In this document: one piece after another, positions 1-64,000 of the stretch | Layout: each line of letters starts with the position of its first letter | Position numbering within the stretch: the first letter of the stretch is position 1 | IMG/VR virus record: IMGVR_UViG_2862281513_000001 | Location: 54,919-118,918 of that record | From: a virus | Lineage: Duplodnaviria; Caudoviricetes | Length of the DNA stretch: 64,000 nucleotides | Strand: one strand, 5' to 3' | The notes under the pieces: generated by a model | What the model saw: only the letters and a program-made list of their open reading frames with translations | The model's database searches: none | Told to the model about the DNA's origin: nothing | Translations under genes and position numbers: made by a program

Positions 1-19
1 GCCCCGCCGTGTGCGGGGC
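1..19 (-). terminator. GC hairpin downstream of parB
   Basis: gccccgc-cgtgt-gcggggc. Confidence 0.5.
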
Positions 20-35
20 CCCTGCGCCTCCTGGG

Positions 36-1211
36 CTAGGAGGCGCTGGTCTCGGTGGTGTTGGTGGCCTCGGCGTCCGGGGCGACCCGGAGGGCACCCG
101 CGCGGACCGTGGCCGCGGTCGCCGCCTTGGCCAGGTTCTGGGACGCCTTCGTGGCCACCTGGCGCAGGTGGTCGATGCGCATCCGGTTGCCGGGGATCCC
201 GCCGTGCGCACCCGCGAGGAGGAGCGCCAGCTCGTCGGGGTCCATGCTGGCGATCTCCTGGAGGATCTCGCCGGCCGCGCCCAGCTTGCCGATCTTGCCA
301 ACCAGCTTGTTGCGGTCGCTCATGATCCGCTCACGCCGGTCGACGTCGGCCTCGGCCAGCTCCGGGAACATCGTGTCGTCGACCTTGCTCGGGTCGGCGT
401 CCTCGGCCAGGACGAACATGACGCTCTGGCTGGCCGCGTCCTGCTCCTCGGCCCGGACCCGCTGGCAGAAGCCCTCAGCATCCCTGATCGTCGCGAACTG
501 GCCCCGGCTCCAGCGGGCGAGGAACGCGTTCTGGTTGGCCGGGCTGATCTGCGCCGCGTACCAGGCCAGGCCGACCGGGACGTGGCCCTTGAGGAGCGCC
601 TCCTGCACGGCGGGCACGAGCTTGAGGAGCTGGAGCCGGTTGTCGACGTGGTTCCAGCTCTTGCCGATCCGCTTTGCCACCTCTTCGGGGGTGAGGCCGA
701 AGTCCACCAGCTTCTGGAACGCGTTGGCCTCCTCCAGCGGGGTCATGTCGGCCCGGCCGAGGTTCTCGGCGACCGACCGGGTGAAGCCCTCCAGCGTCTC
801 CGAGCCGCCTTCCAGGCCGTGCATCACCATCGCCGGGATCGTGGCCACGCCCGCCATCTGGGAGGCCCTCCAGCGGCGCTCACCGGAGATGAGCCGGTAC
901 TTGCCGCGGCTGATGTAGCGGACGGTGATGGCCTGCTGGACGCCGATTTCCTTGATGCTGTCGGCCAGCTCCTGGAGCTTCTCCTCGTCGAAGACCTCGC
1001 GGGGCTGGTTCTCGTCCCGCTCGATGTTCTCGATTGGGAGGACCTTCAGCGTAGTCTTCAGCTCGGCCGGTGCCGCCGGGGCGGGGGCCGCGGCCTTCTT
1101 GGCCGGGGCCTTGCGGGCGGTGGGCGCCTTCTTGGCCGCGTCCTTCTTGGCGGGGGCCTTGCCGGTGGCCTTCTTGGCGGCCTTGGGGGTGGCGGTGGTG
1201 GTGGCGGTCAT
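36..1211 (-). CDS. parB: ParB/Spo0J family protein
   Basis: QPRxxF, ISGERRWRA arginine patch, ENLGRADMTPLEEA, HTH; Lys/Ala-rich N-terminus; start set at the GGAGGG RBS. Confidence 0.9.
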   Translation of the reverse strand: MTATTTATPKAAKKATGKAPAKKDAAKKAPTARKAPAKKAAAPAPAAPAELKTTLKVLPIENIERDENQPREVFDEEKLQELADSIKEIGVQQAITVRYISRGKYRLISGERRWRASQMAGVATIPAMVMHGLEGGSETLEGFTRSVAENLGRADMTPLEEANAFQKLVDFGLTPEEVAKRIGKSWNHVDNRLQLLKLVPAVQEALLKGHVPVGLAWYAAQISPANQNAFLARWSRGQFATIRDAEGFCQRVRAEEQDAASQSVMFVLAEDADPSKVDDTMFPELAEADVDRRERIMSDRNKLVGKIGKLGAAGEILQEIASMDPDELALLLAGAHGGIPGNRMRIDHLRQVATKASQNLAKAATAATVRAGALRVAPDAEATNTTETSAS

Positions 1212-1235
1212 GGTGCCCTCCGTGGTGAGTGGGTG

Positions 1236-1332
1236 GGTGGTGTGTCGTGCATTCATCATTGACCAAGAGCTTCGGGATAACCTCGGTTTACCGATTGATT
1301 TGGTCAAGGGATCGGCAAGTATGCCCAGGTCA
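1236..1332 (-). repeat. Array repeat R1
   Basis: ggtggtgtgtcgtgcattcatcattgacc-N37-ggtcaagggatcggcaagtatgcccaggtca. Confidence 0.95.
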
Positions 1333-1380
1333 GGGCCTTGCCGGGGGCCGCCCGCCCGAGGGCAGGCGGCCCGCCGTCCG

Positions 1381-1695
1381 CTAGATGAAGCGGGCCAGCT
1401 CGCGGGCCCCGCGGGTGATGATGTTGTCCTCGCCGCCCCGGAGCAGGGCGCGGGTGGCGGCCATCAGGTCGCGGCGGGCCTGCTCGCGGTGCGCGATGGC
1501 CTCCCGACGGATCTTCTCGCCGGCCGCGATCAGCCGCTCGGCGTCCAGCTGGCCCTTGGTGACGCTGCGGCGGATCTCGCACGCCCAGGCGACCTGCTCG
1601 CTGCGGATCAGGCGCTTGACGAGGTCGAGCGCATCGTCCGCGTCGCCCGCGCCCGCGATCAGCTCGGTCTCTTCGAGGAGGGTAGCGAGGTCCAT
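1381..1695 (-). CDS. Hypothetical protein (helical, 104 aa)
   Basis: ORF with RBS after R2 and hairpin after the stop. Confidence 0.7.
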   Translation of the reverse strand: MDLATLLEETELIAGAGDADDALDLVKRLIRSEQVAWACEIRRSVTKGQLDAERLIAAGEKIRREAIAHREQARRDLMAATRALLRGGEDNIITRGARELARFI

Positions 1696-1714
1696 CGTGC
1701 ACTCCCTGGTGGGT

Positions 1715-1811
1715 GGTGGTGTGTCCTGCATTCATCCTTCCGCCAACCCTCCGGGCCAACCTCGTTATCCCGGGAAGTTTGGTCAAGGAATCGTCAGGAA
1801 ACCGCAGGTCA
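1715..1811 (-). repeat. Array repeat R2
   Basis: aacctcgttatcccgggaagtttggtcaaggaatcgtcaggaaaccgcaggtca; supplies the upstream stop. Confidence 0.95.
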
Positions 1812-2471
1812 GAGGCCGAACAACCCGTCCTGTACCGGCTCGGCGACCGGCGCCGTGGCGGGCTTGCCGTGGACCAGGTGCTCGGCGACCGTCCATCCGG
1901 TCCACGCGGGCGGCGTCTCGCCTCGCCGGCTGCTGTTGCCGGTGAGGACGAGCAGGTCGGCGCGGGCGAGGTGGACCGTGCCGTCGAGGATCAGCCACAC
2001 CTCGCAGCGGGGCAGGCCGAGCGCGGTGATCATGGCCAGGTGGTGGATGTCGCCCCATCCGGCGTGCAGTGCACCAGGAGCGACCCAGACCCACGTGCCG
2101 AGGTTCACGTCGCCCGGTCCGGCCGGGGTGTGCCGGTAGGGCGGGCGCTGCCGTACAGGCCGCGGTGGCTTCGGCGGGTAGAAGTGGCTCGGCGGGTAGT
2201 GCGGCTGGCGGGCCTCTTTGAGTTCGGCGGCCTGCCACCGGGTGACGTCGGCCGGGGTGTAGCAGAGGGGGCCGACGTGCCACTTGCGGGGCGTCGTCTT
2301 GTCCCGCCAGACGGCCGCGCCGCAGGTGCAGCGGCTTTCCGACAGGTGCTCTCGTGCGGGTCCGCAGGGCCAGGCGGTGTTGCACGGGCGGCAGGCCGGC
2401 TGGCCGCTGTCCAGGCCGTGCGGGAGGTGGTGGTCGGGCAGGCGGATCGGCCGGATCGTCCAGGGCCTCAC
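1809..2471 (-). CDS. Hypothetical Cys-rich protein
   Basis: GTG start after GAAAGGA; CxxC..WPC motif; stop inside R2. Confidence 0.6.
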   Translation of the reverse strand: MRPWTIRPIRLPDHHLPHGLDSGQPACRPCNTAWPCGPAREHLSESRCTCGAAVWRDKTTPRKWHVGPLCYTPADVTRWQAAELKEARQPHYPPSHFYPPKPPRPVRQRPPYRHTPAGPGDVNLGTWVWVAPGALHAGWGDIHHLAMITALGLPRCEVWLILDGTVHLARADLLVLTGNSSRRGETPPAWTGWTVAEHLVHGKPATAPVAEPVQDGLFGL

Positions 2472-2551
2472 TGGGGCGTCCTTTCCGGGTGCGGTGGGTG
2501 GAGGATGGGCGCGGGCCGGGGAGCGCTCCCTGCTCCCCGGCCCGCCGGCTG

Positions 2552-3250
2552 CTACTGGCTCAGGACGTGGACGGCCTTGCCCGGACGGCGGGGCGAGTAG
2601 CACAGGTACTCGCCCCATTCGTCGTTCACGCCCTTGCCGGTGCGGTCCCAGACGAGCGTCCGGTCGCACTGGGCGCACGTTCCGGCGTCCTCCCCCGGCC
2701 TGCCCTGCTGCGGGAGGGTGTTGAGGAGGCGGACGGCTTCGGGCAGGCAGGTCGCGGTGTGGACGGTGGCGGTGGGGTCGACGGGCGCCTGGTGCAGCTG
2801 CTCGGACGCGGTCGTGGCATCCGGGACGATCACGGTGGTGAGGCCGTCGGCGGCGGCGGCGTTGACGCTGGCGAGGATGCCCTCGGGGGCGCGCAGCCAG
2901 CCGGCCAGGTCGAGTTCGCCGGTTACCGCGATGCGGTCGAGGGCCCCCTCGTGGATGTGGCCGGCCGCGGCGAGGATGGCGCAGGCGATGGCGAGGTCGG
3001 ACAGGGTGCCGTACGGGCGGTGGTCGTCCCGGGTGACCTGCACGTTGACGGTGCCGTCGGGCCACTCGTAGCCGCTGTTGATGAGGGCCGCGCGGATGCG
3101 GTCGCGGGTCTCGCGCTCGTGGTCGACGCCGAGGATGACGCTGGCGTCGGGGGCGTCGGGCCAGATCCGGGCGAGGACCGTTGCGATGCCGTCGGCGGTG
3201 CCGACCCGGGCGGTCGCGCGGCGTTCGGTGGGGGTGCGGCTGTCGTTCAT
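2552..3250 (-). CDS. Stand-alone ComM/YifB (ChlI/LonC-like) N-terminal domain with C-terminal Cys motif
   Basis: RETRDRIRAALINSGYEWP, DLAIACAILAA, GELDLAG, VIVP; no AAA+ domain. Confidence 0.75.
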   Translation of the reverse strand: MNDSRTPTERRATARVGTADGIATVLARIWPDAPDASVILGVDHERETRDRIRAALINSGYEWPDGTVNVQVTRDDHRPYGTLSDLAIACAILAAAGHIHEGALDRIAVTGELDLAGWLRAPEGILASVNAAAADGLTTVIVPDATTASEQLHQAPVDPTATVHTATCLPEAVRLLNTLPQQGRPGEDAGTCAQCDRTLVWDRTGKGVNDEWGEYLCYSPRRPGKAVHVLSQ

Positions 3251-3374
3251 GGCGGTGGCCTTTCTGGTGAGCGGAGGCGCCGGGGTGGCGGTTCCGGGGC
3301 GGGCGGCGCGCACCAGGCCCGTGGGCCTGTCGCGCCGCCCGCCCCGGGGGCGGCCGGCCGGCCGCCCGGCCGGG

Positions 3375-3590
3375 TCAGAAGCCGAACTCGCAGTACTCGC
3401 AGAACGTCGTCCGCACCTCCCCCTTGTTGTTGGTGAGCGGGACCAGGTCCTCGCCGCAGTCGCCGCAGACGCCGAAGTCGGTGACCGGCAGGGGGGTGCT
3501 GACGGGCGCCGCCGGGAGGACGGGCGCGGGGCTGACGTTGACCGTCGCGGTGACCGTGCCGGTGCTGTTGCTGATGAGGAGGATCGCCAT
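3375..3590 (-). CDS. Small zinc-ribbon protein (paralog of 25950-26150)
   Basis: CGDC...FCEYC. Confidence 0.65.
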   Translation of the reverse strand: MAILLISNSTGTVTATVNVSPAPVLPAAPVSTPLPVTDFGVCGDCGEDLVPLTNNKGEVRTTFCEYCEFGF

Positions 3591-3609
3591 CGGGTGCTCC
3601 CTGGTGGTT

Positions 3610-3710
3610 GGTGGTGTGTTGTCCTGCATTCATCCTTCCACCACCCTCCCGGGATAACCTCGTTATCCCGGGAAGTTTGGTCAAGGAATCGTCAGTGAAA
3701 CCGCAGGTCA
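3610..3710 (-). repeat. Array repeat R3
   Basis: Perfect tcccgggataac-ctc-gttatcccggga core; supplies the upstream stop. Confidence 0.95.
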
Positions 3711-4499
3711 GCCCTCCTCGGCGAGCAGCTGGAGGGCGGTGACCGCGGCGGTCAGTCGGCGGGCGCCGATGACGTCGAGCTTGAGCCCCAGGGCGAGGAC
3801 GTCGCGGACCTGGTCGGTGGGGACGATGACGGTGCGGTAGCCGTTGGCGTGGGCGGTTCGGGCCGCGTCGTCGATTCCGGGCAGTGCCTCGACCGCGCCG
3901 CTGTGGCTGTTCAGCTCGCCGAGGAGCACGGCCTGGTCGAGGGCGCGCGGGTCGAGCTGGCCGCTGGCCGCGAGGAGGGCGCAGGCGGCCGCGAGGTCGA
4001 GGGTGCTGGTGACGTTGCGGTGATGGTCGATGCGGACAGACACCGCACCGCCGGGGAAGGTGAAGCCGCTGCGGGTGATCGCGTCGCGGATCCGGACGTC
4101 TGCCGTGCTGTCGTACTGGTTCCAGCCGGCGATCCGGAAGCTGTCCGCGCCGGGCCAGACCGTGGCCTCGACGAGCACCATGCCGGCCTTGGCGGCGCCG
4201 CTGGCGTGGGCGGCGGTGACGGCGAGGTTGCTGGTGTTGCTGTTCGGGGCGAGCGCGTACTCGGGGTTGCCGGATGCCTGCCGCAGGCCCTCGAGGAAGC
4301 TGTCGAGCGCCTCGGCCGCGGTGGCGCCCTTGATGATGTTGACCTCGCCGAGGGCGTCGGCCGCCTCGACGTCCAGCTCCTCGACGACGACCTGCCTGCG
4401 GGTGAGGTCGACGGGGGCGGGCGCGATGTCCCACAGGGTGTAGCTGGCTGCGTCGACGCGGCCGACGATGATGAACTCGGGGGTCCGGGTGGCGGTCAT
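3708..4499 (-). CDS. Second stand-alone ComM/YifB N-terminal-domain protein
   Basis: RIRDAITRSGFTFP, LDLAAACALLAASG, LLGEL, VIVP. Confidence 0.75.
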   Translation of the reverse strand: MTATRTPEFIIVGRVDAASYTLWDIAPAPVDLTRRQVVVEELDVEAADALGEVNIIKGATAAEALDSFLEGLRQASGNPEYALAPNSNTSNLAVTAAHASGAAKAGMVLVEATVWPGADSFRIAGWNQYDSTADVRIRDAITRSGFTFPGGAVSVRIDHHRNVTSTLDLAAACALLAASGQLDPRALDQAVLLGELNSHSGAVEALPGIDDAARTAHANGYRTVIVPTDQVRDVLALGLKLDVIGARRLTAAVTALQLLAEEG

Positions 4500-4562
4500 G
4501 GCTGTCTCCTTGGTGGTGAGGTGGGGGCGGGCTGGGGGCGGCCGGCCGGCCGCCCCGGCGGT

Positions 4563-4835
4563 TCAGGACTTGCGGCGGTTGATCTGGTGGAGGGTGACGC
4601 CCTCGGCGGCCAGGGCCCGGCAGATGTTGCCGCGCACCCACCCGCCCCAGCCGTCCGACTCGTACTCGGCGAGGAACTGTCGCCGCTTGGGGTTGGCCGT
4701 GTTCGGGCTGAACGTGGCCGCCAGCTCGTAGGCCAGGACTCGGGTGCTCCACGGGCCTTCGAACAGCTCGTCGGAGATCGCGTTGTCCTCCAGGTCCCAG
4801 TACCGGTGGAGGAGGGGGGTCTGGGTCTGGTCCAT
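4563..4835 (-). CDS. Hypothetical protein
   Basis: ORF directly after R4. Confidence 0.65.
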   Translation of the reverse strand: MDQTQTPLLHRYWDLEDNAISDELFEGPWSTRVLAYELAATFSPNTANPKRRQFLAEYESDGWGGWVRGNICRALAAEGVTLHQINRRKS

Positions 4836-4860
4836 GGCTGGCGCTCCGTCCCTGGTGGGT

Positions 4861-4958
4861 GGTGGTGTGTCGTGCATTCATCATTGGCCAAACCCACCCG
4901 GTTAACCTCCCTAGCCGGGCGGATTTGGTCAAGAGATCGACAAGAAAACCGCTGGTCA
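4861..4958 (-). repeat. Array repeat R4
   Basis: Matches consensus; supplies the methyltransferase stop. Confidence 0.95.
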
Positions 4959-6755
4959 GGCGGCCAGGTCGTAGCGGCTGATCTCCTCGCCGGTGATGCA
5001 CTCGGCGAGCATGCAGATCAGCACCTCCGACGCGTTCGGGGTGACCGCGTTGCCCAGCTGGCGGACGCGGTCGCGCTTCGAGCCGAGCACCACGTAGTCG
5101 TCGGCGAAGGCCATCGCGCGCTGGATCTCGTGGGGCTGGAGCATCCGGAACAGGACGTCTTCGATCTTGATGTCGCCCTGGACGAGGGCGAAGCGGTCGC
5201 GGGTGGAGAGGGCGCCGACGGGCTCGCTGACCGGGCGCGGGGTCCCGTTGCCGTAGTACGGGGCCAGGAAGGGTTCCCAGGTGACGAGGGACTGGTGGCC
5301 GGTGGTGGTGAGGGTCCGCATCGGCTCGGCCAGGTCGGTGCAGTGTTCGCCGCCGTCGCCGGTGGAGCCGTTGTTCCGCATCATCATGCCCGGCATCGGG
5401 ACGGCGGCCAGGCCGTGGTGGTTGCCGCTGGCGCAGACCGTGGCGAGCGGGTCGGTGATGGCGCGGACGTCGCTGGAGCCGCCCCGGATCTCGGTGATGA
5501 ACGGCAGCCACGCGAGCCCGGCCTCGGCCCTGGCGGTCTGGGTCTGCATCGGCCCGTAGATCGTGCGGGCGTTCTTGCCTTCGCGGCCGTCGCAGGGGAC
5601 GAGCAGCGGCGGTACTGCGAGCGCGTCGTTCTCGCGGGTGGTGCGGGTCGGCATCGGCTCCAGCAGGTCGGTGGCCGCGTCGCGCCAGGTGCCGCCGGTG
5701 GGCACCATCAGCGGGCGGGCGAACTTGTCCAGCCCGGCCTGGATGCGCCGCATCGTCTTCTCCGCCAGCGGCGTCTTGCGGTCGCCGATCCGACCGCCGG
5801 GGATCGACCAGTCGATGGCGGCCGCCGCGGGGATCGTCTCGGGCTCCACGATCTGGTGGCCGCACTTGGTGTTCGGGCACCGGTAGTCGTACTGGCTCTT
5901 GTACCGGCCCATGTCGACGCCGGGCTTGCGGAACACCTGTCGGGCCTTGACCATCTGGTCGCAGCCGGTGCAGAACGCCGAGGGGGCGAGCCACTTCTCG
6001 AAGTTCGGGTTCCGGCCGAGGCTGGCGTGCCAGTACACGAAGTACAGCCGGTCACGGGACTGCGGGGCGCGGTGGACGCTGCGCGGGTCGGCGTGCATCG
6101 AGTTCAGCGCGACCAGCTTGGTCCGGTAGCCCAGCTTGTGGAACTCCGCCACCCAGCGGTCCCACTCGGCCCACTGCCGGACGTCGACCACGTTCTCGAC
6201 GACGCCCGCCTTGACGAGCCCGCCGCGCTCCTGGACGCCGCGCAGGTAGAGCGGGATCTCCTCCATCAGCGCCCGGCTGGCCTGCTCCTCCTCGGTGGGG
6301 CCGCCGCTGTCGCGCTCTTCCTCGGTCTGGAACTTCTCCTCCTCCAGCTCCGCGTACAGGTCGAGGAGGTCGCCCTGGACGGCCTTCGCGAAGTCCCGCT
6401 TCTTGCCCTGGGCGATCGACCACTTGGTGCACTCGGGCGAGCCCCAGTGGATGTCGGTGATCGGCCAGGCCCAGACCGGGGCCTTGCGGATGTCGCCGAT
6501 GTAGTGCGCGACGCCGGGGAAGTTCCGCTCGTGGCTCTCGATCGCGCGCTTCCAGTGGTTCGCGGCCCGGGTCACCTTGACGTTCGGGACGGCGTCCGCG
6601 CCCTGGGTGGAGCCGCCTGCGCCGCAGAACCAGTCCATGACGCTCAGTTCGGTGCCGTCGTGCCTGTACGCCTTGACTCGCCGGCGGCGGGCGTACGTCT
6701 GGGCGCCGCTGGAGGCCGAGGCCATCGCGCGGGTGGTGGAGGAGATGTAAGGCAT
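4956..6755 (-). CDS. DNA (cytosine-5)-methyltransferase, orphan
   Basis: FCGAGG (I), GSPEC (IV), ENV (VI), PQSRDR (VIII), QLGNAV (X). Confidence 0.9.
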   Translation of the reverse strand: MPYISSTTRAMASASSGAQTYARRRRVKAYRHDGTELSVMDWFCGAGGSTQGADAVPNVKVTRAANHWKRAIESHERNFPGVAHYIGDIRKAPVWAWPITDIHWGSPECTKWSIAQGKKRDFAKAVQGDLLDLYAELEEEKFQTEEERDSGGPTEEEQASRALMEEIPLYLRGVQERGGLVKAGVVENVVDVRQWAEWDRWVAEFHKLGYRTKLVALNSMHADPRSVHRAPQSRDRLYFVYWHASLGRNPNFEKWLAPSAFCTGCDQMVKARQVFRKPGVDMGRYKSQYDYRCPNTKCGHQIVEPETIPAAAAIDWSIPGGRIGDRKTPLAEKTMRRIQAGLDKFARPLMVPTGGTWRDAATDLLEPMPTRTTRENDALAVPPLLVPCDGREGKNARTIYGPMQTQTARAEAGLAWLPFITEIRGGSSDVRAITDPLATVCASGNHHGLAAVPMPGMMMRNNGSTGDGGEHCTDLAEPMRTLTTTGHQSLVTWEPFLAPYYGNGTPRPVSEPVGALSTRDRFALVQGDIKIEDVLFRMLQPHEIQRAMAFADDYVVLGSKRDRVRQLGNAVTPNASEVLICMLAECITGEEISRYDLAA

Positions 6756-6776
6756 GCGGTCCGTCCCTTCGGGTGG

Positions 6777-6874
6777 GGTGGTGTGTCGTGCATTCATCAT
6801 TGACCCCACCCCCCGGGATAATCGCGTTATCCCGGGGAGTTTGGTCAAAGAATCGTCAGGAAAGCCGCAGGTCA
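6777..6874 (-). repeat. Array repeat R5
   Basis: ttgacc-ccacc-ccccgggataa-tcgcg-ttatcccgggg-agttt-ggtcaa. Confidence 0.95.
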
Positions 6875-7759
6875 GACGCCGTCCGGCTGGAACGGGATCT
6901 GCGGGTGCCCGTCCTTATCCAGCGCGTACCAGCACCACTCGAAGTGGCCGCCGATGCAGTAGCGGCCGTCCTCGTTCGGCCAGATCGCCCGGACCGACTT
7001 CTCTCGCCTTGTGCCGCCGAGGTACATCCAGCCGATTTCGAGCACGACGACTTCGGCACGGCTGTCGACCGTGCCGTCCAGGACGTGGATGGTGTTCACG
7101 AAGCCGTGCCCGTAGCGGGCGGCCTCGGCCTGGGTCTCGGCCGCGATGATCCGGACGGTGGGGAGGTCGAACCACGGCCGTACGAAGCCGTCGCGCTGGT
7201 CGGCCGGGTCGACGAGGGCCGGGTAGCGGTCGCGCTCGTTCGCGCACACCATGACCTCGACCATGGAGCTCGGGACTGCGTCCGGGGCGTCCGCGCCGGA
7301 CGGGTCGAGGGTGAGGGAGGCCGCGCGCGGGAGGTCGAGCGACCAGACCGGCCGGCCGTCCCGGCCGGGCAGCTCCTCGCACAGCGGGCTCCAGACGTCG
7401 CGCGTACTGTCGCCCAGGTACGCCGTCCAGCCGCCGAGGTCATGCAGGGCGTTCCCGGCCTCGGTCTCGCCGACGTCCTCGGTGAAGGTCCGCTCGTCAC
7501 CGGCGGCCGTCCAGTAGCGGCCGGTGGGAAACAGCGAGTCCTTGCCTTCGGTCAGTTCGAGCCGTGCGGCGTCGAACGGGGCGTCGGGCTGGTGGCCGGT
7601 GAGGATGTCGCGGACGGCCGCCGCGGTGACGACGAGCATGACGCGGCCGAGCTGCTCGTGCGTGGTGCGGTTGTCGTTGAGGGCCTGGTCGACGGCCTCG
7701 GCGAGTGCCTGGCTGGCGGGCAGTTCGTAGGCGGGGCGGGTAGGGGTCTGGCGTTCCAT
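6872..7759 (-). CDS. Hypothetical protein; C-terminal domain shared with 8789-9847
   Basis: GFVRPWFDL...WMYL...DGRYCIGGHFEWCW. Confidence 0.7.
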   Translation of the reverse strand: MERQTPTRPAYELPASQALAEAVDQALNDNRTTHEQLGRVMLVVTAAAVRDILTGHQPDAPFDAARLELTEGKDSLFPTGRYWTAAGDERTFTEDVGETEAGNALHDLGGWTAYLGDSTRDVWSPLCEELPGRDGRPVWSLDLPRAASLTLDPSGADAPDAVPSSMVEVMVCANERDRYPALVDPADQRDGFVRPWFDLPTVRIIAAETQAEAARYGHGFVNTIHVLDGTVDSRAEVVVLEIGWMYLGGTRREKSVRAIWPNEDGRYCIGGHFEWCWYALDKDGHPQIPFQPDGV

Positions 7760-7777
7760 GCCGTGTCCGTTCTGTGT

Positions 7778-7874
7778 GGTGGGTGCTACGTCCTCGATCC
7801 TTGACCCCACCGGCCGGGTTAACCTCGTTATCCCGGCCGAGTTGGTCAAGGATTCGTCAGTGAGCTGCTGGTCA
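7778..7874 (-). repeat. Array repeat R6
   Basis: ttgacc..cggccgggttaacctcgttatcccggccg..ggtcaa..ctgctggtca. Confidence 0.9.
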
Positions 7875-8759
7875 GCAGGTGATGCCGTCGGCCAGGTACG
7901 AGCCGTCTTCGGCGACGCTCAGGGCGAACACCTCGGTCGCGGGGCCGCGCTCGACGCGGGTGGCGGGCAGCCACCGGTAGCCGTCGAAGTCGGGGCGCCG
8001 GCCGCCTTCGCTCCTCCAGCAGAGCTGCCATCCGATCTTGCCGGGCTTGCTGCTGTTGCTCAGTCCGCCGGGGAACCCGAGCGAGCAGACGAGGAGCCGC
8101 AGGCCGACCATGAACGCCTTGGAGTGCATGCGCACCTGGTTCTGCTGGCGGCGGGGGGCGTCGTTGACCAGGCCGACGAGGAATGCGATCCGCAGCGTCT
8201 CGGGCATCGTCAGCACCCAGGCCGGGAAGCGGCGACCGGCCCCGTACTGGCCGAAGTGCTCGGCGAGCCAGTCGACCAGCTCGGGCCGGACGGCGGCCGC
8301 GGCCGCGCCCTTGAGGCGGATCATCGCCCCGGCGGCGTGGAGGACGTCCACCAGGTCCGCGTCGGCGAGCGGGGCGGGCAGGTCGGGGATGGGCAGCGGC
8401 TCCCCGAAGTGGAGTGGCGTGGCCAGCCGGTGGCGGTCGGTCAGGTCGCGGGCCCTGGTCCAGCCAGCTGCCGACAGGTCCCCGGCCGGGCCGCCGTCCA
8501 GCAGGACGGGCGCGGTCCGCGTGTGGAAGGGATGGTCGGCGGTCGTGGCGAAGCCGCTGATGTACGAGGCGCAGTGGACGCGGACGGTCTCGGTGGTCGC
8601 GGTCATCGTCTCGGTGACCGGGCGCCACCGGCGCTCGTGGGTGAACACCTCGTCCCCGGGGGTGACGGTCTCGATGGGGACGATGCCGCGCAGGGTCAGG
8701 ATCATGGTCCCGGCCGGGAAGCCTTCGGGGGCGGGTGCCGGGGGGCTCTGGTTGTCCAT
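7872..8759 (-). CDS. Free-standing Hint/intein-like protein with LAGLIDADG remnant, splicing termini absent
   Basis: GFPAGTMILT..IVPIE..GDEV (block A), TTADHPF (block B), AFLVGLV, VFALSVAEDGSYLADGITC* (blocks F/G without HN). Confidence 0.8.
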   Translation of the reverse strand: MDNQSPPAPAPEGFPAGTMILTLRGIVPIETVTPGDEVFTHERRWRPVTETMTATTETVRVHCASYISGFATTADHPFHTRTAPVLLDGGPAGDLSAAGWTRARDLTDRHRLATPLHFGEPLPIPDLPAPLADADLVDVLHAAGAMIRLKGAAAAAVRPELVDWLAEHFGQYGAGRRFPAWVLTMPETLRIAFLVGLVNDAPRRQQNQVRMHSKAFMVGLRLLVCSLGFPGGLSNSSKPGKIGWQLCWRSEGGRRPDFDGYRWLPATRVERGPATEVFALSVAEDGSYLADGITC

Positions 8760-8788
8760 GTGAGGTCCCTTCTCGTGGGGCGGTGGGG

Positions 8789-9847
8789 TCAGTGGGCGTC
8801 GTGGCCGGTGAACCGGAGCCAGTGGGGGCCGCTGTCGGTCAGGCTGTCGCCGAGGATGGCGCGCAGGGCGGCGTCGGCCTCGCCGAGCGTCTCGGTGTCG
8901 AACGGGCCGCCGTCGCCGAGGTTCAGCTCGGTCTCGCCGGCCACCGCGCCGACGATGCGGGGAGCGCCGTCGGCCTCGAAGAGGACCGCGGTCGCCTCGG
9001 GGGCGAGGCGGTGCAGGATCTCGCCGACGCGGGGCGCGGCCTCCTTGAGCGCGGCGGCCTGCTCGCGGGTCATACCGCAGCCCTCGCACTGGGGGACGTG
9101 CCAGTCGTGGCCCTCGCTGCACAGGCACCACCAGCTGGCGTAGCTCCAGCACCATTCCCAGCCGCCGATGCTGTACCGGCCGTCGTCGTCGGGCTCGATG
9201 ATGTGGGTGACCTGCCGTGCGCCCTCGTCTTCCAGGTACATCCACGAGATCTTGAGGACGACGGCCAGCGGCTTGTCGCCGCGGCCCTTGGCGCCGATGT
9301 CGATGACGTGCACGGTGTCCATGCCGTCGGCGCCGTACTCTTCGGCGCACCGCTGGGTCTGGTCGGCCAGCTCGCGGGCGGCGTCCAGGGTGAAGCGGGG
9401 CGAGACGAAGCCGTTCCACAGGTTGTGCGGGTCGACCTTGGCGTCCAGCGGGCCGAGCATGTCGTCGATGCAGACCTTCGTGTCCACGGTGCGGAGGTCG
9501 GAGGCGACCCGGTAGAACTCGGCCTGGCTGTGCTCGCCCTCCCAGCTGTCGCCGTCGAAGTCGAGTTCGTCGGCCAGCGTCTGGCAGAGCCGCCGGTACA
9601 GCGCCTTGCGGTACGGGAGGCTGCCGTCCTCGCGGGCGTCCTGCCATGCCTTCACCCAGGCTTGCCGGTCGAAGCGGGCGTTGGGCTGCATGCCCGCGGC
9701 CGCCTGGAGGCAGACCCTGCGGTCGACGTGGACGGTGCCGTTGACGTCGCCGGTGTCGCGCCTGGCGCGGGCCTGGACGATCTGCTGGATGAGGGCGAGG
9801 GCGCCGGCGAGTTCGAGCTGGCCGACTTCCGGGGTCGTGCTGGTCAT
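8789..9847 (-). CDS. Hypothetical multidomain protein
   Basis: WNGFVSPRF...WMYL...DGRYSIGGWEWCW plus CxC/CxxC. Confidence 0.7.
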   Translation of the reverse strand: MTSTTPEVGQLELAGALALIQQIVQARARRDTGDVNGTVHVDRRVCLQAAAGMQPNARFDRQAWVKAWQDAREDGSLPYRKALYRRLCQTLADELDFDGDSWEGEHSQAEFYRVASDLRTVDTKVCIDDMLGPLDAKVDPHNLWNGFVSPRFTLDAARELADQTQRCAEEYGADGMDTVHVIDIGAKGRGDKPLAVVLKISWMYLEDEGARQVTHIIEPDDDGRYSIGGWEWCWSYASWWCLCSEGHDWHVPQCEGCGMTREQAAALKEAAPRVGEILHRLAPEATAVLFEADGAPRIVGAVAGETELNLGDGGPFDTETLGEADAALRAILGDSLTDSGPHWLRFTGHDAH

Positions 9848-9915
9848 GGCGGGGTTACCTCTCTGGGTGGGTGGTGGGGCGCCCCGCCCGGCGGGCGGGG
9901 CACCGTGGGTGGCGA

Positions 9916-10224
9916 TCAGCTGGTGAAGAGGGCGAGCCACTCGTCCGCGCGCTCCGGGAGGCGCGTCTCCTTGCCCGCCCAGGCCATCTCGTCGTCGATC
10001 TGGCGGGCGAGCAGCTCGAACCGCTCGGAGGTGAAGTGCTCGCCGCGCTCCAGCGCCTGGGCCAGGGAGTGGGCCTTGATGGCCGCCGACCGCATCGCCT
10101 CCTTCTCGCAGCCGAAGCGCAGGAGGTCGGCGCGGGCGCCGGCGACCGTGCCGTAGCCGGTGAGGGCTGCGGCCGTGGCCTGGGCTGCGGTGGTGACGGT
10201 GATGGTGCGGGTGATGGTGGCCAT
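9916..10224 (-). CDS. Hypothetical protein
   Basis: ORF after R7 with GGGAG RBS. Confidence 0.7.
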   Translation of the reverse strand: MATITRTITVTTAAQATAAALTGYGTVAGARADLLRFGCEKEAMRSAAIKAHSLAQALERGEHFTSERFELLARQIDDEMAWAGKETRLPERADEWLALFTS

Positions 10225-10247
10225 GTCGGGCTCCCTGGGTGGTGGTG

Positions 10248-10341
10248 GGTGGTGACACCTTCTTCATTGACCCCACCGCCCGGGATAACCTCCGTATCCC
10301 GGTAGATTTGGCCAAGGAATCGGCAAGGAAACGGCTGGTCA
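10248..10341 (-). repeat. Array repeat R7
   Basis: Class with ggtgacaccttc end; supplies the upstream stop. Confidence 0.95.
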
Positions 10342-11166
10342 GGCCATGGCGAACAGGTCGAGCTGGAGCGGCTGGCGCTGGTGCCATCCGTGGGTGGGGA
10401 GGCTGCCGTCGGGGTCGGCCTCCAGCACCAGGAGGACGGTGCGGACGTTCGTGCCGGACGGGGCGAAGGCGTCTTCGGGGAGCTTGACGATCTCGCCCTC
10501 GTTGTCGGCGATCAGCTTGCGGAACTCGACCGCGGCCCGGTCCGAGTGCCAGGCGATCGACTCGGGCATGACGGCCACGAGGGTGCCGCCGTCCTTCATG
10601 AACGCGAGCGCGTGCATGACGTGGGCGATGGCGTTGCTGAACGGCGGGTTCATCAGGACGCGGTCGTACGGCTCGTCGAGGGCGAGCGGGTCGAGGTCGA
10701 GGAAGTCACCCTGAACGACCTGGCGGGCGATGCCGAGGTCTCGGAGGACGTGGGCTCGGCGGGGGTCGATCTCGACGCAGTCCACGATGCCCATCTCCTC
10801 GGCGGCCCGCTTGGCGAGCGAGCCGGTTCCGGCCGACGGTTCCAGCACGGTGTGGCCGACCCGGATCGAGGCGTGCTCCAGCATGTCGAACACGACCTTC
10901 GGCGGGGTCGGATACCAGCCCTGTTCGAACCGGCTGGGCCACTCGCCGGCCGCGAGGCAGTCGCGCATGAACTGCTCCACCGGGAAGGGGAAGACGTGGG
11001 CACGGACGGCCTTCCTGCCGTCCCACCGGCCGCCAATGTCCTTCAGCATCTGGTTCATCCGCTGGTACAGCGCGGGCTCCAGCTCGAAGGGGACGGCTAC
11101 GCGGTCGCCGCTGATGATCGTGCGGTCGTCGGTGAGGACGGCGAGGACGTCGGCCGGGATCTGCAT
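10339..11166 (-). CDS. Class I SAM-dependent amino-methyltransferase (probably DNA N6-adenine)
   Basis: WYPTP, VLEPSAGTG, VLMNPPF; ends QLDLFAMA. Confidence 0.85.
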   Translation of the reverse strand: MQIPADVLAVLTDDRTIISGDRVAVPFELEPALYQRMNQMLKDIGGRWDGRKAVRAHVFPFPVEQFMRDCLAAGEWPSRFEQGWYPTPPKVVFDMLEHASIRVGHTVLEPSAGTGSLAKRAAEEMGIVDCVEIDPRRAHVLRDLGIARQVVQGDFLDLDPLALDEPYDRVLMNPPFSNAIAHVMHALAFMKDGGTLVAVMPESIAWHSDRAAVEFRKLIADNEGEIVKLPEDAFAPSGTNVRTVLLVLEADPDGSLPTHGWHQRQPLQLDLFAMA

Positions 11167-11280
11167 GGGGTGCTCCTTCGTGCGTGCGGGCAGAACTGGG
11201 GGCGCCCCGCCACTGAGGGCGGGGCGCTGCGGTCGGGTGGCCGGGTGGAGGTGGGGGCGCGGGGCGCCCCCACCGGGTGA

Positions 11281-11517
11281 TCACCCGTGGCAGATGCACG
11301 TGGCCCGAGAGGGGGCCGGGGTGCCGTAGGTGTCGGCGGACACCCGCAGGATCGAGGTGAGGAGTTGGCACAGGTCCGAGTTCTCGTCGGCCCGGTCCTG
11401 GGCGGTGAGGGTGTCGCGGAGCCAGGGGGTGAGGAGGTCCAGCGCTCCGGCGGTGAGGACGATGCCGGTTCCCTCGTCGGCGGTCGCGCCGGTGTCGGTG
11501 ATGATGATGTTGTCCAT
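11281..11517 (-). CDS. Hypothetical protein
   Basis: ORF after R8, AGGAGG RBS. Confidence 0.65.
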   Translation of the reverse strand: MDNIIITDTGATADEGTGIVLTAGALDLLTPWLRDTLTAQDRADENSDLCQLLTSILRVSADTYGTPAPSRATCICHG

Positions 11518-11541
11518 GACCCCTCCTGGAGGGTGGTGGTG

Positions 11542-11635
11542 GGTGGTGACACCTTCTTCATTGACCCCACCCACCCGGATAACCTCGTTGCACCGGCTGA
11601 TTTGGTCAAGGGATCGGCAAGGAAACCGCAGCTCA
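11542..11635 (-). repeat. Array repeat R8
   Basis: Matches consensus; outer box pairs with adjacent cggtttccttgccg to form a hairpin. Confidence 0.9.
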
Positions 11636-11660
11636 GAGGCCGGTTTCCTTGCCGGTCAGG

Positions 11661-12224
11661 TCACCTGCCCTGGCGGGCGAACTCCTCCGGCCGCAGCGCG
11701 CGGCGCCGGTGCGGGATGGCGTTCTCGGTGCGCCCGAGGTCCTCGGCGAGCTGGGCGTTGCTGTGGCCCCAGTGGTCGAGGAGCCACTGGTCCTCGTCGG
11801 GCGTCCAGTGGGTGCCGCCGTTGTCGGTGCCGCGGGCCCGCTCCGGGCTGGCGGTGCCGGTCTCGTCGGCGGCGATGGCGCGGGCGTAGCGCTCGGCGTG
11901 GCGGGAGCTGGTGAACTCGCCGCGCGCCCAGCGGGTCAGCATCAGGTTCTGGTTGGGCTCGCTGAGCTGGGCGATCTCCCAGGCGAGGTTCCACGAGATC
12001 TCGCCGGCATCGAGGGCCGTCTGTCCGCGCTGGCAGAGCTTGAGGAGGTCGAGGCGCCAGCCGATGAATGCCGGGCGCCTGTCTGCCATCAGGGCCAGGT
12101 CGTCGACGGTGAATCCGGCTTCCCGCAGGTAGCTGTACGCCCTGGCCTCGCGGAGCGGGGCGTTGCGGCCGATGTGGGCGATGATTTCGCGGGCCATGCT
12201 GGGCGGGATGTGGGTGGCGGTCAT
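11661..12224 (-). CDS. ParB-like HTH-only protein with extra C-terminal small HTH-like motif
   Basis: PLREARAY..IGWRLDLLKL..NQNLMLTRWARGEF aligns to the central part of 36-1211; WTPDEDQWL..LGRTENAI. Confidence 0.75.
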   Translation of the reverse strand: MTATHIPPSMAREIIAHIGRNAPLREARAYSYLREAGFTVDDLALMADRRPAFIGWRLDLLKLCQRGQTALDAGEISWNLAWEIAQLSEPNQNLMLTRWARGEFTSSRHAERYARAIAADETGTASPERARGTDNGGTHWTPDEDQWLLDHWGHSNAQLAEDLGRTENAIPHRRRALRPEEFARQGR

Positions 12225-12250
12225 TGCGTGCCTTTCGGGGTGGGTGGTGA

Positions 12251-12344
12251 GGTGGTGACACCTTCATCATTGACCCCACCCACCGGGATAACCTCCGTAT
12301 CCCGGTGAGTTTGGTCAAGGGTTCGTCAGTGAAGCCGCAGGTCA
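12251..12344 (-). repeat. Array repeat R9
   Basis: Matches consensus; supplies the upstream stop. Confidence 0.95.
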
Positions 12345-12857
12345 GGCGCTGCGGTTGGCCCGCTCCCACTCCTCGGTCTCGGCGCTGGCCAGGCGCTCCA
12401 GCTCGGGCATCCGGCGGTCGCGCTCTAGGCGCTCAGCCTCCTGCATGGCCTGCTCGCGCTCGGCGCACATGCTCTCCTCCCGGATGAGGCCCTGGGCGTG
12501 CTTCTCGGCGTCCATGCAGGTGGCGAACTGGCCCAGCTCCCAGCGGGTGAGCATGACTCCCTGGTTGACCGGGCCGAGCTTGGCGATGTACCCGGCGAGG
12601 TTGACCGGGAGCTTTCCGGCTTCGAGGGTCAGCTGGCCGAGTTCGCACAGGGTGAGCAGGTCCAGCCGCCAGCCGACGAAGCAGGCGCGGTGGCCGGTCA
12701 TCTCGCCGATCTCGTCGTTGGAGTAGCCGGCTGTGCGGAGGGCGTTGAAGATGCCGGCCTCCTGCATGGGGGTGACGCCTTCGACCGTGGCCTGGTCCGC
12801 GACCTTCTGGGCGAGGTCGGCGGGGAGGACCTTGACGGTGGTGGTGGCGGCGGTCAT
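12342..12857 (-). CDS. ParB-like HTH-only protein
   Basis: TPMQEAGIF..VGWRLDLLTL..NQGVMLTRWELGQF. Confidence 0.75.
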   Translation of the reverse strand: MTAATTTVKVLPADLAQKVADQATVEGVTPMQEAGIFNALRTAGYSNDEIGEMTGHRACFVGWRLDLLTLCELGQLTLEAGKLPVNLAGYIAKLGPVNQGVMLTRWELGQFATCMDAEKHAQGLIREESMCAEREQAMQEAERLERDRRMPELERLASAETEEWERANRSA

Positions 12858-12877
12858 TGCCGTCCCTTTCGGTGGGG

Positions 12878-12961
12878 TGTGGTGTGTTACATCCTCTTCA
12901 TTGAGCCAAAGCCCCTGGGGTAATCACCGGAGCCCGAGAAGTTTGGTCGAGAAATCGTCAG
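12878..12961 (-). repeat. Array repeat R10 (degenerate)
   Basis: ttcattgagcc...gtttggtcgagaaatcgtcagg; next to hairpin gggggcc..ggccccc. Confidence 0.8.
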
Positions 12962-12989
12962 GGGGCCGCGTGCGGGCCCCCGGGACCCG

Positions 12990-14015
12990 CTAGGCGGTGG
13001 CGGTCTCCGCCGTGAGCTTGGCGGCCATCTCGTCGCCGCTCATGCGGCCGGTGACCTTGTCGTAGGGCAGGGTGCTCGTCGCCTTGCCGAGCTGGTTGGC
13101 GCGGTTGTAGACCTGGGCTTTCCAGTCCACCGACTTCGGGACGGTCAGCGTCTTCTGGTTGACCCGGAGGACCAGGTACCACCGCTCCCCCAGCCCGACG
13201 TAGTCACCGGGCGTGAAGTCGTCCGGCCGCCAGACCTTCGCGCCATCGGCCTCGGCCTGCTCGATGTGGCCTTCCCACGCGCGGATCTGCTCGGTCAGGT
13301 CGTGGTGTTCGGCGTCGAGCCGTACGAGGTCCGCGGCGAGCTGGTCGGGGTCGACGGCCGCGCTGGTTCCGGCCACCTGCATGGCGGCCCGCAGGGTGCC
13401 CGCGGTCTTCCGCTCGATGCAGCCGAGGTCGGCCCGTAGCCGCTCCAGCCGGCGCAGCGTGGTGCCGACGTGCTTGCGGCCCTGCTCGTAGGTGGCGGCC
13501 GCGTCCGCGAGGCTCCGGCATCGGTCGGCTTCCTCCTGCTCGGCTACGGCCTGGCCGCACAGCTTCCGCGACCGTTCCAGGTCCCGCAGGTGCCTGCCCG
13601 CCGAGTAGTGGTCGACCTTGACCGGCTCCCCCATGTAGCTGGCGGCGATCCGGCGTCCCTCGGCCCACTTGGCGTCCGAGGACGCCTGCAGCCGGTCGGC
13701 CCGCGCCTCGCGCCGTACGGCCCGCCCCCCTGCCCGCTGGTACCGCTCGGTCTCGGCTTCCTGGAAGGAGCGCCGTACGGTCTCGTCGATGGAAAGGGTG
13801 ACCGTGTGCCCGTCGGCCTCCAGGGCGGCTTGTGCGCCTCGGATGCGGCGCATGTCGGCCGCCCGGTCCCGCGAGCCCCGCAGGTACACGAAGCCGACGG
13901 TGCGGGCGTAGCGGAAGCCCCACGGGTTCAGCAGCTCCAGGATGCCGTCGCCGGGCTCGGAGCCGACGATCAGCGTGCCCTCGGCCCTCGTGTGCTTGAT
14001 CGTGATGTCTGCCAT
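12990..14015 (-). CDS. DUF3560-like protein
   Basis: GEPVKVDHYSAGRHLRDLERS; paralog of the central part of 16139-18904. Confidence 0.75.
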   Translation of the reverse strand: MADITIKHTRAEGTLIVGSEPGDGILELLNPWGFRYARTVGFVYLRGSRDRAADMRRIRGAQAALEADGHTVTLSIDETVRRSFQEAETERYQRAGGRAVRREARADRLQASSDAKWAEGRRIAASYMGEPVKVDHYSAGRHLRDLERSRKLCGQAVAEQEEADRCRSLADAAATYEQGRKHVGTTLRRLERLRADLGCIERKTAGTLRAAMQVAGTSAAVDPDQLAADLVRLDAEHHDLTEQIRAWEGHIEQAEADGAKVWRPDDFTPGDYVGLGERWYLVLRVNQKTLTVPKSVDWKAQVYNRANQLGKATSTLPYDKVTGRMSGDEMAAKLTAETATA

Positions 14016-14033
14016 GCCGTTTTCCCTCCTGGT

Positions 14034-14504
14034 TCAGCGGGCGTCGGTGATATCGGCGGGGTCGAGGCCGAGGAAGCTGGCGAGCTCGTCGACGGTCGCG
14101 AAGCTGCCGCCCAGGCGGTAGAGCAACTCGTCGTCGCCGACGACGAAATCGATCGAGGTGGCGTGCATGTCGATGGCGACATCGCCACTGCGGATGGCCT
14201 TGCGCATCACCTTGGCCAGGACCAGGTCGCCGAGGGAGCCGCGGGGACTCGTGGGTGCCTCGATGTCCGGGGTGCGGTCGGGCAGGAACGACTGGCCGAC
14301 TGCCGTGAGGTCAAGCGGCTGGCTCACCGGGCCACTGGCCTGGACCCAGCGCTCACGAACGAGGACGTCGAGGGTGGAGGAGGCTACGGGCCCGTCAGGG
14401 CTGTCGATCCGGTCGGAGCCGAGTCCAGCCTGAATGAGGCGGACTCGGCCGCCCGCGATGAGGGCCAGGGCCCTCATCTGGGCGGGGGTGGGTCGGGTGG
14501 CCAT
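14034..14504 (-). CDS. Hypothetical protein with winged-helix-like domain
   Basis: RPTPAQMRALALIA..LVRERWV..LTAVG, shared with 15328-16020. Confidence 0.65.
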   Translation of the reverse strand: MATRPTPAQMRALALIAGGRVRLIQAGLGSDRIDSPDGPVASSTLDVLVRERWVQASGPVSQPLDLTAVGQSFLPDRTPDIEAPTSPRGSLGDLVLAKVMRKAIRSGDVAIDMHATSIDFVVGDDELLYRLGGSFATVDELASFLGLDPADITDAR

Positions 14505-14521
14505 GCTGTTCCTTCCGGGGG

Positions 14522-14812
14522 TCAGGCGGTGACGGTCTGGCGGGCGGCGTTGCGGGCGTCGGCCCACCTGCGGATGAGTTCGGACCCGGCCGCGCCGGCG
14601 GCCTGGCCGGGGGACTTGCCTTCGTCGAGCCCGGCGAGGAACCGGCGGCTGAGGAAGTCGGTGGCGCACTCGCGGGTGAACGTCTCGACCAGCTCGTCCA
14701 GGTCCAGGTGCGGGAACGACTCGTGGAGGGAGAGGGCGGCGAAGGCGGCGATCTTGCCGACGGCCTCGCCGAGGTCGTCGGCGGTGATGGCGGGCTGGGT
14801 CTGGGCGGTCAT
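14522..14812 (-). CDS. Hypothetical protein
   Basis: ORF with GAAAGG RBS. Confidence 0.7.
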   Translation of the reverse strand: MTAQTQPAITADDLGEAVGKIAAFAALSLHESFPHLDLDELVETFTRECATDFLSRRFLAGLDEGKSPGQAAGAAGSELIRRWADARNAARQTVTA

Positions 14813-14875
14813 GGTGGCCTTTCTGGGGGTGGAGGGGCCCGGCCCGGCGGGTGCCGGGCCGGAAAGCTAACGGGT

Positions 14876-15163
14876 TCAGGCCGTGCGGTGGGCGGTGACG
14901 CCGCTGATCCAGTAGCGGGCGGCCGTCCGGTTGATGCCGATCAGCCGGACCTGCGCGACCACCGGGGCGATCTCACCGGCGCGCAGGGCCCGGACCAGGG
15001 CAAACACTCCGTCGTGCACCAGCTGGGAGCCCGTGGCGGTGTCGGGGTTGCCGCTGTGGAAGAGGGCGCGGAGGGGCATGGCCTGCTCGGTGAGGAAGTC
15101 GGCCAGCTCGCCCGCGTCGAGGGCGGTGGGGGTGATGGGCTTGCGGGCGGTGGTGGTGGCCAT
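14876..15163 (-). CDS. Hypothetical protein
   Basis: ORF after R11. Confidence 0.65.
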   Translation of the reverse strand: MATTTARKPITPTALDAGELADFLTEQAMPLRALFHSGNPDTATGSQLVHDGVFALVRALRAGEIAPVVAQVRLIGINRTAARYWISGVTAHRTA

Positions 15164-15187
15164 GTCGGGCTCCCTGGGGTTTGTAGT

Positions 15188-15283
15188 GGTTGGTGACACC
15201 TTCATCATTGACCAAATACCTCGGGGGTACCCTCCCTAGCCTGATTAATTTGGTCAAGAAGTAGTCAGGGAAGCCGCTGGTCA
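15188..15283 (-). repeat. Array repeat R11
   Basis: ttgacc-N38-ggtcaa, variant core. Confidence 0.9.
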
Positions 15284-15327
15284 GAGGCGGTGGCCCGGCC
15301 GGAGCCGGGCCCGTGGCCGTCGGTCGG

Positions 15328-16020
15328 TCAGGCGGGCAGGTGCGCCCGGCCGGCCTCGGTCAGCTCGATCGGCTGGCCCTGGAACAGGGACTTCGAGCTG
15401 TCCAGCGTGACCCAGCGCTCCCGGAGCAGCACCTCGAAGGTGTCGGCATAGATGGTGCCGTTTTCACTGCCGATGCGCTCCCGGTTGCGCAGGCCGAACT
15501 GCGTGCGCTTCACGCCACCCTGGGCGATCAGCTCCAGGCCCTTGCGCTGGGCCGGGGTGGGGCGGCGGGCCGGAACCGGCTTGGCGGGCTCGGACTTGGA
15601 CTCGGGCTCGGGCGTCGGCTCGGGCGCCGGCTCGTTGGCGGCCCGCTCGGCGGCCTCCAGGGCGCTGACGATGCAGTCGGTGTCCTGGAGGAACCGGCGG
15701 ATACCGTCCCACTTGAGCCGGTCCTGCTCGTTGGAGATCGTGCAGCTGGAGCTGCTGGAGGTGGTGCCGACGAGCTGCTTCGTCAGCCTCTTGCGGAGCT
15801 TGAGGAACACCTCGATCGGGTCGTCGTCGCCCTGCTCTTCCAGCAGGAGCCGCCAGGGCATGGCGTCCGCCGTCTTCTCCATCGCCTTGCGCATGCTGTA
15901 GGGGGTGAGGCTCCGGGTCATGTCGCGCGACTCGGTGGCCAGCGCCTCGCGGGCCTTGCCCTCGTCCTCGATCCGGGTGCCGCCGAGGTTGGTGAGGATT
16001 TCGATGATCCGGTCCTTCAT
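15328..16020 (-). CDS. Hypothetical protein with C-terminal winged-helix-like domain
   Basis: RPTPAQRKGLELIA..LLRERWV..LTEAGR. Confidence 0.7.
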   Translation of the reverse strand: MKDRIIEILTNLGGTRIEDEGKAREALATESRDMTRSLTPYSMRKAMEKTADAMPWRLLLEEQGDDDPIEVFLKLRKRLTKQLVGTTSSSSSCTISNEQDRLKWDGIRRFLQDTDCIVSALEAAERAANEPAPEPTPEPESKSEPAKPVPARRPTPAQRKGLELIAQGGVKRTQFGLRNRERIGSENGTIYADTFEVLLRERWVTLDSSKSLFQGQPIELTEAGRAHLPA

Positions 16021-16046
16021 GGTGCCCTCCGTGGTGGTTGGTGGTG

Positions 16047-16141
16047 ATTGGTGACACCTTCATCATTGACCAAGGGCTTCGGGAGTACCCTCTCTAGACC
16101 GATTAATTTGGTCAAGGAATCGTCAGGGAAACCGCAGGTCA
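16047..16141 (-). repeat. Array repeat R12
   Basis: Matches consensus; supplies the upstream stop. Confidence 0.95.
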
Positions 16142-18904
16142 GGCGACTGCGAACAGGTCGAGCTGCTCGGGCGTCTGGCCGTCGGCCTCCAGCGGGGACA
16201 GCTCGGGCATCGGCTTCTGCTTGAGGTCCGGCAGGACCGGCTTCGGCTGGGGATTGACCGCGTCCTCGCGCAGCTCGGCGACCACCGCGGCGTCCAGGCC
16301 GTGCGTCTCGATCTCCTCCTCGGTCGGCACCCAGCCGGCCGGCCGCCGCTGGAGCCGGAACACGATGCCCTGCACCTTCGCCCAGGCCGCCCAGAGCCGG
16401 TCTTCCCGGTCCTCCCATTCCATCAGCCGCTTGTGGGCCTCCCGGAACTCCGCGCTGGCCGCCTTCCGTGCGGCCTCGTCCTGCGCGGCCTGCTCGGCGA
16501 GCCTGCGGGCCTGGACGCCGTGGAGGAGGGGGCGCAGCCGCTCGCATTCCTGCTCGCGGTTCTTCTCCACCGGGGTCGGCTTCCAGCGCTTCCACACCGC
16601 CACCGCCCGGCGTCCGTCGACGGTGACCAGGACGGGCCGCTCACGGTTGGCGTCGGCCGCGCCGACGGTGACGAATCCGGCCTTCTGCAGGGCGCTCAGC
16701 CGGTGGACCGACATCAGGCGCCCGGCGGTGCCGGGGGTGTCCCGGCAGTACAGCGAGCCGAACTGGTGGAGGTAGAGGCGTCCGGCCGCCGCGGCGATGA
16801 CGAACTCGGCCTGCCCGGTCGACCATCCGAGTGCGGCGGCCTGCTCGCGCTGGAGGCGCAGCTCCTTCGGGTCCTCGGCGGGCGGGGCGGTCTCGTCGAC
16901 CGGCTGCTCGGGCTCGGCCGTCGCGGGCTCGTCGGCGGGTTCCTCGTGGGCCGGCTCAGGCTCGTCGACCGGCTGCTCGGGCTCCGCCTCCGGCGTCTCC
17001 TCTGCGGGCGGCTCGGCGGCCGCCGGGGGCTCCTCGGCCGGGGGCTCGATCAGCGTGGCCTGGTCGGGCCCGGCCGCCTCGGGCTCTGCCGCGGGGGGTT
17101 CGGTGGGCTCGATGCCGTGGACGATGCCGCGGCCCGGGGAGCCGCTCCACCGGCCCTCGCGGTACTGGAAGCCGTCGGCCGCCAGGCGCCGGGTGACTGC
17201 CTCCAGCAGCGACCGGGACCACACCGACTCGGTGAACTTCGTGCCCTCGGGCGCCGTGATGGTGACCGGCTCGTGCAGCTTGTGCGGCTGGCCCTTGCCG
17301 TCGAGGTACGTCAGCGTCGCCTCGGTGGCGTCCCACCCGCAGTCGACCTTGACCTTCTTCGGGACCTTCGGATCGCTGCGCTTCTTCGTCTTCGGCTTTG
17401 CGGCGAGCGCGGCGCGGACCTCGCTCGCCGGCTGCGCCAGGTGGGCCTTCCATGCCGACTTCGTGCCGGGCACCGTGCCGTCGGCGAGGAAGGCGAGCAT
17501 CGCCGCCTCGGGGCAGCGGGCCCGGATCTTCGTGTAGTCCATGCCGAAGGTCCAGGTGCTGCCGCCCTCGGTGGCGTCCTCCAGCGTCATGACCCGCTTG
17601 GTGAGCCGCAGGTTCCAGGCGATCGACAGCGTCTTGGGGTTGGCCCGCTTGATCTGGTACCAGGTGCCGCTGTAGAGCGCGAAGTCGCCGGGGGCGAAGT
17701 CGTCGGGCTCCCACAGCTTCACGCCATCCTGGCGGGCCTCCTCGACCACTTCCTCCCACCCCGCGATTTCCTCGCGGAGGTCCTCGATCCGGCGCTCGGC
17801 CCGGTCTGCGGTCCGGCCCGCGGCCAGCTGCTCGTCGCGGTAGCGCTCCAGCTTGCGCAGCTCCGTGTTCAGCTTCTCCAGCCGCCGACGGGTGCGGTTG
17901 GGGTCGTAGCGGCGGGCCTTGTACTGCGCGGCGGTCTCCGCGCGGTCGCTGTGGTGCTGGGCCCTTTCCTGCTCCGCGATCGAGGCCCGCATGTTGTTGT
18001 CGCTGCGCTCGATGGCGCGGCGGTGGCGGCGCTCGCTGTGGTGGCCGACGAGGATCGGCTGGCCGGGCTCGATGCCGTCCAGCGCTCCGAGGGCCGCCTT
18101 GTGGCGGGCGTTGGAGCGGGCGGCCGCGCTGCTGGCGTAGTCGCTGTGCCGCTCGGCCCGGTTCTCGGCCCGTTCCAGCCGCTCGGCCTCGGCCTCTTTG
18201 AAGCTGCGCCGCTTGCTCTCGTCGATCTCGACGGTCACCTCCCACCCGGCCTCGCGCAGAGCCGCGACCGCACGCCGGATGCGCCAGTGGTCGGCCTCTC
18301 GGTCGCGGGAGTTGCGGATGTAGAGCGCGCCGAGGTTGCGGGAGGAGCGGAAGCCGATCGGGCGGACGATCTCGTACACGCCGTCGTGCTTCCTGGAGCC
18401 CTCCAGGAGCGTGCCGTCCGCGCGGGTGTGGGTGATGGTGAGCGAGCCCTTGGAGGGCCGGGGCTCCTCGGCCGGGGGCTCCTCGGCCTCTTCCGGCTGA
18501 GCCGGTTCCTCGAGGGCCGCCGTCTCGCTGGCCGGCTCCGGCTCGGGCTCCGGCTCGGGCGCGGGCTCGGCGGCGGGCGGGGCAGGCGGTTCCTCGCGGA
18601 TCTTCTCGACGGCCCCGTTGCTGATCGTGCAGTGCGGGCGGCCCTTGTCGCTGTAGCGGACGCACACGGTGAAGGACCAGCCGCCGTCTTCCTCGGTCCA
18701 GCGCTCGATGTCGTCGGCGTGGGCTGCGGCCGTCTCGTCCGCGTGCGCGGTGAGGAGGAGCGCGTACGTGCGGACGCGCTCACCGGCCTTGTTGTAGTCG
18801 CCGTCCACGCGGAAGTCCTTGCCCTGGCCCTGGGTGAGGCCGAGGCGCCGCAGGGCGCGGGCGAGGGCGATGCTGGGGCTCTTGGCGGGTGGGGTGGTGG
18901 CCAT
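16139..18904 (-). CDS. Large DUF3560 domain protein
   Basis: GQPILVGHHSERRHRR; Pro/Glu-rich linkers; ends QLDLFAVA. Confidence 0.85.
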   Translation of the reverse strand: MATTPPAKSPSIALARALRRLGLTQGQGKDFRVDGDYNKAGERVRTYALLLTAHADETAAAHADDIERWTEEDGGWSFTVCVRYSDKGRPHCTISNGAVEKIREEPPAPPAAEPAPEPEPEPEPASETAALEEPAQPEEAEEPPAEEPRPSKGSLTITHTRADGTLLEGSRKHDGVYEIVRPIGFRSSRNLGALYIRNSRDREADHWRIRRAVAALREAGWEVTVEIDESKRRSFKEAEAERLERAENRAERHSDYASSAAARSNARHKAALGALDGIEPGQPILVGHHSERRHRRAIERSDNNMRASIAEQERAQHHSDRAETAAQYKARRYDPNRTRRRLEKLNTELRKLERYRDEQLAAGRTADRAERRIEDLREEIAGWEEVVEEARQDGVKLWEPDDFAPGDFALYSGTWYQIKRANPKTLSIAWNLRLTKRVMTLEDATEGGSTWTFGMDYTKIRARCPEAAMLAFLADGTVPGTKSAWKAHLAQPASEVRAALAAKPKTKKRSDPKVPKKVKVDCGWDATEATLTYLDGKGQPHKLHEPVTITAPEGTKFTESVWSRSLLEAVTRRLAADGFQYREGRWSGSPGRGIVHGIEPTEPPAAEPEAAGPDQATLIEPPAEEPPAAAEPPAEETPEAEPEQPVDEPEPAHEEPADEPATAEPEQPVDETAPPAEDPKELRLQREQAAALGWSTGQAEFVIAAAAGRLYLHQFGSLYCRDTPGTAGRLMSVHRLSALQKAGFVTVGAADANRERPVLVTVDGRRAVAVWKRWKPTPVEKNREQECERLRPLLHGVQARRLAEQAAQDEAARKAASAEFREAHKRLMEWEDREDRLWAAWAKVQGIVFRLQRRPAGWVPTEEEIETHGLDAAVVAELREDAVNPQPKPVLPDLKQKPMPELSPLEADGQTPEQLDLFAVA

Positions 18905-18960
18905 GCTTCCTCCTGGGGAGATGCGGGCGGCCCGGCCCCCGAGGGGGCCGGGCCGGGTGG

Positions 18961-19227
18961 TCAGTGGACGCGGGTGGCGGCCATCGCGGCCTCGACGATC
19001 GGGAGGGTCTCGGTGAGGGTGGCCGCGATGTAGAGGCACTCGTGGTTGCCCCAGGCCGCGCGGCCGGCGATGTAGGCCGCGCCGCTGCCCTGCGGGAGCT
19101 GGACGGTGTAGGTGTAGCCCGCGTGCTCGATCTCGGTCCGCAGGCCCAGGGTGGTGCGCTGCCAGCGGGTGGCCTCCGCCGCCGAGGCGAAGAGGGCGGT
19201 GAGGGTGGTGGCGGGGATGGTGGCCAT
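18961..19227 (-). CDS. Hypothetical protein
   Basis: ORF after R13. Confidence 0.7.
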   Translation of the reverse strand: MATIPATTLTALFASAAEATRWQRTTLGLRTEIEHAGYTYTVQLPQGSGAAYIAGRAAWGNHECLYIAATLTETLPIVEAAMAATRVH

Positions 19228-19248
19228 GTCGGGCTCCCTGGGGTTGGT

Positions 19249-19342
19249 GGTTGGTGACACCTTCATCATTGCTCCCACCCTCCGGGATAACCTCGTTATC
19301 CCGGATTGTTTGGTCAAGAGATCGGCAAGTATGCCCAGGTCA
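19249..19342 (-). repeat. Array repeat R13
   Basis: Perfect tccgggataac-ctc-gttatcccgga core; outer box identical to R1. Confidence 0.95.
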
Positions 19343-19783
19343 GACGTAGTGCCGGGGGTCGCGGCCGTCACGGATGGCCGCCAGCCGTTGGAGCTGGCGG
19401 CCAATCCCCATGCCTACACCGATCAGCGGGGTCAGCGCGTGCGGCCAGACCTCCCGGCAGTGGCCGACGTAGAACCGCCCGGCGAGCACGATGACGTCCT
19501 CCGCCTGGTCGACGCCCAGCTCTCCGGCCTGCTCGCGCAGCCTGTCGACGGTCACGCCGTCCGGGTCGCCGGGGCGCGTGTCGTACGGCTGGAGGACTTG
19601 CGTGGTGCGGACGAAGCCGTGCAGGTCGCTGAGGATGAGGAGCGTGCCGCCGTCGACGATGAGCCGATCGGCCGCCGCCCGGCACGCGCGGTGATAGCTG
19701 CCGACGTACAGCTCGCCGGCCGGTGCCGGGTGGTCCAGCTTGCGGGCCGCGCAGGGGATGACGACGAGGCGGGTTGCGGTCAT
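19340..19783 (-). CDS. DUF6884-like protein
   Basis: LVVIPCAARKLDHPAPAGELY..ILSDLHG..PYD. Confidence 0.7.
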   Translation of the reverse strand: MTATRLVVIPCAARKLDHPAPAGELYVGSYHRACRAAADRLIVDGGTLLILSDLHGFVRTTQVLQPYDTRPGDPDGVTVDRLREQAGELGVDQAEDVIVLAGRFYVGHCREVWPHALTPLIGVGMGIGRQLQRLAAIRDGRDPRHYV

Positions 19784-19799
19784 GCCGGGGTCGTTCCTT

Positions 19800-20327
19800 T
19801 CAGTCGCGGCCGTCGAGGGCGGCCAGCTTGCGGACCAGGCCCCAGCCGTCGCGCCAGAACGAGCGCCGGGTGTTGTCGTACGCCTCGCGCCACTCGGGCG
19901 GCACCTGGCCGTCGTCCCTGACGTACGTGCCGGTGAGCAGGTCGTACCGGCCCAGCAGCTCGGTCGCCTCGTCGGCGACGTCGTCGAGGCCGCGCCGCCG
20001 TGCGTGCTCGGGGCGCAGGTCGATGTGACCGAGCTTGTGGTCGCCCTGGGGCATGCCCTCGTACGACTCGTCGGCGACCACCATGCAGTCGGGCGTCTCC
20101 TCGGCCGCCATGTGCCAGGCGAGCGCTGCCGCCCAGGCTTTCTCCGTCGAGCAGGCGTCGAGGACGTAGCGGGTGGGGCCGCCGCTGGGGCCGGTGCGGC
20201 CGTGCCGCTCGGGGCCGATGACGGCCACGGTGAACGGCCGCTCGTTCTGCCGGTAGTCGTCGGGCAGGTTGCCGTAGAGGGGCTCGCCGCCGTAGCGCTC
20301 AGGCGTCTCCAGGTACTTGCCGGGCAT
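19800..20327 (-). CDS. Hypothetical protein
   Basis: ORF with GGAAGG RBS. Confidence 0.65.
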   Translation of the reverse strand: MPGKYLETPERYGGEPLYGNLPDDYRQNERPFTVAVIGPERHGRTGPSGGPTRYVLDACSTEKAWAAALAWHMAAEETPDCMVVADESYEGMPQGDHKLGHIDLRPEHARRRGLDDVADEATELLGRYDLLTGTYVRDDGQVPPEWREAYDNTRRSFWRDGWGLVRKLAALDGRD

Positions 20328-20360
20328 GCTGTGCCTTCCGTCGTGGGGTGGAGGAGGGGT

Positions 20361-20414
20361 GTCCGGACGGCGTCCGGATGCCGTCCGGATGCCGCGTCCG
20401 GACGGTGTCCGGAC
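20361..20414. repeat. GTCCGGAY cluster (5 copies, 11-13 bp period)
   Basis: Copies at 20361, 20372, 20383, 20396, 20407. Confidence 0.85.
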
Positions 20415-20424
20415 GCGGTGGGTG

Positions 20425-20955
20425 CTACCAGACGAGGACCGCCCCACCTGCGCGGACGACGTCCGGACGCTCGATCGGGACGTCGTCCGGATTGGTGGCC
20501 GCGTGGACGACGATCGGGTTGCGGTGCCAGCTGTCGTCCACCCACAGGTGCACCCAGGGCCGCCCGGAGTACGACCGCCCGTTCAGCTGCGGGCGAGGCC
20601 TGCCGAGGTAGACCCTGCGGGCGCTCCACGCTCCGTGGACCCAGATCCGGCCGGCCGCGTTGGCGTGGCGGATGCCGACCAGCTCGGCGAGGTCGAGCCC
20701 TTCGAGGGAGAGGTCTCGCAGCTCGGCCGCGAGCGTGCGGAGCGTCCAGGTCGACGTCCAGCCGAGCCGCTCGGCGCTGGCCTCGCGCAGGGTGCGCAGC
20801 TCCAGCGGGCTGAGCGGCTCGTCCTGGTGGCGCCGGTGGATCGCCTCGTCCAGCGCGCGCAGGAGGTGCCACGGGGCGGCCTGGTCGTCGCTGGCGGGGA
20901 GGTAGGTGGCGGCGGTGGCGTAGACGCCCCGGATGGTGGCCTCGGTGACCTTCAT
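20425..20955 (-). CDS. Hypothetical protein
   Basis: ORF with GAAAGG RBS. Confidence 0.65.
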   Translation of the reverse strand: MKVTEATIRGVYATAATYLPASDDQAAPWHLLRALDEAIHRRHQDEPLSPLELRTLREASAERLGWTSTWTLRTLAAELRDLSLEGLDLAELVGIRHANAAGRIWVHGAWSARRVYLGRPRPQLNGRSYSGRPWVHLWVDDSWHRNPIVVHAATNPDDVPIERPDVVRAGGAVLVW

Positions 20956-21040
20956 GGCTGCCTTTCTGGATGAGGTGGGGCGTCCGGACGGTGGCCGCTG
21001 AGCTGGGCGGATACCGTCCGGACGCCGTCCGGACGGTGGG

Positions 21041-21676
21041 TCAGGAGAAGTTGGTCTGGTCGGCGTGCTCGCCGCCGCGCTTCCAGATGAGGGCGCGGAC
21101 GTGGTTCGCGGGGACCTCGTAGAAGAGGCGGCCGGTGAGCGGGTCGCCGTTGAGGCGGGTCAGCTGGAGGCTCGTCTCCTCCAGCTCCCAGGCGTCGCTC
21201 GCGGGCGGCTCGATGCCCTCGGGCAGGTAGACGTCCACCTCGCCGTCGCCGGCTTCGGCCTTGATGGCGATGACCTCGCCGTCGGCCAGGCGGATGCGGA
21301 GCATCGGGCGGGGGCCGGTGCCGGTGCCTTCGAGTACGGCCTGGTCGAAGCGGTCGGTGGTGGGGTCGCTCTGGTCGGCGTGCTCGCCGCCGTGCTCCTC
21401 GATGAGCTTGCGGACGTCGGCCACCTGGACCTCGTAGAAGTAGCGGCCGTTGACCGGGTCGTCACCGGCGGTCAGCCATGCCTCCCACGCGTCTTCCAGC
21501 TCCCAGCTGTCGCCGTCGGGGGTCTGGATCTCGTCGGGCAGGTAGACGTCCACGGTGGCCGCGCAGGAGGCCGCCTTGATGCTGATGAGCTGGCCGTCGG
21601 CCAGGCGCAGGTTGTAGTGGACGCCGCCGGTGCCGTCGGCGAGGAACTGCTCGAAGTGGGAGGTGGTGGTGGCCAT
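21041..21676 (-). CDS. Hypothetical protein made of two tandem ~85-aa domains
   Basis: RLADG..IKA..VDVYLP..WELE..FYEV..GGEHADQ occurs twice. Confidence 0.75.
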   Translation of the reverse strand: MATTTSHFEQFLADGTGGVHYNLRLADGQLISIKAASCAATVDVYLPDEIQTPDGDSWELEDAWEAWLTAGDDPVNGRYFYEVQVADVRKLIEEHGGEHADQSDPTTDRFDQAVLEGTGTGPRPMLRIRLADGEVIAIKAEAGDGEVDVYLPEGIEPPASDAWELEETSLQLTRLNGDPLTGRLFYEVPANHVRALIWKRGGEHADQTNFS

Positions 21677-21701
21677 GGCTGGCTCCGTTCGGTGAGTGGT
21701 G

Positions 21702-21795
21702 GGTGGTGACACCTTCATCATTGACCCCACCACCCGGGATAACCGCGTTATCCCGGGAAGTTTGGTCAAGGATTCGGCAAGGAAACCGCTGGTCA
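21702..21795 (-). repeat. Array repeat R14
   Basis: cccgggataac-cgc-gttatcccggg core; supplies the upstream stop. Confidence 0.95.
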
Positions 21796-22407
21796 GACGG
21801 TGGCGACCGCGGCGGTGAAAGCGGCGTCGAGGGACTGGACGAAGTCGGCGCCGACGGCCGCGAGGTGGGCGGCCTGGCGGGCTTCGGCCGCCTCGGCGTC
21901 CCTGGCGTGGACGGCCAGCCCGCACGAGCACCAGGTGGTGGTGCGGTCGCTGGAGTCCATCCGCTCGTGGGCGGCGGCCACCAGACTGAGGCGGGCGGCC
22001 AGGGTGAGGCGCAGGTGCTCGTTGTCGGTGTTGAGGAGGAACCCCTGGGCGAGGAGCCGCTCCGCCCGGCTCGGCGGGATCTGGCAGACGCCGGCCTCGA
22101 TGACGGGCAGGGTGTACCGCTCGGAGTCGACGAGGCGGACGACGGGGACGGAGGCGATGACCCGCAGGTCGGACAGCTCGTAGTCGGTGGGGTCGGCGGG
22201 GACTTGCGGGGTGAGGGTGATGGAGCGCAGGGCCGGGGTCAGCGTGCCGGGGTCGATCCGGCGCCAGCGGATGATGGCGCCGCCGGTGCGCTGGGGCTCG
22301 ATGGCGTAGCCGCGGTTGCAGGCCCGGCGCAGGAGGACCAGGGCGTGGGGCTCGCTGGCGGTGCCGGTGGTGGTGCTGCTGCCACTGTCGACGGTCTCGG
22401 TGAACAC
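21793..22407 (-). CDS. Hypothetical protein
   Basis: GTG start after AGGAGG; WCSCG..H motif. Confidence 0.65.
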   Translation of the reverse strand: MFTETVDSGSSTTTGTASEPHALVLLRRACNRGYAIEPQRTGGAIIRWRRIDPGTLTPALRSITLTPQVPADPTDYELSDLRVIASVPVVRLVDSERYTLPVIEAGVCQIPPSRAERLLAQGFLLNTDNEHLRLTLAARLSLVAAAHERMDSSDRTTTWCSCGLAVHARDAEAAEARQAAHLAAVGADFVQSLDAAFTAAVATV

Positions 22408-22463
22408 GATGGCCTCCTGGGTGGGGGGTGGGGCCCGGCCGGGGCTGTGGCCGGGCCCTGGGT

Positions 22464-22561
22464 GGTGGTGTGTCGTGCATTCATCCTTGACCAAGCCTGG
22501 CCGGTTAACCTCGATGTACCGGCCGGTTTGGTCAAGGGATCGACAAGGAAACCGCTGGTCA
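22464..22561 (-). repeat. Array repeat R15
   Basis: Matches consensus; supplies the upstream stop. Confidence 0.95.
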
Positions 22562-23488
22562 GGCGCGGGGGTGGCGGTGGGCGTTGGCGTCCAGCCAGAC
22601 CGTCAGCCGCAGTGCGGCCTCGGCGCACTCGCCGGCCAGGTCCAGCCCTGACGGGGCCTCGAACAGGACGTCCACGTGCTCGCCGTTGGCGCTGTACAGG
22701 GCGGCCACCCATGGCTCCTCGTGGTCGGCCGGGTCGAGGTAGGCGCTCTCGCCGGAGTACAGGTAGACCTTCGAGCCGGTGTGGGCCTCGTCCTCGTCGG
22801 CGCTGCGGTCGACCGCGACCAGGACGTAGCTGATTCCGCCGTCGTCGAGGTAGAGGAAGGCCGGGACGCCGAACTCCGCCAGCGCTGCGACCAGCTTGTC
22901 CCCGTCGTGCGGCCCTGCGGCGGCCGCGGCCTTCTTGGCGTAGCCGCGCTGGGCGGCCAGGTGGAACGGCGGCTTGCCCTGGTTGTACGGGCGGGCGTTG
23001 TCGTCGGCCACGACCTTGGCGAGCTGGTCGCGCTTGTAGTGGATCGCCGCCAGGGAGCGCAGTGCCCAGGCCACGGTCTCGTCGTCGTCGGATTCGAGCT
23101 GGCGGCCGTGGAGGACGGTGTTGCGGCGCTTCTGGAGCTCGAAGTCGTCGCGGGCGAGCTTCTCGCTCACCGCGCCGAGGGCCCTCATCGGGCCGACCTC
23201 GCCGAGGGCGGGGGCGACCGCGTAGTCCAGGACGGCCGGGGAGAGGTGGAAGTCGTGCGCCGTCATCAGGTCGCGGGCTTCCTGCAGACTGTCGAGCGTC
23301 TCGGCGGGCAGCCGGCGGCCGTCCTCGATCGGGTAGGCCGGGGCGGTCAGGGCCGCGAAGCGGATGCTGGCGGCCAGGCGGCCGATGTACCAGCGGTCGG
23401 AGTGGTGGGCGCGGTCCTCGACGATCCCGGCGAGGATGCGCAGCCTGCGGGCGACGGCCTCGGTGGCGGTGGTGGCGATGGTACTCAT
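22559..23488 (-). CDS. Hypothetical protein
   Basis: 309-aa ORF with coding-like composition. Confidence 0.75.
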   Translation of the reverse strand: MSTIATTATEAVARRLRILAGIVEDRAHHSDRWYIGRLAASIRFAALTAPAYPIEDGRRLPAETLDSLQEARDLMTAHDFHLSPAVLDYAVAPALGEVGPMRALGAVSEKLARDDFELQKRRNTVLHGRQLESDDDETVAWALRSLAAIHYKRDQLAKVVADDNARPYNQGKPPFHLAAQRGYAKKAAAAAGPHDGDKLVAALAEFGVPAFLYLDDGGISYVLVAVDRSADEDEAHTGSKVYLYSGESAYLDPADHEEPWVAALYSANGEHVDVLFEAPSGLDLAGECAEAALRLTVWLDANAHRHPRA

Positions 23489-23509
23489 GGCGTTCCCTTC
23501 GGAGTGTGG

Positions 23510-23980
23510 TCAGGCCCAGCGGCGCAGGGCGTGCTGGCGGCGGCCGAGGTAGGGCACCGCGGCGTCGGGGTGCTGGCTGGCGATGTGGGCGGCGGCCGAC
23601 TCGCGGGCGCCGTCGCGGGTGGTGCCGGTGCGGCCGATGGTCGGGCAGTCGAAGTTGAAGCCGTCGGCGGCGACGGTCTCGCCGGTGATGACGTGGACCT
23701 CGCAGCGCCAGACCCACCGCCCGCGCCGGGCGCCGGGCTCCTGCCGGTAGGAGACGAGCGCGACGGGGGCGGGGGCGCCCACGGCCTCCAGCAGGCAGCC
23801 GGTGACGGCGCCGTTGGGCTCGTCGAAGGGGAGGACGACGGGGCGGGTCTCCCACCAGCGCAGGTTCAGGGTCGGCCACTGGTCGGCGGGTACGGGCTGG
23901 TCGTCGGGCAGGAACTCGCCGGGTGCGGCCAGGAGGGGCCAGTCGGGGCGGACGTGGTGGAGGTGGGGCAGGCGTTCCAT
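23510..23980 (-). CDS. Hypothetical protein
   Basis: ORF with GAAAGGA RBS. Confidence 0.65.
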   Translation of the reverse strand: MERLPHLHHVRPDWPLLAAPGEFLPDDQPVPADQWPTLNLRWWETRPVVLPFDEPNGAVTGCLLEAVGAPAPVALVSYRQEPGARRGRWVWRCEVHVITGETVAADGFNFDCPTIGRTGTTRDGARESAAAHIASQHPDAAVPYLGRRQHALRRWA

Positions 23981-23991
23981 CGGGGTTCCTT

Positions 23992-24342
23992 TCAGCTGGC
24001 GAGCGCGAGGATGTGGACGGCGATTCGGTGGGCGCACATGTGGATGCCGCGCAGTCCGGCCGGGCACGTGCAGGCCGCTCGTGCCGTCCGGTAGGCCTCC
24101 AGGCCGTCGCTGCTGACGGCGAGGTAGACGCGGTTCTTGCGGGTGTCGCGGAGGGGGATGACGCCGCCCTGTTCGAGCAGCTCCTCGGCCTTGTCGACCA
24201 GGTGCGGCTTGTACTGGGTCAGCTCCTCGGACCGGCGCGCCCGCCTCACCTTCCGGCGGCATTTCGGGCCGAGGCCGTCGGGTGAGGAGTTCCGCAGACG
24301 CCGGCCGCACTTGAGGCACTTGGTGACCGGCGTTGCGTCCAT
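23992..24342 (-). CDS. Zinc-finger protein (DUF6011-like N-terminus plus SWIM-like motif)
   Basis: CLKCGRRL..GLGPKC; CTCPAG..MCAH. Confidence 0.7.
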   Translation of the reverse strand: MDATPVTKCLKCGRRLRNSSPDGLGPKCRRKVRRARRSEELTQYKPHLVDKAEELLEQGGVIPLRDTRKNRVYLAVSSDGLEAYRTARAACTCPAGLRGIHMCAHRIAVHILALAS

Positions 24343-24361
24343 CGCTGCTCCCTCGGTGGTG

Positions 24362-24469
24362 GGTGGTGTGTCGTGCATTCATCATTGACCGAATGGCTCG
24401 GGATTATCCGCGTTATCCCGGATGATTTGGTCAGGGATTGGTCAAGAGAGGGCGCTCCGCTGCTGGTCA
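24362..24469 (-). repeat. Array repeat R16
   Basis: cgggattatccgcgttatcccg core; outer box lies within a terminator-like hairpin. Confidence 0.9.
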
Positions 24470-24486
24470 GCGGCGGGGCGCCCCGT

Positions 24487-25251
24487 TCAGGCGGTGAGCT
24501 CGGCGAGGAGGACGGTGGCGTTGTCCACGAACCGCTGCTCGTCCTCGGTCCGGCTCTTGCGGGAGGTCTCCACGGCCAGGTCGACGAAGCGGCGGGCGAT
24601 GGCGGGCAGCTGCTCGTCGTCCAGCTCCACGAACAGGTCGTGCCGGGCCTCCTCGTGCGGCTCGTACGCGCCGTCGGTGGCCAGGACGAGGCGGTCGCCG
24701 TCGGCGATGTCGTGGGTCGCCGTCTCGATCGCCGGGTGACCGTAGCCGGCCTGGGCGTCCTCGTCGGTGAGGACGGCGCCGAGGTAGGAGGTGATCATGT
24801 TGCGGTTGCCGCCCTCGGGGTGGGTGGCGGTCGGCGGGTAGACCCGGCGAAGGTTGTGGTCGTCGGTCAGCCGGTGGGCGATGCCGTGGTGCAGGAGGTA
24901 GGCGCGGGAGTCTCCGGCCCAGGCGACGACGAGGGGCTTGCCGGGAGCGGTGACGGCGACGACGGCGGCTGCGCTGGGGAGGTAGCGGCGCTCGTAGGGG
25001 TCCTGGCGGTCGGGGTCGGCCGCGATCTCCTCGTACAGGGAGCGCAGGGCGCTCTCGGCGTCGCCGCGGCGGGCGGCCCGGGTGGCGAGGCGGGCGGCCA
25101 TGGTGCGGGTCCAGTCGCGGATCGTCTCGGAGGTGCCGATGCCGTCGAGGACGGCGTACGCGCGGATGCCGTCGGCGCCGGTGCGGACGGCGGCCGCGTC
25201 GCACTGGATGCCCCTGCCGCCGATGTTCTGGGCGGTCGCGTAGCTGCGCAT
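24487..25251 (-). CDS. PP2C/PPM family Ser/Thr phosphatase
   Basis: VLDGIG, AWAGDSRAY, LTDDH, VLATDG, DNATV. Confidence 0.9.
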   Translation of the reverse strand: MRSYATAQNIGGRGIQCDAAAVRTGADGIRAYAVLDGIGTSETIRDWTRTMAARLATRAARRGDAESALRSLYEEIAADPDRQDPYERRYLPSAAAVVAVTAPGKPLVVAWAGDSRAYLLHHGIAHRLTDDHNLRRVYPPTATHPEGGNRNMITSYLGAVLTDEDAQAGYGHPAIETATHDIADGDRLVLATDGAYEPHEEARHDLFVELDDEQLPAIARRFVDLAVETSRKSRTEDEQRFVDNATVLLAELTA

Positions 25252-25316
25252 GGGTCGTGCTCCGTTCGGTGAGGGGTGGGGCGCCCCGCGGTCGCGGGGC
25301 GCCGTCGTCGGTGGGA

Positions 25317-25805
25317 TCAGCTCTGCTCGCTGGCGGGGCGTACACACGTCTCGTGGGTGTGGCAGTTGCACTTGCCGCAGCCCGCGCACATCTGGCCGGC
25401 CTCCAGCCCGCAGGGTCCGCAGCCGCCGGAGGCGTCCAGCTCGGCATCGTCGATCGCGTTCATCAGCTCGAACGCCTTCTGCTTGTCGAAGCGGGACCGC
25501 GGCCTGCACGAGCCGTCGCAGAACTCGGGGCCGCCGAGGAGGACGCTGTCCTCGCCCTGGTGGCCCTCGCAGCCCTCGGCCTCCCTGAGCGTGACCGTGA
25601 TGTCGTGCACCTTGAGCACGCCCTCACCCGTCTTGTCGCAGGCGTGGCGCAGGAGCTCGACGTCCATGTGCAGGGCGAGGCCCTCGGTGGGCGGCTTGCC
25701 CTGCACCAGGGCGAGGCTCCTGATGATGCCTCGCAGCTGGCTGGAGTCGGCGGCGCTGTAGTTGCGGTCCTCGATGGCGGGGTGCTCGATGACGACGTCG
25801 TACAC
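25317..25805 (-). CDS. Cys-rich hypothetical protein
   Basis: CEGH..FCDGSC; several CxxC. Confidence 0.7.
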   Translation of the reverse strand: MYDVVIEHPAIEDRNYSAADSSQLRGIIRSLALVQGKPPTEGLALHMDVELLRHACDKTGEGVLKVHDITVTLREAEGCEGHQGEDSVLLGGPEFCDGSCRPRSRFDKQKAFELMNAIDDAELDASGGCGPCGLEAGQMCAGCGKCNCHTHETCVRPASEQS

Positions 25806-25824
25806 GGCGTTTCCTTCCTGAGCG

Positions 25825-25917
25825 GGTGGTGTGTCCTCATTCATCCTGGACCATACAGCCCTGGATTACACACCGTATCCCGATGGATTTGGTCGAATGC
25901 TTGCCAGGGGAAGCCGC
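25825..25917 (-). repeat. Array repeat R17 (degenerate)
   Basis: ggtggtgtgtcctcattcatcctggacc..ggattacacaccgtatcccg..tttggtcga. Confidence 0.8.
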
Positions 25918-25949
25918 CCCGCCCGGCAAGTGGAGGGGCGGCCTGGCGG

Positions 25950-26150
25950 TCAGCGACGGGCGGGCCGCGAACCGGCGAGCGGGAGCCCCAGGTCGCAGTG
26001 CTCGCAGAACACGACGTCACTGTTGTCGGTGAGGCACACCAGCTCCAGCCCACAGTCGCAGGTGCCGAGGTCCGGCAGCTCGGGCAGCGGCCGGGTGACC
26101 CGCACGGCCGGCTCGTTGACGACAGTGGCGGCGATGGTGGATGCGCTCAT
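25950..26150 (-). CDS. Small zinc-ribbon protein (paralog of 3375-3590)
   Basis: GTCDCG..VFCEHCDLG. Confidence 0.65.
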   Translation of the reverse strand: MSASTIAATVVNEPAVRVTRPLPELPDLGTCDCGLELVCLTDNSDVVFCEHCDLGLPLAGSRPARR

Positions 26151-26172
26151 GACTCTCTCCCTGGGGTGGTGC

Positions 26173-26246
26173 GGTGGTTTGTCGTACTTCATTCCTCCCC
26201 TGTCCACCCATGTCCACCCTCGTTTGGTCGAGAAAAGCCCAGTTCA
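26173..26246 (-). repeat. Array repeat R18 (short head copy, no central palindrome)
   Basis: ggtggtttgtcgtacttcattcc...tttggtcgagaaaagcccagttca. Confidence 0.6.
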
Positions 26247-26316
26247 CAGCAGGTTTGACTTTGCCTTGGCTCGGCCATCCGTGTTTATCCCGGTCTGCTT
26301 GTGCAAGACTCGCCAT

Positions 26317-26925
26317 ATGGCCACCACCGACAGCCCGCCCCAGAGCGGCTACCAGCCGAGCGCCCAGCTCCGGCAGCACCTCGACGACTGGAACAAGGCC
26401 GTGGCCGCAGAGCCGACGGCCCGCAAGGCGCTCGAGGACGGCATCGCCGTCGAGCTGACCGAGAACCGGCAGCTGAACCTGCCGACGCTCGCCGAGCACA
26501 TGCCGTGGACGGCGGAGAACATCCGCCTCCTCATGGCCGGGCGCGGCGTGCCGCCGCGCGAGCGTCACCGCAAGGAGGAGGGTGACCCGCCGGTGTACAC
26601 GCCGAGTGACCGGCTGCGTGACCAGCTGGCCGGCTGGCACCTGGCCGTCGACGACGAGAAGAAGGCGCGCGCCGCTCTGGAAAAGGCGATCGCCGACGAG
26701 CTGCGGGCGAATCCGGACCTGACCAATGCCGAGATCGCCGCGCATCTCCCCTGGGCGCAGGAACAGATCCGGCTGATTGCCCGCGCGCACAATGTGCCGC
26801 GCCGCCGTAAGCGGGGCTCGGAGCACAAGCTGATCGAGGCCAATGGAAAGCCGAAGTCGGTCGTCGTGCCTTACGACTGGTACGTGCAGCAGCCGGGAGC
26901 AGATCCGTCCATCGTCAAGCGGTGA
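26317..26925 (+). CDS. Tandem-HTH-like putative regulator with Phd/YefM-like C-terminal motif
   Basis: YxPSxxLR..W..AV..ARxALE..IA.EL..LAxHxPW..ExIRL occurs twice; ends ANGKPKSVVVPYDWY. Confidence 0.7.
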   Translation: MATTDSPPQSGYQPSAQLRQHLDDWNKAVAAEPTARKALEDGIAVELTENRQLNLPTLAEHMPWTAENIRLLMAGRGVPPRERHRKEEGDPPVYTPSDRLRDQLAGWHLAVDDEKKARAALEKAIADELRANPDLTNAEIAAHLPWAQEQIRLIARAHNVPRRRKRGSEHKLIEANGKPKSVVVPYDWYVQQPGADPSIVKR

Positions 26926-26936
26926 TGGCGGGCAGA

Positions 26937-26971
26937 CGAAAGGGCCACGACGGGGGAGCGTGGCCCTTTCG
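26937..26971. terminator. Bidirectional terminator-like hairpin
   Basis: cgaaagggccacg..cgtggccctttcg between convergent genes. Confidence 0.75.
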
Positions 26972-26990
26972 CGTTTTCGGGATCAGGCGG

Positions 26991-27221
26991 TCACAGGACC
27001 TTCGAGACCAGCCCGACCAGGAGCAGGACGGCGACGATCGCGAAGATCTTCCAATCGCCGGCCTGCGGCATTCGACCACCGCCGCCGCTGAGGATCGCCT
27101 CGTCCGGGTGCATTCCGTCATGCCGCCTCTGGCGGTGTTCGAAGCCGAAATCCTCAGCGCCACGGCGGAGAGTGAACGGGTGAGACACGAGATTGCAGTT
27201 CCCGCATTCGTACCGGTGCAT
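26991..27221 (-). CDS. Small Zn-finger-like protein with C-terminal TM helix
   Basis: YECGNC..H..H; IFAIVAVLLLVGLV. Confidence 0.6.
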   Translation of the reverse strand: MHRYECGNCNLVSHPFTLRRGAEDFGFEHRQRRHDGMHPDEAILSGGGGRMPQAGDWKIFAIVAVLLLVGLVSKVL

Positions 27222-27478
27222 CTGCGGCCCCCTGGACTGTGCTGCGTCTCGCCGCGCCCTCTGCTCGCGGCGTGTCACGAGCGTAGCGCGCTCCGTCACC
27301 ACTCGGGAAGCCGTGTCCGTTTTGCCCGCTCCGCCCCCGCCGGTAGGGCCGGTAGGAAGGCGGTAGACCGGCCTACCAGTAGGGACCCGCGGCCCCTCTC
27401 GGGTCGGGGAGGGGCCGCGGATCGTGGCGCTCCCCCGCGCGCCCGCCGCGCCGGCCGGGACGGCTGGCCCAGGCGTGC

Positions 27479-28648
27479 CTATTCTGCGGGGGTCCGGGCG
27501 GCCGGGATGTCGGCCGATTCCTGGGCGGGAATGTGGGCCGGAACTGGGCCGGAATCCTGGGTGGGATCCGGGGGCGAAATGGGGGTGCCGCTGGGGTCGA
27601 GAGACGGCACCAGGTGGGCGGGGATATTCGGCCTCCGGCCGAGGTCTTTCGTGAGGTCTTCCACGTGTACGCCGGGGACGTTTTTCTTGACCCACGTCTC
27701 GCCGGTTTCGGTGGTCTCCAGGACGCGGAAACTCATCTGGTCGCGGACGGTGATTCCGGCCATTCCGAGCAGCTCGATCATGCCCTTTCGGTCCATGCCG
27801 GGAAGGCCGCCGTTTTCCTGCTGTTCCGCGAGCAGGTCGTCGACTCGGGATCCCTTTCCCCGAATGCCTTTGACGTGCCCTTGGGCTGTTGCCGCGACGC
27901 GGTGTTCCACGAAAATGCGGAGGCGCTCCCGGGCGGCCTGCCAGCGGGCTTCCCTGGCTTCTTCGTCGCCTTCGGGTTCCGCCTCTTCGGCGGCTTCTTC
28001 CTCGTCTTCCTGGTCCTGCTCCCCCGCCGATTCGTCATGATCGTTTTCGGGACGGTTGAGTGCGTCGGCGGTCAGCGCGCCGAAGAACCAGACGAGCACG
28101 GCGACCGCGGCGACGATGCCGCTGTAGGGCCGGAGCACCGCCACGAGGGCCTTGCCCACCCCCATCAGGGCGCCGACGCCGACCGCACACACGAGGACGG
28201 CGAGCCCGGCCTGGTCGAGCCAGTTCGACTTCGCTGCCGCTGTCGGCACCTTGGTCGCCTTCTTCGTCTTCTTCTTGCCCTTGCCCTTGCTGCTGCCGCT
28301 CCTCGCGGCCTCGCTCTTGCCGTCCTTCCCGGCGTCGTCCTTGCCGGTGCCACTGCTGGCGGGCGGCTTCGCCGCGGGTGCGGACGTGACGGTCGCGCGC
28401 TTGAGCAGGGCGAGCAGGGCGCCGGGGATCCACAGCAGGATGATCCCCGTGCCGCGCAGCAGGCTCCAGCCGAGGGCGCGGGGCTCTACCAGGTCGAGGA
28501 CCTGGCGGACGGCGCCGGCCAGCTGCTCGCGCGGGCTGAGCGGCGCCTCCTCCCACTCGTCCTCGGTCTCGCCCCCGGGCTCGTCCTCCAGCTCGACGTC
28601 CACGGGGTCCGGTTCGGGGAGCGGCGGCTTGTCCAGGCTGATGGTCAT
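27479..28648 (-). CDS. Membrane protein
   Basis: About three TM segments; coupled to the upstream gene (TGATG). Confidence 0.7.
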   Translation of the reverse strand: MTISLDKPPLPEPDPVDVELEDEPGGETEDEWEEAPLSPREQLAGAVRQVLDLVEPRALGWSLLRGTGIILLWIPGALLALLKRATVTSAPAAKPPASSGTGKDDAGKDGKSEAARSGSSKGKGKKKTKKATKVPTAAAKSNWLDQAGLAVLVCAVGVGALMGVGKALVAVLRPYSGIVAAVAVLVWFFGALTADALNRPENDHDESAGEQDQEDEEEAAEEAEPEGDEEAREARWQAARERLRIFVEHRVAATAQGHVKGIRGKGSRVDDLLAEQQENGGLPGMDRKGMIELLGMAGITVRDQMSFRVLETTETGETWVKKNVPGVHVEDLTKDLGRRPNIPAHLVPSLDPSGTPISPPDPTQDSGPVPAHIPAQESADIPAARTPAE

Positions 28649-29130
28649 CAGTGGCCCAGCCCTGTGACGATGCCGATGAGCATGTGGATGACGTTGACGA
28701 GGATTCCCCAGATGCCGCCCGCGCTGGCGTAGACGACGGAGGCCGCCAGGCCGATCACGGCGGGCGGGGTCGTCTTGCTCCCCCACTTCCCGCCGAAGGC
28801 GATCATGGTGAGGACGACGGCGATGGCTCCGAGGCCGGGGTTGCCGAAGCCGTTGTCTCCGGACAGCAGGGCGGTCGGGACGGAGCCGATGCCCTTGGCG
28901 ATGTCGGCCCAGGTGCCGCCGGCCGCCATCCACGCGGTGCCGGTGAAGATGCCCCACCAGGCGGCTTTCTTCTTGTTGTTGATGACCAGCGGGCCCCAGT
29001 CGCTCCCCCGCAGGCCGAGGATCAGGCCGACGCCCGCGCACAGGGCGACCCCGGACGTGAGGACCGTTCCGAAGATCTGTCCGCCGGTGATGCCGGGAGC
29101 TTGGGCCGGGGCGGCGAGGTAGTCGAACAC
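28648..29130 (-). CDS. Gly-rich polytopic membrane protein
   Basis: About four hydrophobic segments. Confidence 0.7.
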   Translation of the reverse strand: MFDYLAAPAQAPGITGGQIFGTVLTSGVALCAGVGLILGLRGSDWGPLVINNKKKAAWWGIFTGTAWMAAGGTWADIAKGIGSVPTALLSGDNGFGNPGLGAIAVVLTMIAFGGKWGSKTTPPAVIGLAASVVYASAGGIWGILVNVIHMLIGIVTGLGH

Positions 29131-29140
29131 GACGTGCCTT

Positions 29141-30040
29141 TCAGGAAGTGGTGCCGGGGGCATAAAGCCCGGTAGCGAGGACGGCCGAGGCCAGGGGGAT
29201 GCGCACGATCCAGCGGGCCGCCCAGTGCCAGTTGCGGGTGCGGCGGTCGATGAACCACCACAGGCCGCCGCACATGGAGCCCGCGGTGAGCAGGAGGCTC
29301 ACGGCACTCGGGCCGAGCCCCCAGCGCTCACCGTTCGCGTTCAGCCAGTCGACGGGGACCGGGGCGAAGCGGCGGCCGATCTCGGCGGCGCCGACCGTGA
29401 TGATGAGGCGGGAGACAGGCGGATGCGGAAGGACGTTCTTGACGGCTGGGAAGCCGGAGACCAGCCAGGCCCCATAGCCGCCGACGGCCGCGGTGAACAG
29501 GCTGAGCATGCCGACGGCGCCTTGCTCGGCGGCGGGCATGAACGCCTCCAGGAACGGGACCAGGCCGATGCCGTAGCCGACGGCGGCGGCCGTGCCGTTG
29601 AAGACGACCCACCTGGTGGTGCGGTCGTCGGCGGCACTGTCCGCGAGCTTGCGGACCCCGGTCCGCTTAGGGCCGCCGGTGGCGACCTTGGCGACGGGCG
29701 GGCCCGGCGGCGTCGGTGGCGTCGCTGGGCGCGCAGGGTCGGGCTTGTGCTCCTGGGGCTGGTCGTCCTGCTCCTGGTGCTCGTCGTCGTCCTGGTCGTC
29801 GCTGTCGTGGCCGCTGTCGTCGTCCGGCTCGTTCGGGTCCGGGACGGCGGCAAGCGGGGGCCGGGCGACACGCCACCAGTCCGGCACGCGGGGCTGTGAC
29901 GGCGGCGTCGCCGGCGGCGGCACGGGCGACTGCTCGGGGATCTGCGGGCCGTCAGCCTCGCTGGGGTCGGCGTGGCCGACGGGGCGGACGCCGAGGCCGC
30001 CCATGATGCGCCGTGTCCAGCGCTCGTCTGCCGTGGTCAC
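29141..30040 (-). CDS. Membrane protein with Pro/Asp-rich N-terminus
   Basis: Several TM segments; C-terminal WWFIDRR..RIPLASA. Confidence 0.7.
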   Translation of the reverse strand: MTTADERWTRRIMGGLGVRPVGHADPSEADGPQIPEQSPVPPPATPPSQPRVPDWWRVARPPLAAVPDPNEPDDDSGHDSDDQDDDEHQEQDDQPQEHKPDPARPATPPTPPGPPVAKVATGGPKRTGVRKLADSAADDRTTRWVVFNGTAAAVGYGIGLVPFLEAFMPAAEQGAVGMLSLFTAAVGGYGAWLVSGFPAVKNVLPHPPVSRLIITVGAAEIGRRFAPVPVDWLNANGERWGLGPSAVSLLLTAGSMCGGLWWFIDRRTRNWHWAARWIVRIPLASAVLATGLYAPGTTS

Positions 30041-30297
30041 CGGGCACCTCCCACGAGCACGTGAAGGACGGGGAGCGCGAAGGGAAGGCCCACAACGACG
30101 ACCGCGGCGCCCAGCGCGCCCCGGGCCAGGGCGTAGTCCAGCGCGTTCTTCGTCGACCGCAGCTGCAGGACGACCATGCAGACCAGACCGACGGTGGCGA
30201 CGTTCAGCAGGAAGGTGTGCAGCAGCCCCGGAGGCGCCGCCGAGAGGCCCAGGCACAGGAAGACCAGGTAGACGGCGATCAGAACGATGCGGGTCAC
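30037..30297 (-). CDS. Small membrane protein
   Basis: Three hydrophobic segments, GTGA overlaps. Confidence 0.6.
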   Translation of the reverse strand: MTRIVLIAVYLVFLCLGLSAAPPGLLHTFLLNVATVGLVCMVVLQLRSTKNALDYALARGALGAAVVVVGLPFALPVLHVLVGGAR

Positions 30298-30515
30298 TTC
30301 GTGGTCTCCTCGTCTCCGTAGCCTCCGCTGATCACGCGGGCCATCGCCTCGAAGGCGTCCAGCGCCCGCGGGTCGAAGCGCCCGCATCGGGCCTGGATGT
30401 CCTGGCCCAGCTGGTCGTAGAGGTGGACAGCGGTGCGGCTCCTGCCCTGCTCTGCCGCCTGTGCGGCGGCTGCCATCCGGCGCTCGATCTCCTGGTCCGT
30501 CAGGGACTCGCTCAT
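30294..30515 (-). CDS. Small hypothetical protein
   Basis: ATGA/GTGA coupling on both sides. Confidence 0.55.
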   Translation of the reverse strand: MSESLTDQEIERRMAAAAQAAEQGRSRTAVHLYDQLGQDIQARCGRFDPRALDAFEAMARVISGGYGDEETTK

Positions 30516-30892
30516 GACGTCGTCGCCTCCTCGCGGTCGGCAGGGTCGGGGCAGACGGGGCAGGCGGCGATCAGGTGCCGCAGGTGCACGCCGCGGTGGT
30601 CGACGGTGAACTCGTTCTCCCGGACCGCGACGCGCACGAGGGCGATGCCGGCGGCGACGTGGGGGCAGCGGTCGGCGAGCCGGTACCAGATGGCGACCAG
30701 CGACCTCACGTCCCACCACTGGCGGCGCACCCACTTGCGGGTGGGCTCGCCAGTGGCGGCCGGGGTGCTGCCGTAGGAGTACCAGCCGTCGGCCTTGGGG
30801 CAGATCCAGCGTTCGATCAGGACGGCGGGCTTCAAGTCGGGGACGCCCGGCAGAGGGCGCGGGAACGAAGTGGCGGTCACGGTTGCATTCAC
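30512..30892 (-). CDS. Hypothetical protein
   Basis: ORF in a coupled run. Confidence 0.55.
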   Translation of the reverse strand: MNATVTATSFPRPLPGVPDLKPAVLIERWICPKADGWYSYGSTPAATGEPTRKWVRRQWWDVRSLVAIWYRLADRCPHVAAGIALVRVAVRENEFTVDHRGVHLRHLIAACPVCPDPADREEATTS

Positions 30893-30893
30893 C

Positions 30894-31106
30894 TCAGTGC
30901 GCGTAGGTCGTGATGAGCCAGGTCGCGGCCGACGTCGCGCCGAGGGTGGCGGCGGGCCGCAGGTGGCTGTGGGCGAGGGCGATGACGGCGAAGACCAGGC
31001 CGACGCCGTCCGTCACGAGGGCGGCGGCGGGGCTCGTCAGGCCGAGCAGGGCGGCCGCGTGGTACGCCTCGGCCAGGTCACGCAGGCCGATGTCGGGCGC
31101 GCTCAC
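30894..31106 (-). CDS. Small membrane protein
   Basis: Hydrophobic, GTGA-coupled. Confidence 0.5.
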   Translation of the reverse strand: MSAPDIGLRDLAEAYHAAALLGLTSPAAALVTDGVGLVFAVIALAHSHLRPAATLGATSAATWLITTYAH

Positions 31107-31798
31107 GAGGACCTCCGGGCTGTGTAGGGCGGCAGCAGTCGGGCCGCGATGTCGAGGAAGTTGTGGGGCCGCTGGCGCGGCAGCCGTTCGGCGTCGATGC
31201 GGCGCAAGGCAACGCACGCCTGGTCGGCGGGGATGATGCGGACGCCGTTCAGCCGGTGCTCGCGGCCGTCTGCGAGGCGGCCGACGATGATGGCGACGGC
31301 CACCGGCTGGACGCTCAGGAGGCTGCGGACGGCGCGGGCGCCCTTCCGTAGACCCTCCAGGCGGTCGGTGACGTCCTTGGTGCCGTGCCAGAGCCGGCCG
31401 CCGTTGACGGCCACCGGCCAGCGGGCGGACATCTTCTTGGGGTCGAGGACGTAGACGTGGCCGCGCGGGCTGAGGGCGAGGCCGTCGATGTTGGTCGTTC
31501 CGGTCGGGAGCTGCCGGTCCCACAGGAACCGCCACCCGTCCTCGACGAGCTCGGCGAGGAGCCCGGCGACCTCCTGCTCTCCCCTGCCGCCCGCCTCGTA
31601 GCGGTCGGCGAGCCGGGCCGCCCGGGTGGCGATGCCCAGGGCGGTCGCGACACGGACCAGCGGGGTGCGCAGCTCCTGGGCATGGGCCAGCGCCGAGGCG
31701 CCGGGCGTGCCGGGCTTCGGGCGCCGTCCGGGCTGACCCAGACGGTTCCAGACCCAGATCGCACCGCCGATGGCGGCCGCGGTCAGCAGGAGGGACAT
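31103..31798 (-). CDS. NERD-domain nuclease with N-terminal TM anchor
   Basis: GGRGEQEV..GWRFLWDR..NIDGLALSPRG..VLDPK. Confidence 0.8.
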   Translation of the reverse strand: MSLLLTAAAIGGAIWVWNRLGQPGRRPKPGTPGASALAHAQELRTPLVRVATALGIATRAARLADRYEAGGRGEQEVAGLLAELVEDGWRFLWDRQLPTGTTNIDGLALSPRGHVYVLDPKKMSARWPVAVNGGRLWHGTKDVTDRLEGLRKGARAVRSLLSVQPVAVAIIVGRLADGREHRLNGVRIIPADQACVALRRIDAERLPRQRPHNFLDIAARLLPPYTARRSS

Positions 31799-32047
31799 CA
31801 GGCGGCTTCCTTGCGTAGGAGCTGGACGAAGGCGGAGCGGGAGCGGGTGAAGGTGAGGCCGGTCACGACGTGACCGGCCTCGACTTCTCAGGGGCGTCTG
31901 GTCACCAGGCGTCCCAGAACACGAGGGAGACGATCAGGGCGAGCACGGCCGCCCAGCGGCCCAGGAACGCCAGGTCGTCGGGCTTGCCGCGCACGCCCCA
32001 ATACAGGCCGACGGCGCCGGTGAGCTGGAGTGCGTAGATCAGCGGCA

Positions 32048-33226
32048 TTACGCGGTCTTCCTCCGCTTCTTCATCTCCTTGCGGCGGTAGGTCGCGACGG
32101 TCTCGGCGAGCTTCGCCCGGTCGCCGTGGACCTGGCGGACGTGCTCGACGAGGTCCTCGTCGGCCATGTCCTCGTCCTTGTCGAGGGCGGCGCGGACCGT
32201 GGCCGCGATCGACGTGCCGAGCTGCGCGACCGGCGGGACCGGCGGGACCGACGGAGCGGCCTGCCCGGCGGGCTGGGCCTGCGGTGCGGGCGTCGGGGCC
32301 GGCGCAGGGCTGGGAGCCAGGGCCGGGCTCGGCGCCGGTACCGGGGCCGGGGCCGGGGCCGGCGCAGCCGCCTGGGCCGGTGCCGAGGTGCCCGTGCCGG
32401 GAGGAACCGGAGGAACCGGCGGAGCAGACTGCGCGACCGGCGCCGGGGCGGGCTGCTGCACCGGCGCGGACGGATGTCCGGACGCATCCGGACGCTGTCC
32501 GGACGGCAACGGCTGAGCCTGGCCCGCCGCCTGCACCGCGGCCTGAGCGGCAGCGAACTCGTCCTCACCGAACACGAGCGCCGCATACGCCTGACGGCCA
32601 CCGATCCGCTGCTTGAAGCCGAGCAGCGCCTCCGCCGCCGCGGTGTCCTCCATCTTCCGCTGGAGCCACATCGCGATCGGGCGGCGCAGCTTGACCTGCC
32701 GAACCCGGAACACCACCCACCACGAGCCCTTCGCCATCAGCGACACCGCGCCGCCGACGATGCCCGCGGCCTGCTCGTGCTCGTGGAAACCCTCCACGAC
32801 CACCGCGGCGACCACGCACAGCACCGCGAACCATCCGGCCTTCTTCATCGGCTCGGCACGGTCCGGCTGACCCCGCAGCAGGTGCTCGGCCACCAGGCAG
32901 ACGATCCACAGCAGCTCGAACAGCGAGGCCGCCGCAATGGCGATCGCGGTGGAAGCGACGACCAGGCCGAGGAGGCGGCTGATGCTGGCGGTCGACCAGA
33001 CGGCAGCGACCGCCGTCATCCCGAGCGCCACGGCCATCAGGAACCGCATCAGAACGACGTCCCAGTCCCTCGGCGGAACCGGCACGTCGACGTCGTACTC
33101 CTCCTCGTCCATCACCTCCTCCCCGAACACCTGGGAAGGCACCTGGCGCGTACGCGTCTCCGTGCGGTAGCGGACGCCGGGCACGCGCGGCTGCGGCTGC
33201 TGCTGCGGGTCGAAGCTGTCGGTCAT
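32048..33226 (-). CDS. Four-TM membrane protein with Pro/Ala-rich linker (Spd-like architecture)
   Basis: VPVPPRDWD, WSTASI, four TM, C-terminal basic helical domain. Confidence 0.7.
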   Translation of the reverse strand: MTDSFDPQQQPQPRVPGVRYRTETRTRQVPSQVFGEEVMDEEEYDVDVPVPPRDWDVVLMRFLMAVALGMTAVAAVWSTASISRLLGLVVASTAIAIAAASLFELLWIVCLVAEHLLRGQPDRAEPMKKAGWFAVLCVVAAVVVEGFHEHEQAAGIVGGAVSLMAKGSWWVVFRVRQVKLRRPIAMWLQRKMEDTAAAEALLGFKQRIGGRQAYAALVFGEDEFAAAQAAVQAAGQAQPLPSGQRPDASGHPSAPVQQPAPAPVAQSAPPVPPVPPGTGTSAPAQAAAPAPAPAPVPAPSPALAPSPAPAPTPAPQAQPAGQAAPSVPPVPPVAQLGTSIAATVRAALDKDEDMADEDLVEHVRQVHGDRAKLAETVATYRRKEMKKRRKTA

Positions 33227-33468
33227 GTCTGGCGTCCTCCGAGCTGTGTCATCACCGGGTGCGGCCCGGCCTCCACCGCACAGGCGAAGGCCGGGCCGGG
33301 ATCAATCGCCGCCCTTGCGCTTCGGGAAGCGGATGAGCGCCCTCTCCCCGAACCGAGCGACCTCGTACCTGTGCCGCCGAGCCCGCTCCTTGCTGGCAGC
33401 GGCCTCCTTCACGGCCTTCTTCTTGGCCTTCTCGATGTCCTTCGTGGACGGCGGCCAGTGCTTCGGAC

Positions 33469-33705
33469 TCACTGCGCCACCCCCTCACGCAAACGGGCCG
33501 CATACGCGCGCCACGTCTCGCGGGGCTCCGGGGTGAGGATCAGCGGGATCATCCCCGCGAGCACCGTCTGGTCAGCGCCCTGCGTCACGGACTCCGCGAC
33601 GTCCAGGACGACCGACATGGTGGCGACACCACTGGGGTCATCCCGCTCGATTCGGTCGGCCAGCGCCAACACCGCGACCGCGACCGGGTCACGCGGCTCG
33701 CTCAT
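33469..33705 (-). CDS. Hypothetical protein
   Basis: 78-aa ORF. Confidence 0.6.
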   Translation of the reverse strand: MSEPRDPVAVAVLALADRIERDDPSGVATMSVVLDVAESVTQGADQTVLAGMIPLILTPEPRETWRAYAARLREGVAQ

Positions 33706-34011
33706 CGGCCACTCACCAACCCGCGCTGCACAGCCGCCTCAGCCGCCCGCAGCGCATCGACCTGCGACGGCGTGCGATCCTCACTGCCCGGACGAGAGTT
33801 CCGGTCCTCCTGGCACGCCTCAACCGTCGCCGGCGGCGTAGCCACACGGTTCGGCGTCTTCGTGTCGATCCGCCTGGTCACCGGCGACCACCCGCCTGAG
33901 CGGCAGCGGCACCGCCCGCACGAGCCAGCCCATTGCCGAGCTTCCCGTCCGCGCGCTTCTGCTCGCCGTTCCGGTACGCCTCCCGAGCCTTCTCCTGCTC
34001 CGACGGCGCGC

Positions 34012-34383
34012 TCACCGGCCCACCGCCTCGGTCAGCCCGGGGATGAGGTGCCGGTTGTCGCCCGACCAGTCGTAGCCGAGAGCCCTCGCCACCAGCGCGA
34101 CATGCAGCGCGAAGTCGACACGGGTCACGCCGTCGGGGATGTCGCCCACAGCGACCGTGGCCGCGCGCTGGATCATCTCGCCGCCGCCGGTACCGCTCTC
34201 GAACCCGACCTCGTACACCATCGCGCCCAGCAGCGCGGCGAAGTCGAAGCTGTAGACCAACCCGCTCGGGCCGTCGACCGCGAGACGGCCAGCCACGCGG
34301 GCGAGCGCCACGCCGGCCTTGGACTTCTGTTCGTCGGTGAGGCTCTGTGCCCCGCTCGCGCGGAGATCAGTACCCTTGCTCAT
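34012..34383 (-). CDS. Hypothetical protein
   Basis: AGGAG RBS; first gene of the leftward membrane block. Confidence 0.65.
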   Translation of the reverse strand: MSKGTDLRASGAQSLTDEQKSKAGVALARVAGRLAVDGPSGLVYSFDFAALLGAMVYEVGFESGTGGGEMIQRAATVAVGDIPDGVTRVDFALHVALVARALGYDWSGDNRHLIPGLTEAVGR

Positions 34384-34485
34384 TGCGTCAGCTCCTGTGT
34401 GCTCAGGTCTGGCGTAGGGGCCCCGACCGGCTGATTGACGTCCTCCGGCCGGGGCCTCTCCTATGTGGAGATCACGAGAGTAGCC

Positions 34486-34511
34486 ACTTATTTGCGTTGA
34501 CGCAAATAAGT
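34486..34511. promoter_or_regulatory. Perfect palindromic operator between divergent genes
   Basis: ACTTATTTGCGT-TG-ACGCAAATAAGT, contains TTGACG. Confidence 0.75.
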
Positions 34512-34526
34512 TGGAAGGATGGCGCA

Positions 34527-34832
34527 ATGTCCGACTCCTCCGAGGAGAGAGCGAGCGAGGCGAAGGAGGCGAAGTTGGTGAGCATCCCCGAGATGCCAGA
34601 CCTGTTGGAGGCGGCCGGATTGAAGCGCGTCGGCCCCGCCCGCATCCGCCAGCTCGCCGCCGAACCGGGCTTCCCGGCTCCGGCGTACGAGCGCGGCCGG
34701 CTGCGCCTGTGGGACTGGGCCCAGGCCCTCGAGTTCTTCAGCTCGCGGGTCGTGCGGCAGGGAGAGCGGACGGACCTGAAGCGCGACCAGGAGGACGAGA
34801 CCGATGACCCAGCTGGAGGCGGTAGCGAGTGA
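34527..34832 (+). CDS. AlpA/excisionase-like HTH regulator
   Basis: RIRQLAAEPGFPAP..GRLRLWDW; C-terminal QGERTDL. Confidence 0.7.
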   Translation: MSDSSEERASEAKEAKLVSIPEMPDLLEAAGLKRVGPARIRQLAAEPGFPAPAYERGRLRLWDWAQALEFFSSRVVRQGERTDLKRDQEDETDDPAGGGSE

Positions 34833-35436
34833 GGAGCGCCCGGCGGCCGTTTATCGACTGTGGGCAGCTGATGAGGTGTTGCTCTACATCGGGTCGTCGT
34901 ACGACCCAGACCGGCGCTGCGTGCGGCATCAGTCCACACCGTGGTGGTCCCGCGTCGTGCGACGGACGGACGAGTGGCACAGCACACGCAGCGATGCGTT
35001 CGCGGCGGAATACCTCGCCATCTGGCGTGAGGACCCGGCATGCAACGTGTGGGGCACACGGGCCTATGCGGGTCAGGCGCCACGCAAGGGTCGACGGTCG
35101 TACTTGATGTGGACCGGGAAGCGGGACGTCTGGCCAACCGACTTGGACCAGCTCAAGGCGGCGATGCAGGCATACGACGAGGCCGCAGCTTCACCAGATG
35201 ACGTGATGCCTGAACTGAGAGAGCAGGGCGAGGCGATCGCCGCGCACCTCGGCGCTGCGGCCCGTGGCCTGGCCTGGGAAGGACGTCGGCGCCTGATCAC
35301 GAAGCGGCGCCGGCGCATCGCCAGGGACCTGCGAGCGACCGGCATCACCAACGACGACCTGGCGCGGGTGATGGCCGTGGCGAACGCTCGCATCCTCAGC
35401 CTGCCGCACCTGTTCGACGACGAGGTGCTGACCTAG
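34804..35436 (+). CDS. GIY-YIG family nuclease
   Basis: AVYRL..LLYIGSS..RCVRH..AE..AI..P..N. Confidence 0.8.
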   Translation: MTQLEAVASEERPAAVYRLWAADEVLLYIGSSYDPDRRCVRHQSTPWWSRVVRRTDEWHSTRSDAFAAEYLAIWREDPACNVWGTRAYAGQAPRKGRRSYLMWTGKRDVWPTDLDQLKAAMQAYDEAAASPDDVMPELREQGEAIAAHLGAAARGLAWEGRRRLITKRRRRIARDLRATGITNDDLARVMAVANARILSLPHLFDDEVLT

Positions 35437-35445
35437 CCGGACATA

Positions 35446-35491
35446 CACGAGCCCCCTCCCTGCGCTGCGGACGACTGGGAGGGGGCTCGTG
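35446..35491 (+). terminator. Hairpin after the GIY-YIG gene
   Basis: cacgagccccctccc..gggagggggctcgtg. Confidence 0.75.
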
Positions 35492-35627
35492 GTGTGGTGC
35501 CGGGTGGAGTCGGCGCACATTCCGAAGGTAGCGCTGATGGTAGCAGTACGTGTGCGATTGGTGGCGGTGTGTGTTTGTCGGCTACGTTCCGGGGCCGTGG
35601 TGCTGGATTCTCCGAAGGGATCGACCT

Positions 35628-35864
35628 ATGGCAACTCCTGAGCAGCCGCCTGCCCAGCCGTATGGGCAGATGCCGAACATCGTGATCAATAACGTGTCGT
35701 CGGCGTCGGCGTCGGCTTCGGCTGCCGCGTCGGCGGGGTACGGGGTGCGGCGTCGGCGGCAGAGCTTCTGGGTGCATTTCTGGTTGTTGTGGCTGACGTG
35801 CGGGATCGGCAACTACTTCTACGCGCGGCACGTCTCGAACTGGAATCGGGACCGCGGTCTGTGA
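35628..35864 (+). CDS. Small membrane protein
   Basis: HFWLLWLTCGIGNYFY hydrophobic segment; own terminator. Confidence 0.65.
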   Translation: MATPEQPPAQPYGQMPNIVINNVSSASASASAAASAGYGVRRRRQSFWVHFWLLWLTCGIGNYFYARHVSNWNRDRGL

Positions 35865-35877
35865 CGTGGTGATGCGG

Positions 35878-35910
35878 CGAGGCCCCCGCCGTGGTTGGGC
35901 GGGGGCCTCG
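35878..35910. terminator. Bidirectional hairpin
   Basis: cgaggcccccgcc..ggcgggggcctcg. Confidence 0.7.
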
Positions 35911-35926
35911 TGCGTGCCTGCTGGTG

Positions 35927-36169
35927 TTAGGCGGGTGCCGGCTCGGGGTGGCGGGCGGCGTTCTTCGCGGCCTGCTCCACCTCGTAGCGGGTCATGGTGA
36001 CGTCGTCGCGTTCGGCGTGCTTGGTGACGGCGGTCTGGAACTCGAACGCTGCCTCTCGCCACTTGGCGCGCTGGGCGTCGTAGGCGTTGCCGTCGAGGCC
36101 GGTGAGCTTTGCGCGCTCGGCTTCGGCGGAACGTTCCAGCTTGATCAGTTCGTCGGGGATGTCTGCCAC
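35927..36169 (-). CDS. Hypothetical protein
   Basis: 80-aa helical ORF. Confidence 0.65.
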   Translation of the reverse strand: MADIPDELIKLERSAEAERAKLTGLDGNAYDAQRAKWREAAFEFQTAVTKHAERDDVTMTRYEVEQAAKNAARHPEPAPA

Positions 36170-36211
36170 GACGGCGATCCTAAGCGGAGGTGACGGCGGG
36201 CAGGTCAGGGA

Positions 36212-36541
36212 CTAGGAGCGGTCGGGTTCCGGGTCGGTGTCGGGGTCCGGGTCGGCGTCGGGGTCCGGGAGGTTGATCGACAGCTCGGTGAGGAACTCGC
36301 GGGCGATCCGGTCTACTTCCTGCGGATTGCTTGCGCCGCGGGCGTTCGCCACCTCCGCGACGAGGAAGTGGCTCAGGTTGAGCAGGCCGGCGATGGCGAA
36401 GTTGCGGTCAGGGCCGCCTGGTCCGTCGAGGACTTGGGTGATGTGCGCTGCTGCGGCCGGCCGGTCGTGGTCCATCCAGAGGCCGAGGAACTCGATGGCG
36501 AGCCGGGTGGAATCCTGCGGCCCTTCGTACGAGTAGGTCAT
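36212..36541 (-). CDS. Hypothetical protein
   Basis: ORF with DP-repeat tail. Confidence 0.6.
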   Translation of the reverse strand: MTYSYEGPQDSTRLAIEFLGLWMDHDRPAAAAHITQVLDGPGGPDRNFAIAGLLNLSHFLVAEVANARGASNPQEVDRIAREFLTELSINLPDPDADPDPDTDPEPDRS

Positions 36542-36632
36542 GTCGCCAAGGTAGGCGTGTCGTGGCGACGTGGCATCCGCTGGTCCTCCGACTGCGGGTG
36601 CGGGGTGCCGTGGGTCTATAGCCAATATATAT

Positions 36633-36648
36633 TCGAACGCGTGAGCGA
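36633..36648. promoter_or_regulatory. Putative LexA (SOS) box
   Basis: TCGAAC-GCGT-GAGCGA fits actinobacterial TCGAAC-N4-GNNCGA and overlaps the GTG start. Confidence 0.55.
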
Positions 36649-36982
36649 GCCTTCGCGTCTGGAGTTGCTGTACTTCACCCGGCGGGTGGTGGTGCAGCAG
36701 GCGACGGCTGCTCTGCGGCAGATCGACGGGTGGATCGCGGCGGAGGAGCGGCGGGAGGCGGAGCGGCGGCGTGCGGAGGAGCGGCGGCCGCCTCCTCCGG
36801 AGTGGTGGATCGAGCGGGGGCTGAACAAGAACAACCTGGTCGCGGTGCATTGCGGGGACTGCTGGGATCCGGGCAAGCGGCGGGTGGCGGCGACGCGGGA
36901 GCAGGCATTGGAGGCGTTGCGGCAGCTGGTTCCGGCGTGTTCGAGGTGTCGGCCGGATTCGGCGCTGGGGTTTCTGGAGTAG
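36641..36982 (+). CDS. DUF6233-like protein
   Basis: WWIERG..VHCGDCW..ACSRCRPDSALG. Confidence 0.75.
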   Translation: MSEPSRLELLYFTRRVVVQQATAALRQIDGWIAAEERREAERRRAEERRPPPPEWWIERGLNKNNLVAVHCGDCWDPGKRRVAATREQALEALRQLVPACSRCRPDSALGFLE

Positions 36983-37019
36983 CGGCCGGGGCCCCGCTGG
37001 TGGGCGGGGCCGGGCCGGG

Positions 37020-37292
37020 TCAGGTGTGGGCGGTGGTGCGGTCGCGGGCGAGCTGGTCGCGTTCGTCGACGGTGAGGCCGCCCCAGATGCCGTCGCGGAA
37101 GTCGTTGGCGATGGCGTAGTCGGTGCAGGCTGCGCGGACGGGGCAGCGGGCGCACAGGGCTTTGGCGGCGGTCGTCTTGTCCTTTTGCGGGGTGGTGCGG
37201 CTGGAGTCGACGAACAGGTCGGGCCGGTCCTTGCAGGGGGTGGCGGGCTGGGTGCTGGGGACGGCGTCGAGGAAGTGGGGCAGCGCCGTCAT
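37020..37292 (-). CDS. whiB: WhiB family transcriptional regulator
   Basis: C..PDLF..AKALCARCPVRAAC..GIWGGLT. Confidence 0.9.
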   Translation of the reverse strand: MTALPHFLDAVPSTQPATPCKDRPDLFVDSSRTTPQKDKTTAAKALCARCPVRAACTDYAIANDFRDGIWGGLTVDERDQLARDRTTAHT

Positions 37293-37750
37293 GGTGTGCG
37301 CCCCACGGCGGCGACGAGGGCGGCGACGGCGATCCAGCCCTTGTGCCACGCCTGGTCCATGAGGGGTCCGGCTGCGGGGTCGCGGGTGAGCCAGCCGGTG
37401 TGTCCGGTGGCGTGGGCGAGGCGGACGACGGGTGGTGCGGCGGGGCTGGGGTCGGTCCAGCGGCCCATGCCGCGGTCGGCTGCGTAGTGGGTGAGTGCGC
37501 TGATGGTGAGGCCTGCGGCGATGCGGCCGGGGGTGAGGCGCAGGCCGAGGCAGTGGTTGGCGGTGATGAGGGCGAGGGCCTGGACGGTGGTGTATCCGGC
37601 GACGTGCCGCAGGCAGGCTTGGGCGCCTTCTGGCCCGGGGTGTCCTTTGGTGATGGCGTCTTTGTCCTGCTGGGCCCAGTAGTCGCCGATTTCGTGGGCT
37701 GCGGTGAGTGCGGCGTAGGTGCTGGCGAAGCGGGCGGCCCTCAGCGGCAT
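37289..37750 (-). CDS. DUF3307-like membrane protein
   Basis: AHEIGDYWAQ..THYAADR..DQAWH. Confidence 0.7.
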   Translation of the reverse strand: MPLRAARFASTYAALTAAHEIGDYWAQQDKDAITKGHPGPEGAQACLRHVAGYTTVQALALITANHCLGLRLTPGRIAAGLTISALTHYAADRGMGRWTDPSPAAPPVVRLAHATGHTGWLTRDPAAGPLMDQAWHKGWIAVAALVAAVGRTP

Positions 37751-39729
37751 GCGTGCTCCTTGAGTGAGGTCAGCTTGAGCTGGCCTGGGTCGCCTGCGTA
37801 CAGGTTGAGGGTGGCGAGGATGCGGTGGCGGTTGTCGCCGCCGCGTAGGGGGAAGCCGGCTGCCTGCTGTTGGGCGATGTACTTGGCGGCGGTGATGGCG
37901 TTGGTGCGGAGGGTCTCGTAGGCGGTGGCGGCGGTGATGAGGTCGCGGCGGGTGGCGTCGCACTGGTCGCGGCGGCATTCGTAGCCGGGGTTGGGTGGGT
38001 CGCCGAGGAGGTCGCCGGCGGCGTGGCGGTCGGGGCATTCGAGGCGGGCGCAGGTGATGTGTCCGCCGTCGCCGAGGTGGAGGGTCTCGCTGCCGCAGGT
38101 GGGGCAGCGGCCTTGGACGCGGGGCTTGGCGTCGGGGGTGGGGAGGCTGCGGACGTGGGCGAGGGTGTTGCGCCAGCGTTCGACGGTGCGGGCCTCGACG
38201 TAGCCGGTGCGCAGGCTGGGGGTGCCGTTCATCTGGGCGGGGACGGTGAATTCGGCGAGGGCTTCGGTGAGGGCTGCGGCGAGTTCGCGGATGCGGTCGC
38301 GGTGGACGCTGGCCCATTCGACGAGGCGGGGGGCGAGGTCGTCGCCGATCTCCTCGTCGGTGAAGTAGCCGTCGTCGACGAGGACCTGGCGGGCGAGGGC
38401 GAGGCGGGTCCGGAGGTTTTCGGCGCGGTCCCAGCACTGGCCCCAGGCCGCCGCGGCGGCGCTGACGTCGTCGCGGCCTTGCATGAGCTTTTCGTGGTCG
38501 GCGGGGTCCATGTGGAAGTGGCCGCCGTCGGGGTCGACGTAGACGAGGGGGCTGTCCTGGCCGCAGGTGCAGCGGCTGTCGCCGAGGAGGTCCGGGGGGA
38601 GGTCCATCAGCTCGGCGACGGCGGCGCGCAGTCCGGCCCGCGGCATGAACCCGTCCGCGTCGGCGTCCGGACGTCCGGACGTGGCGTCCGGATGCGTCGT
38701 CCGGACGGTGTCCGTGCTGGTGGACGTGCTGCCGAGGACGGGCGGGCGGGAGCGTCCGGACGGCTGGGGGCCGGTGTCCGGGCGGGCGTCCGGACGTCCG
38801 GACGTGCCGTCCGGATGCGGTGTCCGGGCGGTGTCGTGGGCGGCGCGGGCGTCGGCTACGGCCTTCAGGCCCTCGGCGAGGGCGAGGGGGGCGAGGTGGC
38901 GGGGTACGCGGGCCTGGTATTCGACGCGGACGCCCTGCGCAGGGGGCTCGTCGGGGTCGGGGTGGGGGCGGGCGGTGTCCGGCCCGTGCGGGGTGGAGCC
39001 GCGGTCGCCGTCGCGCCAGCGCAGCAGCGACCCGTCCTCGGTCTGGCCCTCGTGCGTGTCGTAGTCGGAGGTGTAGTGGCCGGCTGCGAGCGCGCAGTGG
39101 GCGCGGCCGTGGAAGGCGTCGTGCCCGGTGGCGGTGCAGCGGGCTTGGCGGGAGCGGGCGCAGATGTCCTGGCCGCAGTCGCAGTTCGCGCATCCGGCGC
39201 AGAACGGCTGGTCCTTGAAGTTCTCGTAGACGACTGGCCCGCCGCCGCACACGATGCAGCGGGTGGCGTCGGGTTCGCGGTCGAGGGCCTTCGTGATGGT
39301 GGCCTCGGCCCGCTGGTAGCCGTCGTTGTCGGTGGCCGGGTCGAACTGCCAGGGCTCACCCTCGGCGTTGGACACCAAGCTCCAGCCGTACGCCTGGCCG
39401 TGCTCGTCGAGGTGGAGGGCGAGGGCCAGGCCGCGGGGGTGGAGCGCGGTCCGGTTGATCAGCCACAGCAGGCCGGAGTCCCGTAGTTCCGCGAAGGAGC
39501 GGGCCCGGCTGTCGACGTCGGGGTGCGGGCCGTCCCCCGCGGGGGCGGCACCGGCGACGTCGAAGGCTTGGGGCAGGACTTCGGTGCCGCCTTCGGGCAT
39601 CTGCAGGACGATCGACGGGCAGTCCATGAGGCTGGCGAGCTGCCCGTGCCAGACACGTTCCGGCGCGCTGGGGTGGGTGACGGTGACCCACTGGCCGAGG
39701 AGGCCGAGGAGCGTGGAGTGGTCGGTCAC
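37741..39729 (-). CDS. Large mosaic phage protein
   Basis: GLLWLINRTALHPRGLAL, several Cys clusters, internal GTCCGGAC repeats. Confidence 0.65.
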   Translation of the reverse strand: MTDHSTLLGLLGQWVTVTHPSAPERVWHGQLASLMDCPSIVLQMPEGGTEVLPQAFDVAGAAPAGDGPHPDVDSRARSFAELRDSGLLWLINRTALHPRGLALALHLDEHGQAYGWSLVSNAEGEPWQFDPATDNDGYQRAEATITKALDREPDATRCIVCGGGPVVYENFKDQPFCAGCANCDCGQDICARSRQARCTATGHDAFHGRAHCALAAGHYTSDYDTHEGQTEDGSLLRWRDGDRGSTPHGPDTARPHPDPDEPPAQGVRVEYQARVPRHLAPLALAEGLKAVADARAAHDTARTPHPDGTSGRPDARPDTGPQPSGRSRPPVLGSTSTSTDTVRTTHPDATSGRPDADADGFMPRAGLRAAVAELMDLPPDLLGDSRCTCGQDSPLVYVDPDGGHFHMDPADHEKLMQGRDDVSAAAAAWGQCWDRAENLRTRLALARQVLVDDGYFTDEEIGDDLAPRLVEWASVHRDRIRELAAALTEALAEFTVPAQMNGTPSLRTGYVEARTVERWRNTLAHVRSLPTPDAKPRVQGRCPTCGSETLHLGDGGHITCARLECPDRHAAGDLLGDPPNPGYECRRDQCDATRRDLITAATAYETLRTNAITAAKYIAQQQAAGFPLRGGDNRHRILATLNLYAGDPGQLKLTSLKEHACR

Positions 39730-39977
39730 TTCAGCCACCAGGCGGGCGCGTCCTTGGTGATGAGGGTGAGAAGCCAGCCGGGCCGGTGCGGGGTCGGCAT
39801 GGCCCATCCGTCCTCGCCGGCCGGGACGGTGACGAGGACGCTCGCGGCGCGGCTGGTGAGCTTCTGCCAGGTGACGGTGACGGTCTCCGCCTCGACGTTC
39901 AGCTCGGCGGCCTGCTCGGGCGTGACCCGGTACCGCTTGATCGAGGTCTCCAGGGCTTCCAGCAGTTCACAGGTCAT
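39726..39977 (-). CDS. Hypothetical protein
   Basis: Coupled ORF. Confidence 0.55.
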   Translation of the reverse strand: MTCELLEALETSIKRYRVTPEQAAELNVEAETVTVTWQKLTSRAASVLVTVPAGEDGWAMPTPHRPGWLLTLITKDAPAWWLK

Positions 39978-40507
39978 CGGCTCGACTCCTTGCTGTCCGT
40001 CAGGCGGGCTTGTTCGCACGCCTCTTCGTCTTCGCGGGTGGCGTGGGTTTCTTCGCAGGTCGGGGTCTGCGGGGTGGCGGTGGTCTGGGGGCGGCCGTCG
40101 TTGTACTGCCACAGCGGGTGGTCGGGGCGGGCGGTGATGCGCAGGCAGGCGTGCAGGCGCAGGGCCATGGAGTGGAGGACGGCGGCGTCGAGCTCCACCG
40201 GGTACGGGGTGGAGTTGTCGAGCGCGTACACGAGGGCGTCGATGGTCATGCCGGGCCGGGCGACGGCGAGGGCCTCGTCCCACTTGTAGGTGCAGCGGGC
40301 GCACTCGCGTTCCAGCCGCTGGGGGCGGGCGCCTCGGCGGGTGGTGCCGTTGAAGTCGGTCTGGACGGTGTTCGGGGGCAGGGCGGCCCGGAACCAGGTG
40401 AACGCCTCGTTGTTCTGGCACATGGGGCAGACGGCTTCTTCGGCCGAGTAGGGCGGCAGCATGCCGTCGTCCGTGTCGTCGGGTTGGGTGCAGATGTCGG
40501 TGCTCAT
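39974..40507 (-). CDS. Zn-ribbon hypothetical protein
   Basis: CPMC..RECARCTYKWDE. Confidence 0.65.
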   Translation of the reverse strand: MSTDICTQPDDTDDGMLPPYSAEEAVCPMCQNNEAFTWFRAALPPNTVQTDFNGTTRRGARPQRLERECARCTYKWDEALAVARPGMTIDALVYALDNSTPYPVELDAAVLHSMALRLHACLRITARPDHPLWQYNDGRPQTTATPQTPTCEETHATREDEEACEQARLTDSKESSR

Positions 40508-41139
40508 GCGCTCGCGCTCTCCAGGACCTGGGCGACGGCCGCGCGCAGCCTGGGCAACGGGACGCCCCGCTCGCCTCCTACGAACAGCCGGTGCAGGAAG
40601 TCGAATTCGTCGAGGTTGTTCGGTTCGGTGATGAGCGGTTCGCCGGGGGCCGGTTCGCGGTGGGTGGCGCGGCCGGCGGCCACGGTCCACTCGGCGGCGA
40701 GTTCGCCGCTGCCTTCGTCGGTGACGAGCTGGGCGCGCAGGTCGAGGTACGGGAAGGCTGCGGCGATCTGCTGCCATTCCTCGGTGACGGACTCGACGTC
40801 CGGCCACTTGCCGATGTTGTAGTTCGTGGAGCCGATCGTGCCGTCCCAGTTGCACCAGCCGTGGGGGCCGCCGATCCACGACGAGGCGATGCGGGAGGTG
40901 TAGAGCCACTCCAGGTCGAGGCAGCGGAGTCGTTCGACGGCGGCCTTGGTCGAGTCGGGCGTCCAGAAGCCGTGAGGGCCGTTCTCCATGCCGAGGACTT
41001 CGCCGACGATCGCTGTCCACTCGCGGTCGTTGGTGTGCATGAGCCACAGGTTCGCGGTGCGGATCAGGATGTCGTTGGCTTGCTCTTCGGTGACGGGCTG
41101 GCCGGTGACGAGGAGGCGGGGCCACTTGGTGAGTTCCAC
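40504..41139 (-). CDS. Hypothetical protein
   Basis: SSWIGGPHGWCNWDG..GKWP..AFPYLDL. Confidence 0.75.
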   Translation of the reverse strand: MELTKWPRLLVTGQPVTEEQANDILIRTANLWLMHTNDREWTAIVGEVLGMENGPHGFWTPDSTKAAVERLRCLDLEWLYTSRIASSWIGGPHGWCNWDGTIGSTNYNIGKWPDVESVTEEWQQIAAAFPYLDLRAQLVTDEGSGELAAEWTVAAGRATHREPAPGEPLITEPNNLDEFDFLHRLFVGGERGVPLPRLRAAVAQVLESASA

Positions 41140-41184
41140 GATGCGGGTCTTTCGGTCGTGCGCCGGGATGGCGGGTGGGAGGGG

Positions 41185-41433
41185 TCAGGCGTGGCGGCGG
41201 GCGGGCGGCCCGTAGGGGCTCATCCAGGCGGGCCGCTGCCGGGCGTTGGCTGCGCCGGCCGGGGCGGCGGTGTTCATGCGGCGGAAGGCGTCGGCGACGG
41301 CGAGGGCTGTGCGGGCGAGCCGGCGGGCCATCGCGCGGAAGGTGTCGAGGAGCCGGGAGAACCAGGCGCGGGCGCGTTCCAGGTGCTCGGTGACGGCGAC
41401 GGCCTGCTCGGGGCTGAGGCGGAACAGCTTCAC
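41185..41433 (-). CDS. Hypothetical protein
   Basis: Ends RPAWMSPYGPP. Confidence 0.55.
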   Translation of the reverse strand: MKLFRLSPEQAVAVTEHLERARAWFSRLLDTFRAMARRLARTALAVADAFRRMNTAAPAGAANARQRPAWMSPYGPPARRHA

Positions 41434-41682
41434 GGGGGGGGCCTTCCAAGGGGGTGGGGGCGGCTGGGTGGGGCCGCCGGGGTCAGCGGGGGTCGGTCCA
41501 GCCGAAGGGGGATTCGCCGCGGTCGGTGTCGACGGGCAGCTCGGCGGTCTGGCGGAGGGTGCAGGTGACCCGGGCCGGGTCACGGGTGAACAGGTCGGTG
41601 TCCGGCAGGTCGGCGGGCAGCGTCAGGCAGCAGCTGGTGTACGAGCCGCCGGTGGGCGGCATCTGGTGCATGACGCCGGGGG

Positions 41683-42045
41683 TCACGTGAAGCTCCAGCG
41701 GCGCTGCGGGCACCAGTCGTCGTGCTCGGCGCCGGCGGTCGTCCAGTAGAGGTTGCAGCCGCAGCCGGTGGCGCGGACTTCTCGGCGTGCCGCCCGTGCG
41801 GCGCGCAGCTTCCCGACCGGCTTGGCCTGCCTCCCGCGGCCGGGGGTGTCGAGGTCGTCGGTGTAGTCGCCGGGCTGGGTGCGGCTGAGTTCGCGGAGCA
41901 TCCCGGCCAGGAGCAGGGCGGCGAGGGCGTACTCGGCGGCGGCGTCCAGCCAGCGGGCTTCGTTGACGCACTGGCCGCCTCTGGCGATGGCGAAGACCAT
42001 CCCGAGGCCGGAGAGGACGGCGAGGGCCTTGCTGGTGCGGGTCAT
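41683..42045 (-). CDS. Small membrane protein with Cys motif
   Basis: Two TM; CGCNLYWT..HDDWCP. Confidence 0.6.
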   Translation of the reverse strand: MTRTSKALAVLSGLGMVFAIARGGQCVNEARWLDAAAEYALAALLLAGMLRELSRTQPGDYTDDLDTPGRGRQAKPVGKLRAARAARREVRATGCGCNLYWTTAGAEHDDWCPQRRWSFT

Positions 42046-42142
42046 CGGGTCCGCCTCCGCCAGGTGCGGGCCGCGCGGCGGCAGCCGTAGCCGGTGAGGG
42101 GGCAGGCGATGGGGGCGGCGAGGGCGAGGGCGGTGAGGGTGG

Positions 42143-42439
42143 TCATGCGGTGCCTCCTGCCGGGGTCTTGCGGTACACCAGCTCGCTGCGGGTGGGCGGC
42201 TGCTCGTGGGCGGGCCGGCCGCCCTGCTGCGGGCAGGTGCAGCCGTCGACCGGGGACCAGGACGGGCAGGCAGAGACGGTGCTCGCGCGGCAGCAGCACG
42301 GCGCGTTGCAGGTGACCGCGTCGCAGCCGCACGGGCCGGGGTCGTGCCAGCCGGTCACCCAGTGGCCGCACTGCTCGCACTTCAAGTACGGGTTGGCGAG
42401 GGGGATGTAGACGTGGGTTCGGGTGAGGGTGTGGCTCAT
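42143..42439 (-). CDS. Cys-rich hypothetical protein
   Basis: NPYLKCEQC..CPSWSPVDGCTC. Confidence 0.6.
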   Translation of the reverse strand: MSHTLTRTHVYIPLANPYLKCEQCGHWVTGWHDPGPCGCDAVTCNAPCCCRASTVSACPSWSPVDGCTCPQQGGRPAHEQPPTRSELVYRKTPAGGTA

Positions 42440-42834
42440 GGCGCGGTCTTTCGTGCGGGGCGACGTAGTGTGCACGTTTCGCCTTCGGGCGCGGCCTGTC
42501 GTGCGGCCATTTCGGTGTACGAGGCGAACAGCGGCGGCCAGTCCTCCCCCGGCGCCAGGGCCTCGCGGGGCAGCCGGTGCTGGGCGACGGCGACGCGGAC
42601 GCCGATGTGGGCGTGGCCGACGGAGGCGAGCCAGCCGGCGCACGCCTTCTCCCGGCCCTCGGGGCTCTTGTGGCAGGCGAACAGCGGCGCGTCGAAGGAC
42701 GGCTGATCGTCCTCGCCCTGGGGGCTGGTGCGGCGCAGCGCGTCGAAGCGTTCCTGCGGGAACTCGCCGGGCTCGACGTCCATGCGCCACGGGCAGCGGC
42801 CGCAGGGCCGTTTCTTCCGGGGCAGCTCGTTCAC
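42436..42834 (-). CDS. DUF6283-like protein
   Basis: PCGRCPWR..FACHKS..CAGWL. Confidence 0.7.
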   Translation of the reverse strand: MNELPRKKRPCGRCPWRMDVEPGEFPQERFDALRRTSPQGEDDQPSFDAPLFACHKSPEGREKACAGWLASVGHAHIGVRVAVAQHRLPREALAPGEDWPPLFASYTEMAARQAAPEGETCTLRRPARKTAP

Positions 42835-43133
42835 GCGGCACCTGCCATGGGGGCGGTGCGGCGTACGCCGTGGAACTTGCGTGCCCAGCGGCGCAGCCTG
42901 CGGCGCGGGCCGTCGCCGCCGCCGCGGTTCCACCACACCCACGCGAAGAGCGCGGCGAACCCGGCGTCCCATGCCGCCCCGGCCGGGCTGCCGTTCGCGG
43001 CGTGCCCGGCAGCACCAACCAGGTATGCCAGAGACAGCACGCCGAAGCCGGTGGTGACGCGGCCGGTGACGATGCAGGTGACGGCGGAGGCGACGAGTGC
43101 CCAGGAGGCGACGCCGAGGGCGAGGGCGATCAC
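42831..43133 (-). CDS. Small membrane protein
   Basis: Three TM; WWNRGGGDGPRRRLR. Confidence 0.6.
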   Translation of the reverse strand: MIALALGVASWALVASAVTCIVTGRVTTGFGVLSLAYLVGAAGHAANGSPAGAAWDAGFAALFAWVWWNRGGGDGPRRRLRRWARKFHGVRRTAPMAGAA

Positions 43134-43747
43134 CGGTTCACCGCCGATCCGCCCGGCCGGAGGATGGCGTCGGCGAGGTCGACGGCGGCCTGAGCGAGCG
43201 AGTCCTCGACGAGGCCGTGCTCCTGGTGCACCGTCTCGAACGCCTCGTGCAGGACACCGGCGAGGGCGCGGCCGACCTCGGGGCCGACCGCGGCGATGTA
43301 GGCGGCATCGGCCATGGACTGCTGATGGTCGGCGGGGCCGGTTGCGGCGACACACACCGGGCGGTCGACCGTGCCAGCCGCCACGAACTCCTCGCCGAAG
43401 TGCGGGCCGGGGCCGTTCCACATCTTGTCGGGGTCGTACCACCAGTCGCCGGAGGTGGCGCCGTTGACGAGTGGCATCAGCAGGCTGTGAGCGGTCTGCA
43501 GGCGCAGGTCCGCACGGACCCGGGCGTCGTCGGCGGGCTCGTGCCCGTTGACGGCGACGACGAGCCGCGGCTTGATCTTGCTGCCACTGCACGCGGCGCA
43601 GTAGTCACGGCCGTTGACGTGCCGCCAGCCGTTGACGGCGCCGATCTGGCGGGCCTCCTCGACGGTGAGGCCGTCGGTGAGGAGGGAGGCCGCGCAGGTC
43701 GAGAACCCGCGGGTCGTATTGCAGTGGAGGGTGACGCTGGTGCTCAA
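43130..43747 (-). CDS. Hypothetical phage protein
   Basis: TTG start; ADAAYIAAVGP motif. Confidence 0.6.
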   Translation of the reverse strand: MSTSVTLHCNTTRGFSTCAASLLTDGLTVEEARQIGAVNGWRHVNGRDYCAACSGSKIKPRLVVAVNGHEPADDARVRADLRLQTAHSLLMPLVNGATSGDWWYDPDKMWNGPGPHFGEEFVAAGTVDRPVCVAATGPADHQQSMADAAYIAAVGPEVGRALAGVLHEAFETVHQEHGLVEDSLAQAAVDLADAILRPGGSAVNR

Positions 43748-43793
43748 CGGTGGTCGCCTTCCTCGGGCTGGCACAACTCGTGCGTGCGGGCGG

Positions 43794-44522
43794 TCACTTG
43801 CGGCCGTTGCCTTCCGGGTCGAGGCCGTAGGCGTAGGCGTTGAGCCAGGAGACGCCGCCGGCGAAGCCCTGGCCGAAGTCGTGTCCGGCGTCGGCGGTGA
43901 CGTAGCTCTGGACCATGCGCATCGCCACGGCGAGGGCGCGGGCGTGGTGGGCGAGGAACTCGCCCGCCCACTGTTGGGCGTCGGAGTCGCGGCAGCCGGA
44001 TTCGACGTACGTCTCGGCGAGGGACTTGCGCAGGTCGGGCAGGTCGTCGGTGAGCAGCTGCTGGCCGGTGACGGCGGCGATCAGGTCGCGGTACTCCTTG
44101 GCTGAGCCGATGTGGTGGCAGGGGCACTGCGAGCCCTGGGGTGCGGCGTGGCAGCCCGCGTCGCAGACGACGGGGTGCGGGTCGGTGCAGTCGCACGCCT
44201 GGACCGCGCGCACGAGCAGCCAGGCGCTTTCCTGCCGGTCGACCTTGGACAGGTCGTCGTCGACGTCGCCGGTGAACAGGGCCTGCCGGGTGGGCTGGGC
44301 TCGTCGGACGAGGAACACCCGCTCTGCGGTGATCCACTTCTCTTCGCCCTTGAGCGGGCCGCGCCCGAGCGGGATCGAGTCGGCTTGCAGGAGCACCTTG
44401 ACCTTGCTCGCGCCGATCTGGACGAGTTCGCCGAGGATCGTTGACAGCGTGGACGTGGTGCCGCCGACGGTGTCGCCTTCGCGGATCCAGTTGCCGGCCG
44501 CGTCCTTCGTTGCTTTCTTCAC
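43794..44522 (-). CDS. Hypothetical protein
   Basis: 242-aa ORF. Confidence 0.7.
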   Translation of the reverse strand: MKKATKDAAGNWIREGDTVGGTTSTLSTILGELVQIGASKVKVLLQADSIPLGRGPLKGEEKWITAERVFLVRRAQPTRQALFTGDVDDDLSKVDRQESAWLLVRAVQACDCTDPHPVVCDAGCHAAPQGSQCPCHHIGSAKEYRDLIAAVTGQQLLTDDLPDLRKSLAETYVESGCRDSDAQQWAGEFLAHHARALAVAMRMVQSYVTADAGHDFGQGFAGGVSWLNAYAYGLDPEGNGRK

Positions 44523-44601
44523 GTGCTCTCTCCTGCTTTGCTGGGGGGGGTGGCTGCCGCCCCTGAATTCGGCTCAGGGGCGGCGGCCGCGGTCTGTTCG
44601 G

Positions 44602-45318
44602 TCACGGGCGGGCGGCGGGGGCGGGTTCGGCGACGTCGTAGCGGGCCAGCAGCGTCCGGCGGCAGCCGTTGCACAGCGCGAACTGCTCGGCCTCCTCCTG
44701 CGGCAGGGGCCGGCTGGCCTGGAACTCGCCGGGGCAGATGGTGCGGCCGTGGCCGTCGGGGATGTGCTTCACAGCGGTGCCGGGAGACCGGTTCACCGAG
44801 CGGGCGTTGAGCACGTACAGCCGGGCCTGGGTGTCGTCGACCGCCTCGATGGCGCCCTGCTCGGCGTACATGGTTTCCAGCGCGAGCGCGGTGTACCGCT
44901 GCGGAACGTACGGGGCCTCGTACAGGGCGACGCCGTGCTCGTTGACCTCGCGGGCCTGCGTCCACACGCGGCCGTCCGGGGTCCGCCAGGCCCGCGGGGA
45001 CTCGCCGCCCCAGTGCGCGGGCTGGCTGCAGAACAGGCAGCGCAGGATGCCGTTGTCGTCCGGCTTGTAGAAGTGCGGCTCGGGCGTCCGCTGGTCGCCG
45101 CGCCGGTTCTGCGGGCACAGGACGGGCGAGTCGGGCCCCGGGATCTCGCCGGCCCGGCAGACGATCTCGATCTCCGCGCCGTCGGGGACGATGTTGTGCC
45201 AGCGGTCGCCGTCGCCGTTGCCGGTGACGACCATGCGGGCGTCGCCGTCTTCGGGCGCCCAGACGGCCGCGTAGGTGACGCGGACGATGTCGCCGGGCTG
45301 CGGGGTGAGGGTGCTCAA
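44602..45318 (-). CDS. Hypothetical protein
   Basis: TTG start after GAAAGG. Confidence 0.6.
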   Translation of the reverse strand: MSTLTPQPGDIVRVTYAAVWAPEDGDARMVVTGNGDGDRWHNIVPDGAEIEIVCRAGEIPGPDSPVLCPQNRRGDQRTPEPHFYKPDDNGILRCLFCSQPAHWGGESPRAWRTPDGRVWTQAREVNEHGVALYEAPYVPQRYTALALETMYAEQGAIEAVDDTQARLYVLNARSVNRSPGTAVKHIPDGHGRTICPGEFQASRPLPQEEAEQFALCNGCRRTLLARYDVAEPAPAARP

Positions 45319-45800
45319 CGGGGTGCCTTTCGGTTGAGGAGGGCCGGACCGAAGCCGATCCAGCGGGGAAGGACGGCCGGGGGCGTCTGGCCGGTGCGTT
45401 CGGCGGCGCAGTCGAGGAGGCGGTACAAGCCCGCGCGGCGTTCCTCCGTGCAGCGCTGGCCGGCCTGGACGTCGGCGAGGATCGGCCGCAGCGGGTGCAC
45501 CTGGATGCGGATGCGGCCGCGGTCCCGGACGGTGCTGTGCCGGTCGCCGATGTGGAGCCAGTCCCCGGCGTCCAGGCCTGCGGCGAGGGCCAGGCCGTCG
45601 ATCTGGTCGCCCAGGACGTCGCCGCCGTCGGTCCAGGCGTGCCACAGGCGGCAGCCGCCGTCAGGCCGGTAGAAGACGAGACCGAGGTAGGTCTCCGGTT
45701 CGCAGTCGTCCATGATCTCGCTGACGGCGGCGAGTTCCACGGGCTTCGGGTCACGGCTCGGGGGGCTGATGAACCCCGGCATGTGCAGGGCGGTCGACAA
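45315..45800 (-). CDS. Hypothetical protein
   Basis: TTG start after GGAGGA. Confidence 0.6.
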   Translation of the reverse strand: MSTALHMPGFISPPSRDPKPVELAAVSEIMDDCEPETYLGLVFYRPDGGCRLWHAWTDGGDVLGDQIDGLALAAGLDAGDWLHIGDRHSTVRDRGRIRIQVHPLRPILADVQAGQRCTEERRAGLYRLLDCAAERTGQTPPAVLPRWIGFGPALLNRKAPR

Positions 45801-45802
45801 GG

Positions 45803-46075
45803 TCAGTCCTCCTGGTGGGGGTTGGTGTGCGGCTCGTTCTCGATCCACGCGGCCAGCGCTCGGGCGTACGCCCTGTTGGCCGCGCGGGCTTCGGCTTCGA
45901 GCCGGTCGGCCTCGTCGTGCAGTTCGCCCAGGTGAGGGGCGAGCCGGACGAGGGCCTCGTAGAGGGGGCCGGGCATGATCTCGGCGAGGCGGGCCGGGGT
46001 GCGCGTCATGCCCGGCCGGGGTTCAAGGCACAGGCGCAAGAAGTCGCGCACCTCGGCCTCGGTGTCGAACTGCAA
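45803..46075 (-). CDS. Hypothetical protein
   Basis: 90-aa ORF. Confidence 0.6.
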   Translation of the reverse strand: MQFDTEAEVRDFLRLCLEPRPGMTRTPARLAEIMPGPLYEALVRLAPHLGELHDEADRLEAEARAANRAYARALAAWIENEPHTNPHQED

Positions 46076-46080
46076 CAGAG

Positions 46081-46551
46081 TCAGCCTTTCTGCTGGTTGG
46101 GGTTGTTGCGCTGCTCGGCGATGACCACGCGGGTGGTGATCACCGCGAGTTCGAACAGCGCGAGCAAGCCGTCGATGAGCGCGTCGGATCCGGCCTCAGA
46201 ACCGGTGGCGCCGTCAGCGAGCACGTTGAACAGGGCCATCGCCGTGTCCTGGTCGCGGTTCGCCCACGCCGTCGTGAACTGCGCGGCGAACGCGACGTCA
46301 GGCGGCAGGTCCTCGGGGCGCCCCGGCTCGCCGGTCACCACGTGGTCGATCTGGATGCCGAACATCGCGCCCGGCCGCTGATCACGGCGGGCGATATGCG
46401 AGGCGGCTTCCGCGAGCATCCCGGCGAGCGCGTACGTCGAGGCGCGCCCCTCCTCGATGAGCGGGGCCAGGAGCATGCCGCCGTCGACGTGGTCGCCCGC
46501 CGCCGCCCGGAGCAGGGCCTCGGCGACCACAAGCGGCGGCCGCTCGGACAT
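46081..46551 (-). CDS. Hypothetical protein (resembles 50223-50666)
   Basis: AFAAQFTTAWANRD versus AFATRFLIAYCNGD. Confidence 0.65.
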   Translation of the reverse strand: MSERPPLVVAEALLRAAAGDHVDGGMLLAPLIEEGRASTYALAGMLAEAASHIARRDQRPGAMFGIQIDHVVTGEPGRPEDLPPDVAFAAQFTTAWANRDQDTAMALFNVLADGATGSEAGSDALIDGLLALFELAVITTRVVIAEQRNNPNQQKG

Positions 46552-46552
46552 G

Positions 46553-47017
46553 TCAGTAGCCACAGGTCTCTCCACAGTCGTCCCGGGTGCAGTCGTCGCT
46601 CGGCCACCTGTGGCCACCGATGTCCTCGTGGTCCTGGCCGTGGTGACGGGGCGCCAGGGCGCATTCCGTCTCGCCGCCGCCCCACGGCACGAAGTCCATG
46701 TGCGGGCAGCAGACCTTGGGCACGCGGGCGTCCCGCTCGGCCTCGGCCTGCATCGCGGCCTGCTCGGCGGCCCTCTTCGCCGCCCGGGTCGCCGCGGCCT
46801 TCTTCGCACCGGCCGACCGGCGGGCCTTCGCCTCCGGCCGGTTCCGCCACGCCACCCGGGCCGCCCGCACTTCCTGCGCGTGCCGGGCAGAGGCTGCGCC
46901 GAGCGCCTGGAACAGCACACCCACCGGGTCCACGCTGCGGCTCGGGTCGTGCAGCGCCCGGTCGAAGTCGGCGATCGCGCGCACGGCTTCCTCGCGCGGG
47001 GTCAGCTCCTCGCTCAC
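46553..47017 (-). CDS. Hypothetical protein
   Basis: 154-aa ORF with Cys/His tail. Confidence 0.6.
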   Translation of the reverse strand: MSEELTPREEAVRAIADFDRALHDPSRSVDPVGVLFQALGAASARHAQEVRAARVAWRNRPEAKARRSAGAKKAAATRAAKRAAEQAAMQAEAERDARVPKVCCPHMDFVPWGGGETECALAPRHHGQDHEDIGGHRWPSDDCTRDDCGETCGY

Positions 47018-47436
47018 GCCGACTCCTCGCTCAGCATCGGGTCGAACCGGCAGCGCAGCAGCGCCCGGGTCACCTGCCGCGCCCCGTACTGGCGCACGGC
47101 CTGCTCCTGGCCGTGCTCGGCCACGAACCGGCAGATCTCGTCCAGCGGCACCGCGTCAGCGACCGGCTCGGGCGCGGACACCTGCCCGCGCCGGCGGTTC
47201 GTCGCGCAGAACAGGCACGCCGCCCCGGTCGCCGGGTCGGGCGGGGCCGCCGGGTGGATCCGGCAGCCGGTCGGCGCCAGCTCGGCGCGGGCGTCGGCCA
47301 GCAGCCGGCGGGCCCGGTCGAGGCCCTCACCGATCTCGTCGAGCTGCTCGGGCGAGGCCTCGAACGCCAGCAGGTGCTCGCCGTGCTCGCCCAGGTCGCG
47401 CAGCGCGCCACCTAGCTCGGTCGTCGTGTGGGTCAT
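47014..47436 (-). CDS. Hypothetical protein
   Basis: GCRIHP..ACLFC. Confidence 0.6.
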   Translation of the reverse strand: MTHTTTELGGALRDLGEHGEHLLAFEASPEQLDEIGEGLDRARRLLADARAELAPTGCRIHPAAPPDPATGAACLFCATNRRRGQVSAPEPVADAVPLDEICRFVAEHGQEQAVRQYGARQVTRALLRCRFDPMLSEESA

Positions 47437-49178
47437 CGCTCGTTCACTCCTGTGTCGTGGGGGGTGTCCCGGCGAGCTGCCTTGTCGGCACGGGCGCGGG
47501 CGATAGCGGCGGGGAGCGTCGCGGTCTGGCTGTCGCGCCATGCGCGGTACTCGTCGCTCGGCGAGCCATAGCCCGAGGCCGGGAGGACGGGCTCAGCGGC
47601 GCTCTGCTTCTGGGCGGGCTGCTGGGCGGCCTGGGAGCTGCGTTCCCGCCAGCGAGCCATGTGCTTGGCCACCTGGTGTTCGAGCTTCGCGCCGTACACG
47701 CCCCCGCGGCTGAGGTCGGCGCGGATACGGGACTCTTCCTCGGCGCGCTCCGCCTCCCGCCGGTCGGCGGCAGCAGCAGCGGCCCGCGAAGCGTCCGTCT
47801 CGGCCTCCCACCGCGCAGCGGCCTCGGCGGCTGTCTGGCGGACCCGTCGCTCTTCTTCGCGGCGCTCACGGCACGCGCGGCACGGCATCTCGGCGCCGAT
47901 GATTTCGCCGTCCTCGCAGGAGGGGTCCGGACAGTCTTGACGCCGGATCGCCTCGGCAAGCCACGAGGAGCGGCTACGGATGCGGTCGTCGCCGGTGTAT
48001 CCGGCCGCCGAGCGCTCCTCGGCGTTCTGGCCGTACCAGCGGCGGTTGATGCGGGCGATGACCTGGTCCGGGGAGCGGCGCGGGACACCGGCCGCCTCGT
48101 CGCCCGTCAGAAGCTCGTTGATCGCCCGGTGAAGCCCCGAGTACAGGCGGGTTCCCGGAGCGGCGACAGAGGACGGGATAGCGGCCCTGACGGCCTCGAA
48201 GCCGGGCACCTCACCGCGGGGGCGAGTCTTGACCAGCTTGGGCCGGGGAGAGGCAGTGCGCTGAGTGGGGATGTCGGTTCCTGACGCGGCGGAGCCGCCG
48301 CCCTCGAGTTCCCTTTCCTCCGGCGCGCTTTCCGGCGCGCCCGCACGTGCGAAACCACCTGCACCTTGGCCTTCGGCGTCAGCCACCGACGTCTTTCCCG
48401 AAACAGGCTCTAGAGCAACGACTGTGGAAAGGGCGTCATCCGTGACGTCACCGGGGACGTCGTGTGTGACGTGACAGGTACCGTCACCGGTGACGTCACC
48501 CCCCTCGGATTGATCGGCCATCGGGGTGACGTCACCAGTGACGCCACCCTTCTTCTTGGTCTCCGACCTGCGCTTGCGTGCACGGTCCTTACGACGTCGC
48601 TCCTGGTGTTCTTCCTGCTGGGCGTTCATCCGGGCCTCGTGAGCAGCCGTCCAGCCGGTCAGGTCGAAGTCGGGGGCGTTCTCCGCCATCCACGCCTCGA
48701 CATCGAAGCCGGGGACCGTGTGCCCATAGCGGGCGACGAGCTGCGGCGGAGTGTCCGCCGGAGCGGGCATGCCGTGGATCAGCCACGCGTCGTGGACCAG
48801 GTACAGGTTCGCGTCGTTCTCATCCGACTTGCCGGCCACCTTGCGGCGGACGACGGTGATGAGCCCGATCTCCTGCTCCAGGTACTTCGCCGCGCGGTCG
48901 ATCGTCTGCGGCGAGCAGTCGAGGTACCCAGCCAGGGCCTCCCGGTATGGGTAGCCCTGGCCGGTGTCCCGACCCTGGCAGTCCGCGTACGTGACGAGGA
49001 GGTCGTACAGAGACTTGGCCTTGCCCTTGTTCAGCTCAGGCTCGGAGTCCCGGATGACGCAGACGGCGAACATGCCGAACCGCAGGCCGCCCGCTCCGGG
49101 GCGGTTCACGGCGGGCCGGTGAGTGTTCGACGGGCGACGTGCGGGGCCGCGCTGGGTGCGGCTGAGTGAGCTGCTCAC
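47433..49178 (-). CDS. Phage replication initiator-like protein (N-terminal winged HTH)
   Basis: LYDLLVTYAD..YPYREALA..SPQTIDRA..LE..GLI..N.Y; internal iterons. Confidence 0.75.
   Translation of the reverse strand: MSSSLSRTQRGPARRPSNTHRPAVNRPGAGGLRFGMFAVCVIRDSEPELNKGKAKSLYDLLVTYADCQGRDTGQGYPYREALAGYLDCSPQTIDRAAKYLEQEIGLITVVRRKVAGKSDENDANLYLVHDAWLIHGMPAPADTPPQLVARYGHTVPGFDVEAWMAENAPDFDLTGWTAAHEARMNAQQEEHQERRRKDRARKRRSETKKKGGVTGDVTPMADQSEGGDVTGDGTCHVTHDVPGDVTDDALSTVVALEPVSGKTSVADAEGQGAGGFARAGAPESAPEERELEGGGSAASGTDIPTQRTASPRPKLVKTRPRGEVPGFEAVRAAIPSSVAAPGTRLYSGLHRAINELLTGDEAAGVPRRSPDQVIARINRRWYGQNAEERSAAGYTGDDRIRSRSSWLAEAIRRQDCPDPSCEDGEIIGAEMPCRACRERREEERRVRQTAAEAAARWEAETDASRAAAAAADRREAERAEEESRIRADLSRGGVYGAKLEHQVAKHMARWRERSSQAAQQPAQKQSAAEPVLPASGYGSPSDEYRAWRDSQTATLPAAIARARADKAARRDTPHDTGVNER
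48433..48548. repeat. GTGACGTCAC iteron cluster, probable origin inside the initiator gene
   Basis: Perfect copies at 48442, 48490, 48526 plus variants. Confidence 0.7.
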
Positions 49179-49224
49179 GCGGTCCTCTCTGGAAGTAGTG
49201 CCAGGTGTGGAATGGACGGACGGG

Positions 49225-49824
49225 TCAGGCCGTCGTGACGTGGCCGTTCAGCAGCCACCGGCCTCCGGGCGACGTGGGCGGGACGGCGAGGTTGACCACG
49301 TGGTTGTCGTCGAGGACCAGGTAGCCGCGGGCGTGCAGCTCGTGGATCTTGGCCGCGCACGTCTCCGGTGAAAGCTCGGTGGCTTCTTCGGACAGGCCCA
49401 CCTCCGGGTGCTCCGCGCGGAGCTGGTCCAGGAACTCCTGGTCGGAGAGGTTTTCGACGAGCTGGGCCACCGGCATCGGGCGCACCCTGTCCGGCTCGCC
49501 CGTGACCGCCATGAGCAGCTCGCCCGCGGTGATCTGCATGTCGAGGTGCAGCGCGGCCATCGGCATGTCGCCGCCGTAGATGGGGCTGAGCCTCATCACG
49601 CGGTTCAGGAAGTCCTGTGCCTCCTGGCCGATCACGGCGGCCTGCTCCGGGGTGAAGGGGTACTCCGAGAACCCCTGGCCCTTGCGGGGGAGGGTGATCC
49701 ATTCCTGGTACGGGGCGAACGGCGGCGCGGACCGCAGCAGGTTCTCCAGCTCCCGCTGCGCTCTCGCCTTCTGTCGGGCCAGCTGCTTGTTACGGACCGG
49801 CTTGGTCTTCCGGCTCTTGCTCAT
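49225..49824 (-). CDS. Hypothetical protein
   Basis: 199-aa ORF, AAGGA RBS. Confidence 0.7.
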   Translation of the reverse strand: MSKSRKTKPVRNKQLARQKARAQRELENLLRSAPPFAPYQEWITLPRKGQGFSEYPFTPEQAAVIGQEAQDFLNRVMRLSPIYGGDMPMAALHLDMQITAGELLMAVTGEPDRVRPMPVAQLVENLSDQEFLDQLRAEHPEVGLSEEATELSPETCAAKIHELHARGYLVLDDNHVVNLAVPPTSPGGRWLLNGHVTTA

Positions 49825-49867
49825 CGCGTCGTCCTTTTGGCTTCGAAGTTGGCCGCCTCGACCAACT

Positions 49868-49972
49868 TTGTGGCCACAACACTAGATCGTCTTGTGGCCA
49901 CAAAACAAGTTCTTCGGCGTGTCGTTTGTGGCCACAACAGCCACTGGTGATGTTTGCGTTTTGTGGCCACGA
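49868..49972. promoter_or_regulatory. Four TTGTGGCCACAA palindromic operators
   Basis: At 49868, 49892, 49926 and 49961 (last one with one mismatch), between divergent genes. Confidence 0.8.
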
Positions 49973-49989
49973 TCCCTAACCTCTGGGGC

Positions 49990-50214
49990 ATGAGCGCCCA
50001 GCAAGAGACCGAGTACGACGAGCAGCGCAAGTTCCGCGCGCCCACGGAGGAGTGGAACGGCTTCGGGGATGCCACCCGCGCCGTACACCCCACGGGCCGC
50101 AGCCCCCGCGGTGCCGTCCTGCGCGAGTTCATGCGCTGGTACATGCGCAGGCCGGGCGCCAAGTTGCCAGCCCGCCCCGCAGCGGGCCCCTGGTCCGAGC
50201 CGTCCGACGACTGA
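49990..50214 (+). CDS. Small ribbon-helix-helix-like regulator
   Basis: RKFRAPTEEWNGF..RGAVLREFMRWY..PGAKLP.RP. Confidence 0.7.
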   Translation: MSAQQETEYDEQRKFRAPTEEWNGFGDATRAVHPTGRSPRGAVLREFMRWYMRRPGAKLPARPAAGPWSEPSDD

Positions 50215-50222
50215 CCCCGGGG

Positions 50223-50666
50223 TCACTCCTGCTGCTCCAGCTCGGATGCCGCGTTGGCCAGGCCGGCGACGTCGATGAGCAGCTGGCAGACGCCGTGAAC
50301 GAACACCTCGGGGCCGGCCTGTAGGGCGGCCTCGTAGTGGGCCTGGGCGTCGATGCGGTCGCCGTTGCAGTACGCGATGAGGAACCGGGTCGCGAAGGCT
50401 TGTACGGGGTCGTCGAGCGCGCCGTCCTCCAGCTGCTCGATGACCCAGGCGTCGCCGTTGGCCGGGTCGGGGGCGGCGTCGCCGAAGCAGACCCGCAGTG
50501 CTTTGTGTCCGGCTTCGGCGATGGCGTAGCAGACGCCGAGCATGCGGGCCGCGTCGCTGTCCATGCCGAGCTGGGCGATCAGGTCGGCTGCGCGGTTGCC
50601 GTCGCCGGTCATGGCTGCGCCGAGCGCGTCACGGATGACCTCCGCGGCCGCCTCCGAGGTCATCAC
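50223..50666 (-). CDS. Hypothetical protein
   Basis: 147-aa ORF. Confidence 0.7.
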   Translation of the reverse strand: MMTSEAAAEVIRDALGAAMTGDGNRAADLIAQLGMDSDAARMLGVCYAIAEAGHKALRVCFGDAAPDPANGDAWVIEQLEDGALDDPVQAFATRFLIAYCNGDRIDAQAHYEAALQAGPEVFVHGVCQLLIDVAGLANAASELEQQE

Positions 50667-51376
50667 CGGGAGCCTCCGACCATGCCGCCGGGCAGGTAGT
50701 TCTTCCGGCCGTCGGGCGCAGTGAAGTTGCCGGGGAGGTAGTTGGTGGCCTTCCAGTACTGCTCGTCGAGGCTCGCGGCGGCCCGCAGCGGGTGCGTGTC
50801 CTTGGCGGCCTCGTCCTGGAGCACGTCACAGCCGGCCACGAGGGCGTCGAGGGCCTCGCTGTAGGTGGCGCGGCGTCCTTCGCGCCACCATTCGACCCAC
50901 GCGGGCTCGCCGAGGTCGAACAGCTGCATGCCGGGCTTCTTCGAGTAGGTGCGCACCGTCCACGTCACGCTGGCGCCCGGGTTGCGAGGGTCCATCGTGC
51001 CGTCGGGAGCGACGGTGTCCTCGGGCAGGTTGGGGCGGCGCCGCATGTGCGGGTGGGTGAGGAAGGGGCATGCCTGGACTGCGTACTCGGCGCAGTCTCT
51101 GTGTGACGGCGGCTCGGCGGAGACCCGGTTGATGGTGCACATCGGCCCGAGGACGAACGTCTTGTAGGCGCCGAGGGTCTGGCCGCACAGGAAGCAGTGG
51201 TTGAAGCGGACGGCGTCGGTGATGCCGCCGGGGCGCACCAGGCGGTGGTCGGGCTGGCCGTTGACGTAGCCGACGAACCAGGGCACCAGCCTCCCGTGCT
51301 TGTCGCGGGGGCGGCGGGCGAGGCGGGGTGGTACGGGTACGGCTGCCGCGATGTGGGCCTGCGTGAGGTGGTTCAT
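50663..51376 (-). CDS. Cys/His-motif phage protein
   Basis: VPWFV..CFLCG..EPPSHRDCAEYA..CPFL. Confidence 0.7.
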   Translation of the reverse strand: MNHLTQAHIAAAVPVPPRLARRPRDKHGRLVPWFVGYVNGQPDHRLVRPGGITDAVRFNHCFLCGQTLGAYKTFVLGPMCTINRVSAEPPSHRDCAEYAVQACPFLTHPHMRRRPNLPEDTVAPDGTMDPRNPGASVTWTVRTYSKKPGMQLFDLGEPAWVEWWREGRRATYSEALDALVAGCDVLQDEAAKDTHPLRAAASLDEQYWKATNYLPGNFTAPDGRKNYLPGGMVGGSR

Positions 51377-51411
51377 GGCGGGGGGGGTCCTCGGGGTGGG
51401 CGGGTGGCGGG

Positions 51412-51756
51412 TCAGCAGCCGTCGAGGTCGACGTCGATGTCGATTTCGTGGCCGCGGCCGTGGTGGGGGTGCTTGGTGACGGTGGCCGTGACCGTCGGCT
51501 GGGTGGCGGGCCGGTGCGCGGGCGCCTTACCGGCCGGGGTGGATGGCTTGCGCGCGGGGGCCGGGTCCTTGCGGACCGGGGCGGGGGCCTTGGGGAGGCT
51601 GGGCCGCTTGGTCGAGGCCGGGAGGGCGTAGGCGACGCCCGCGCAGCTCTGCGGGTCGTCGTCGTTCTGGTGCTGGCAGGCGGCCACGCCGACGCCGACG
51701 AGGATGGCGAGCGCGGCGGCGCCGGCGAGGAGCCGGTTGCTGGGGCCGCCCTTCAC
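51412..51756 (-). CDS. Putative secreted or lipoprotein
   Basis: Signal-like N-terminus ending VAAC. Confidence 0.55.
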   Translation of the reverse strand: MKGGPSNRLLAGAAALAILVGVGVAACQHQNDDDPQSCAGVAYALPASTKRPSLPKAPAPVRKDPAPARKPSTPAGKAPAHRPATQPTVTATVTKHPHHGRGHEIDIDVDLDGC

Positions 51757-51968
51757 TGGTCCTCGCCCGGGACCGGGCGGACACGTCCGCCGCCGCGCTT
51801 ACGGAGCTTGGTGCCTGCCTCCAGGAGCAGCTTGCGGACGGTGCCGTACGCGTAGCCGGTGCGGTCGGCCAGGTTCCGGATGGAGGAACCGGCGTAGTAG
51901 TCGGCGCGGAGCCGTTCTCCGAACGCTTTGCGCTCGGGGCCCGCCTTGCGGGGCTGTCGGGTCTTCAC
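51753..51968 (-). CDS. Small HTH protein
   Basis: YYAGSSIRNLADRTGYAYGTVRKLLLEAGTKLRKRGG. Confidence 0.75.
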   Translation of the reverse strand: MKTRQPRKAGPERKAFGERLRADYYAGSSIRNLADRTGYAYGTVRKLLLEAGTKLRKRGGGRVRPVPGEDQ

Positions 51969-52240
51969 GTCAGTTGCAACCTCTCGTTCTCGTACGCCTC
52001 CGCGTACTCCTGGATCTGCTGGGCGATGGCCCGCTCGGCGCAGACCTTGTGAGCCGGGCTGCCGCTGCTGTCCCGCAGGTGGGTGGGCCAGCCGTCGCAC
52101 CGGTACCGGCACGGCAGTGCCTTGCGTTTCCAGTGCTTGCGGCTGGACCAGTCGAGGACGCCGGCCGGGGGGAGGTCACGCCGACTTGGCGGCCTCGTGC
52201 CTGGGGCCACTGCTCGCCTCCTCGGTCGGGACGGGCTCAC
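51965..52240 (-). CDS. Small Cys/His protein (start uncertain)
   Basis: LDW..HW..PCRYRC..AHKVCAE. Confidence 0.5.
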   Translation of the reverse strand: MSPSRPRRRAVAPGTRPPSRRDLPPAGVLDWSSRKHWKRKALPCRYRCDGWPTHLRDSSGSPAHKVCAERAIAQQIQEYAEAYENERLQLT

Positions 52241-52529
52241 GCGCCGTGGGAAGCAGGAGGAGTTCGGACCGCTCGGCGGTGTCCAGGCCGCCCCAGATAC
52301 CGGTCTTCTCGCCGCGCGCGAGCGCGTCGTGCAGGCACGGCGTGCGGACCGGGCACCGGCCGCACGCCCGCTTGGCTTCCTGCCGGTCCGCGACCGCCTC
52401 GGGGTCCTGTTCTTCGGCGAACCAGATGTCGGGCGTCAGCGACGTCTTGCACACCCCGGCGTCGGACCAGTGATCCGGGCGGGGCAGGGTGTCGTGAGGA
52501 GCGCCGTGACTGGCGCGGGGAAGCAGCAT
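52176..52529 (-). CDS. whiB: WhiB family transcriptional regulator (second copy)
   Basis: W..GVC..DIWF..AKRACGRCPVRTPC..GIWGGL. Confidence 0.9.
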   Translation of the reverse strand: MLLPRASHGAPHDTLPRPDHWSDAGVCKTSLTPDIWFAEEQDPEAVADRQEAKRACGRCPVRTPCLHDALARGEKTGIWGGLDTAERSELLLLPTAREPVPTEEASSGPRHEAAKSA

Positions 52530-52551
52530 CAGGAACCTCCTCCTGATCCGT

Positions 52552-52680
52552 GTCCGGACGCGTCCGGACGAGCATCCGCGGACGCGTCCGGACGCATGTC
52601 CGGGCAGGTCAACGGGGGTGAGCAGGGCCAGGCCGCGAGGCGTCCGGATACCGTCCGGAGGCGCGTCCGGACGGCATCCG
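52552..52680. repeat. GTCCGGAC cluster
   Basis: Six TCCGGA plus variants. Confidence 0.8.
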
Positions 52681-52803
52681 AGCGGGCTCCGGCCGCGGTG
52701 GCGGCGGCCACGGCGGGGGCCGCGAGCAGCGGCCCCCACGTGTGCAGCTCGCCGAGGGCCTGGTCGACGGCCAGGCCGGCGTCGATGAACCACAGGAAGG
52801 CGG

Positions 52804-53436
52804 TCAGCACTTCGGGACCCCCTTGGTGCGGTACCGCTGGATGGTCTCCGCGCACAGGCCGAGGCGGCGGCCGAGGTCGGCCGCCGACATGTCCGGGTCG
52901 GAGAAGCGGAACGCGAACCGGGCCTCACGCAGGTCCAGCTCGGGCCACGGCTCGGGGCCGCGCAGGCACCGGCGGATCGCCACCAGGTCCATGCCCTGGA
53001 ACGTGGCACCGGCGGGCAGCTCGGTCAGCAGCGAGCCGTCCGCGATCGCCTGCCGCATCGGCCTGTCGGCCAGGTGCTCACCGGCGACGCACCGCTTGTA
53101 CGTGCACGTGCTCTGGACGCGGCCGACCGGCTCGCGTCCGTGGTGCACACGGAACGCCAGCCGGTACGCCGTCATCGACCGGTTCGCGTACGGAATCCCG
53201 TACGCGTCGAACCGGCCCCGCCAGCGGCGGTGACCGCCCCTCAGCGGCACGGACAGCCGCTCGTAGTCCTCGCGTCCCCACGTGCGGGCCGGGGGCCGGT
53301 ACCTGGGCAGGCCGAGGTCACGGCGGACCTGGGCCACGGTCTTCTTGCCGCAGTGCAGTTGCTCGATGACCGCGTTGTCCGAGATCGGCCCGGACTTCAG
53401 CAGCCGGGCGATCTCCTCCCACCTCTCCGGGGTCAT
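52804..53436 (-). CDS. HTH plus degenerate HNH-like protein
   Basis: GHRRWRG..RLAFRVHHGREP..TCTYKRCVAGEHL. Confidence 0.65.
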   Translation of the reverse strand: MTPERWEEIARLLKSGPISDNAVIEQLHCGKKTVAQVRRDLGLPRYRPPARTWGREDYERLSVPLRGGHRRWRGRFDAYGIPYANRSMTAYRLAFRVHHGREPVGRVQSTCTYKRCVAGEHLADRPMRQAIADGSLLTELPAGATFQGMDLVAIRRCLRGPEPWPELDLREARFAFRFSDPDMSAADLGRRLGLCAETIQRYRTKGVPKC

Positions 53437-53906
53437 GACGTCGTCACCTCCGCCCGCAGGGCCTTGACGGTGCGGGAGCAGGCGCCGATCCGACGGGCGA
53501 GGATGTAGACGGGCATCGTCGGCGGGGCCAGGCGTACGGCCTCGCGCTTCTCGGCCGGGGTGAGGCCGGGGTCGTCGAGTTCGCCGGCGACGGCCAGCTC
53601 CACGGCCACCATGTCCACGACCGGCTCAGGCGGGCGCCGCTGCTCCTGGCGGATCAGCCGGTCCGTCTGGTGCCGGGGCTCCACGCATCCGGCCAGCTCA
53701 CAGCCGCACTTGACGTAGCCGACGGGCTGACGGCCGTAGGCGATGCGGAACGCGACCCGGGCCGCGCTGATCTTCTCGCCGTCGAAGAACATCACCGGCG
53801 TGCCACCGCTGGCGAGCGGGCCCTGCCACAGCCGGTGCCCGCCCTTCGGCGTGCGCCGGGTGCGGGCCAGGAACGCGGCCCGCCACTGCTCCAAGGTCGC
53901 CGTCAT
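53433..53906 (-). CDS. Degenerate HNH-like protein
   Basis: GHRLWQG..RVAFRIAYGRQP..GCELAGCVEPRH. Confidence 0.65.
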   Translation of the reverse strand: MTATLEQWRAAFLARTRRTPKGGHRLWQGPLASGGTPVMFFDGEKISAARVAFRIAYGRQPVGYVKCGCELAGCVEPRHQTDRLIRQEQRRPPEPVVDMVAVELAVAGELDDPGLTPAEKREAVRLAPPTMPVYILARRIGACSRTVKALRAEVTTS

Positions 53907-54316
53907 GCCACACCGTCCCGGGCAGCGCGCAGGACCTGGTCCGTCAGGTGCGGGGCGGAGACACACCAGCCGCGCCGGCAGTCCCGGAACACCGGTCCCT
54001 CGGGCTCGCGGCCGTGCTCGATGCGGAACGCGATCCGCAGCGCCGACACGTTGTCGATGACCGGCACGCCGTGGTTGGTGACCCGGCCGAGCCACCTGCG
54101 GTGACCGCCCGGCAGCGGCTCGGACCACAGGAGCAGCCGCTCCTCGCGGGTGAAGCGTGCGTTGTGCGGCGGCAGCGGCCTCGGCTCCATGCCCAGCGAC
54201 GCCCGCGCCCGGGCCACGAGGTCCGGGGCGCAGCCGAGCCGGTAGCCCAGCTCGGCATCCGACACCCAAGGCCGCTCCTGCAGAATCCGCGTGAGGTTCT
54301 CGAACGACGGCTTCAC
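53903..54316 (-). CDS. HTH plus degenerate HNH-like protein
   Basis: GHRRWLG..RIAFRIEHGREP..DCRRGWCVSAPHL. Confidence 0.65.
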   Translation of the reverse strand: MKPSFENLTRILQERPWVSDAELGYRLGCAPDLVARARASLGMEPRPLPPHNARFTREERLLLWSEPLPGGHRRWLGRVTNHGVPVIDNVSALRIAFRIEHGREPEGPVFRDCRRGWCVSAPHLTDQVLRAARDGVA

Positions 54317-54867
54317 CCGGCCACCGCCTTCCGGCGGGCAGCGGGCACGCAGGTGCGGGAACAGCACTTCTGCGGCTCGCGGGACGGCGTGAACAGCTCG
54401 CCGCAGCCCTCGCATGGCCTCACGTAGTCCGTGCCGCGCTGCATCGTCGACACGTGCGGGGCGATGACGAGGATCGTGCGCGGCCGTTCCCGGTCCAGCT
54501 CGATCCCGCCGTACTTCGACGTGATCTGCGAGTCGTCCACCCACAGCAGCCCGTTGCCGGCGTCGCAGACGTGCTTGAGCATGTTGTCGGAGTCGATCTC
54601 CTGCCGCGACGAGCGGAAGAAGACGCAGCCCAGGGCGACGTTCCCGGTGAGCGGGCCGCGCCGCCAGAACTGGCGCATCTTCCACTGCGTCGCCTGCTCG
54701 GCTGCCGCGTCGGCCGGGTCCTTGTAGGCGTGGCCGTCCTTGTCGAACCGGGGCCGGGCCTTGCTGTGCGGCTCCCCCAGCAGGATCGTGCCCCACGACT
54801 CGCCCGCCTCGGGGGCGAGCAGCTGCATGAGCCGCTCGCCCCGCTCGCGGTCGGACAGGCCCGTCAC
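54313..54867 (-). CDS. rusA: RusA family Holliday junction resolvase
   Basis: GEPHSKARPR, DSDNMLKHVCDA, WVDDSQI. Confidence 0.85.
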   Translation of the reverse strand: MTGLSDRERGERLMQLLAPEAGESWGTILLGEPHSKARPRFDKDGHAYKDPADAAAEQATQWKMRQFWRRGPLTGNVALGCVFFRSSRQEIDSDNMLKHVCDAGNGLLWVDDSQITSKYGGIELDRERPRTILVIAPHVSTMQRGTDYVRPCEGCGELFTPSREPQKCCSRTCVPAARRKAVAG

Positions 54868-55589
54868 CGGGCACCGTCCGGACTGTCCGGCCGGGCGGTC
54901 ACCGCCATGGCCGGGTTGGACACCTTCGTCAGCACCACCAGGTCCGCGGCGGGCGCGTCCGCGTTCAGCTCCGCGTACAGCGTCGCCCCGACGGCCGTCT
55001 CCACGGTCAGGCCGGTGCGGGAGTTCACGACCTGGTGCAGCGGCACCGTCACCAGCTCGTCGACGCTGAACGACGAGGCGAGGACCTGGACGGTGGCGGC
55101 CTCCACGTCCACGGCCTTGATCGTGACCAGCGACGTCGTCCGGCGGGCACCCCAGCGGGCGCTGATGTACGCCCACCCGAAGTCGGTGACCACCGGCTCC
55201 ATGCCGGGCTTCCACCGCACGTACCGGCGCGCCGTCAGCTTCGGCAGTAGCTGCGCCACGTCCGCGTACGGCTGGTCCTCGCTGAGCCGCGTCAGCAGCG
55301 ACTCCACGGGGGACCGCAGCGGCTTCTCCGTGGCGAACGTGACCGCGCGGATCATCCCGGCCCGCCAGGCGATCGTGCCGCGCGTGAACTCCGCCGAGCA
55401 CGGGCAGCCCGTGACCCGGGCGATCGTCTCCGCGTCGTCAACGTGCCCGACGCACTCGGACACGCTGGCCCGGCCGACAGCGCACAGCGCCGCCGTGCAA
55501 CAGGAGCAGTCCGGGCAGCCAGCGTTCTGCGGCCGGACGTACTCCGGGCCGAACGGCTCGTGCTCAGGACCGTCGTCGTACATGCTCAT
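54864..55589 (-). CDS. Hypothetical protein
   Basis: GCPDCSCCT..GCPC N-terminus. Confidence 0.65.
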   Translation of the reverse strand: MSMYDDGPEHEPFGPEYVRPQNAGCPDCSCCTAALCAVGRASVSECVGHVDDAETIARVTGCPCSAEFTRGTIAWRAGMIRAVTFATEKPLRSPVESLLTRLSEDQPYADVAQLLPKLTARRYVRWKPGMEPVVTDFGWAYISARWGARRTTSLVTIKAVDVEAATVQVLASSFSVDELVTVPLHQVVNSRTGLTVETAVGATLYAELNADAPAADLVVLTKVSNPAMAVTARPDSPDGAR

Positions 55590-55915
55590 GCGTCCCCCGA
55601 GATGAGTTGGCAGTCCATGCAGCGGCGGGAGCCGTCCGCCTGGACCGTCTGCTTGGTCACCCGGAAGTCCTCCGGGCAGTAACGGAACTCGGCGTCGTCG
55701 AGCAGATCGGCCCGGCAACCGCCCCAGAAGTCGAGGACCTCGAGTCCGGCGGTCCCCGCCATGGCGGGGGCCGGCTCGACGTCGCTGAAGTGCAAGGGCG
55801 TCGGCGGGGCGTCGGACGCCGCCGCGCGGCGGCCGCACCGCTGTGCGGCCAGGAGGAGGGCACCGCAGCCCGCGAAGCAGGCTGCGGTGCCGACGTGGAG
55901 GAGCGCGCTCGTCAC
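55586..55915 (-). CDS. Hypothetical protein with N-terminal TM
   Basis: Coupled ORF, YCP..CMDC. Confidence 0.55.
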   Translation of the reverse strand: MTSALLHVGTAACFAGCGALLLAAQRCGRRAAASDAPPTPLHFSDVEPAPAMAGTAGLEVLDFWGGCRADLLDDAEFRYCPEDFRVTKQTVQADGSRRCMDCQLISGDA

Positions 55916-56637
55916 GCCTCGACCTCCGAGGGGACGGGGATGAGCGGCCAGTCCCACGGCGACTCGTCGCACGTGCCGGTCTGCTGCAGCTGCCAGGCCC
56001 GACGGTCCTCGTACAGCTCGCGCGCCCAACGGGCCTGCATCTCGTGCAACTCGCCGACGTCCTCGCGGCCCACCCACGGGTACCGCTGGCCGATCTTCCA
56101 GACCACGCCGCACGCGGCCTTGGCGTCGACCTCCGAGTTGTGGGCGCCGCCCTCCAGCTTCACGCGGTAGTGGTGGCAGAGGTCGACCAGCGTCCGCTTG
56201 CCCTTGCGGTAACGGTCGAGGTGCTTGTCCAGCACCCACGGGTCCAGGACGACCGGCGTCGAGTTCCACAGCGACCGCACCCCGTAGCGGGCGCACTCCC
56301 GTTCCAGGATCGTCAGGTCGAACGGCGCGTTCATCACCACGATCGGCCACGACTGCGAGGCGTACTCGGAGAGGACCTCGACGATCTGGGTGACCACGAC
56401 GGCGGCCGGGTCTCCCTCCGCACGGGCCTGCTCTGTGGTGATGCCGTGAATGCGGGTGGCCCCGGCTGAGATCTCCGCACCGCCCATGTTTGAGCGCCAG
56501 TTGCGGACCAGCGTGGGCAGAGGGCCGCCCCAGCGGACGACGGTGGCGGTGACGATCCGGTCGTTCTCGACGTCCGTGCCCGTCGTCTCGACGTCGAATC
56601 CGACTAGCGGCCTACGGGTCCAGGGGAGAACGGTCAT
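55912..56637 (-). CDS. DEDDh 3'-5' exonuclease (DnaQ-like)
   Basis: FDVETTG, IHGIT, MNAPFDL, AHNSEVD. Confidence 0.9.
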   Translation of the reverse strand: MTVLPWTRRPLVGFDVETTGTDVENDRIVTATVVRWGGPLPTLVRNWRSNMGGAEISAGATRIHGITTEQARAEGDPAAVVVTQIVEVLSEYASQSWPIVVMNAPFDLTILERECARYGVRSLWNSTPVVLDPWVLDKHLDRYRKGKRTLVDLCHHYRVKLEGGAHNSEVDAKAACGVVWKIGQRYPWVGREDVGELHEMQARWARELYEDRRAWQLQQTGTCDESPWDWPLIPVPSEVEA

Positions 56638-57635
56638 GCCGCGCGGTTCCTTCCTCGGCGGCCCCGCCGCGACGTCCGGCGGGGCTGGCTGCGCTTGACG
56701 GGCAGCCGTCGGGTGATGGGAGTGGAGGTGGCGTCCTGGGACGCCTCGGCCGCCGCGTGCGCCTCGTCGGCGTCCGCGAGGAGGGCCGCGGTCTCCGGGT
56801 CGGGGGCGTGCAGCACCTGCACCTCGCCGGCCTCCCCGGCGTCGTCGGCCTTCACCAGCGCGACGAGCTCGGCCGACATCGGGACGACCTTCGCCAGACG
56901 GCGCACGCAGCTCTTTCGCCACATGTGCTCGAAGTGCGTGTGCCAGAAGGTGTCCGTGCGGCCCTCGGCCTTGGCCTGCTGGTAGGCGGCGCTGTACTCG
57001 TCGCGGATCTCCTCCGCGTCCTCGCGGGACAGGAGGATGACCTGCGAGCGGGCGCCGCCCTTGAGCCAGGCGAACGCGTAGGCCAGGACGACCGGCCCGC
57101 GCGCCTCCTTGGACTTGGTGAGGTCCGGCCGGTGGACGAAGTCCTGCGGGGCCGGGGCGGTGGGCTCGTAGCTGTACTCGTCGTGCTCGCGGATCACGCC
57201 GACGTGCACCGAGTCGACCGCACCGGAGCGGTACATCAGGTCGATGAAGCCCTGCGCCATCGGAACGAAGACGGCGGTGGTGCCCTCCCGCTTGATGACG
57301 GCGTGCTTGCCGTCCGGGACCAGCCCGAACCTGGCGCACGTCAGCAGCGCCTGGAGGGTGCTCGCCGGCGTGCACTTCGCCAGCGTCGGCAGCACCGCCC
57401 GCACGGCCGCGAAGAACGCGTCCGCGTCGATGTGCGCGGGCAGCGCTTCGTCGAACGTGTCCTTGTACCGCGACAGCCAGGCCATCACGGTCTTGCTCAT
57501 CGGGGCCTCGACCTGCTCGTGCCCCTTGACGTCCGCCAGCTCGGCGGGAGCATCGGCCGCCTCGTGCTGGTCGACGGCGGCCGGGCCGCCGCCCTGACGG
57601 GCGGCGCGGATACGGTCCTTGAGAGTCGTCGTCAT
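56634..57635 (-). CDS. recT: RecT family single-strand annealing recombinase
   Basis: ALPAHID..LAKCTPAS..GLVPD..GFIDLMYRSG..W..HFEHMWRKSCVRRLAK..PMS. Confidence 0.9.
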   Translation of the reverse strand: MTTTLKDRIRAARQGGGPAAVDQHEAADAPAELADVKGHEQVEAPMSKTVMAWLSRYKDTFDEALPAHIDADAFFAAVRAVLPTLAKCTPASTLQALLTCARFGLVPDGKHAVIKREGTTAVFVPMAQGFIDLMYRSGAVDSVHVGVIREHDEYSYEPTAPAPQDFVHRPDLTKSKEARGPVVLAYAFAWLKGGARSQVILLSREDAEEIRDEYSAAYQQAKAEGRTDTFWHTHFEHMWRKSCVRRLAKVVPMSAELVALVKADDAGEAGEVQVLHAPDPETAALLADADEAHAAAEASQDATSTPITRRLPVKRSQPRRTSRRGRRGRNRAA

Positions 57636-57637
57636 GG

Positions 57638-58738
57638 TCAGGCGGCCTTCTTCTTCGCGGTCTTGGCGGGGCGGAGCTGGCGGGCGCGGAACTGGCGGTA
57701 GATCTCGGGCTCTTCGGCCGCGAGCGCCTTCGTGTCGATGGCGGGCTTCATCACCGTGAAGCGCTCCGCCACATCGGGCCGCGCCTCCGTCAGCCGCTTC
57801 GGTGCGAACGTCGAGTTCTGCTTGTTCGTCCACACGACCCGGCCCGTGGGGTCCTTCACGACTTCGTTCGGACCGGCGATCAGCCGCATCTCGTTCTCGA
57901 CCGCGCGGACCTCGTCCGCGACGGCCTTCGCCTTCGCCGTCAGCCGCTCGTGCTCGCCGAGCAGCCGGTCAGCCGTGGCCGCGTCGACCTCGGCGACCGC
58001 CTCGGGCTGGACCTCCCACAGACGGGCCAGGAGGTTCTCGGTGTCCTCCAGGCCGTCAGCCGGGGGCGGGAAGCCCTCGACGATGTGCCGCTGGTACCAC
58101 TGCTCGCAGTGCTCGACCAGCTCGCCGATGATCTCCTCGTCCCGCTCCAGCCGGTGCCAGCGGAGCTTGTTGCCGCCGACGAGCGCGGCCACGTAGCCGT
58201 GGCTCCAGCCGCCGACGGCCATGTACCAGTAGCACTGGATCGCGGGGGCGTCCGGGACGCCGTCCTCCCAGTCGTCGATCTGGTACTCGCTGCGGTTCTT
58301 GCACTCCAGCGGCACCACGGGGCAGCCGTCGGAGCCGATGACGTACCGGTCGACGTTGGCCCGCATCCACGGCCGCTCAAGGTTCTGCAGCGTGCCCGGA
58401 GGCATCGCGATGTCCAGGCCGGACCGCTTCGCGAACATCATCGCGATGAAGTCCTCGATCTCCCGGCCGATCTCGGCGGGCTCGGTCTCCTGGAACGTCG
58501 ACCGGCCGTGCTTCTCCTCGAAGACGCGGCGCGGGCTGTTGTACTTCCCGGCCAGCCCGAGGATGCCGGCGACGTCGGAGCCGCCGATCCCGTCGAGCCG
58601 GATGGCCTCCCACATACGGCGATAGGCCGGGTCGTTGAGGTCACCGGAGGGCAGCAGCAGCCGCGCAGCCGGGGCCTCGGGCAGACCCACCGGCGGCAGG
58701 TCGGCGACGTCGAACAACAGGTCAGGTGCAGTCGTCAC
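57638..58738 (-). CDS. YqaJ/lambda-exonuclease family recombination nuclease
   Basis: GIGGSD, GREIE, MRANVDR, LECK, QCYWYMAV. Confidence 0.9.
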   Translation of the reverse strand: MTTAPDLLFDVADLPPVGLPEAPAARLLLPSGDLNDPAYRRMWEAIRLDGIGGSDVAGILGLAGKYNSPRRVFEEKHGRSTFQETEPAEIGREIEDFIAMMFAKRSGLDIAMPPGTLQNLERPWMRANVDRYVIGSDGCPVVPLECKNRSEYQIDDWEDGVPDAPAIQCYWYMAVGGWSHGYVAALVGGNKLRWHRLERDEEIIGELVEHCEQWYQRHIVEGFPPPADGLEDTENLLARLWEVQPEAVAEVDAATADRLLGEHERLTAKAKAVADEVRAVENEMRLIAGPNEVVKDPTGRVVWTNKQNSTFAPKRLTEARPDVAERFTVMKPAIDTKALAAEEPEIYRQFRARQLRPAKTAKKKAA

Positions 58739-59520
58739 TTCTGGCCCCCCGTGCTGGTGTCGGCGGCGGCGTTGCTGTCCAGGTGGACGAGGTAGCGGGC
58801 CACGGCCCTGGCCGACGTGTTGTTGCGGGTCGCGCTGGCCCCGATGAACTGCCGCACGGCGTCTGCGGCTTCCCGCTCGCCGTTCTCCTCCAGGAGGCGG
58901 GCGGCGACCCGGACCCGTGCCCACGGCGCTGCCTTGAGGGCCTCCACGATGAGGCGGACCGCCTTCTCGTACCGGCCGCCCTGGACGGGCTCGATCTCGC
59001 CGCCTCGCGGCTGCGGCTCGGCGGTCTTGGTCACCTGCTTGGCGCGGCGGGCGGCCTCGGCCAACACCGCCTGGTAGTCGTCCTGGTGGCCGCAGCCGTT
59101 GTGCCACGCGTCCCGGACCATGCGGGCGCCGTCACGGACGAAGTGGTCCTTGCGGACGGCACCGCGGGGGCCGCCGCAGCGCGGGCAGCGCGCCGAGATG
59201 GTTACCTCGACGAGGCGTACGCCCTCGTAACCGGGCTGCGTGCCGTAGTCGGGTACGCGGACGGTCATCTCCCGCGCGATCGGCGGCAGGTCGAGGCCGT
59301 CGACGTAGCGCGCCCATACGGCGGTGCCGTCGTCGTGCTGGGACGCGATGGCCTGGAAGGCACCGGCCGGCTGGTACGACGGGTACTTGCCGGTGCAGAT
59401 GCCGCGAGCGACGGCCTGCCCGCTCTGTGAGCTGGGGTAGACGTGGACGAGGAACTCGGTGCCGCGCTGCGACTCCAGCTTGAAGGCGATGGCGCGGTGG
59501 TCGGCCGCAGTGCTGCTCAC
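58735..59520 (-). CDS. Hypothetical protein
   Basis: CPRCGGPRG..W.N.CGH.D.Y motif. Confidence 0.65.
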   Translation of the reverse strand: MSSTAADHRAIAFKLESQRGTEFLVHVYPSSQSGQAVARGICTGKYPSYQPAGAFQAIASQHDDGTAVWARYVDGLDLPPIAREMTVRVPDYGTQPGYEGVRLVEVTISARCPRCGGPRGAVRKDHFVRDGARMVRDAWHNGCGHQDDYQAVLAEAARRAKQVTKTAEPQPRGGEIEPVQGGRYEKAVRLIVEALKAAPWARVRVAARLLEENGEREAADAVRQFIGASATRNNTSARAVARYLVHLDSNAAADTSTGGQK

Positions 59521-59799
59521 TTGGCCTCCCCCGCGTTCTCGCCGTTGCTGCGGGTCTGGGCGACGAGCGTCTTGCGGACCCGCATGCCGACGAAGCCGTT
59601 GCGGAAGGTGCCGCACAGGTGGCAGCGGCGCGGGTTGTGGTCGTGCGTCATGCGGCCTCACCGCCCCACGCGTCGATGTCCTCGGGCTGGGCCGGGCGCT
59701 CGGGGTGCGTCTCCACCTGGTGGCGGGCGACGACGGCGGCCGGGAGCACGAGGAAGGAGCCGACGGCGGCGATGCCGACGATGGTCTGGAGGATCTCGG

Positions 59800-60189
59800 T
59801 CACTTCTCGTCACCGCCTTCGAGGTCAGCGACAGTGCCGAGGTGACGGCCGGTGAAGACGCGGCGCAGCTCGGCGGCGTTGAGGGTGTTGTTCGGCAGCG
59901 GGTAGCTGACCCAGACCTTCACGGGGACGTCGTCGTAGAAGGCGACGAGCTGGGCGATGCCCTGGCCGCCGACGTTGCGGTGGTTCGAGGTGCGGGCGAC
60001 GTGGCCGCCCATCACCTCGGCGCACGTGTCGACGATCTCGCCGTGGCCGGTCTCCGTGATCTGGTGGCCGGTCAGAACGCCAGGCGTTTCGCCCACCGTC
60101 CAGATCAGCGACCCCAGTTCGGGGTGGTCGGTGAGCAGGTGCGCGAGTGCGGCAGCGGCTGCCGCTTCTCCGCTAAGGTTCCTGTCCAA
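59800..60189 (-). CDS. Hypothetical protein
   Basis: 129-aa ORF. Confidence 0.65.
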   Translation of the reverse strand: MDRNLSGEAAAAAALAHLLTDHPELGSLIWTVGETPGVLTGHQITETGHGEIVDTCAEVMGGHVARTSNHRNVGGQGIAQLVAFYDDVPVKVWVSYPLPNNTLNAAELRRVFTGRHLGTVADLEGGDEK

Positions 60190-60280
60190 CGGGGTTTCCT
60201 CAATTCGGCGTTGATGAGGATTTCTCCTGGTGGCGGGGTCGTCCCGGACCGTGCGAGGGTCGTGGGCGGCCCCGTTGCCG

Positions 60281-60616
60281 TCATCTGACGGCGGCGGCGC
60301 TGGGGCGTCGCGCCCCGGCGGGCTTGATGGAGTGCAGCGAGGGCGGCGCGGATACCGGCGCCTGGTCCGGCTGCGGGTTCAGCAGCCGCTCCCAGATCTC
60401 GTCCGGGACGACCGTGAACATCGACTGGACGACCCGCAGGTCGCAGTCGCAGAACGCGACGGACTCGCCGAGCTTCTGGTGCGGCAGCAAGCTGATGCGG
60501 TCCTGAAGGAACCGCTTTTTGCAGCGGAGCTTCTCGGCGGCCTGGTCGTAGTCGTAGTTGCAGACCACGGTGCAGATGCAGTGGGGCCGTGTCTGGCGGC
60601 GGACGGCGGTGTTCAT
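60281..60616 (-). CDS. Excisionase-like HTH protein
   Basis: YDYDQAAEKL..FL..LPHQKLGESVAF..DL; located after the cro-like gene. Confidence 0.6.
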   Translation of the reverse strand: MNTAVRRQTRPHCICTVVCNYDYDQAAEKLRCKKRFLQDRISLLPHQKLGESVAFCDCDLRVVQSMFTVVPDEIWERLLNPQPDQAPVSAPPSLHSIKPAGARRPSAAAVR

Positions 60617-60840
60617 GCCGGTACCCCGACCGCGTCTTCGGCCTTGGGCACGAGTTCGTCCAGGGCGATGCCGTAGGCCCAGGCGATGGCGGTCACGTTG
60701 GGCAGCGTCGGGACGCTTCCGTTGAAGACCCGGGTGACCACGCTTCTGTCGATCCCGGCTCGGCGGGCGATCTCCTCGTGGGTCAGGTCGCCCTTCTCGG
60801 CGGCCCTCGCCTTGAGGAGTTCTGTGTCCAGGCGGAGCAA
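60613..60840 (-). CDS. Cro-like XRE HTH regulator
   Basis: THEEIARRAGIDRSVVTRVFNG..P; TTG start after AGGAGG. Confidence 0.8.
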   Translation of the reverse strand: MLRLDTELLKARAAEKGDLTHEEIARRAGIDRSVVTRVFNGSVPTLPNVTAIAWAYGIALDELVPKAEDAVGVPA

Positions 60841-60856
60841 CGCGCCCCTCCTTTCG

Positions 60857-61041
60857 TGTGCGTGCATGCACGCCCTATGTGCGTGCATGCACAAGCTAGA
60901 TCATGTGCATCCGTGCACACAAGCCCGACACGAGGGGGATCAATAATGTGATTTTTTGGGCGCACGCCCTGGTCACTGGTGAACACAACCTGCGCTGATG
61001 TGGCACAAGGGCGATCACCTGCACCTTGTGCACCCATGCAC
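60857..61041. promoter_or_regulatory. Immunity-region operators TGTGC-N5-TGCAC (4 copies)
   Basis: At 60857, 60878, 60904 and 61027 between the divergent XRE genes. Confidence 0.75.
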
Positions 61042-61082
61042 GCCCCTGCCGCCCCGGTTGCGGGCTTAGTAGCCTTCGGGGT

Positions 61083-61574
61083 ATGCGGAGCAAGGGATCA
61101 CCCGAACGGACCGAGGAGCTGACCGGTCCCGTCGCCCTGGGGAGGCTGGTAGCCGAACTTGCGGCACGGGCCCAGCCGGAGCCCTACGACCTCACACCCG
61201 GCGGAACCGGACGACGACGACTGAGCGAGGACGCCGGCATGAGCGTGTGGGCCGTCGCCCGCATGCTGCGCGGCGAGACCCTCCCCAAGGCCGAGAACAT
61301 CGGCGGCCTGGCAGCAGCCCTCGGGGTCGACGAGGACCTGCTCCTCGACACGGCCGGGTACAGAAACAGACCCGATCGCGCCAAACGCACAAATCAGCCG
61401 GTAGTGTCAATCGCCCAGCCGCCTTCCCCGGAGGCGATCGCGGACATGCTCGGAATCACCCATTCCTTCGTCCGTAAGATGCTCATCTCCAGCATCGCCG
61501 AGGCCGTACGACTACAGCGCGAGGCAGACCAGAACGAGGACGGCGACGCCGGGGGAAGAGCCGTCGCCAGGTAG
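61083..61574 (+). CDS. cI-like XRE HTH repressor
   Basis: RRLSEDAGMS..VARMLRGETLP..LAAALGV..LL..AGY. Confidence 0.8.
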   Translation: MRSKGSPERTEELTGPVALGRLVAELAARAQPEPYDLTPGGTGRRRLSEDAGMSVWAVARMLRGETLPKAENIGGLAAALGVDEDLLLDTAGYRNRPDRAKRTNQPVVSIAQPPSPEAIADMLGITHSFVRKMLISSIAEAVRLQREADQNEDGDAGGRAVAR

Positions 61575-61586
61575 GACGGGGGACCC

Positions 61587-62189
61587 ATGCAGCGCCCTTC
61601 CAGCCCCACGGCAACCATCGCCCTCGTCGGCGTCAGCACTGTGGGAGTAGGCACTCTCGCCACGACCGACGTCGACCTTCCGATCGAGCCAGGGTGCGTC
61701 CTGCCCATCGTGTGCGCCACCGCCGCCGCGGCGGCGTTCATCCGCCGGTACACCATCCGCCAGGAACAGCGCATGCGGGCGCTGTTCAAGGCCATGGCGC
61801 GCCAGCACGACGAGCGCGAGCGGGTCCTCGAAGCCCGGGAAAAGTCGCTGGCCGAGCGTGAGGAAACCTTCCAACGCACCCAGTGGACCACCCGACTGCG
61901 GATCGCCAGCGCCTACGCTCGCGTCGACATCACCAGGGAAGAGGCCGCAGCCGAGCGAGAGCGGCGCATGCAGATCGAGGGCGAATACCGGGAACTGTGC
62001 CGCGAGTGGAACGAGGCCGTGCTGGACGACGCGCAGGCACGCCTGCCTGAGGAAGCCCCCCGCCCGGCCATCGCTGTCGGACAGGCCGGCACTGTGCACG
62101 GGCCGCGACGCTCCTACCCGGATCGTCGCGGCCCGCGCCCCTATCTCTCCGTCGTCGACGGCTCCGGCGAGCGTCAGGACTCCGCCTGA
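61587..62189 (+). CDS. Membrane-anchored coiled-coil protein
   Basis: Hydrophobic N-terminus, E/R-rich coil; downstream of the repressor. Confidence 0.65.
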   Translation: MQRPSSPTATIALVGVSTVGVGTLATTDVDLPIEPGCVLPIVCATAAAAAFIRRYTIRQEQRMRALFKAMARQHDERERVLEAREKSLAEREETFQRTQWTTRLRIASAYARVDITREEAAAERERRMQIEGEYRELCREWNEAVLDDAQARLPEEAPRPAIAVGQAGTVHGPRRSYPDRRGPRPYLSVVDGSGERQDSA

Positions 62190-64000
62190 CCCACCGGGTC
62201 CCCGGCCGCCTCCGGGTGCTGCGTGCAGATCCGCAGCGCCTTCGCCCGAGCCTTCACGTAGCCCGCCTTGACCTGCTTGGCGTCCGTCCCCCAGGCCGCC
62301 GCCTCCGTATGTGCGGCGGGACCGGGCCGGTGCACGGCATACCAGCTCACCGGCTCCGCCGTGAAGGCCTCTTCCCACTGCCACGCCCATGCTTCGGCCA
62401 GCTCGTGCGCGCCCGGCGCGGCCACCAGCTCCTCTCCGTCCGGGCCGTAGACGATCGGCCCCAGGGACCAGATGCGAGCGCGGGCGGGCATCAGCTCGTG
62501 GACGTCGTCCAGGCCGCCGTGGCGGGCCGCCCACAGTGACGCGAGCCGCTCCTCGACGCTCACCTCCTGGCGGTGCTCCAGCTTCCACACCTCCGCCACC
62601 AGACGGGCGATCTCGGGCCGCCAGAACGCCTCCTGGTGCCGGTCGGGGAAGACGGCGACGTACAGCGTGCTGCCCGCCTGCCGGGGCACCGCGGGCCGGC
62701 CCCGGCCGCCCGCCACCGAAGGTCCGCCGCCTCCGTCGGTGCGGCCGCGGTTCAGCGACCGGTCGATTGCTTCCATCGCGTCGTCGTCGGCCTCCGGCAG
62801 CAGGTGCCCGTACGTGTCCGACGTCGTCTTGATCGACTCATGCCCGAGGCGGCGCTGCACGTAGGTCAGGCCGCGGCCCTCCGACAGCAGCACCGCGGCG
62901 TGCGAGTGCCGCAGGTCGTGCGGCGTCGGGTTCTTGTGGCTCGGCAGCAGACCGGCCTCCTTCGCCCGCTGCACGGCCCGCTGCCACCGGTCGTAGAACG
63001 TCGAGTAGTGCAGCCGCGCGCCGTGGTCGCCGGTGAAGTACAGCCGGCTCGGGTCGGCGTGGTCGTAGCCGCCCAGCTCCTCGACGGCGTCCACCACCGC
63101 CGAGGACACTCGCAGGCTGCGCCGGCCGCGCTTCGACTTCGGCACACCGATGTAGTAGCCGCCGTTGCCGTCCTTCTTCCAGGCCCGCTTGACTCGGATG
63201 ATCGGCTTCGCCGTCCGCCAGTCGACCAGGCACTCCGGGGCCAGCGCCGACACCTCGCCCCAGCGCATGCCGGTGCCGTACTTCACGAGCGCCAGCAGCT
63301 GGTCGGAGCGGCGCTCCATGCACTGGATGACGCCGTCCACCTCGTCGGGGGTGAGGAACTCGATGTCCTCGCCCTCGGCGCCGTCGTCGTCCGTGCGCGG
63401 CAGCGAGGTGAGGTCGCACGGGTTGCGGTCCCGCAGCGGCGGCTCGGCCTGCACCGCCTTCTGCAGCACCGCCGACAGCAGCCCGTGCAGGTTGCGGATC
63501 GTCTTCGGCGACATCGGGTGCAGCTTCGCCGCGCCGTTCTTCGGCGCCCGCCCCTTGTGGACCCGGGTCTTCTCCAGCGACCTCACCCACGCCTGCACCG
63601 TGTCGTGGTTGAAGTGCTCCACCGAACGCACGTCGCAGTTGGCGAACGTCGGGAACACCCAGCGCTCGAGGTCGCGGACGCAGTCCTTGCGGTACTGCTC
63701 CTGGATGCCGGTCTTGGTCTCGAACATCGCCAGGGCGAACGTGCGGAAGCGGTAGCGGTCCTCGGCCGGTACCTCCGCCTCGGGGTCGATGTACCCCTTG
63801 CCCTTCACCCAGCCGAGCGGCCACTGCTGGCCGTTGTCGTTGACGGCCTGGCAGAAGACTCTCGCGGCTTCCGCCCCAGCCTCGTCGCCGTCGAACAGCT
63901 CGCTCTGCCACATCCCGTTGCGGGCGCCCCCGAGGCGCCACTTCACGCGGTGGCTCGTGACCACCCCGTCCTTGTTCTCCATCGCCTTCACGTACGCCAT
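62174..64000 (-). CDS. int: Tyrosine recombinase/integrase with long C-terminal extension
   Basis: GMRWGE (R), PKS (K), HDLRH, LGH, DTYGH (catalytic Y at about residue 397 of 608). Confidence 0.95.
   Translation of the reverse strand: MAYVKAMENKDGVVTSHRVKWRLGGARNGMWQSELFDGDEAGAEAARVFCQAVNDNGQQWPLGWVKGKGYIDPEAEVPAEDRYRFRTFALAMFETKTGIQEQYRKDCVRDLERWVFPTFANCDVRSVEHFNHDTVQAWVRSLEKTRVHKGRAPKNGAAKLHPMSPKTIRNLHGLLSAVLQKAVQAEPPLRDRNPCDLTSLPRTDDDGAEGEDIEFLTPDEVDGVIQCMERRSDQLLALVKYGTGMRWGEVSALAPECLVDWRTAKPIIRVKRAWKKDGNGGYYIGVPKSKRGRRSLRVSSAVVDAVEELGGYDHADPSRLYFTGDHGARLHYSTFYDRWQRAVQRAKEAGLLPSHKNPTPHDLRHSHAAVLLSEGRGLTYVQRRLGHESIKTTSDTYGHLLPEADDDAMEAIDRSLNRGRTDGGGGPSVAGGRGRPAVPRQAGSTLYVAVFPDRHQEAFWRPEIARLVAEVWKLEHRQEVSVEERLASLWAARHGGLDDVHELMPARARIWSLGPIVYGPDGEELVAAPGAHELAEAWAWQWEEAFTAEPVSWYAVHRPGPAAHTEAAAWGTDAKQVKAGYVKARAKALRICTQHPEAAGDPVGQAES

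Follow-up and report, generated by a model that had tools for sequence, protein, structure and literature searches.

The prophage and its repeat array

A ~126-kb Streptomyces prophage, whose integration site is a tRNA-Leu(UAA) gene, carries the array; the RecT/YqaJ region lies on one side of it and the terminase on the other. The 34 genes served by the repeats (36–26150), all on the minus strand, encode ParB, two HTH_ParB paralogues, two ChlI/Lon-like proteins, C5 and N6 DNA methyltransferases, two DUF3560 proteins, a DUF6884 protein, a PP2C protein, small zinc-ribbon proteins and many proteins of unknown function. The 391-aa product of the gene at 36–1211 is a genuine ParB (E-value 6e-37 to a solved ParB and 1.8e-11 to KorB), and the two paralogues encoded inside the array possess the HTH_ParB part only. 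A Phage_integrase domain search of the array genes and their neighbours found no recombinase within or beside the array; the only integrase gene (Phage_integrase, 62174–63964) adjoins the tRNA att site, 36 kb away. The prophage lacks a sigma-factor gene of its own and must therefore rely on host sigma factors. A divergent gene at the array head (26317–26925, plus strand) encodes a 202-aa protein of two ~80-aa helical repeats, which is a candidate regulator of the array. Its homologues are found in about 30 Streptomyces protein clusters, and a distant one, gp102 of the related Streptomyces phage TurkishDelight (E-value 4e-5), is annotated as an HTH protein and encoded at an equivalent position. 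The 202-aa protein itself gave weak HTH matches only; its structure was modelled confidently, but revealed no PDB fold match and no recognisable DNA-binding fold.

The repeat unit is present in 19 copies (17 clear, one degenerate and one spanning the left edge of the window, i.e., of the whole 64,000-nt stretch analysed), every one on the minus strand, intergenic and placed ahead of a gene group. Counting from the array head, the degenerate first copy (26155–26262) retains the upstream boxes, the downstream box and the leader, and lacks the left hairpin arm; it is followed by a weak copy at 25819–25925 (cmsearch score 63.6 bits), a copy with a 9-nt insertion within the 5' box at 24356–24470 (83.3 bits) and copies at 22458–22562 (95.9 bits) and 21692–21796, the latter being the top match to the model (113.8 bits, hairpin z-score −5.4). 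Further copies are located at 19240–19343 (97.1 bits), 16037–16142 (94.3 bits), 15179–15284 (96.4 bits) and 12872–12976 (63.3 bits), where a GC-rich terminator-like stem-loop stands in place of the 5' boxes, and then at 12240–12345 (108.9 bits), 11532–11636 (96.7 bits), 10238–10342 (105.1 bits), 7772–7875 (88.7 bits), 6771–6875 (113.5 bits), 4855–4959 (109.5 bits), 3607–3711 (100.9 bits), 1709–1812 (97.3 bits) and 1230–1333 (87.6 bits). The last copy, recognised by the HMM, the covariance model and its sequence, has only its 5' end in the window (1–24), the other 80 bases lying past the left edge (L004:920–1024), and is preceded by a GC-rich stem-loop.

A profile HMM trained on 16 copies and run against the whole genome (9.62 Mb, 24 contigs) gave 18 matches in a single orientation (E-values 4e-10 to 5e-29, C1:4226065–4252057) and none outside the array; the degenerate copy is the nineteenth, additional to these matches. 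Pattern searches found the palindrome eight times and the outer box nine times, with zero expected in both cases, and a repeat search returned families of 12–16 copies. These searches agree that the one-orientation array described in the first-pass annotation is real, and the absence of copies outside it extends to the rest of the 9.62-Mb genome. The proposed layout of the element is confirmed by the sequence of the copies, read on the minus strand, and the assignment to an actinobacterial prophage is borne out by the tRNA-adjacent integrase, RecT/YqaJ, the terminase and a MuF protein.

Anatomy of the unit and its hairpin

The unit is ~105 bases long and comprises promoter-like boxes around a hairpin, followed by a leader and a ribosome site. 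The order on the minus strand is CTGACCWGCGG, a second TGAC box, TTGACCAAA, CCGGGATAAC-N3-GTTATCCCGG, GGTCAATGATGAA, CACCACC, the ribosome site and the start codon; for 74 of 83 copies the start codon lies 11–22 nt from the unit end. The upstream gene stops at the TGA of the first box in 11 of the 18 copies here, and six arrays together give 33 of 83. In ~15 copies, a GC-rich terminator-like stem-loop takes the place of the 5' boxes, immediately before the −35 box, an arrangement that would correspond to the usual order of terminator, then promoter. In sequence, the copies have neither a U-tract 3' of the hairpin nor an AT-rich tract upstream.

Conservation of the −35 box TTGACC, counted in 89 copies, is T87 T79 G86 A79 C88 C89. 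A hexamer nANNNT follows this box at a distance of 16 or 17 nt in 82 of the 99 copies of nine prophages and is absent from the other 17; at other offsets (8–33) its frequency is mostly 0–8%, with a maximum of 12% at offset 29. The hexamer, located at the apex of the palindrome, is mostly GAGGTT, with per-phage variants (GAGGTT, GAGGGT, CAGAGT and CAGGGT) at constant spacing, and it begins with G or C, never with T. A right-arm G near the predicted start is conserved in 84 of 89 copies. The box 3' of the hairpin and an AAA 3' of the −35 box are very strongly conserved, for which a promoter reading offers no explanation. The hairpin-less first copy occurs at the same array-head position in nine genomes; in the first copy of every array the left arm is missing, which leaves only 4 nt between the −35 box and the hexamer, so this copy cannot work as the promoter proposed below.

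The hairpin (~49 nt) has AAC and GTT flanking an apical loop of 3–5 nt, while at its base the −35 box pairs with its complement. The hairpins fold far better than shuffled sequences (z-scores −1.4 to −6.8), and for 8 of 12 none of 200 shuffles was as good. Double changes in the arms fill 128 cells versus 69 ± 6 in shuffled data (none of 500 as high), slid controls are far lower, and the dyad is under selection. The palindrome arms vary even among copies of one genome, with compensating changes that include the outer stem, which is unexpected for a purely sequence-specific operator and counts against the promoter/operator reading. G·T and A·C mismatches in the arms are about equally frequent (112 and 104), which fits a DNA-level role better than a sense RNA and gives no pointer to sense-RNA structure. 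For the predicted leader, folding is no stronger than for shuffled sequences (mean z-score 0.08), and a covariance-model search matched no Rfam family (best E-value 0.14, with a score well short of the gathering threshold).

Related arrays and known systems

Eight further prophages, from five Streptomyces species, S. afghaniensis, Actinacidiphila reveromycinica and one IMG/VR provirus, carry related arrays, bringing the number of copies in all nine prophages to 99. Gene order is nearly identical throughout, and the array genes do not behave as interchangeable cargo, since most families are present in every array compared. Homology breakpoints number 59 at 17 repeat junctions versus 64 at 16 plain junctions. 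Modules consisting of a repeat and a small gene (78-aa, 95-aa and zinc-ribbon families) have been moved or duplicated, with the left breakpoint exactly at the repeat start, and hairpin identity is 0.61 among copies of one genome versus 0.55 to non-orthologous copies elsewhere. This within-genome similarity could be produced by a shared trans-acting factor or by gene conversion; because modules have moved or been duplicated and copies are slightly homogenised within a genome, some homologous exchange between repeats appears to occur. The number of ParB paralogues varies from one to three across the arrays, and the repeats show no matching change. The 'shuffling platform' put forward in the first-pass annotation finds no support in the near-identical order and in breakpoints that are no commoner at repeats; the comparison of relatives that it had suggested, for rearrangements breaking at repeats, revealed no enrichment and only a few modules moved with their repeat, and its site-specific variant lacks a recombinase in or beside the array. 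Its remark that the element differs from known ones holds for attC, SAS, the phiC31 repeats and Rfam families, all of which fail to match, and its choice of PeSLs as an analogue was fair.

PeSLs are promoter-early stem-loops of T4-type phages; rearrangements between related phages break at these units, mini-circles form, the stem-loop acts as a terminator, and the promoter is a strong sigma-70 one with an AT-rich upstream region (PMC2839356, PMC4122927). The Streptomyces unit is likewise a ~100-bp stop-to-start-codon unit with −35 and −10-like boxes, a stem-loop between the boxes or over the −10, and then a ribosome site, repeated before many small non-structural genes. However, its sequence is unrelated, it belongs to a temperate actinophage prophage and not to a lytic T4-like myovirus, it has a weak −10, no AT-rich upstream region and no U-tract, and the genes it flanks are largely conserved and syntenic, with breakpoints not favouring the repeats.

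Early promoters and conserved inverted repeats of phiC31 were reportedly described by Ingham et al. in 1993 and 1994. In this temperate Streptomyces phage, ~10 same-orientation promoter-like repeats and ~10 palindromic operator repeats occupy intergenic gaps in the early region; a repeat search found them again as CCGGGTTGCCGAC... and CCTACTCACGTGAGTAGG, which differ in sequence from the Streptomyces unit, and the covariance model did not match phiC31 (E-value 0.17). These are separate motifs, whereas here the boxes and the dyad are fused with fixed geometry into 105 nt and the dyad varies with compensating changes. [quoted passage not shown] As in our arrays, 11–19 one-orientation copies precede non-structural genes of actinobacteriophages, with imperfect inverted repeats, whose consensus varies by phage subgroup, and a motif close to the start codon; the Streptomyces unit is longer and has −35 and −10-like boxes, and the 13-bp SAS consensus GGGATAGGAGCCC with up to two mismatches was found once in the 64 kb (2.5 expected), outside the array.

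In the corresponding right-end region of TurkishDelight (NC_073473), a canonical promoter, TTGAC(A/T)-N17-nAnnAT, recurs seven times together with an operator-like motif; these repeats are located behind the divergent homologue of the 202-aa gene and ahead of genes for ParB-like proteins and methyltransferases, each gene group having one promoter. The motif (TTGCAAAGT...) is short and lies in the spacer, the −10 is better and there is no long hairpin; the covariance model found no sequence match, and no publication on these promoters was found in the literature searched. Imperfect hairpins repeated between genes are also a feature of attC sites and of the ssDNA promoters of plasmid leading regions, and the gene content of the latter (orphan methyltransferases, ParB-like proteins, DUF3560) resembles that of the array. 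An integron attC cassette array was rejected: no integron integrase is encoded, the stem base of the Streptomyces hairpin does not contain the R''/R' boxes (RYYYAAC...GTTRRRY), and gene content varies little among the arrays compared. Unlike ssDNA promoters, the unit belongs to a phage and not a conjugative element, and its −35 and −10 do not arise from pairing within the 49-nt hairpin.

Possible function of the unit

The copies are, on balance, probably co-regulated promoter/operator units for the host RNA polymerase, recombination between them being an occasional by-product; their promoter/operator build agrees with this part of the earlier proposal. Besides the −35 match, the spaced hexamer and the selected dyad, this reading is favoured by the terminator-like stem-loops before ~15 copies, the repeated promoters of TurkishDelight and the lack of a sigma-factor gene in the prophage. 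Genome-wide start-site mapping gave the −35 motif NTGACC for S. coelicolor, which TTGACC matches exactly (PMC4895711); compared with the −10 motif TANNNT of Streptomyces housekeeping (HrdB-type) promoters, 16–18 nt after the −35, most copies have nANNNT at 16–17 nt, the first T never being present. A strict sigma-70 consensus scan found no promoter anywhere in the array.

Each copy would serve as a self-contained expression unit for the next one to four genes, with the housekeeping-sigma host RNA polymerase reading the −35 box and, 16–17 nt downstream, the weak −10-like hexamer (G/C)AG-R-K-T at the apex of a dyad whose arms span roughly 20 bp each. We infer promoter activity with a start in the right arm, near the conserved G, which would yield a leader of ~60 nt containing the conserved downstream box, a C/A-rich stretch and a strong ribosome site. 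Since the spacer, the −10 and the start point all fall within the dyad, the latter is likely the shared control point of all 19 units, as an operator for a phage protein (perhaps the 202-aa product), as a hairpin damping read-through, or both, and the whole 26-kb block may thereby be switchable as one. Through the ~100-bp homology, 'repeat plus gene' modules would occasionally be duplicated, lost or relocated and the copies somewhat homogenised, as a side effect of the units and not their function. The non-T first −10 position, the 17 copies without the hexamer and the hairpin-less first copies count against promoters, as does the lack of a recognisable DNA-binding fold in the modelled candidate regulator.

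In phage T7, RNase III sites between early genes cut the transcript, and the hairpins, strong, covarying, always between cistrons and often touching the upstream stop codon, might similarly be processing or stability signals, or antitermination or translation-control sites, on one long transcript from the hairpin-less first copy, whose form in nine genomes fits a structure needed only between genes. Such an RNA-level unit seems unlikely: G·U does not exceed A·C, the best-conserved parts are unpaired boxes with a promoter consensus at the correct spacing, no Rfam family matches, the predicted leader folds like shuffled sequence, and a transcript of this length would be blocked by the terminator-like stem-loops before ~15 copies. 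Hairpin promoters are known in phage N4, and a host-polymerase counterpart, with the −10 in the loop of an extrudable cruciform, is conceivable, albeit improbable; supercoiling or a hairpin-binding phage protein would present a single-stranded −10 so that all 19 units fire together, e.g., on freshly entered or replicating phage DNA, and compensating changes would keep the stem intact in both strands.

The genuine ParB, its two HTH_ParB-only paralogues inside the array and the placement of palindromes at promoter-like boxes evoke a CTP-dependent clamp, like KorB of plasmid RK2, loading at the repeats to silence or organise the block. This is very improbable: parS and KorB operator sites are near-identical short palindromes, unlike the arms, which differ with compensation among copies of one genome, and paralogue number changes between arrays without a parallel change in the repeats. 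We likewise give little credence to the copies being recombination joints of a cassette platform, either site-specific, like integron attC, or used in programmed RecT-driven shuffling. Direct repeats of ~100 bp around every gene group, the modules with a left breakpoint at the repeat start and the mild concerted evolution would suit such joints; the conserved gene order of nine arrays, the breakpoint counts, the sole integrase serving a distant tRNA att site and the AAC/GTT pair at the hairpin apex, whereas attC has the pair at the base, speak against them.

The repeat unit is a new form of a kind already described for other phages, namely repeated control elements of early genes, and does not behave as an integron-type shuffler of genes; the idea of a shuffling platform for such arrays, attractive as it was, is unsupported and is corrected by this result. 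Several actinophage groups (phiC31, cluster K with SAS/ESAS) have repeated control elements before early non-structural genes, with mechanisms that are mostly unproven. The arrays described here offer an unusually clear case, with one fixed 105-nt unit in ~100 copies and nine prophages, and an exact host −35 box combined with a −10-like hexamer at the apex of a covarying dyad, so that promoter, operator and hairpin roles are separable by simple mutagenesis, and the units could serve as co-regulated expression parts for Streptomyces.

The repeated element and the prophage that carries it

The first-pass annotation had described a structured element repeated in one orientation, lying shortly upstream of start codons and missing from the rest of the window, and all three points were borne out. 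In the window, the inner palindrome pattern gave eight matches and the outer boxes pattern nine, against zero expected for either, and a de novo repeat search returned families of 12–16 copies. A profile made from 16 copies and searched against the entire 9.62-Mb assembly found 18 copies, every one on a single strand within C1:4226065-4252057 and none outside this interval; one of them straddles the left edge of the window. A nineteenth, degenerate copy (26155-26262) forms the opening of the array. The repeat is real and far above chance expectation.

GC3-based gene calling placed all genes of the array region on the minus strand, so the unit has to be read on that strand. It runs from a TGA-initial box and a second TGAC box through the -35-like box (TTGACC) with AAA and a hairpin of some 49 nt to a conserved A/T-rich box, a C/A-rich tract and a strong ribosome site, and the start codon lies 11–22 nt downstream; in 11 of the 18 copies, the upstream gene ends on the TGA of the first box.

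The host element was correctly taken for an actinobacterial prophage, since an integrase at a tRNA gene, RecT/YqaJ and a terminase are present, and the window covers part of it. The tyrosine integrase gene (62174-63964) adjoins the tRNA-Leu(UAA) gene at the prophage boundary, which is of the bldA type; the 3' end of this tRNA gene recurs as a 27-bp repeat 125.8 kb to the left, and the element bounded by it is therefore about 126 kb long (G000 C1:4164412-4290267; window right end, L003:104-187). The prophage itself also bears a second tRNA-Leu(UAA) gene (C1:4171707-4171782) and a tRNA-Arg(TCG) gene. RecT and YqaJ are encoded at 56.6-58.6 kb of the window. To the left of the window lie genes for tRNA-Arg, a DAM-like methylase fused to a GNAT domain, a ParB_N protein, the large terminase and a MuF-ADP-ribosyltransferase fusion; with the packaging genes just left of the window, the array occupies the stretch directly before them. 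The fusion protein (1389 aa; L001:3242-7411, minus strand), in which a phage Mu F-like head domain is joined to an ADP-ribosyltransferase domain, is probably a virion-delivered enzyme.

The 34 genes of the array include those for a genuine ParB and two HTH_ParB paralogues, two ChlI/Lon-like proteins, C5 and N6 methyltransferases, two DUF3560 proteins, DUF6884, PP2C, small zinc-ribbon proteins and many proteins of unknown function; PHROGs and Pfam returned nothing for the small array proteins. The zinc-ribbon proteins (55–77 aa, CxxC...CxxC motif; 25950-26150 and 3375-3590, minus strand) have paralogues in related arrays, with two to four copies per phage. Every copy directly follows a repeat, and with one of them the whole array begins. 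No family match was found for them; by size and motif, they are reminiscent of the small zinc-finger late activators of P2/P4. Within the array, a gene for a 211-aa protein contains an internal duplication (21050-21607, two repeats spaced by 315 nt), and that of a 921-aa DUF3560 protein contains an internal 69-nt tandem repeat (16869-17006). A short GTCCGGAC-type motif occurs in runs in the prophage (38653-38835) and in an intergenic gap of the Actinacidiphila reveromycinica array (L085:4970-5138).

Related arrays and the proposed recombination at the repeats

When one genome per species was scanned with the exact pattern, five further Streptomyces species and an IMG/VR provirus of 111 kb proved to carry the element; the covariance model of the repeat indicated 7–16 same-orientation copies across 20–25 kb in each relative. 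The gene for the 202-aa candidate regulator (26317..26925, plus strand) is divergent from the array and stands at its head; homologues of the protein are spread over about 30 Streptomyces and Actinacidiphila protein clusters, and the element was also present at both of the homologue loci fetched (2/2). The covariance model had no match in 150 sampled Streptomyces genomes; the element is thus confined to, and marks, one prophage lineage. A megablast comparison of the array with phage and plasmid collections matched pieces of methyltransferase genes only. Inside the S. afghaniensis array lie genes for a tyrosine integrase, an HTH_26 protein and a protein of 690 aa (L086:189-3817), which suggests a second mobile element inserted within the prophage.

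The proposal that the array serves as a shuffling platform was not supported. Comparison of protein-family strings showed that gene order is almost unchanged among all arrays, and the classification of every unexplained DNA-homology end between this array and six others placed 59 ends at 17 repeat-carrying junctions, 64 at 16 repeat-free junctions and 65 within genes. Gene boundaries are favoured as breakpoints, as in general phage mosaicism, and repeats are no further favoured. Neither inside nor adjoining the array was a recombinase found, which leaves the integron reading and the suggested site-specific recombination unsupported. A few modules, namely the 78-aa family (three positions), the duplicated 95-aa family and the zinc-ribbon family, have moved or been duplicated together with a repeat, the left breakpoint coinciding exactly with the repeat start; occasional homologous exchange between repeats is supported.

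Promoter-like features and the hairpin

Judged from sequence, the promoter/operator role put forward by the first-pass annotation is the best-supported reading of the repeats, and a somewhat probable one. In an alignment of 89 copies, four parts vary least: the -35-like box with AAA (79–89 of 89 per position), the apex G-A-G-G-t-T-A, the post-hairpin box and the CCACC tract. The -35-like box equals the NTGACC -35 motif obtained for S. coelicolor by genome-wide start-site mapping, where the -10 motif is TANNNT (PMC4895711). When nANNNT was tested at all offsets from 8 to 33 nt past this box in 99 copies from nine prophages, 82 copies had it at 16 nt (21) or 17 nt (61), and the frequency was 0–8% at nearly all other offsets, with a maximum of 12% at offset 29. 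This hexamer, placed at the hairpin apex, varies among phages (GAGGTT, GAGGGT, CAGAGT, CAGGGT) at constant spacing, as predicted for a -10 element. Its first position is T in no copy, which is why a strict E. coli-type scan found no promoter in the array. A GC-rich terminator-like stem-loop replaces the 5' boxes directly upstream of the -35 box in about 15 copies and also counts in favour of a promoter. The prophage contains no sigma-factor gene, so the reading with a phage-encoded sigma factor was dropped and transcription would rely on a sigma factor of the host.

Several features do not fit the promoter reading. The first copy is without the left hairpin arm in all nine genomes, with the apex hexamer just 4 nt from the -35 box; in five genomes, TGGACA stands 17 nt upstream of the downstream box instead. 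The promoter reading accounts neither for this geometry nor for the conservation of the post-hairpin box and of the AAA after the -35 box. The 202-aa candidate regulator was modelled confidently (pLDDT 85) with two helical repeats and no significant fold match in the PDB, a result also counted as not fitting. A -10 element in the post-hairpin box was rejected: it would end in A in 32/89 copies, among them nearly all copies of three genomes, and there is no -35 box 16–18 nt upstream. A leader peptide that would begin with the ATG in the downstream box was likewise rejected, as the reading frame varies between copies.

The divergent intergenic region where the array opens (26150-26320) is highly conserved and found at the same place in eight related prophages. 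It contains one half-site resembling the left hairpin arm (GGGATAAAC); co-variation of this half-site with the hairpin arms of each genome was rejected, the half-site being conserved in nearly all genomes.

The hairpin structure was taken from single folds; RNAalifold predicted none on the first alignment, which had gapped degenerate rows. Single-strand folds are strong (z from -1.4 to -6.8), and compensating changes preserve the pairing, modestly within the host genome (16 double-change cells versus 9.2 ± 2.5) and strongly over the 89 copies, where an alignment fitted to the covariance model, and so leaning toward structure, gave 128 cells versus 69 ± 6, a count equalled in 0/500 shuffles and far lower in slid controls. 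Mismatch counts are equal for G·T (112) and A·C (104), giving no indication that folding is required in the sense RNA alone, and a DNA dyad (operator or cruciform) is at least as good a fit as a hairpin in RNA. Hairpin identity is 0.61 within a genome, 0.55 between non-orthologous copies of different genomes and 0.63 between orthologous ones; the within-genome sharing points to a shared trans-acting factor or gene conversion. A rival hairpin, in which the G-rich right arm would pair with the C/A-rich leader, was rejected because it folds no better than shuffles do (mean z 0.08).

Comparison with repeated control elements of other phages

The first-pass annotation had noted no match to the consensus sequences of the analogues it named. 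In the searches, the cluster K start-associated consensus is absent here, the covariance model has no match in phiC31, and no Rfam family matches the repeat. The likeness lies in general build. PeSLs of T4-type phages, shown to work as promoters and terminators and to give mini-circles (PMC2839356), share the span from stop to start codon, the promoter boxes, a stem-loop between or over the boxes and the ribosome site. In phiC31, promoter-like repeats and palindromes, about 10 of each, were recovered directly from the early intergenic gaps. In cluster K mycobacteriophages, start-associated repeats number 11–19, and subgroup-specific inverted repeats accompany half of them (PMC3203893); the function of these elements is still unverified (PMC12699233).

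The Streptomyces phage TurkishDelight (NC_073473) encodes a DUF3560 protein homologue and has, at the same position, a gene distantly homologous to the divergent 202-aa one (E 4e-5). Directly after this gene for a two-repeat helical protein begin seven same-orientation right-end promoter repeats (L082:12776-25087) with canonical -35 and -10 boxes and a conserved operator-like motif in the spacer; no description of them was found in the literature searched. Canonical promoters at the matching locus count in favour of the promoter reading here. Given the parallels with PeSLs, phiC31 and cluster K, the element joins a known class and does not represent a new kind; it is a variant, new in itself, of the repeated control elements known from other phages.
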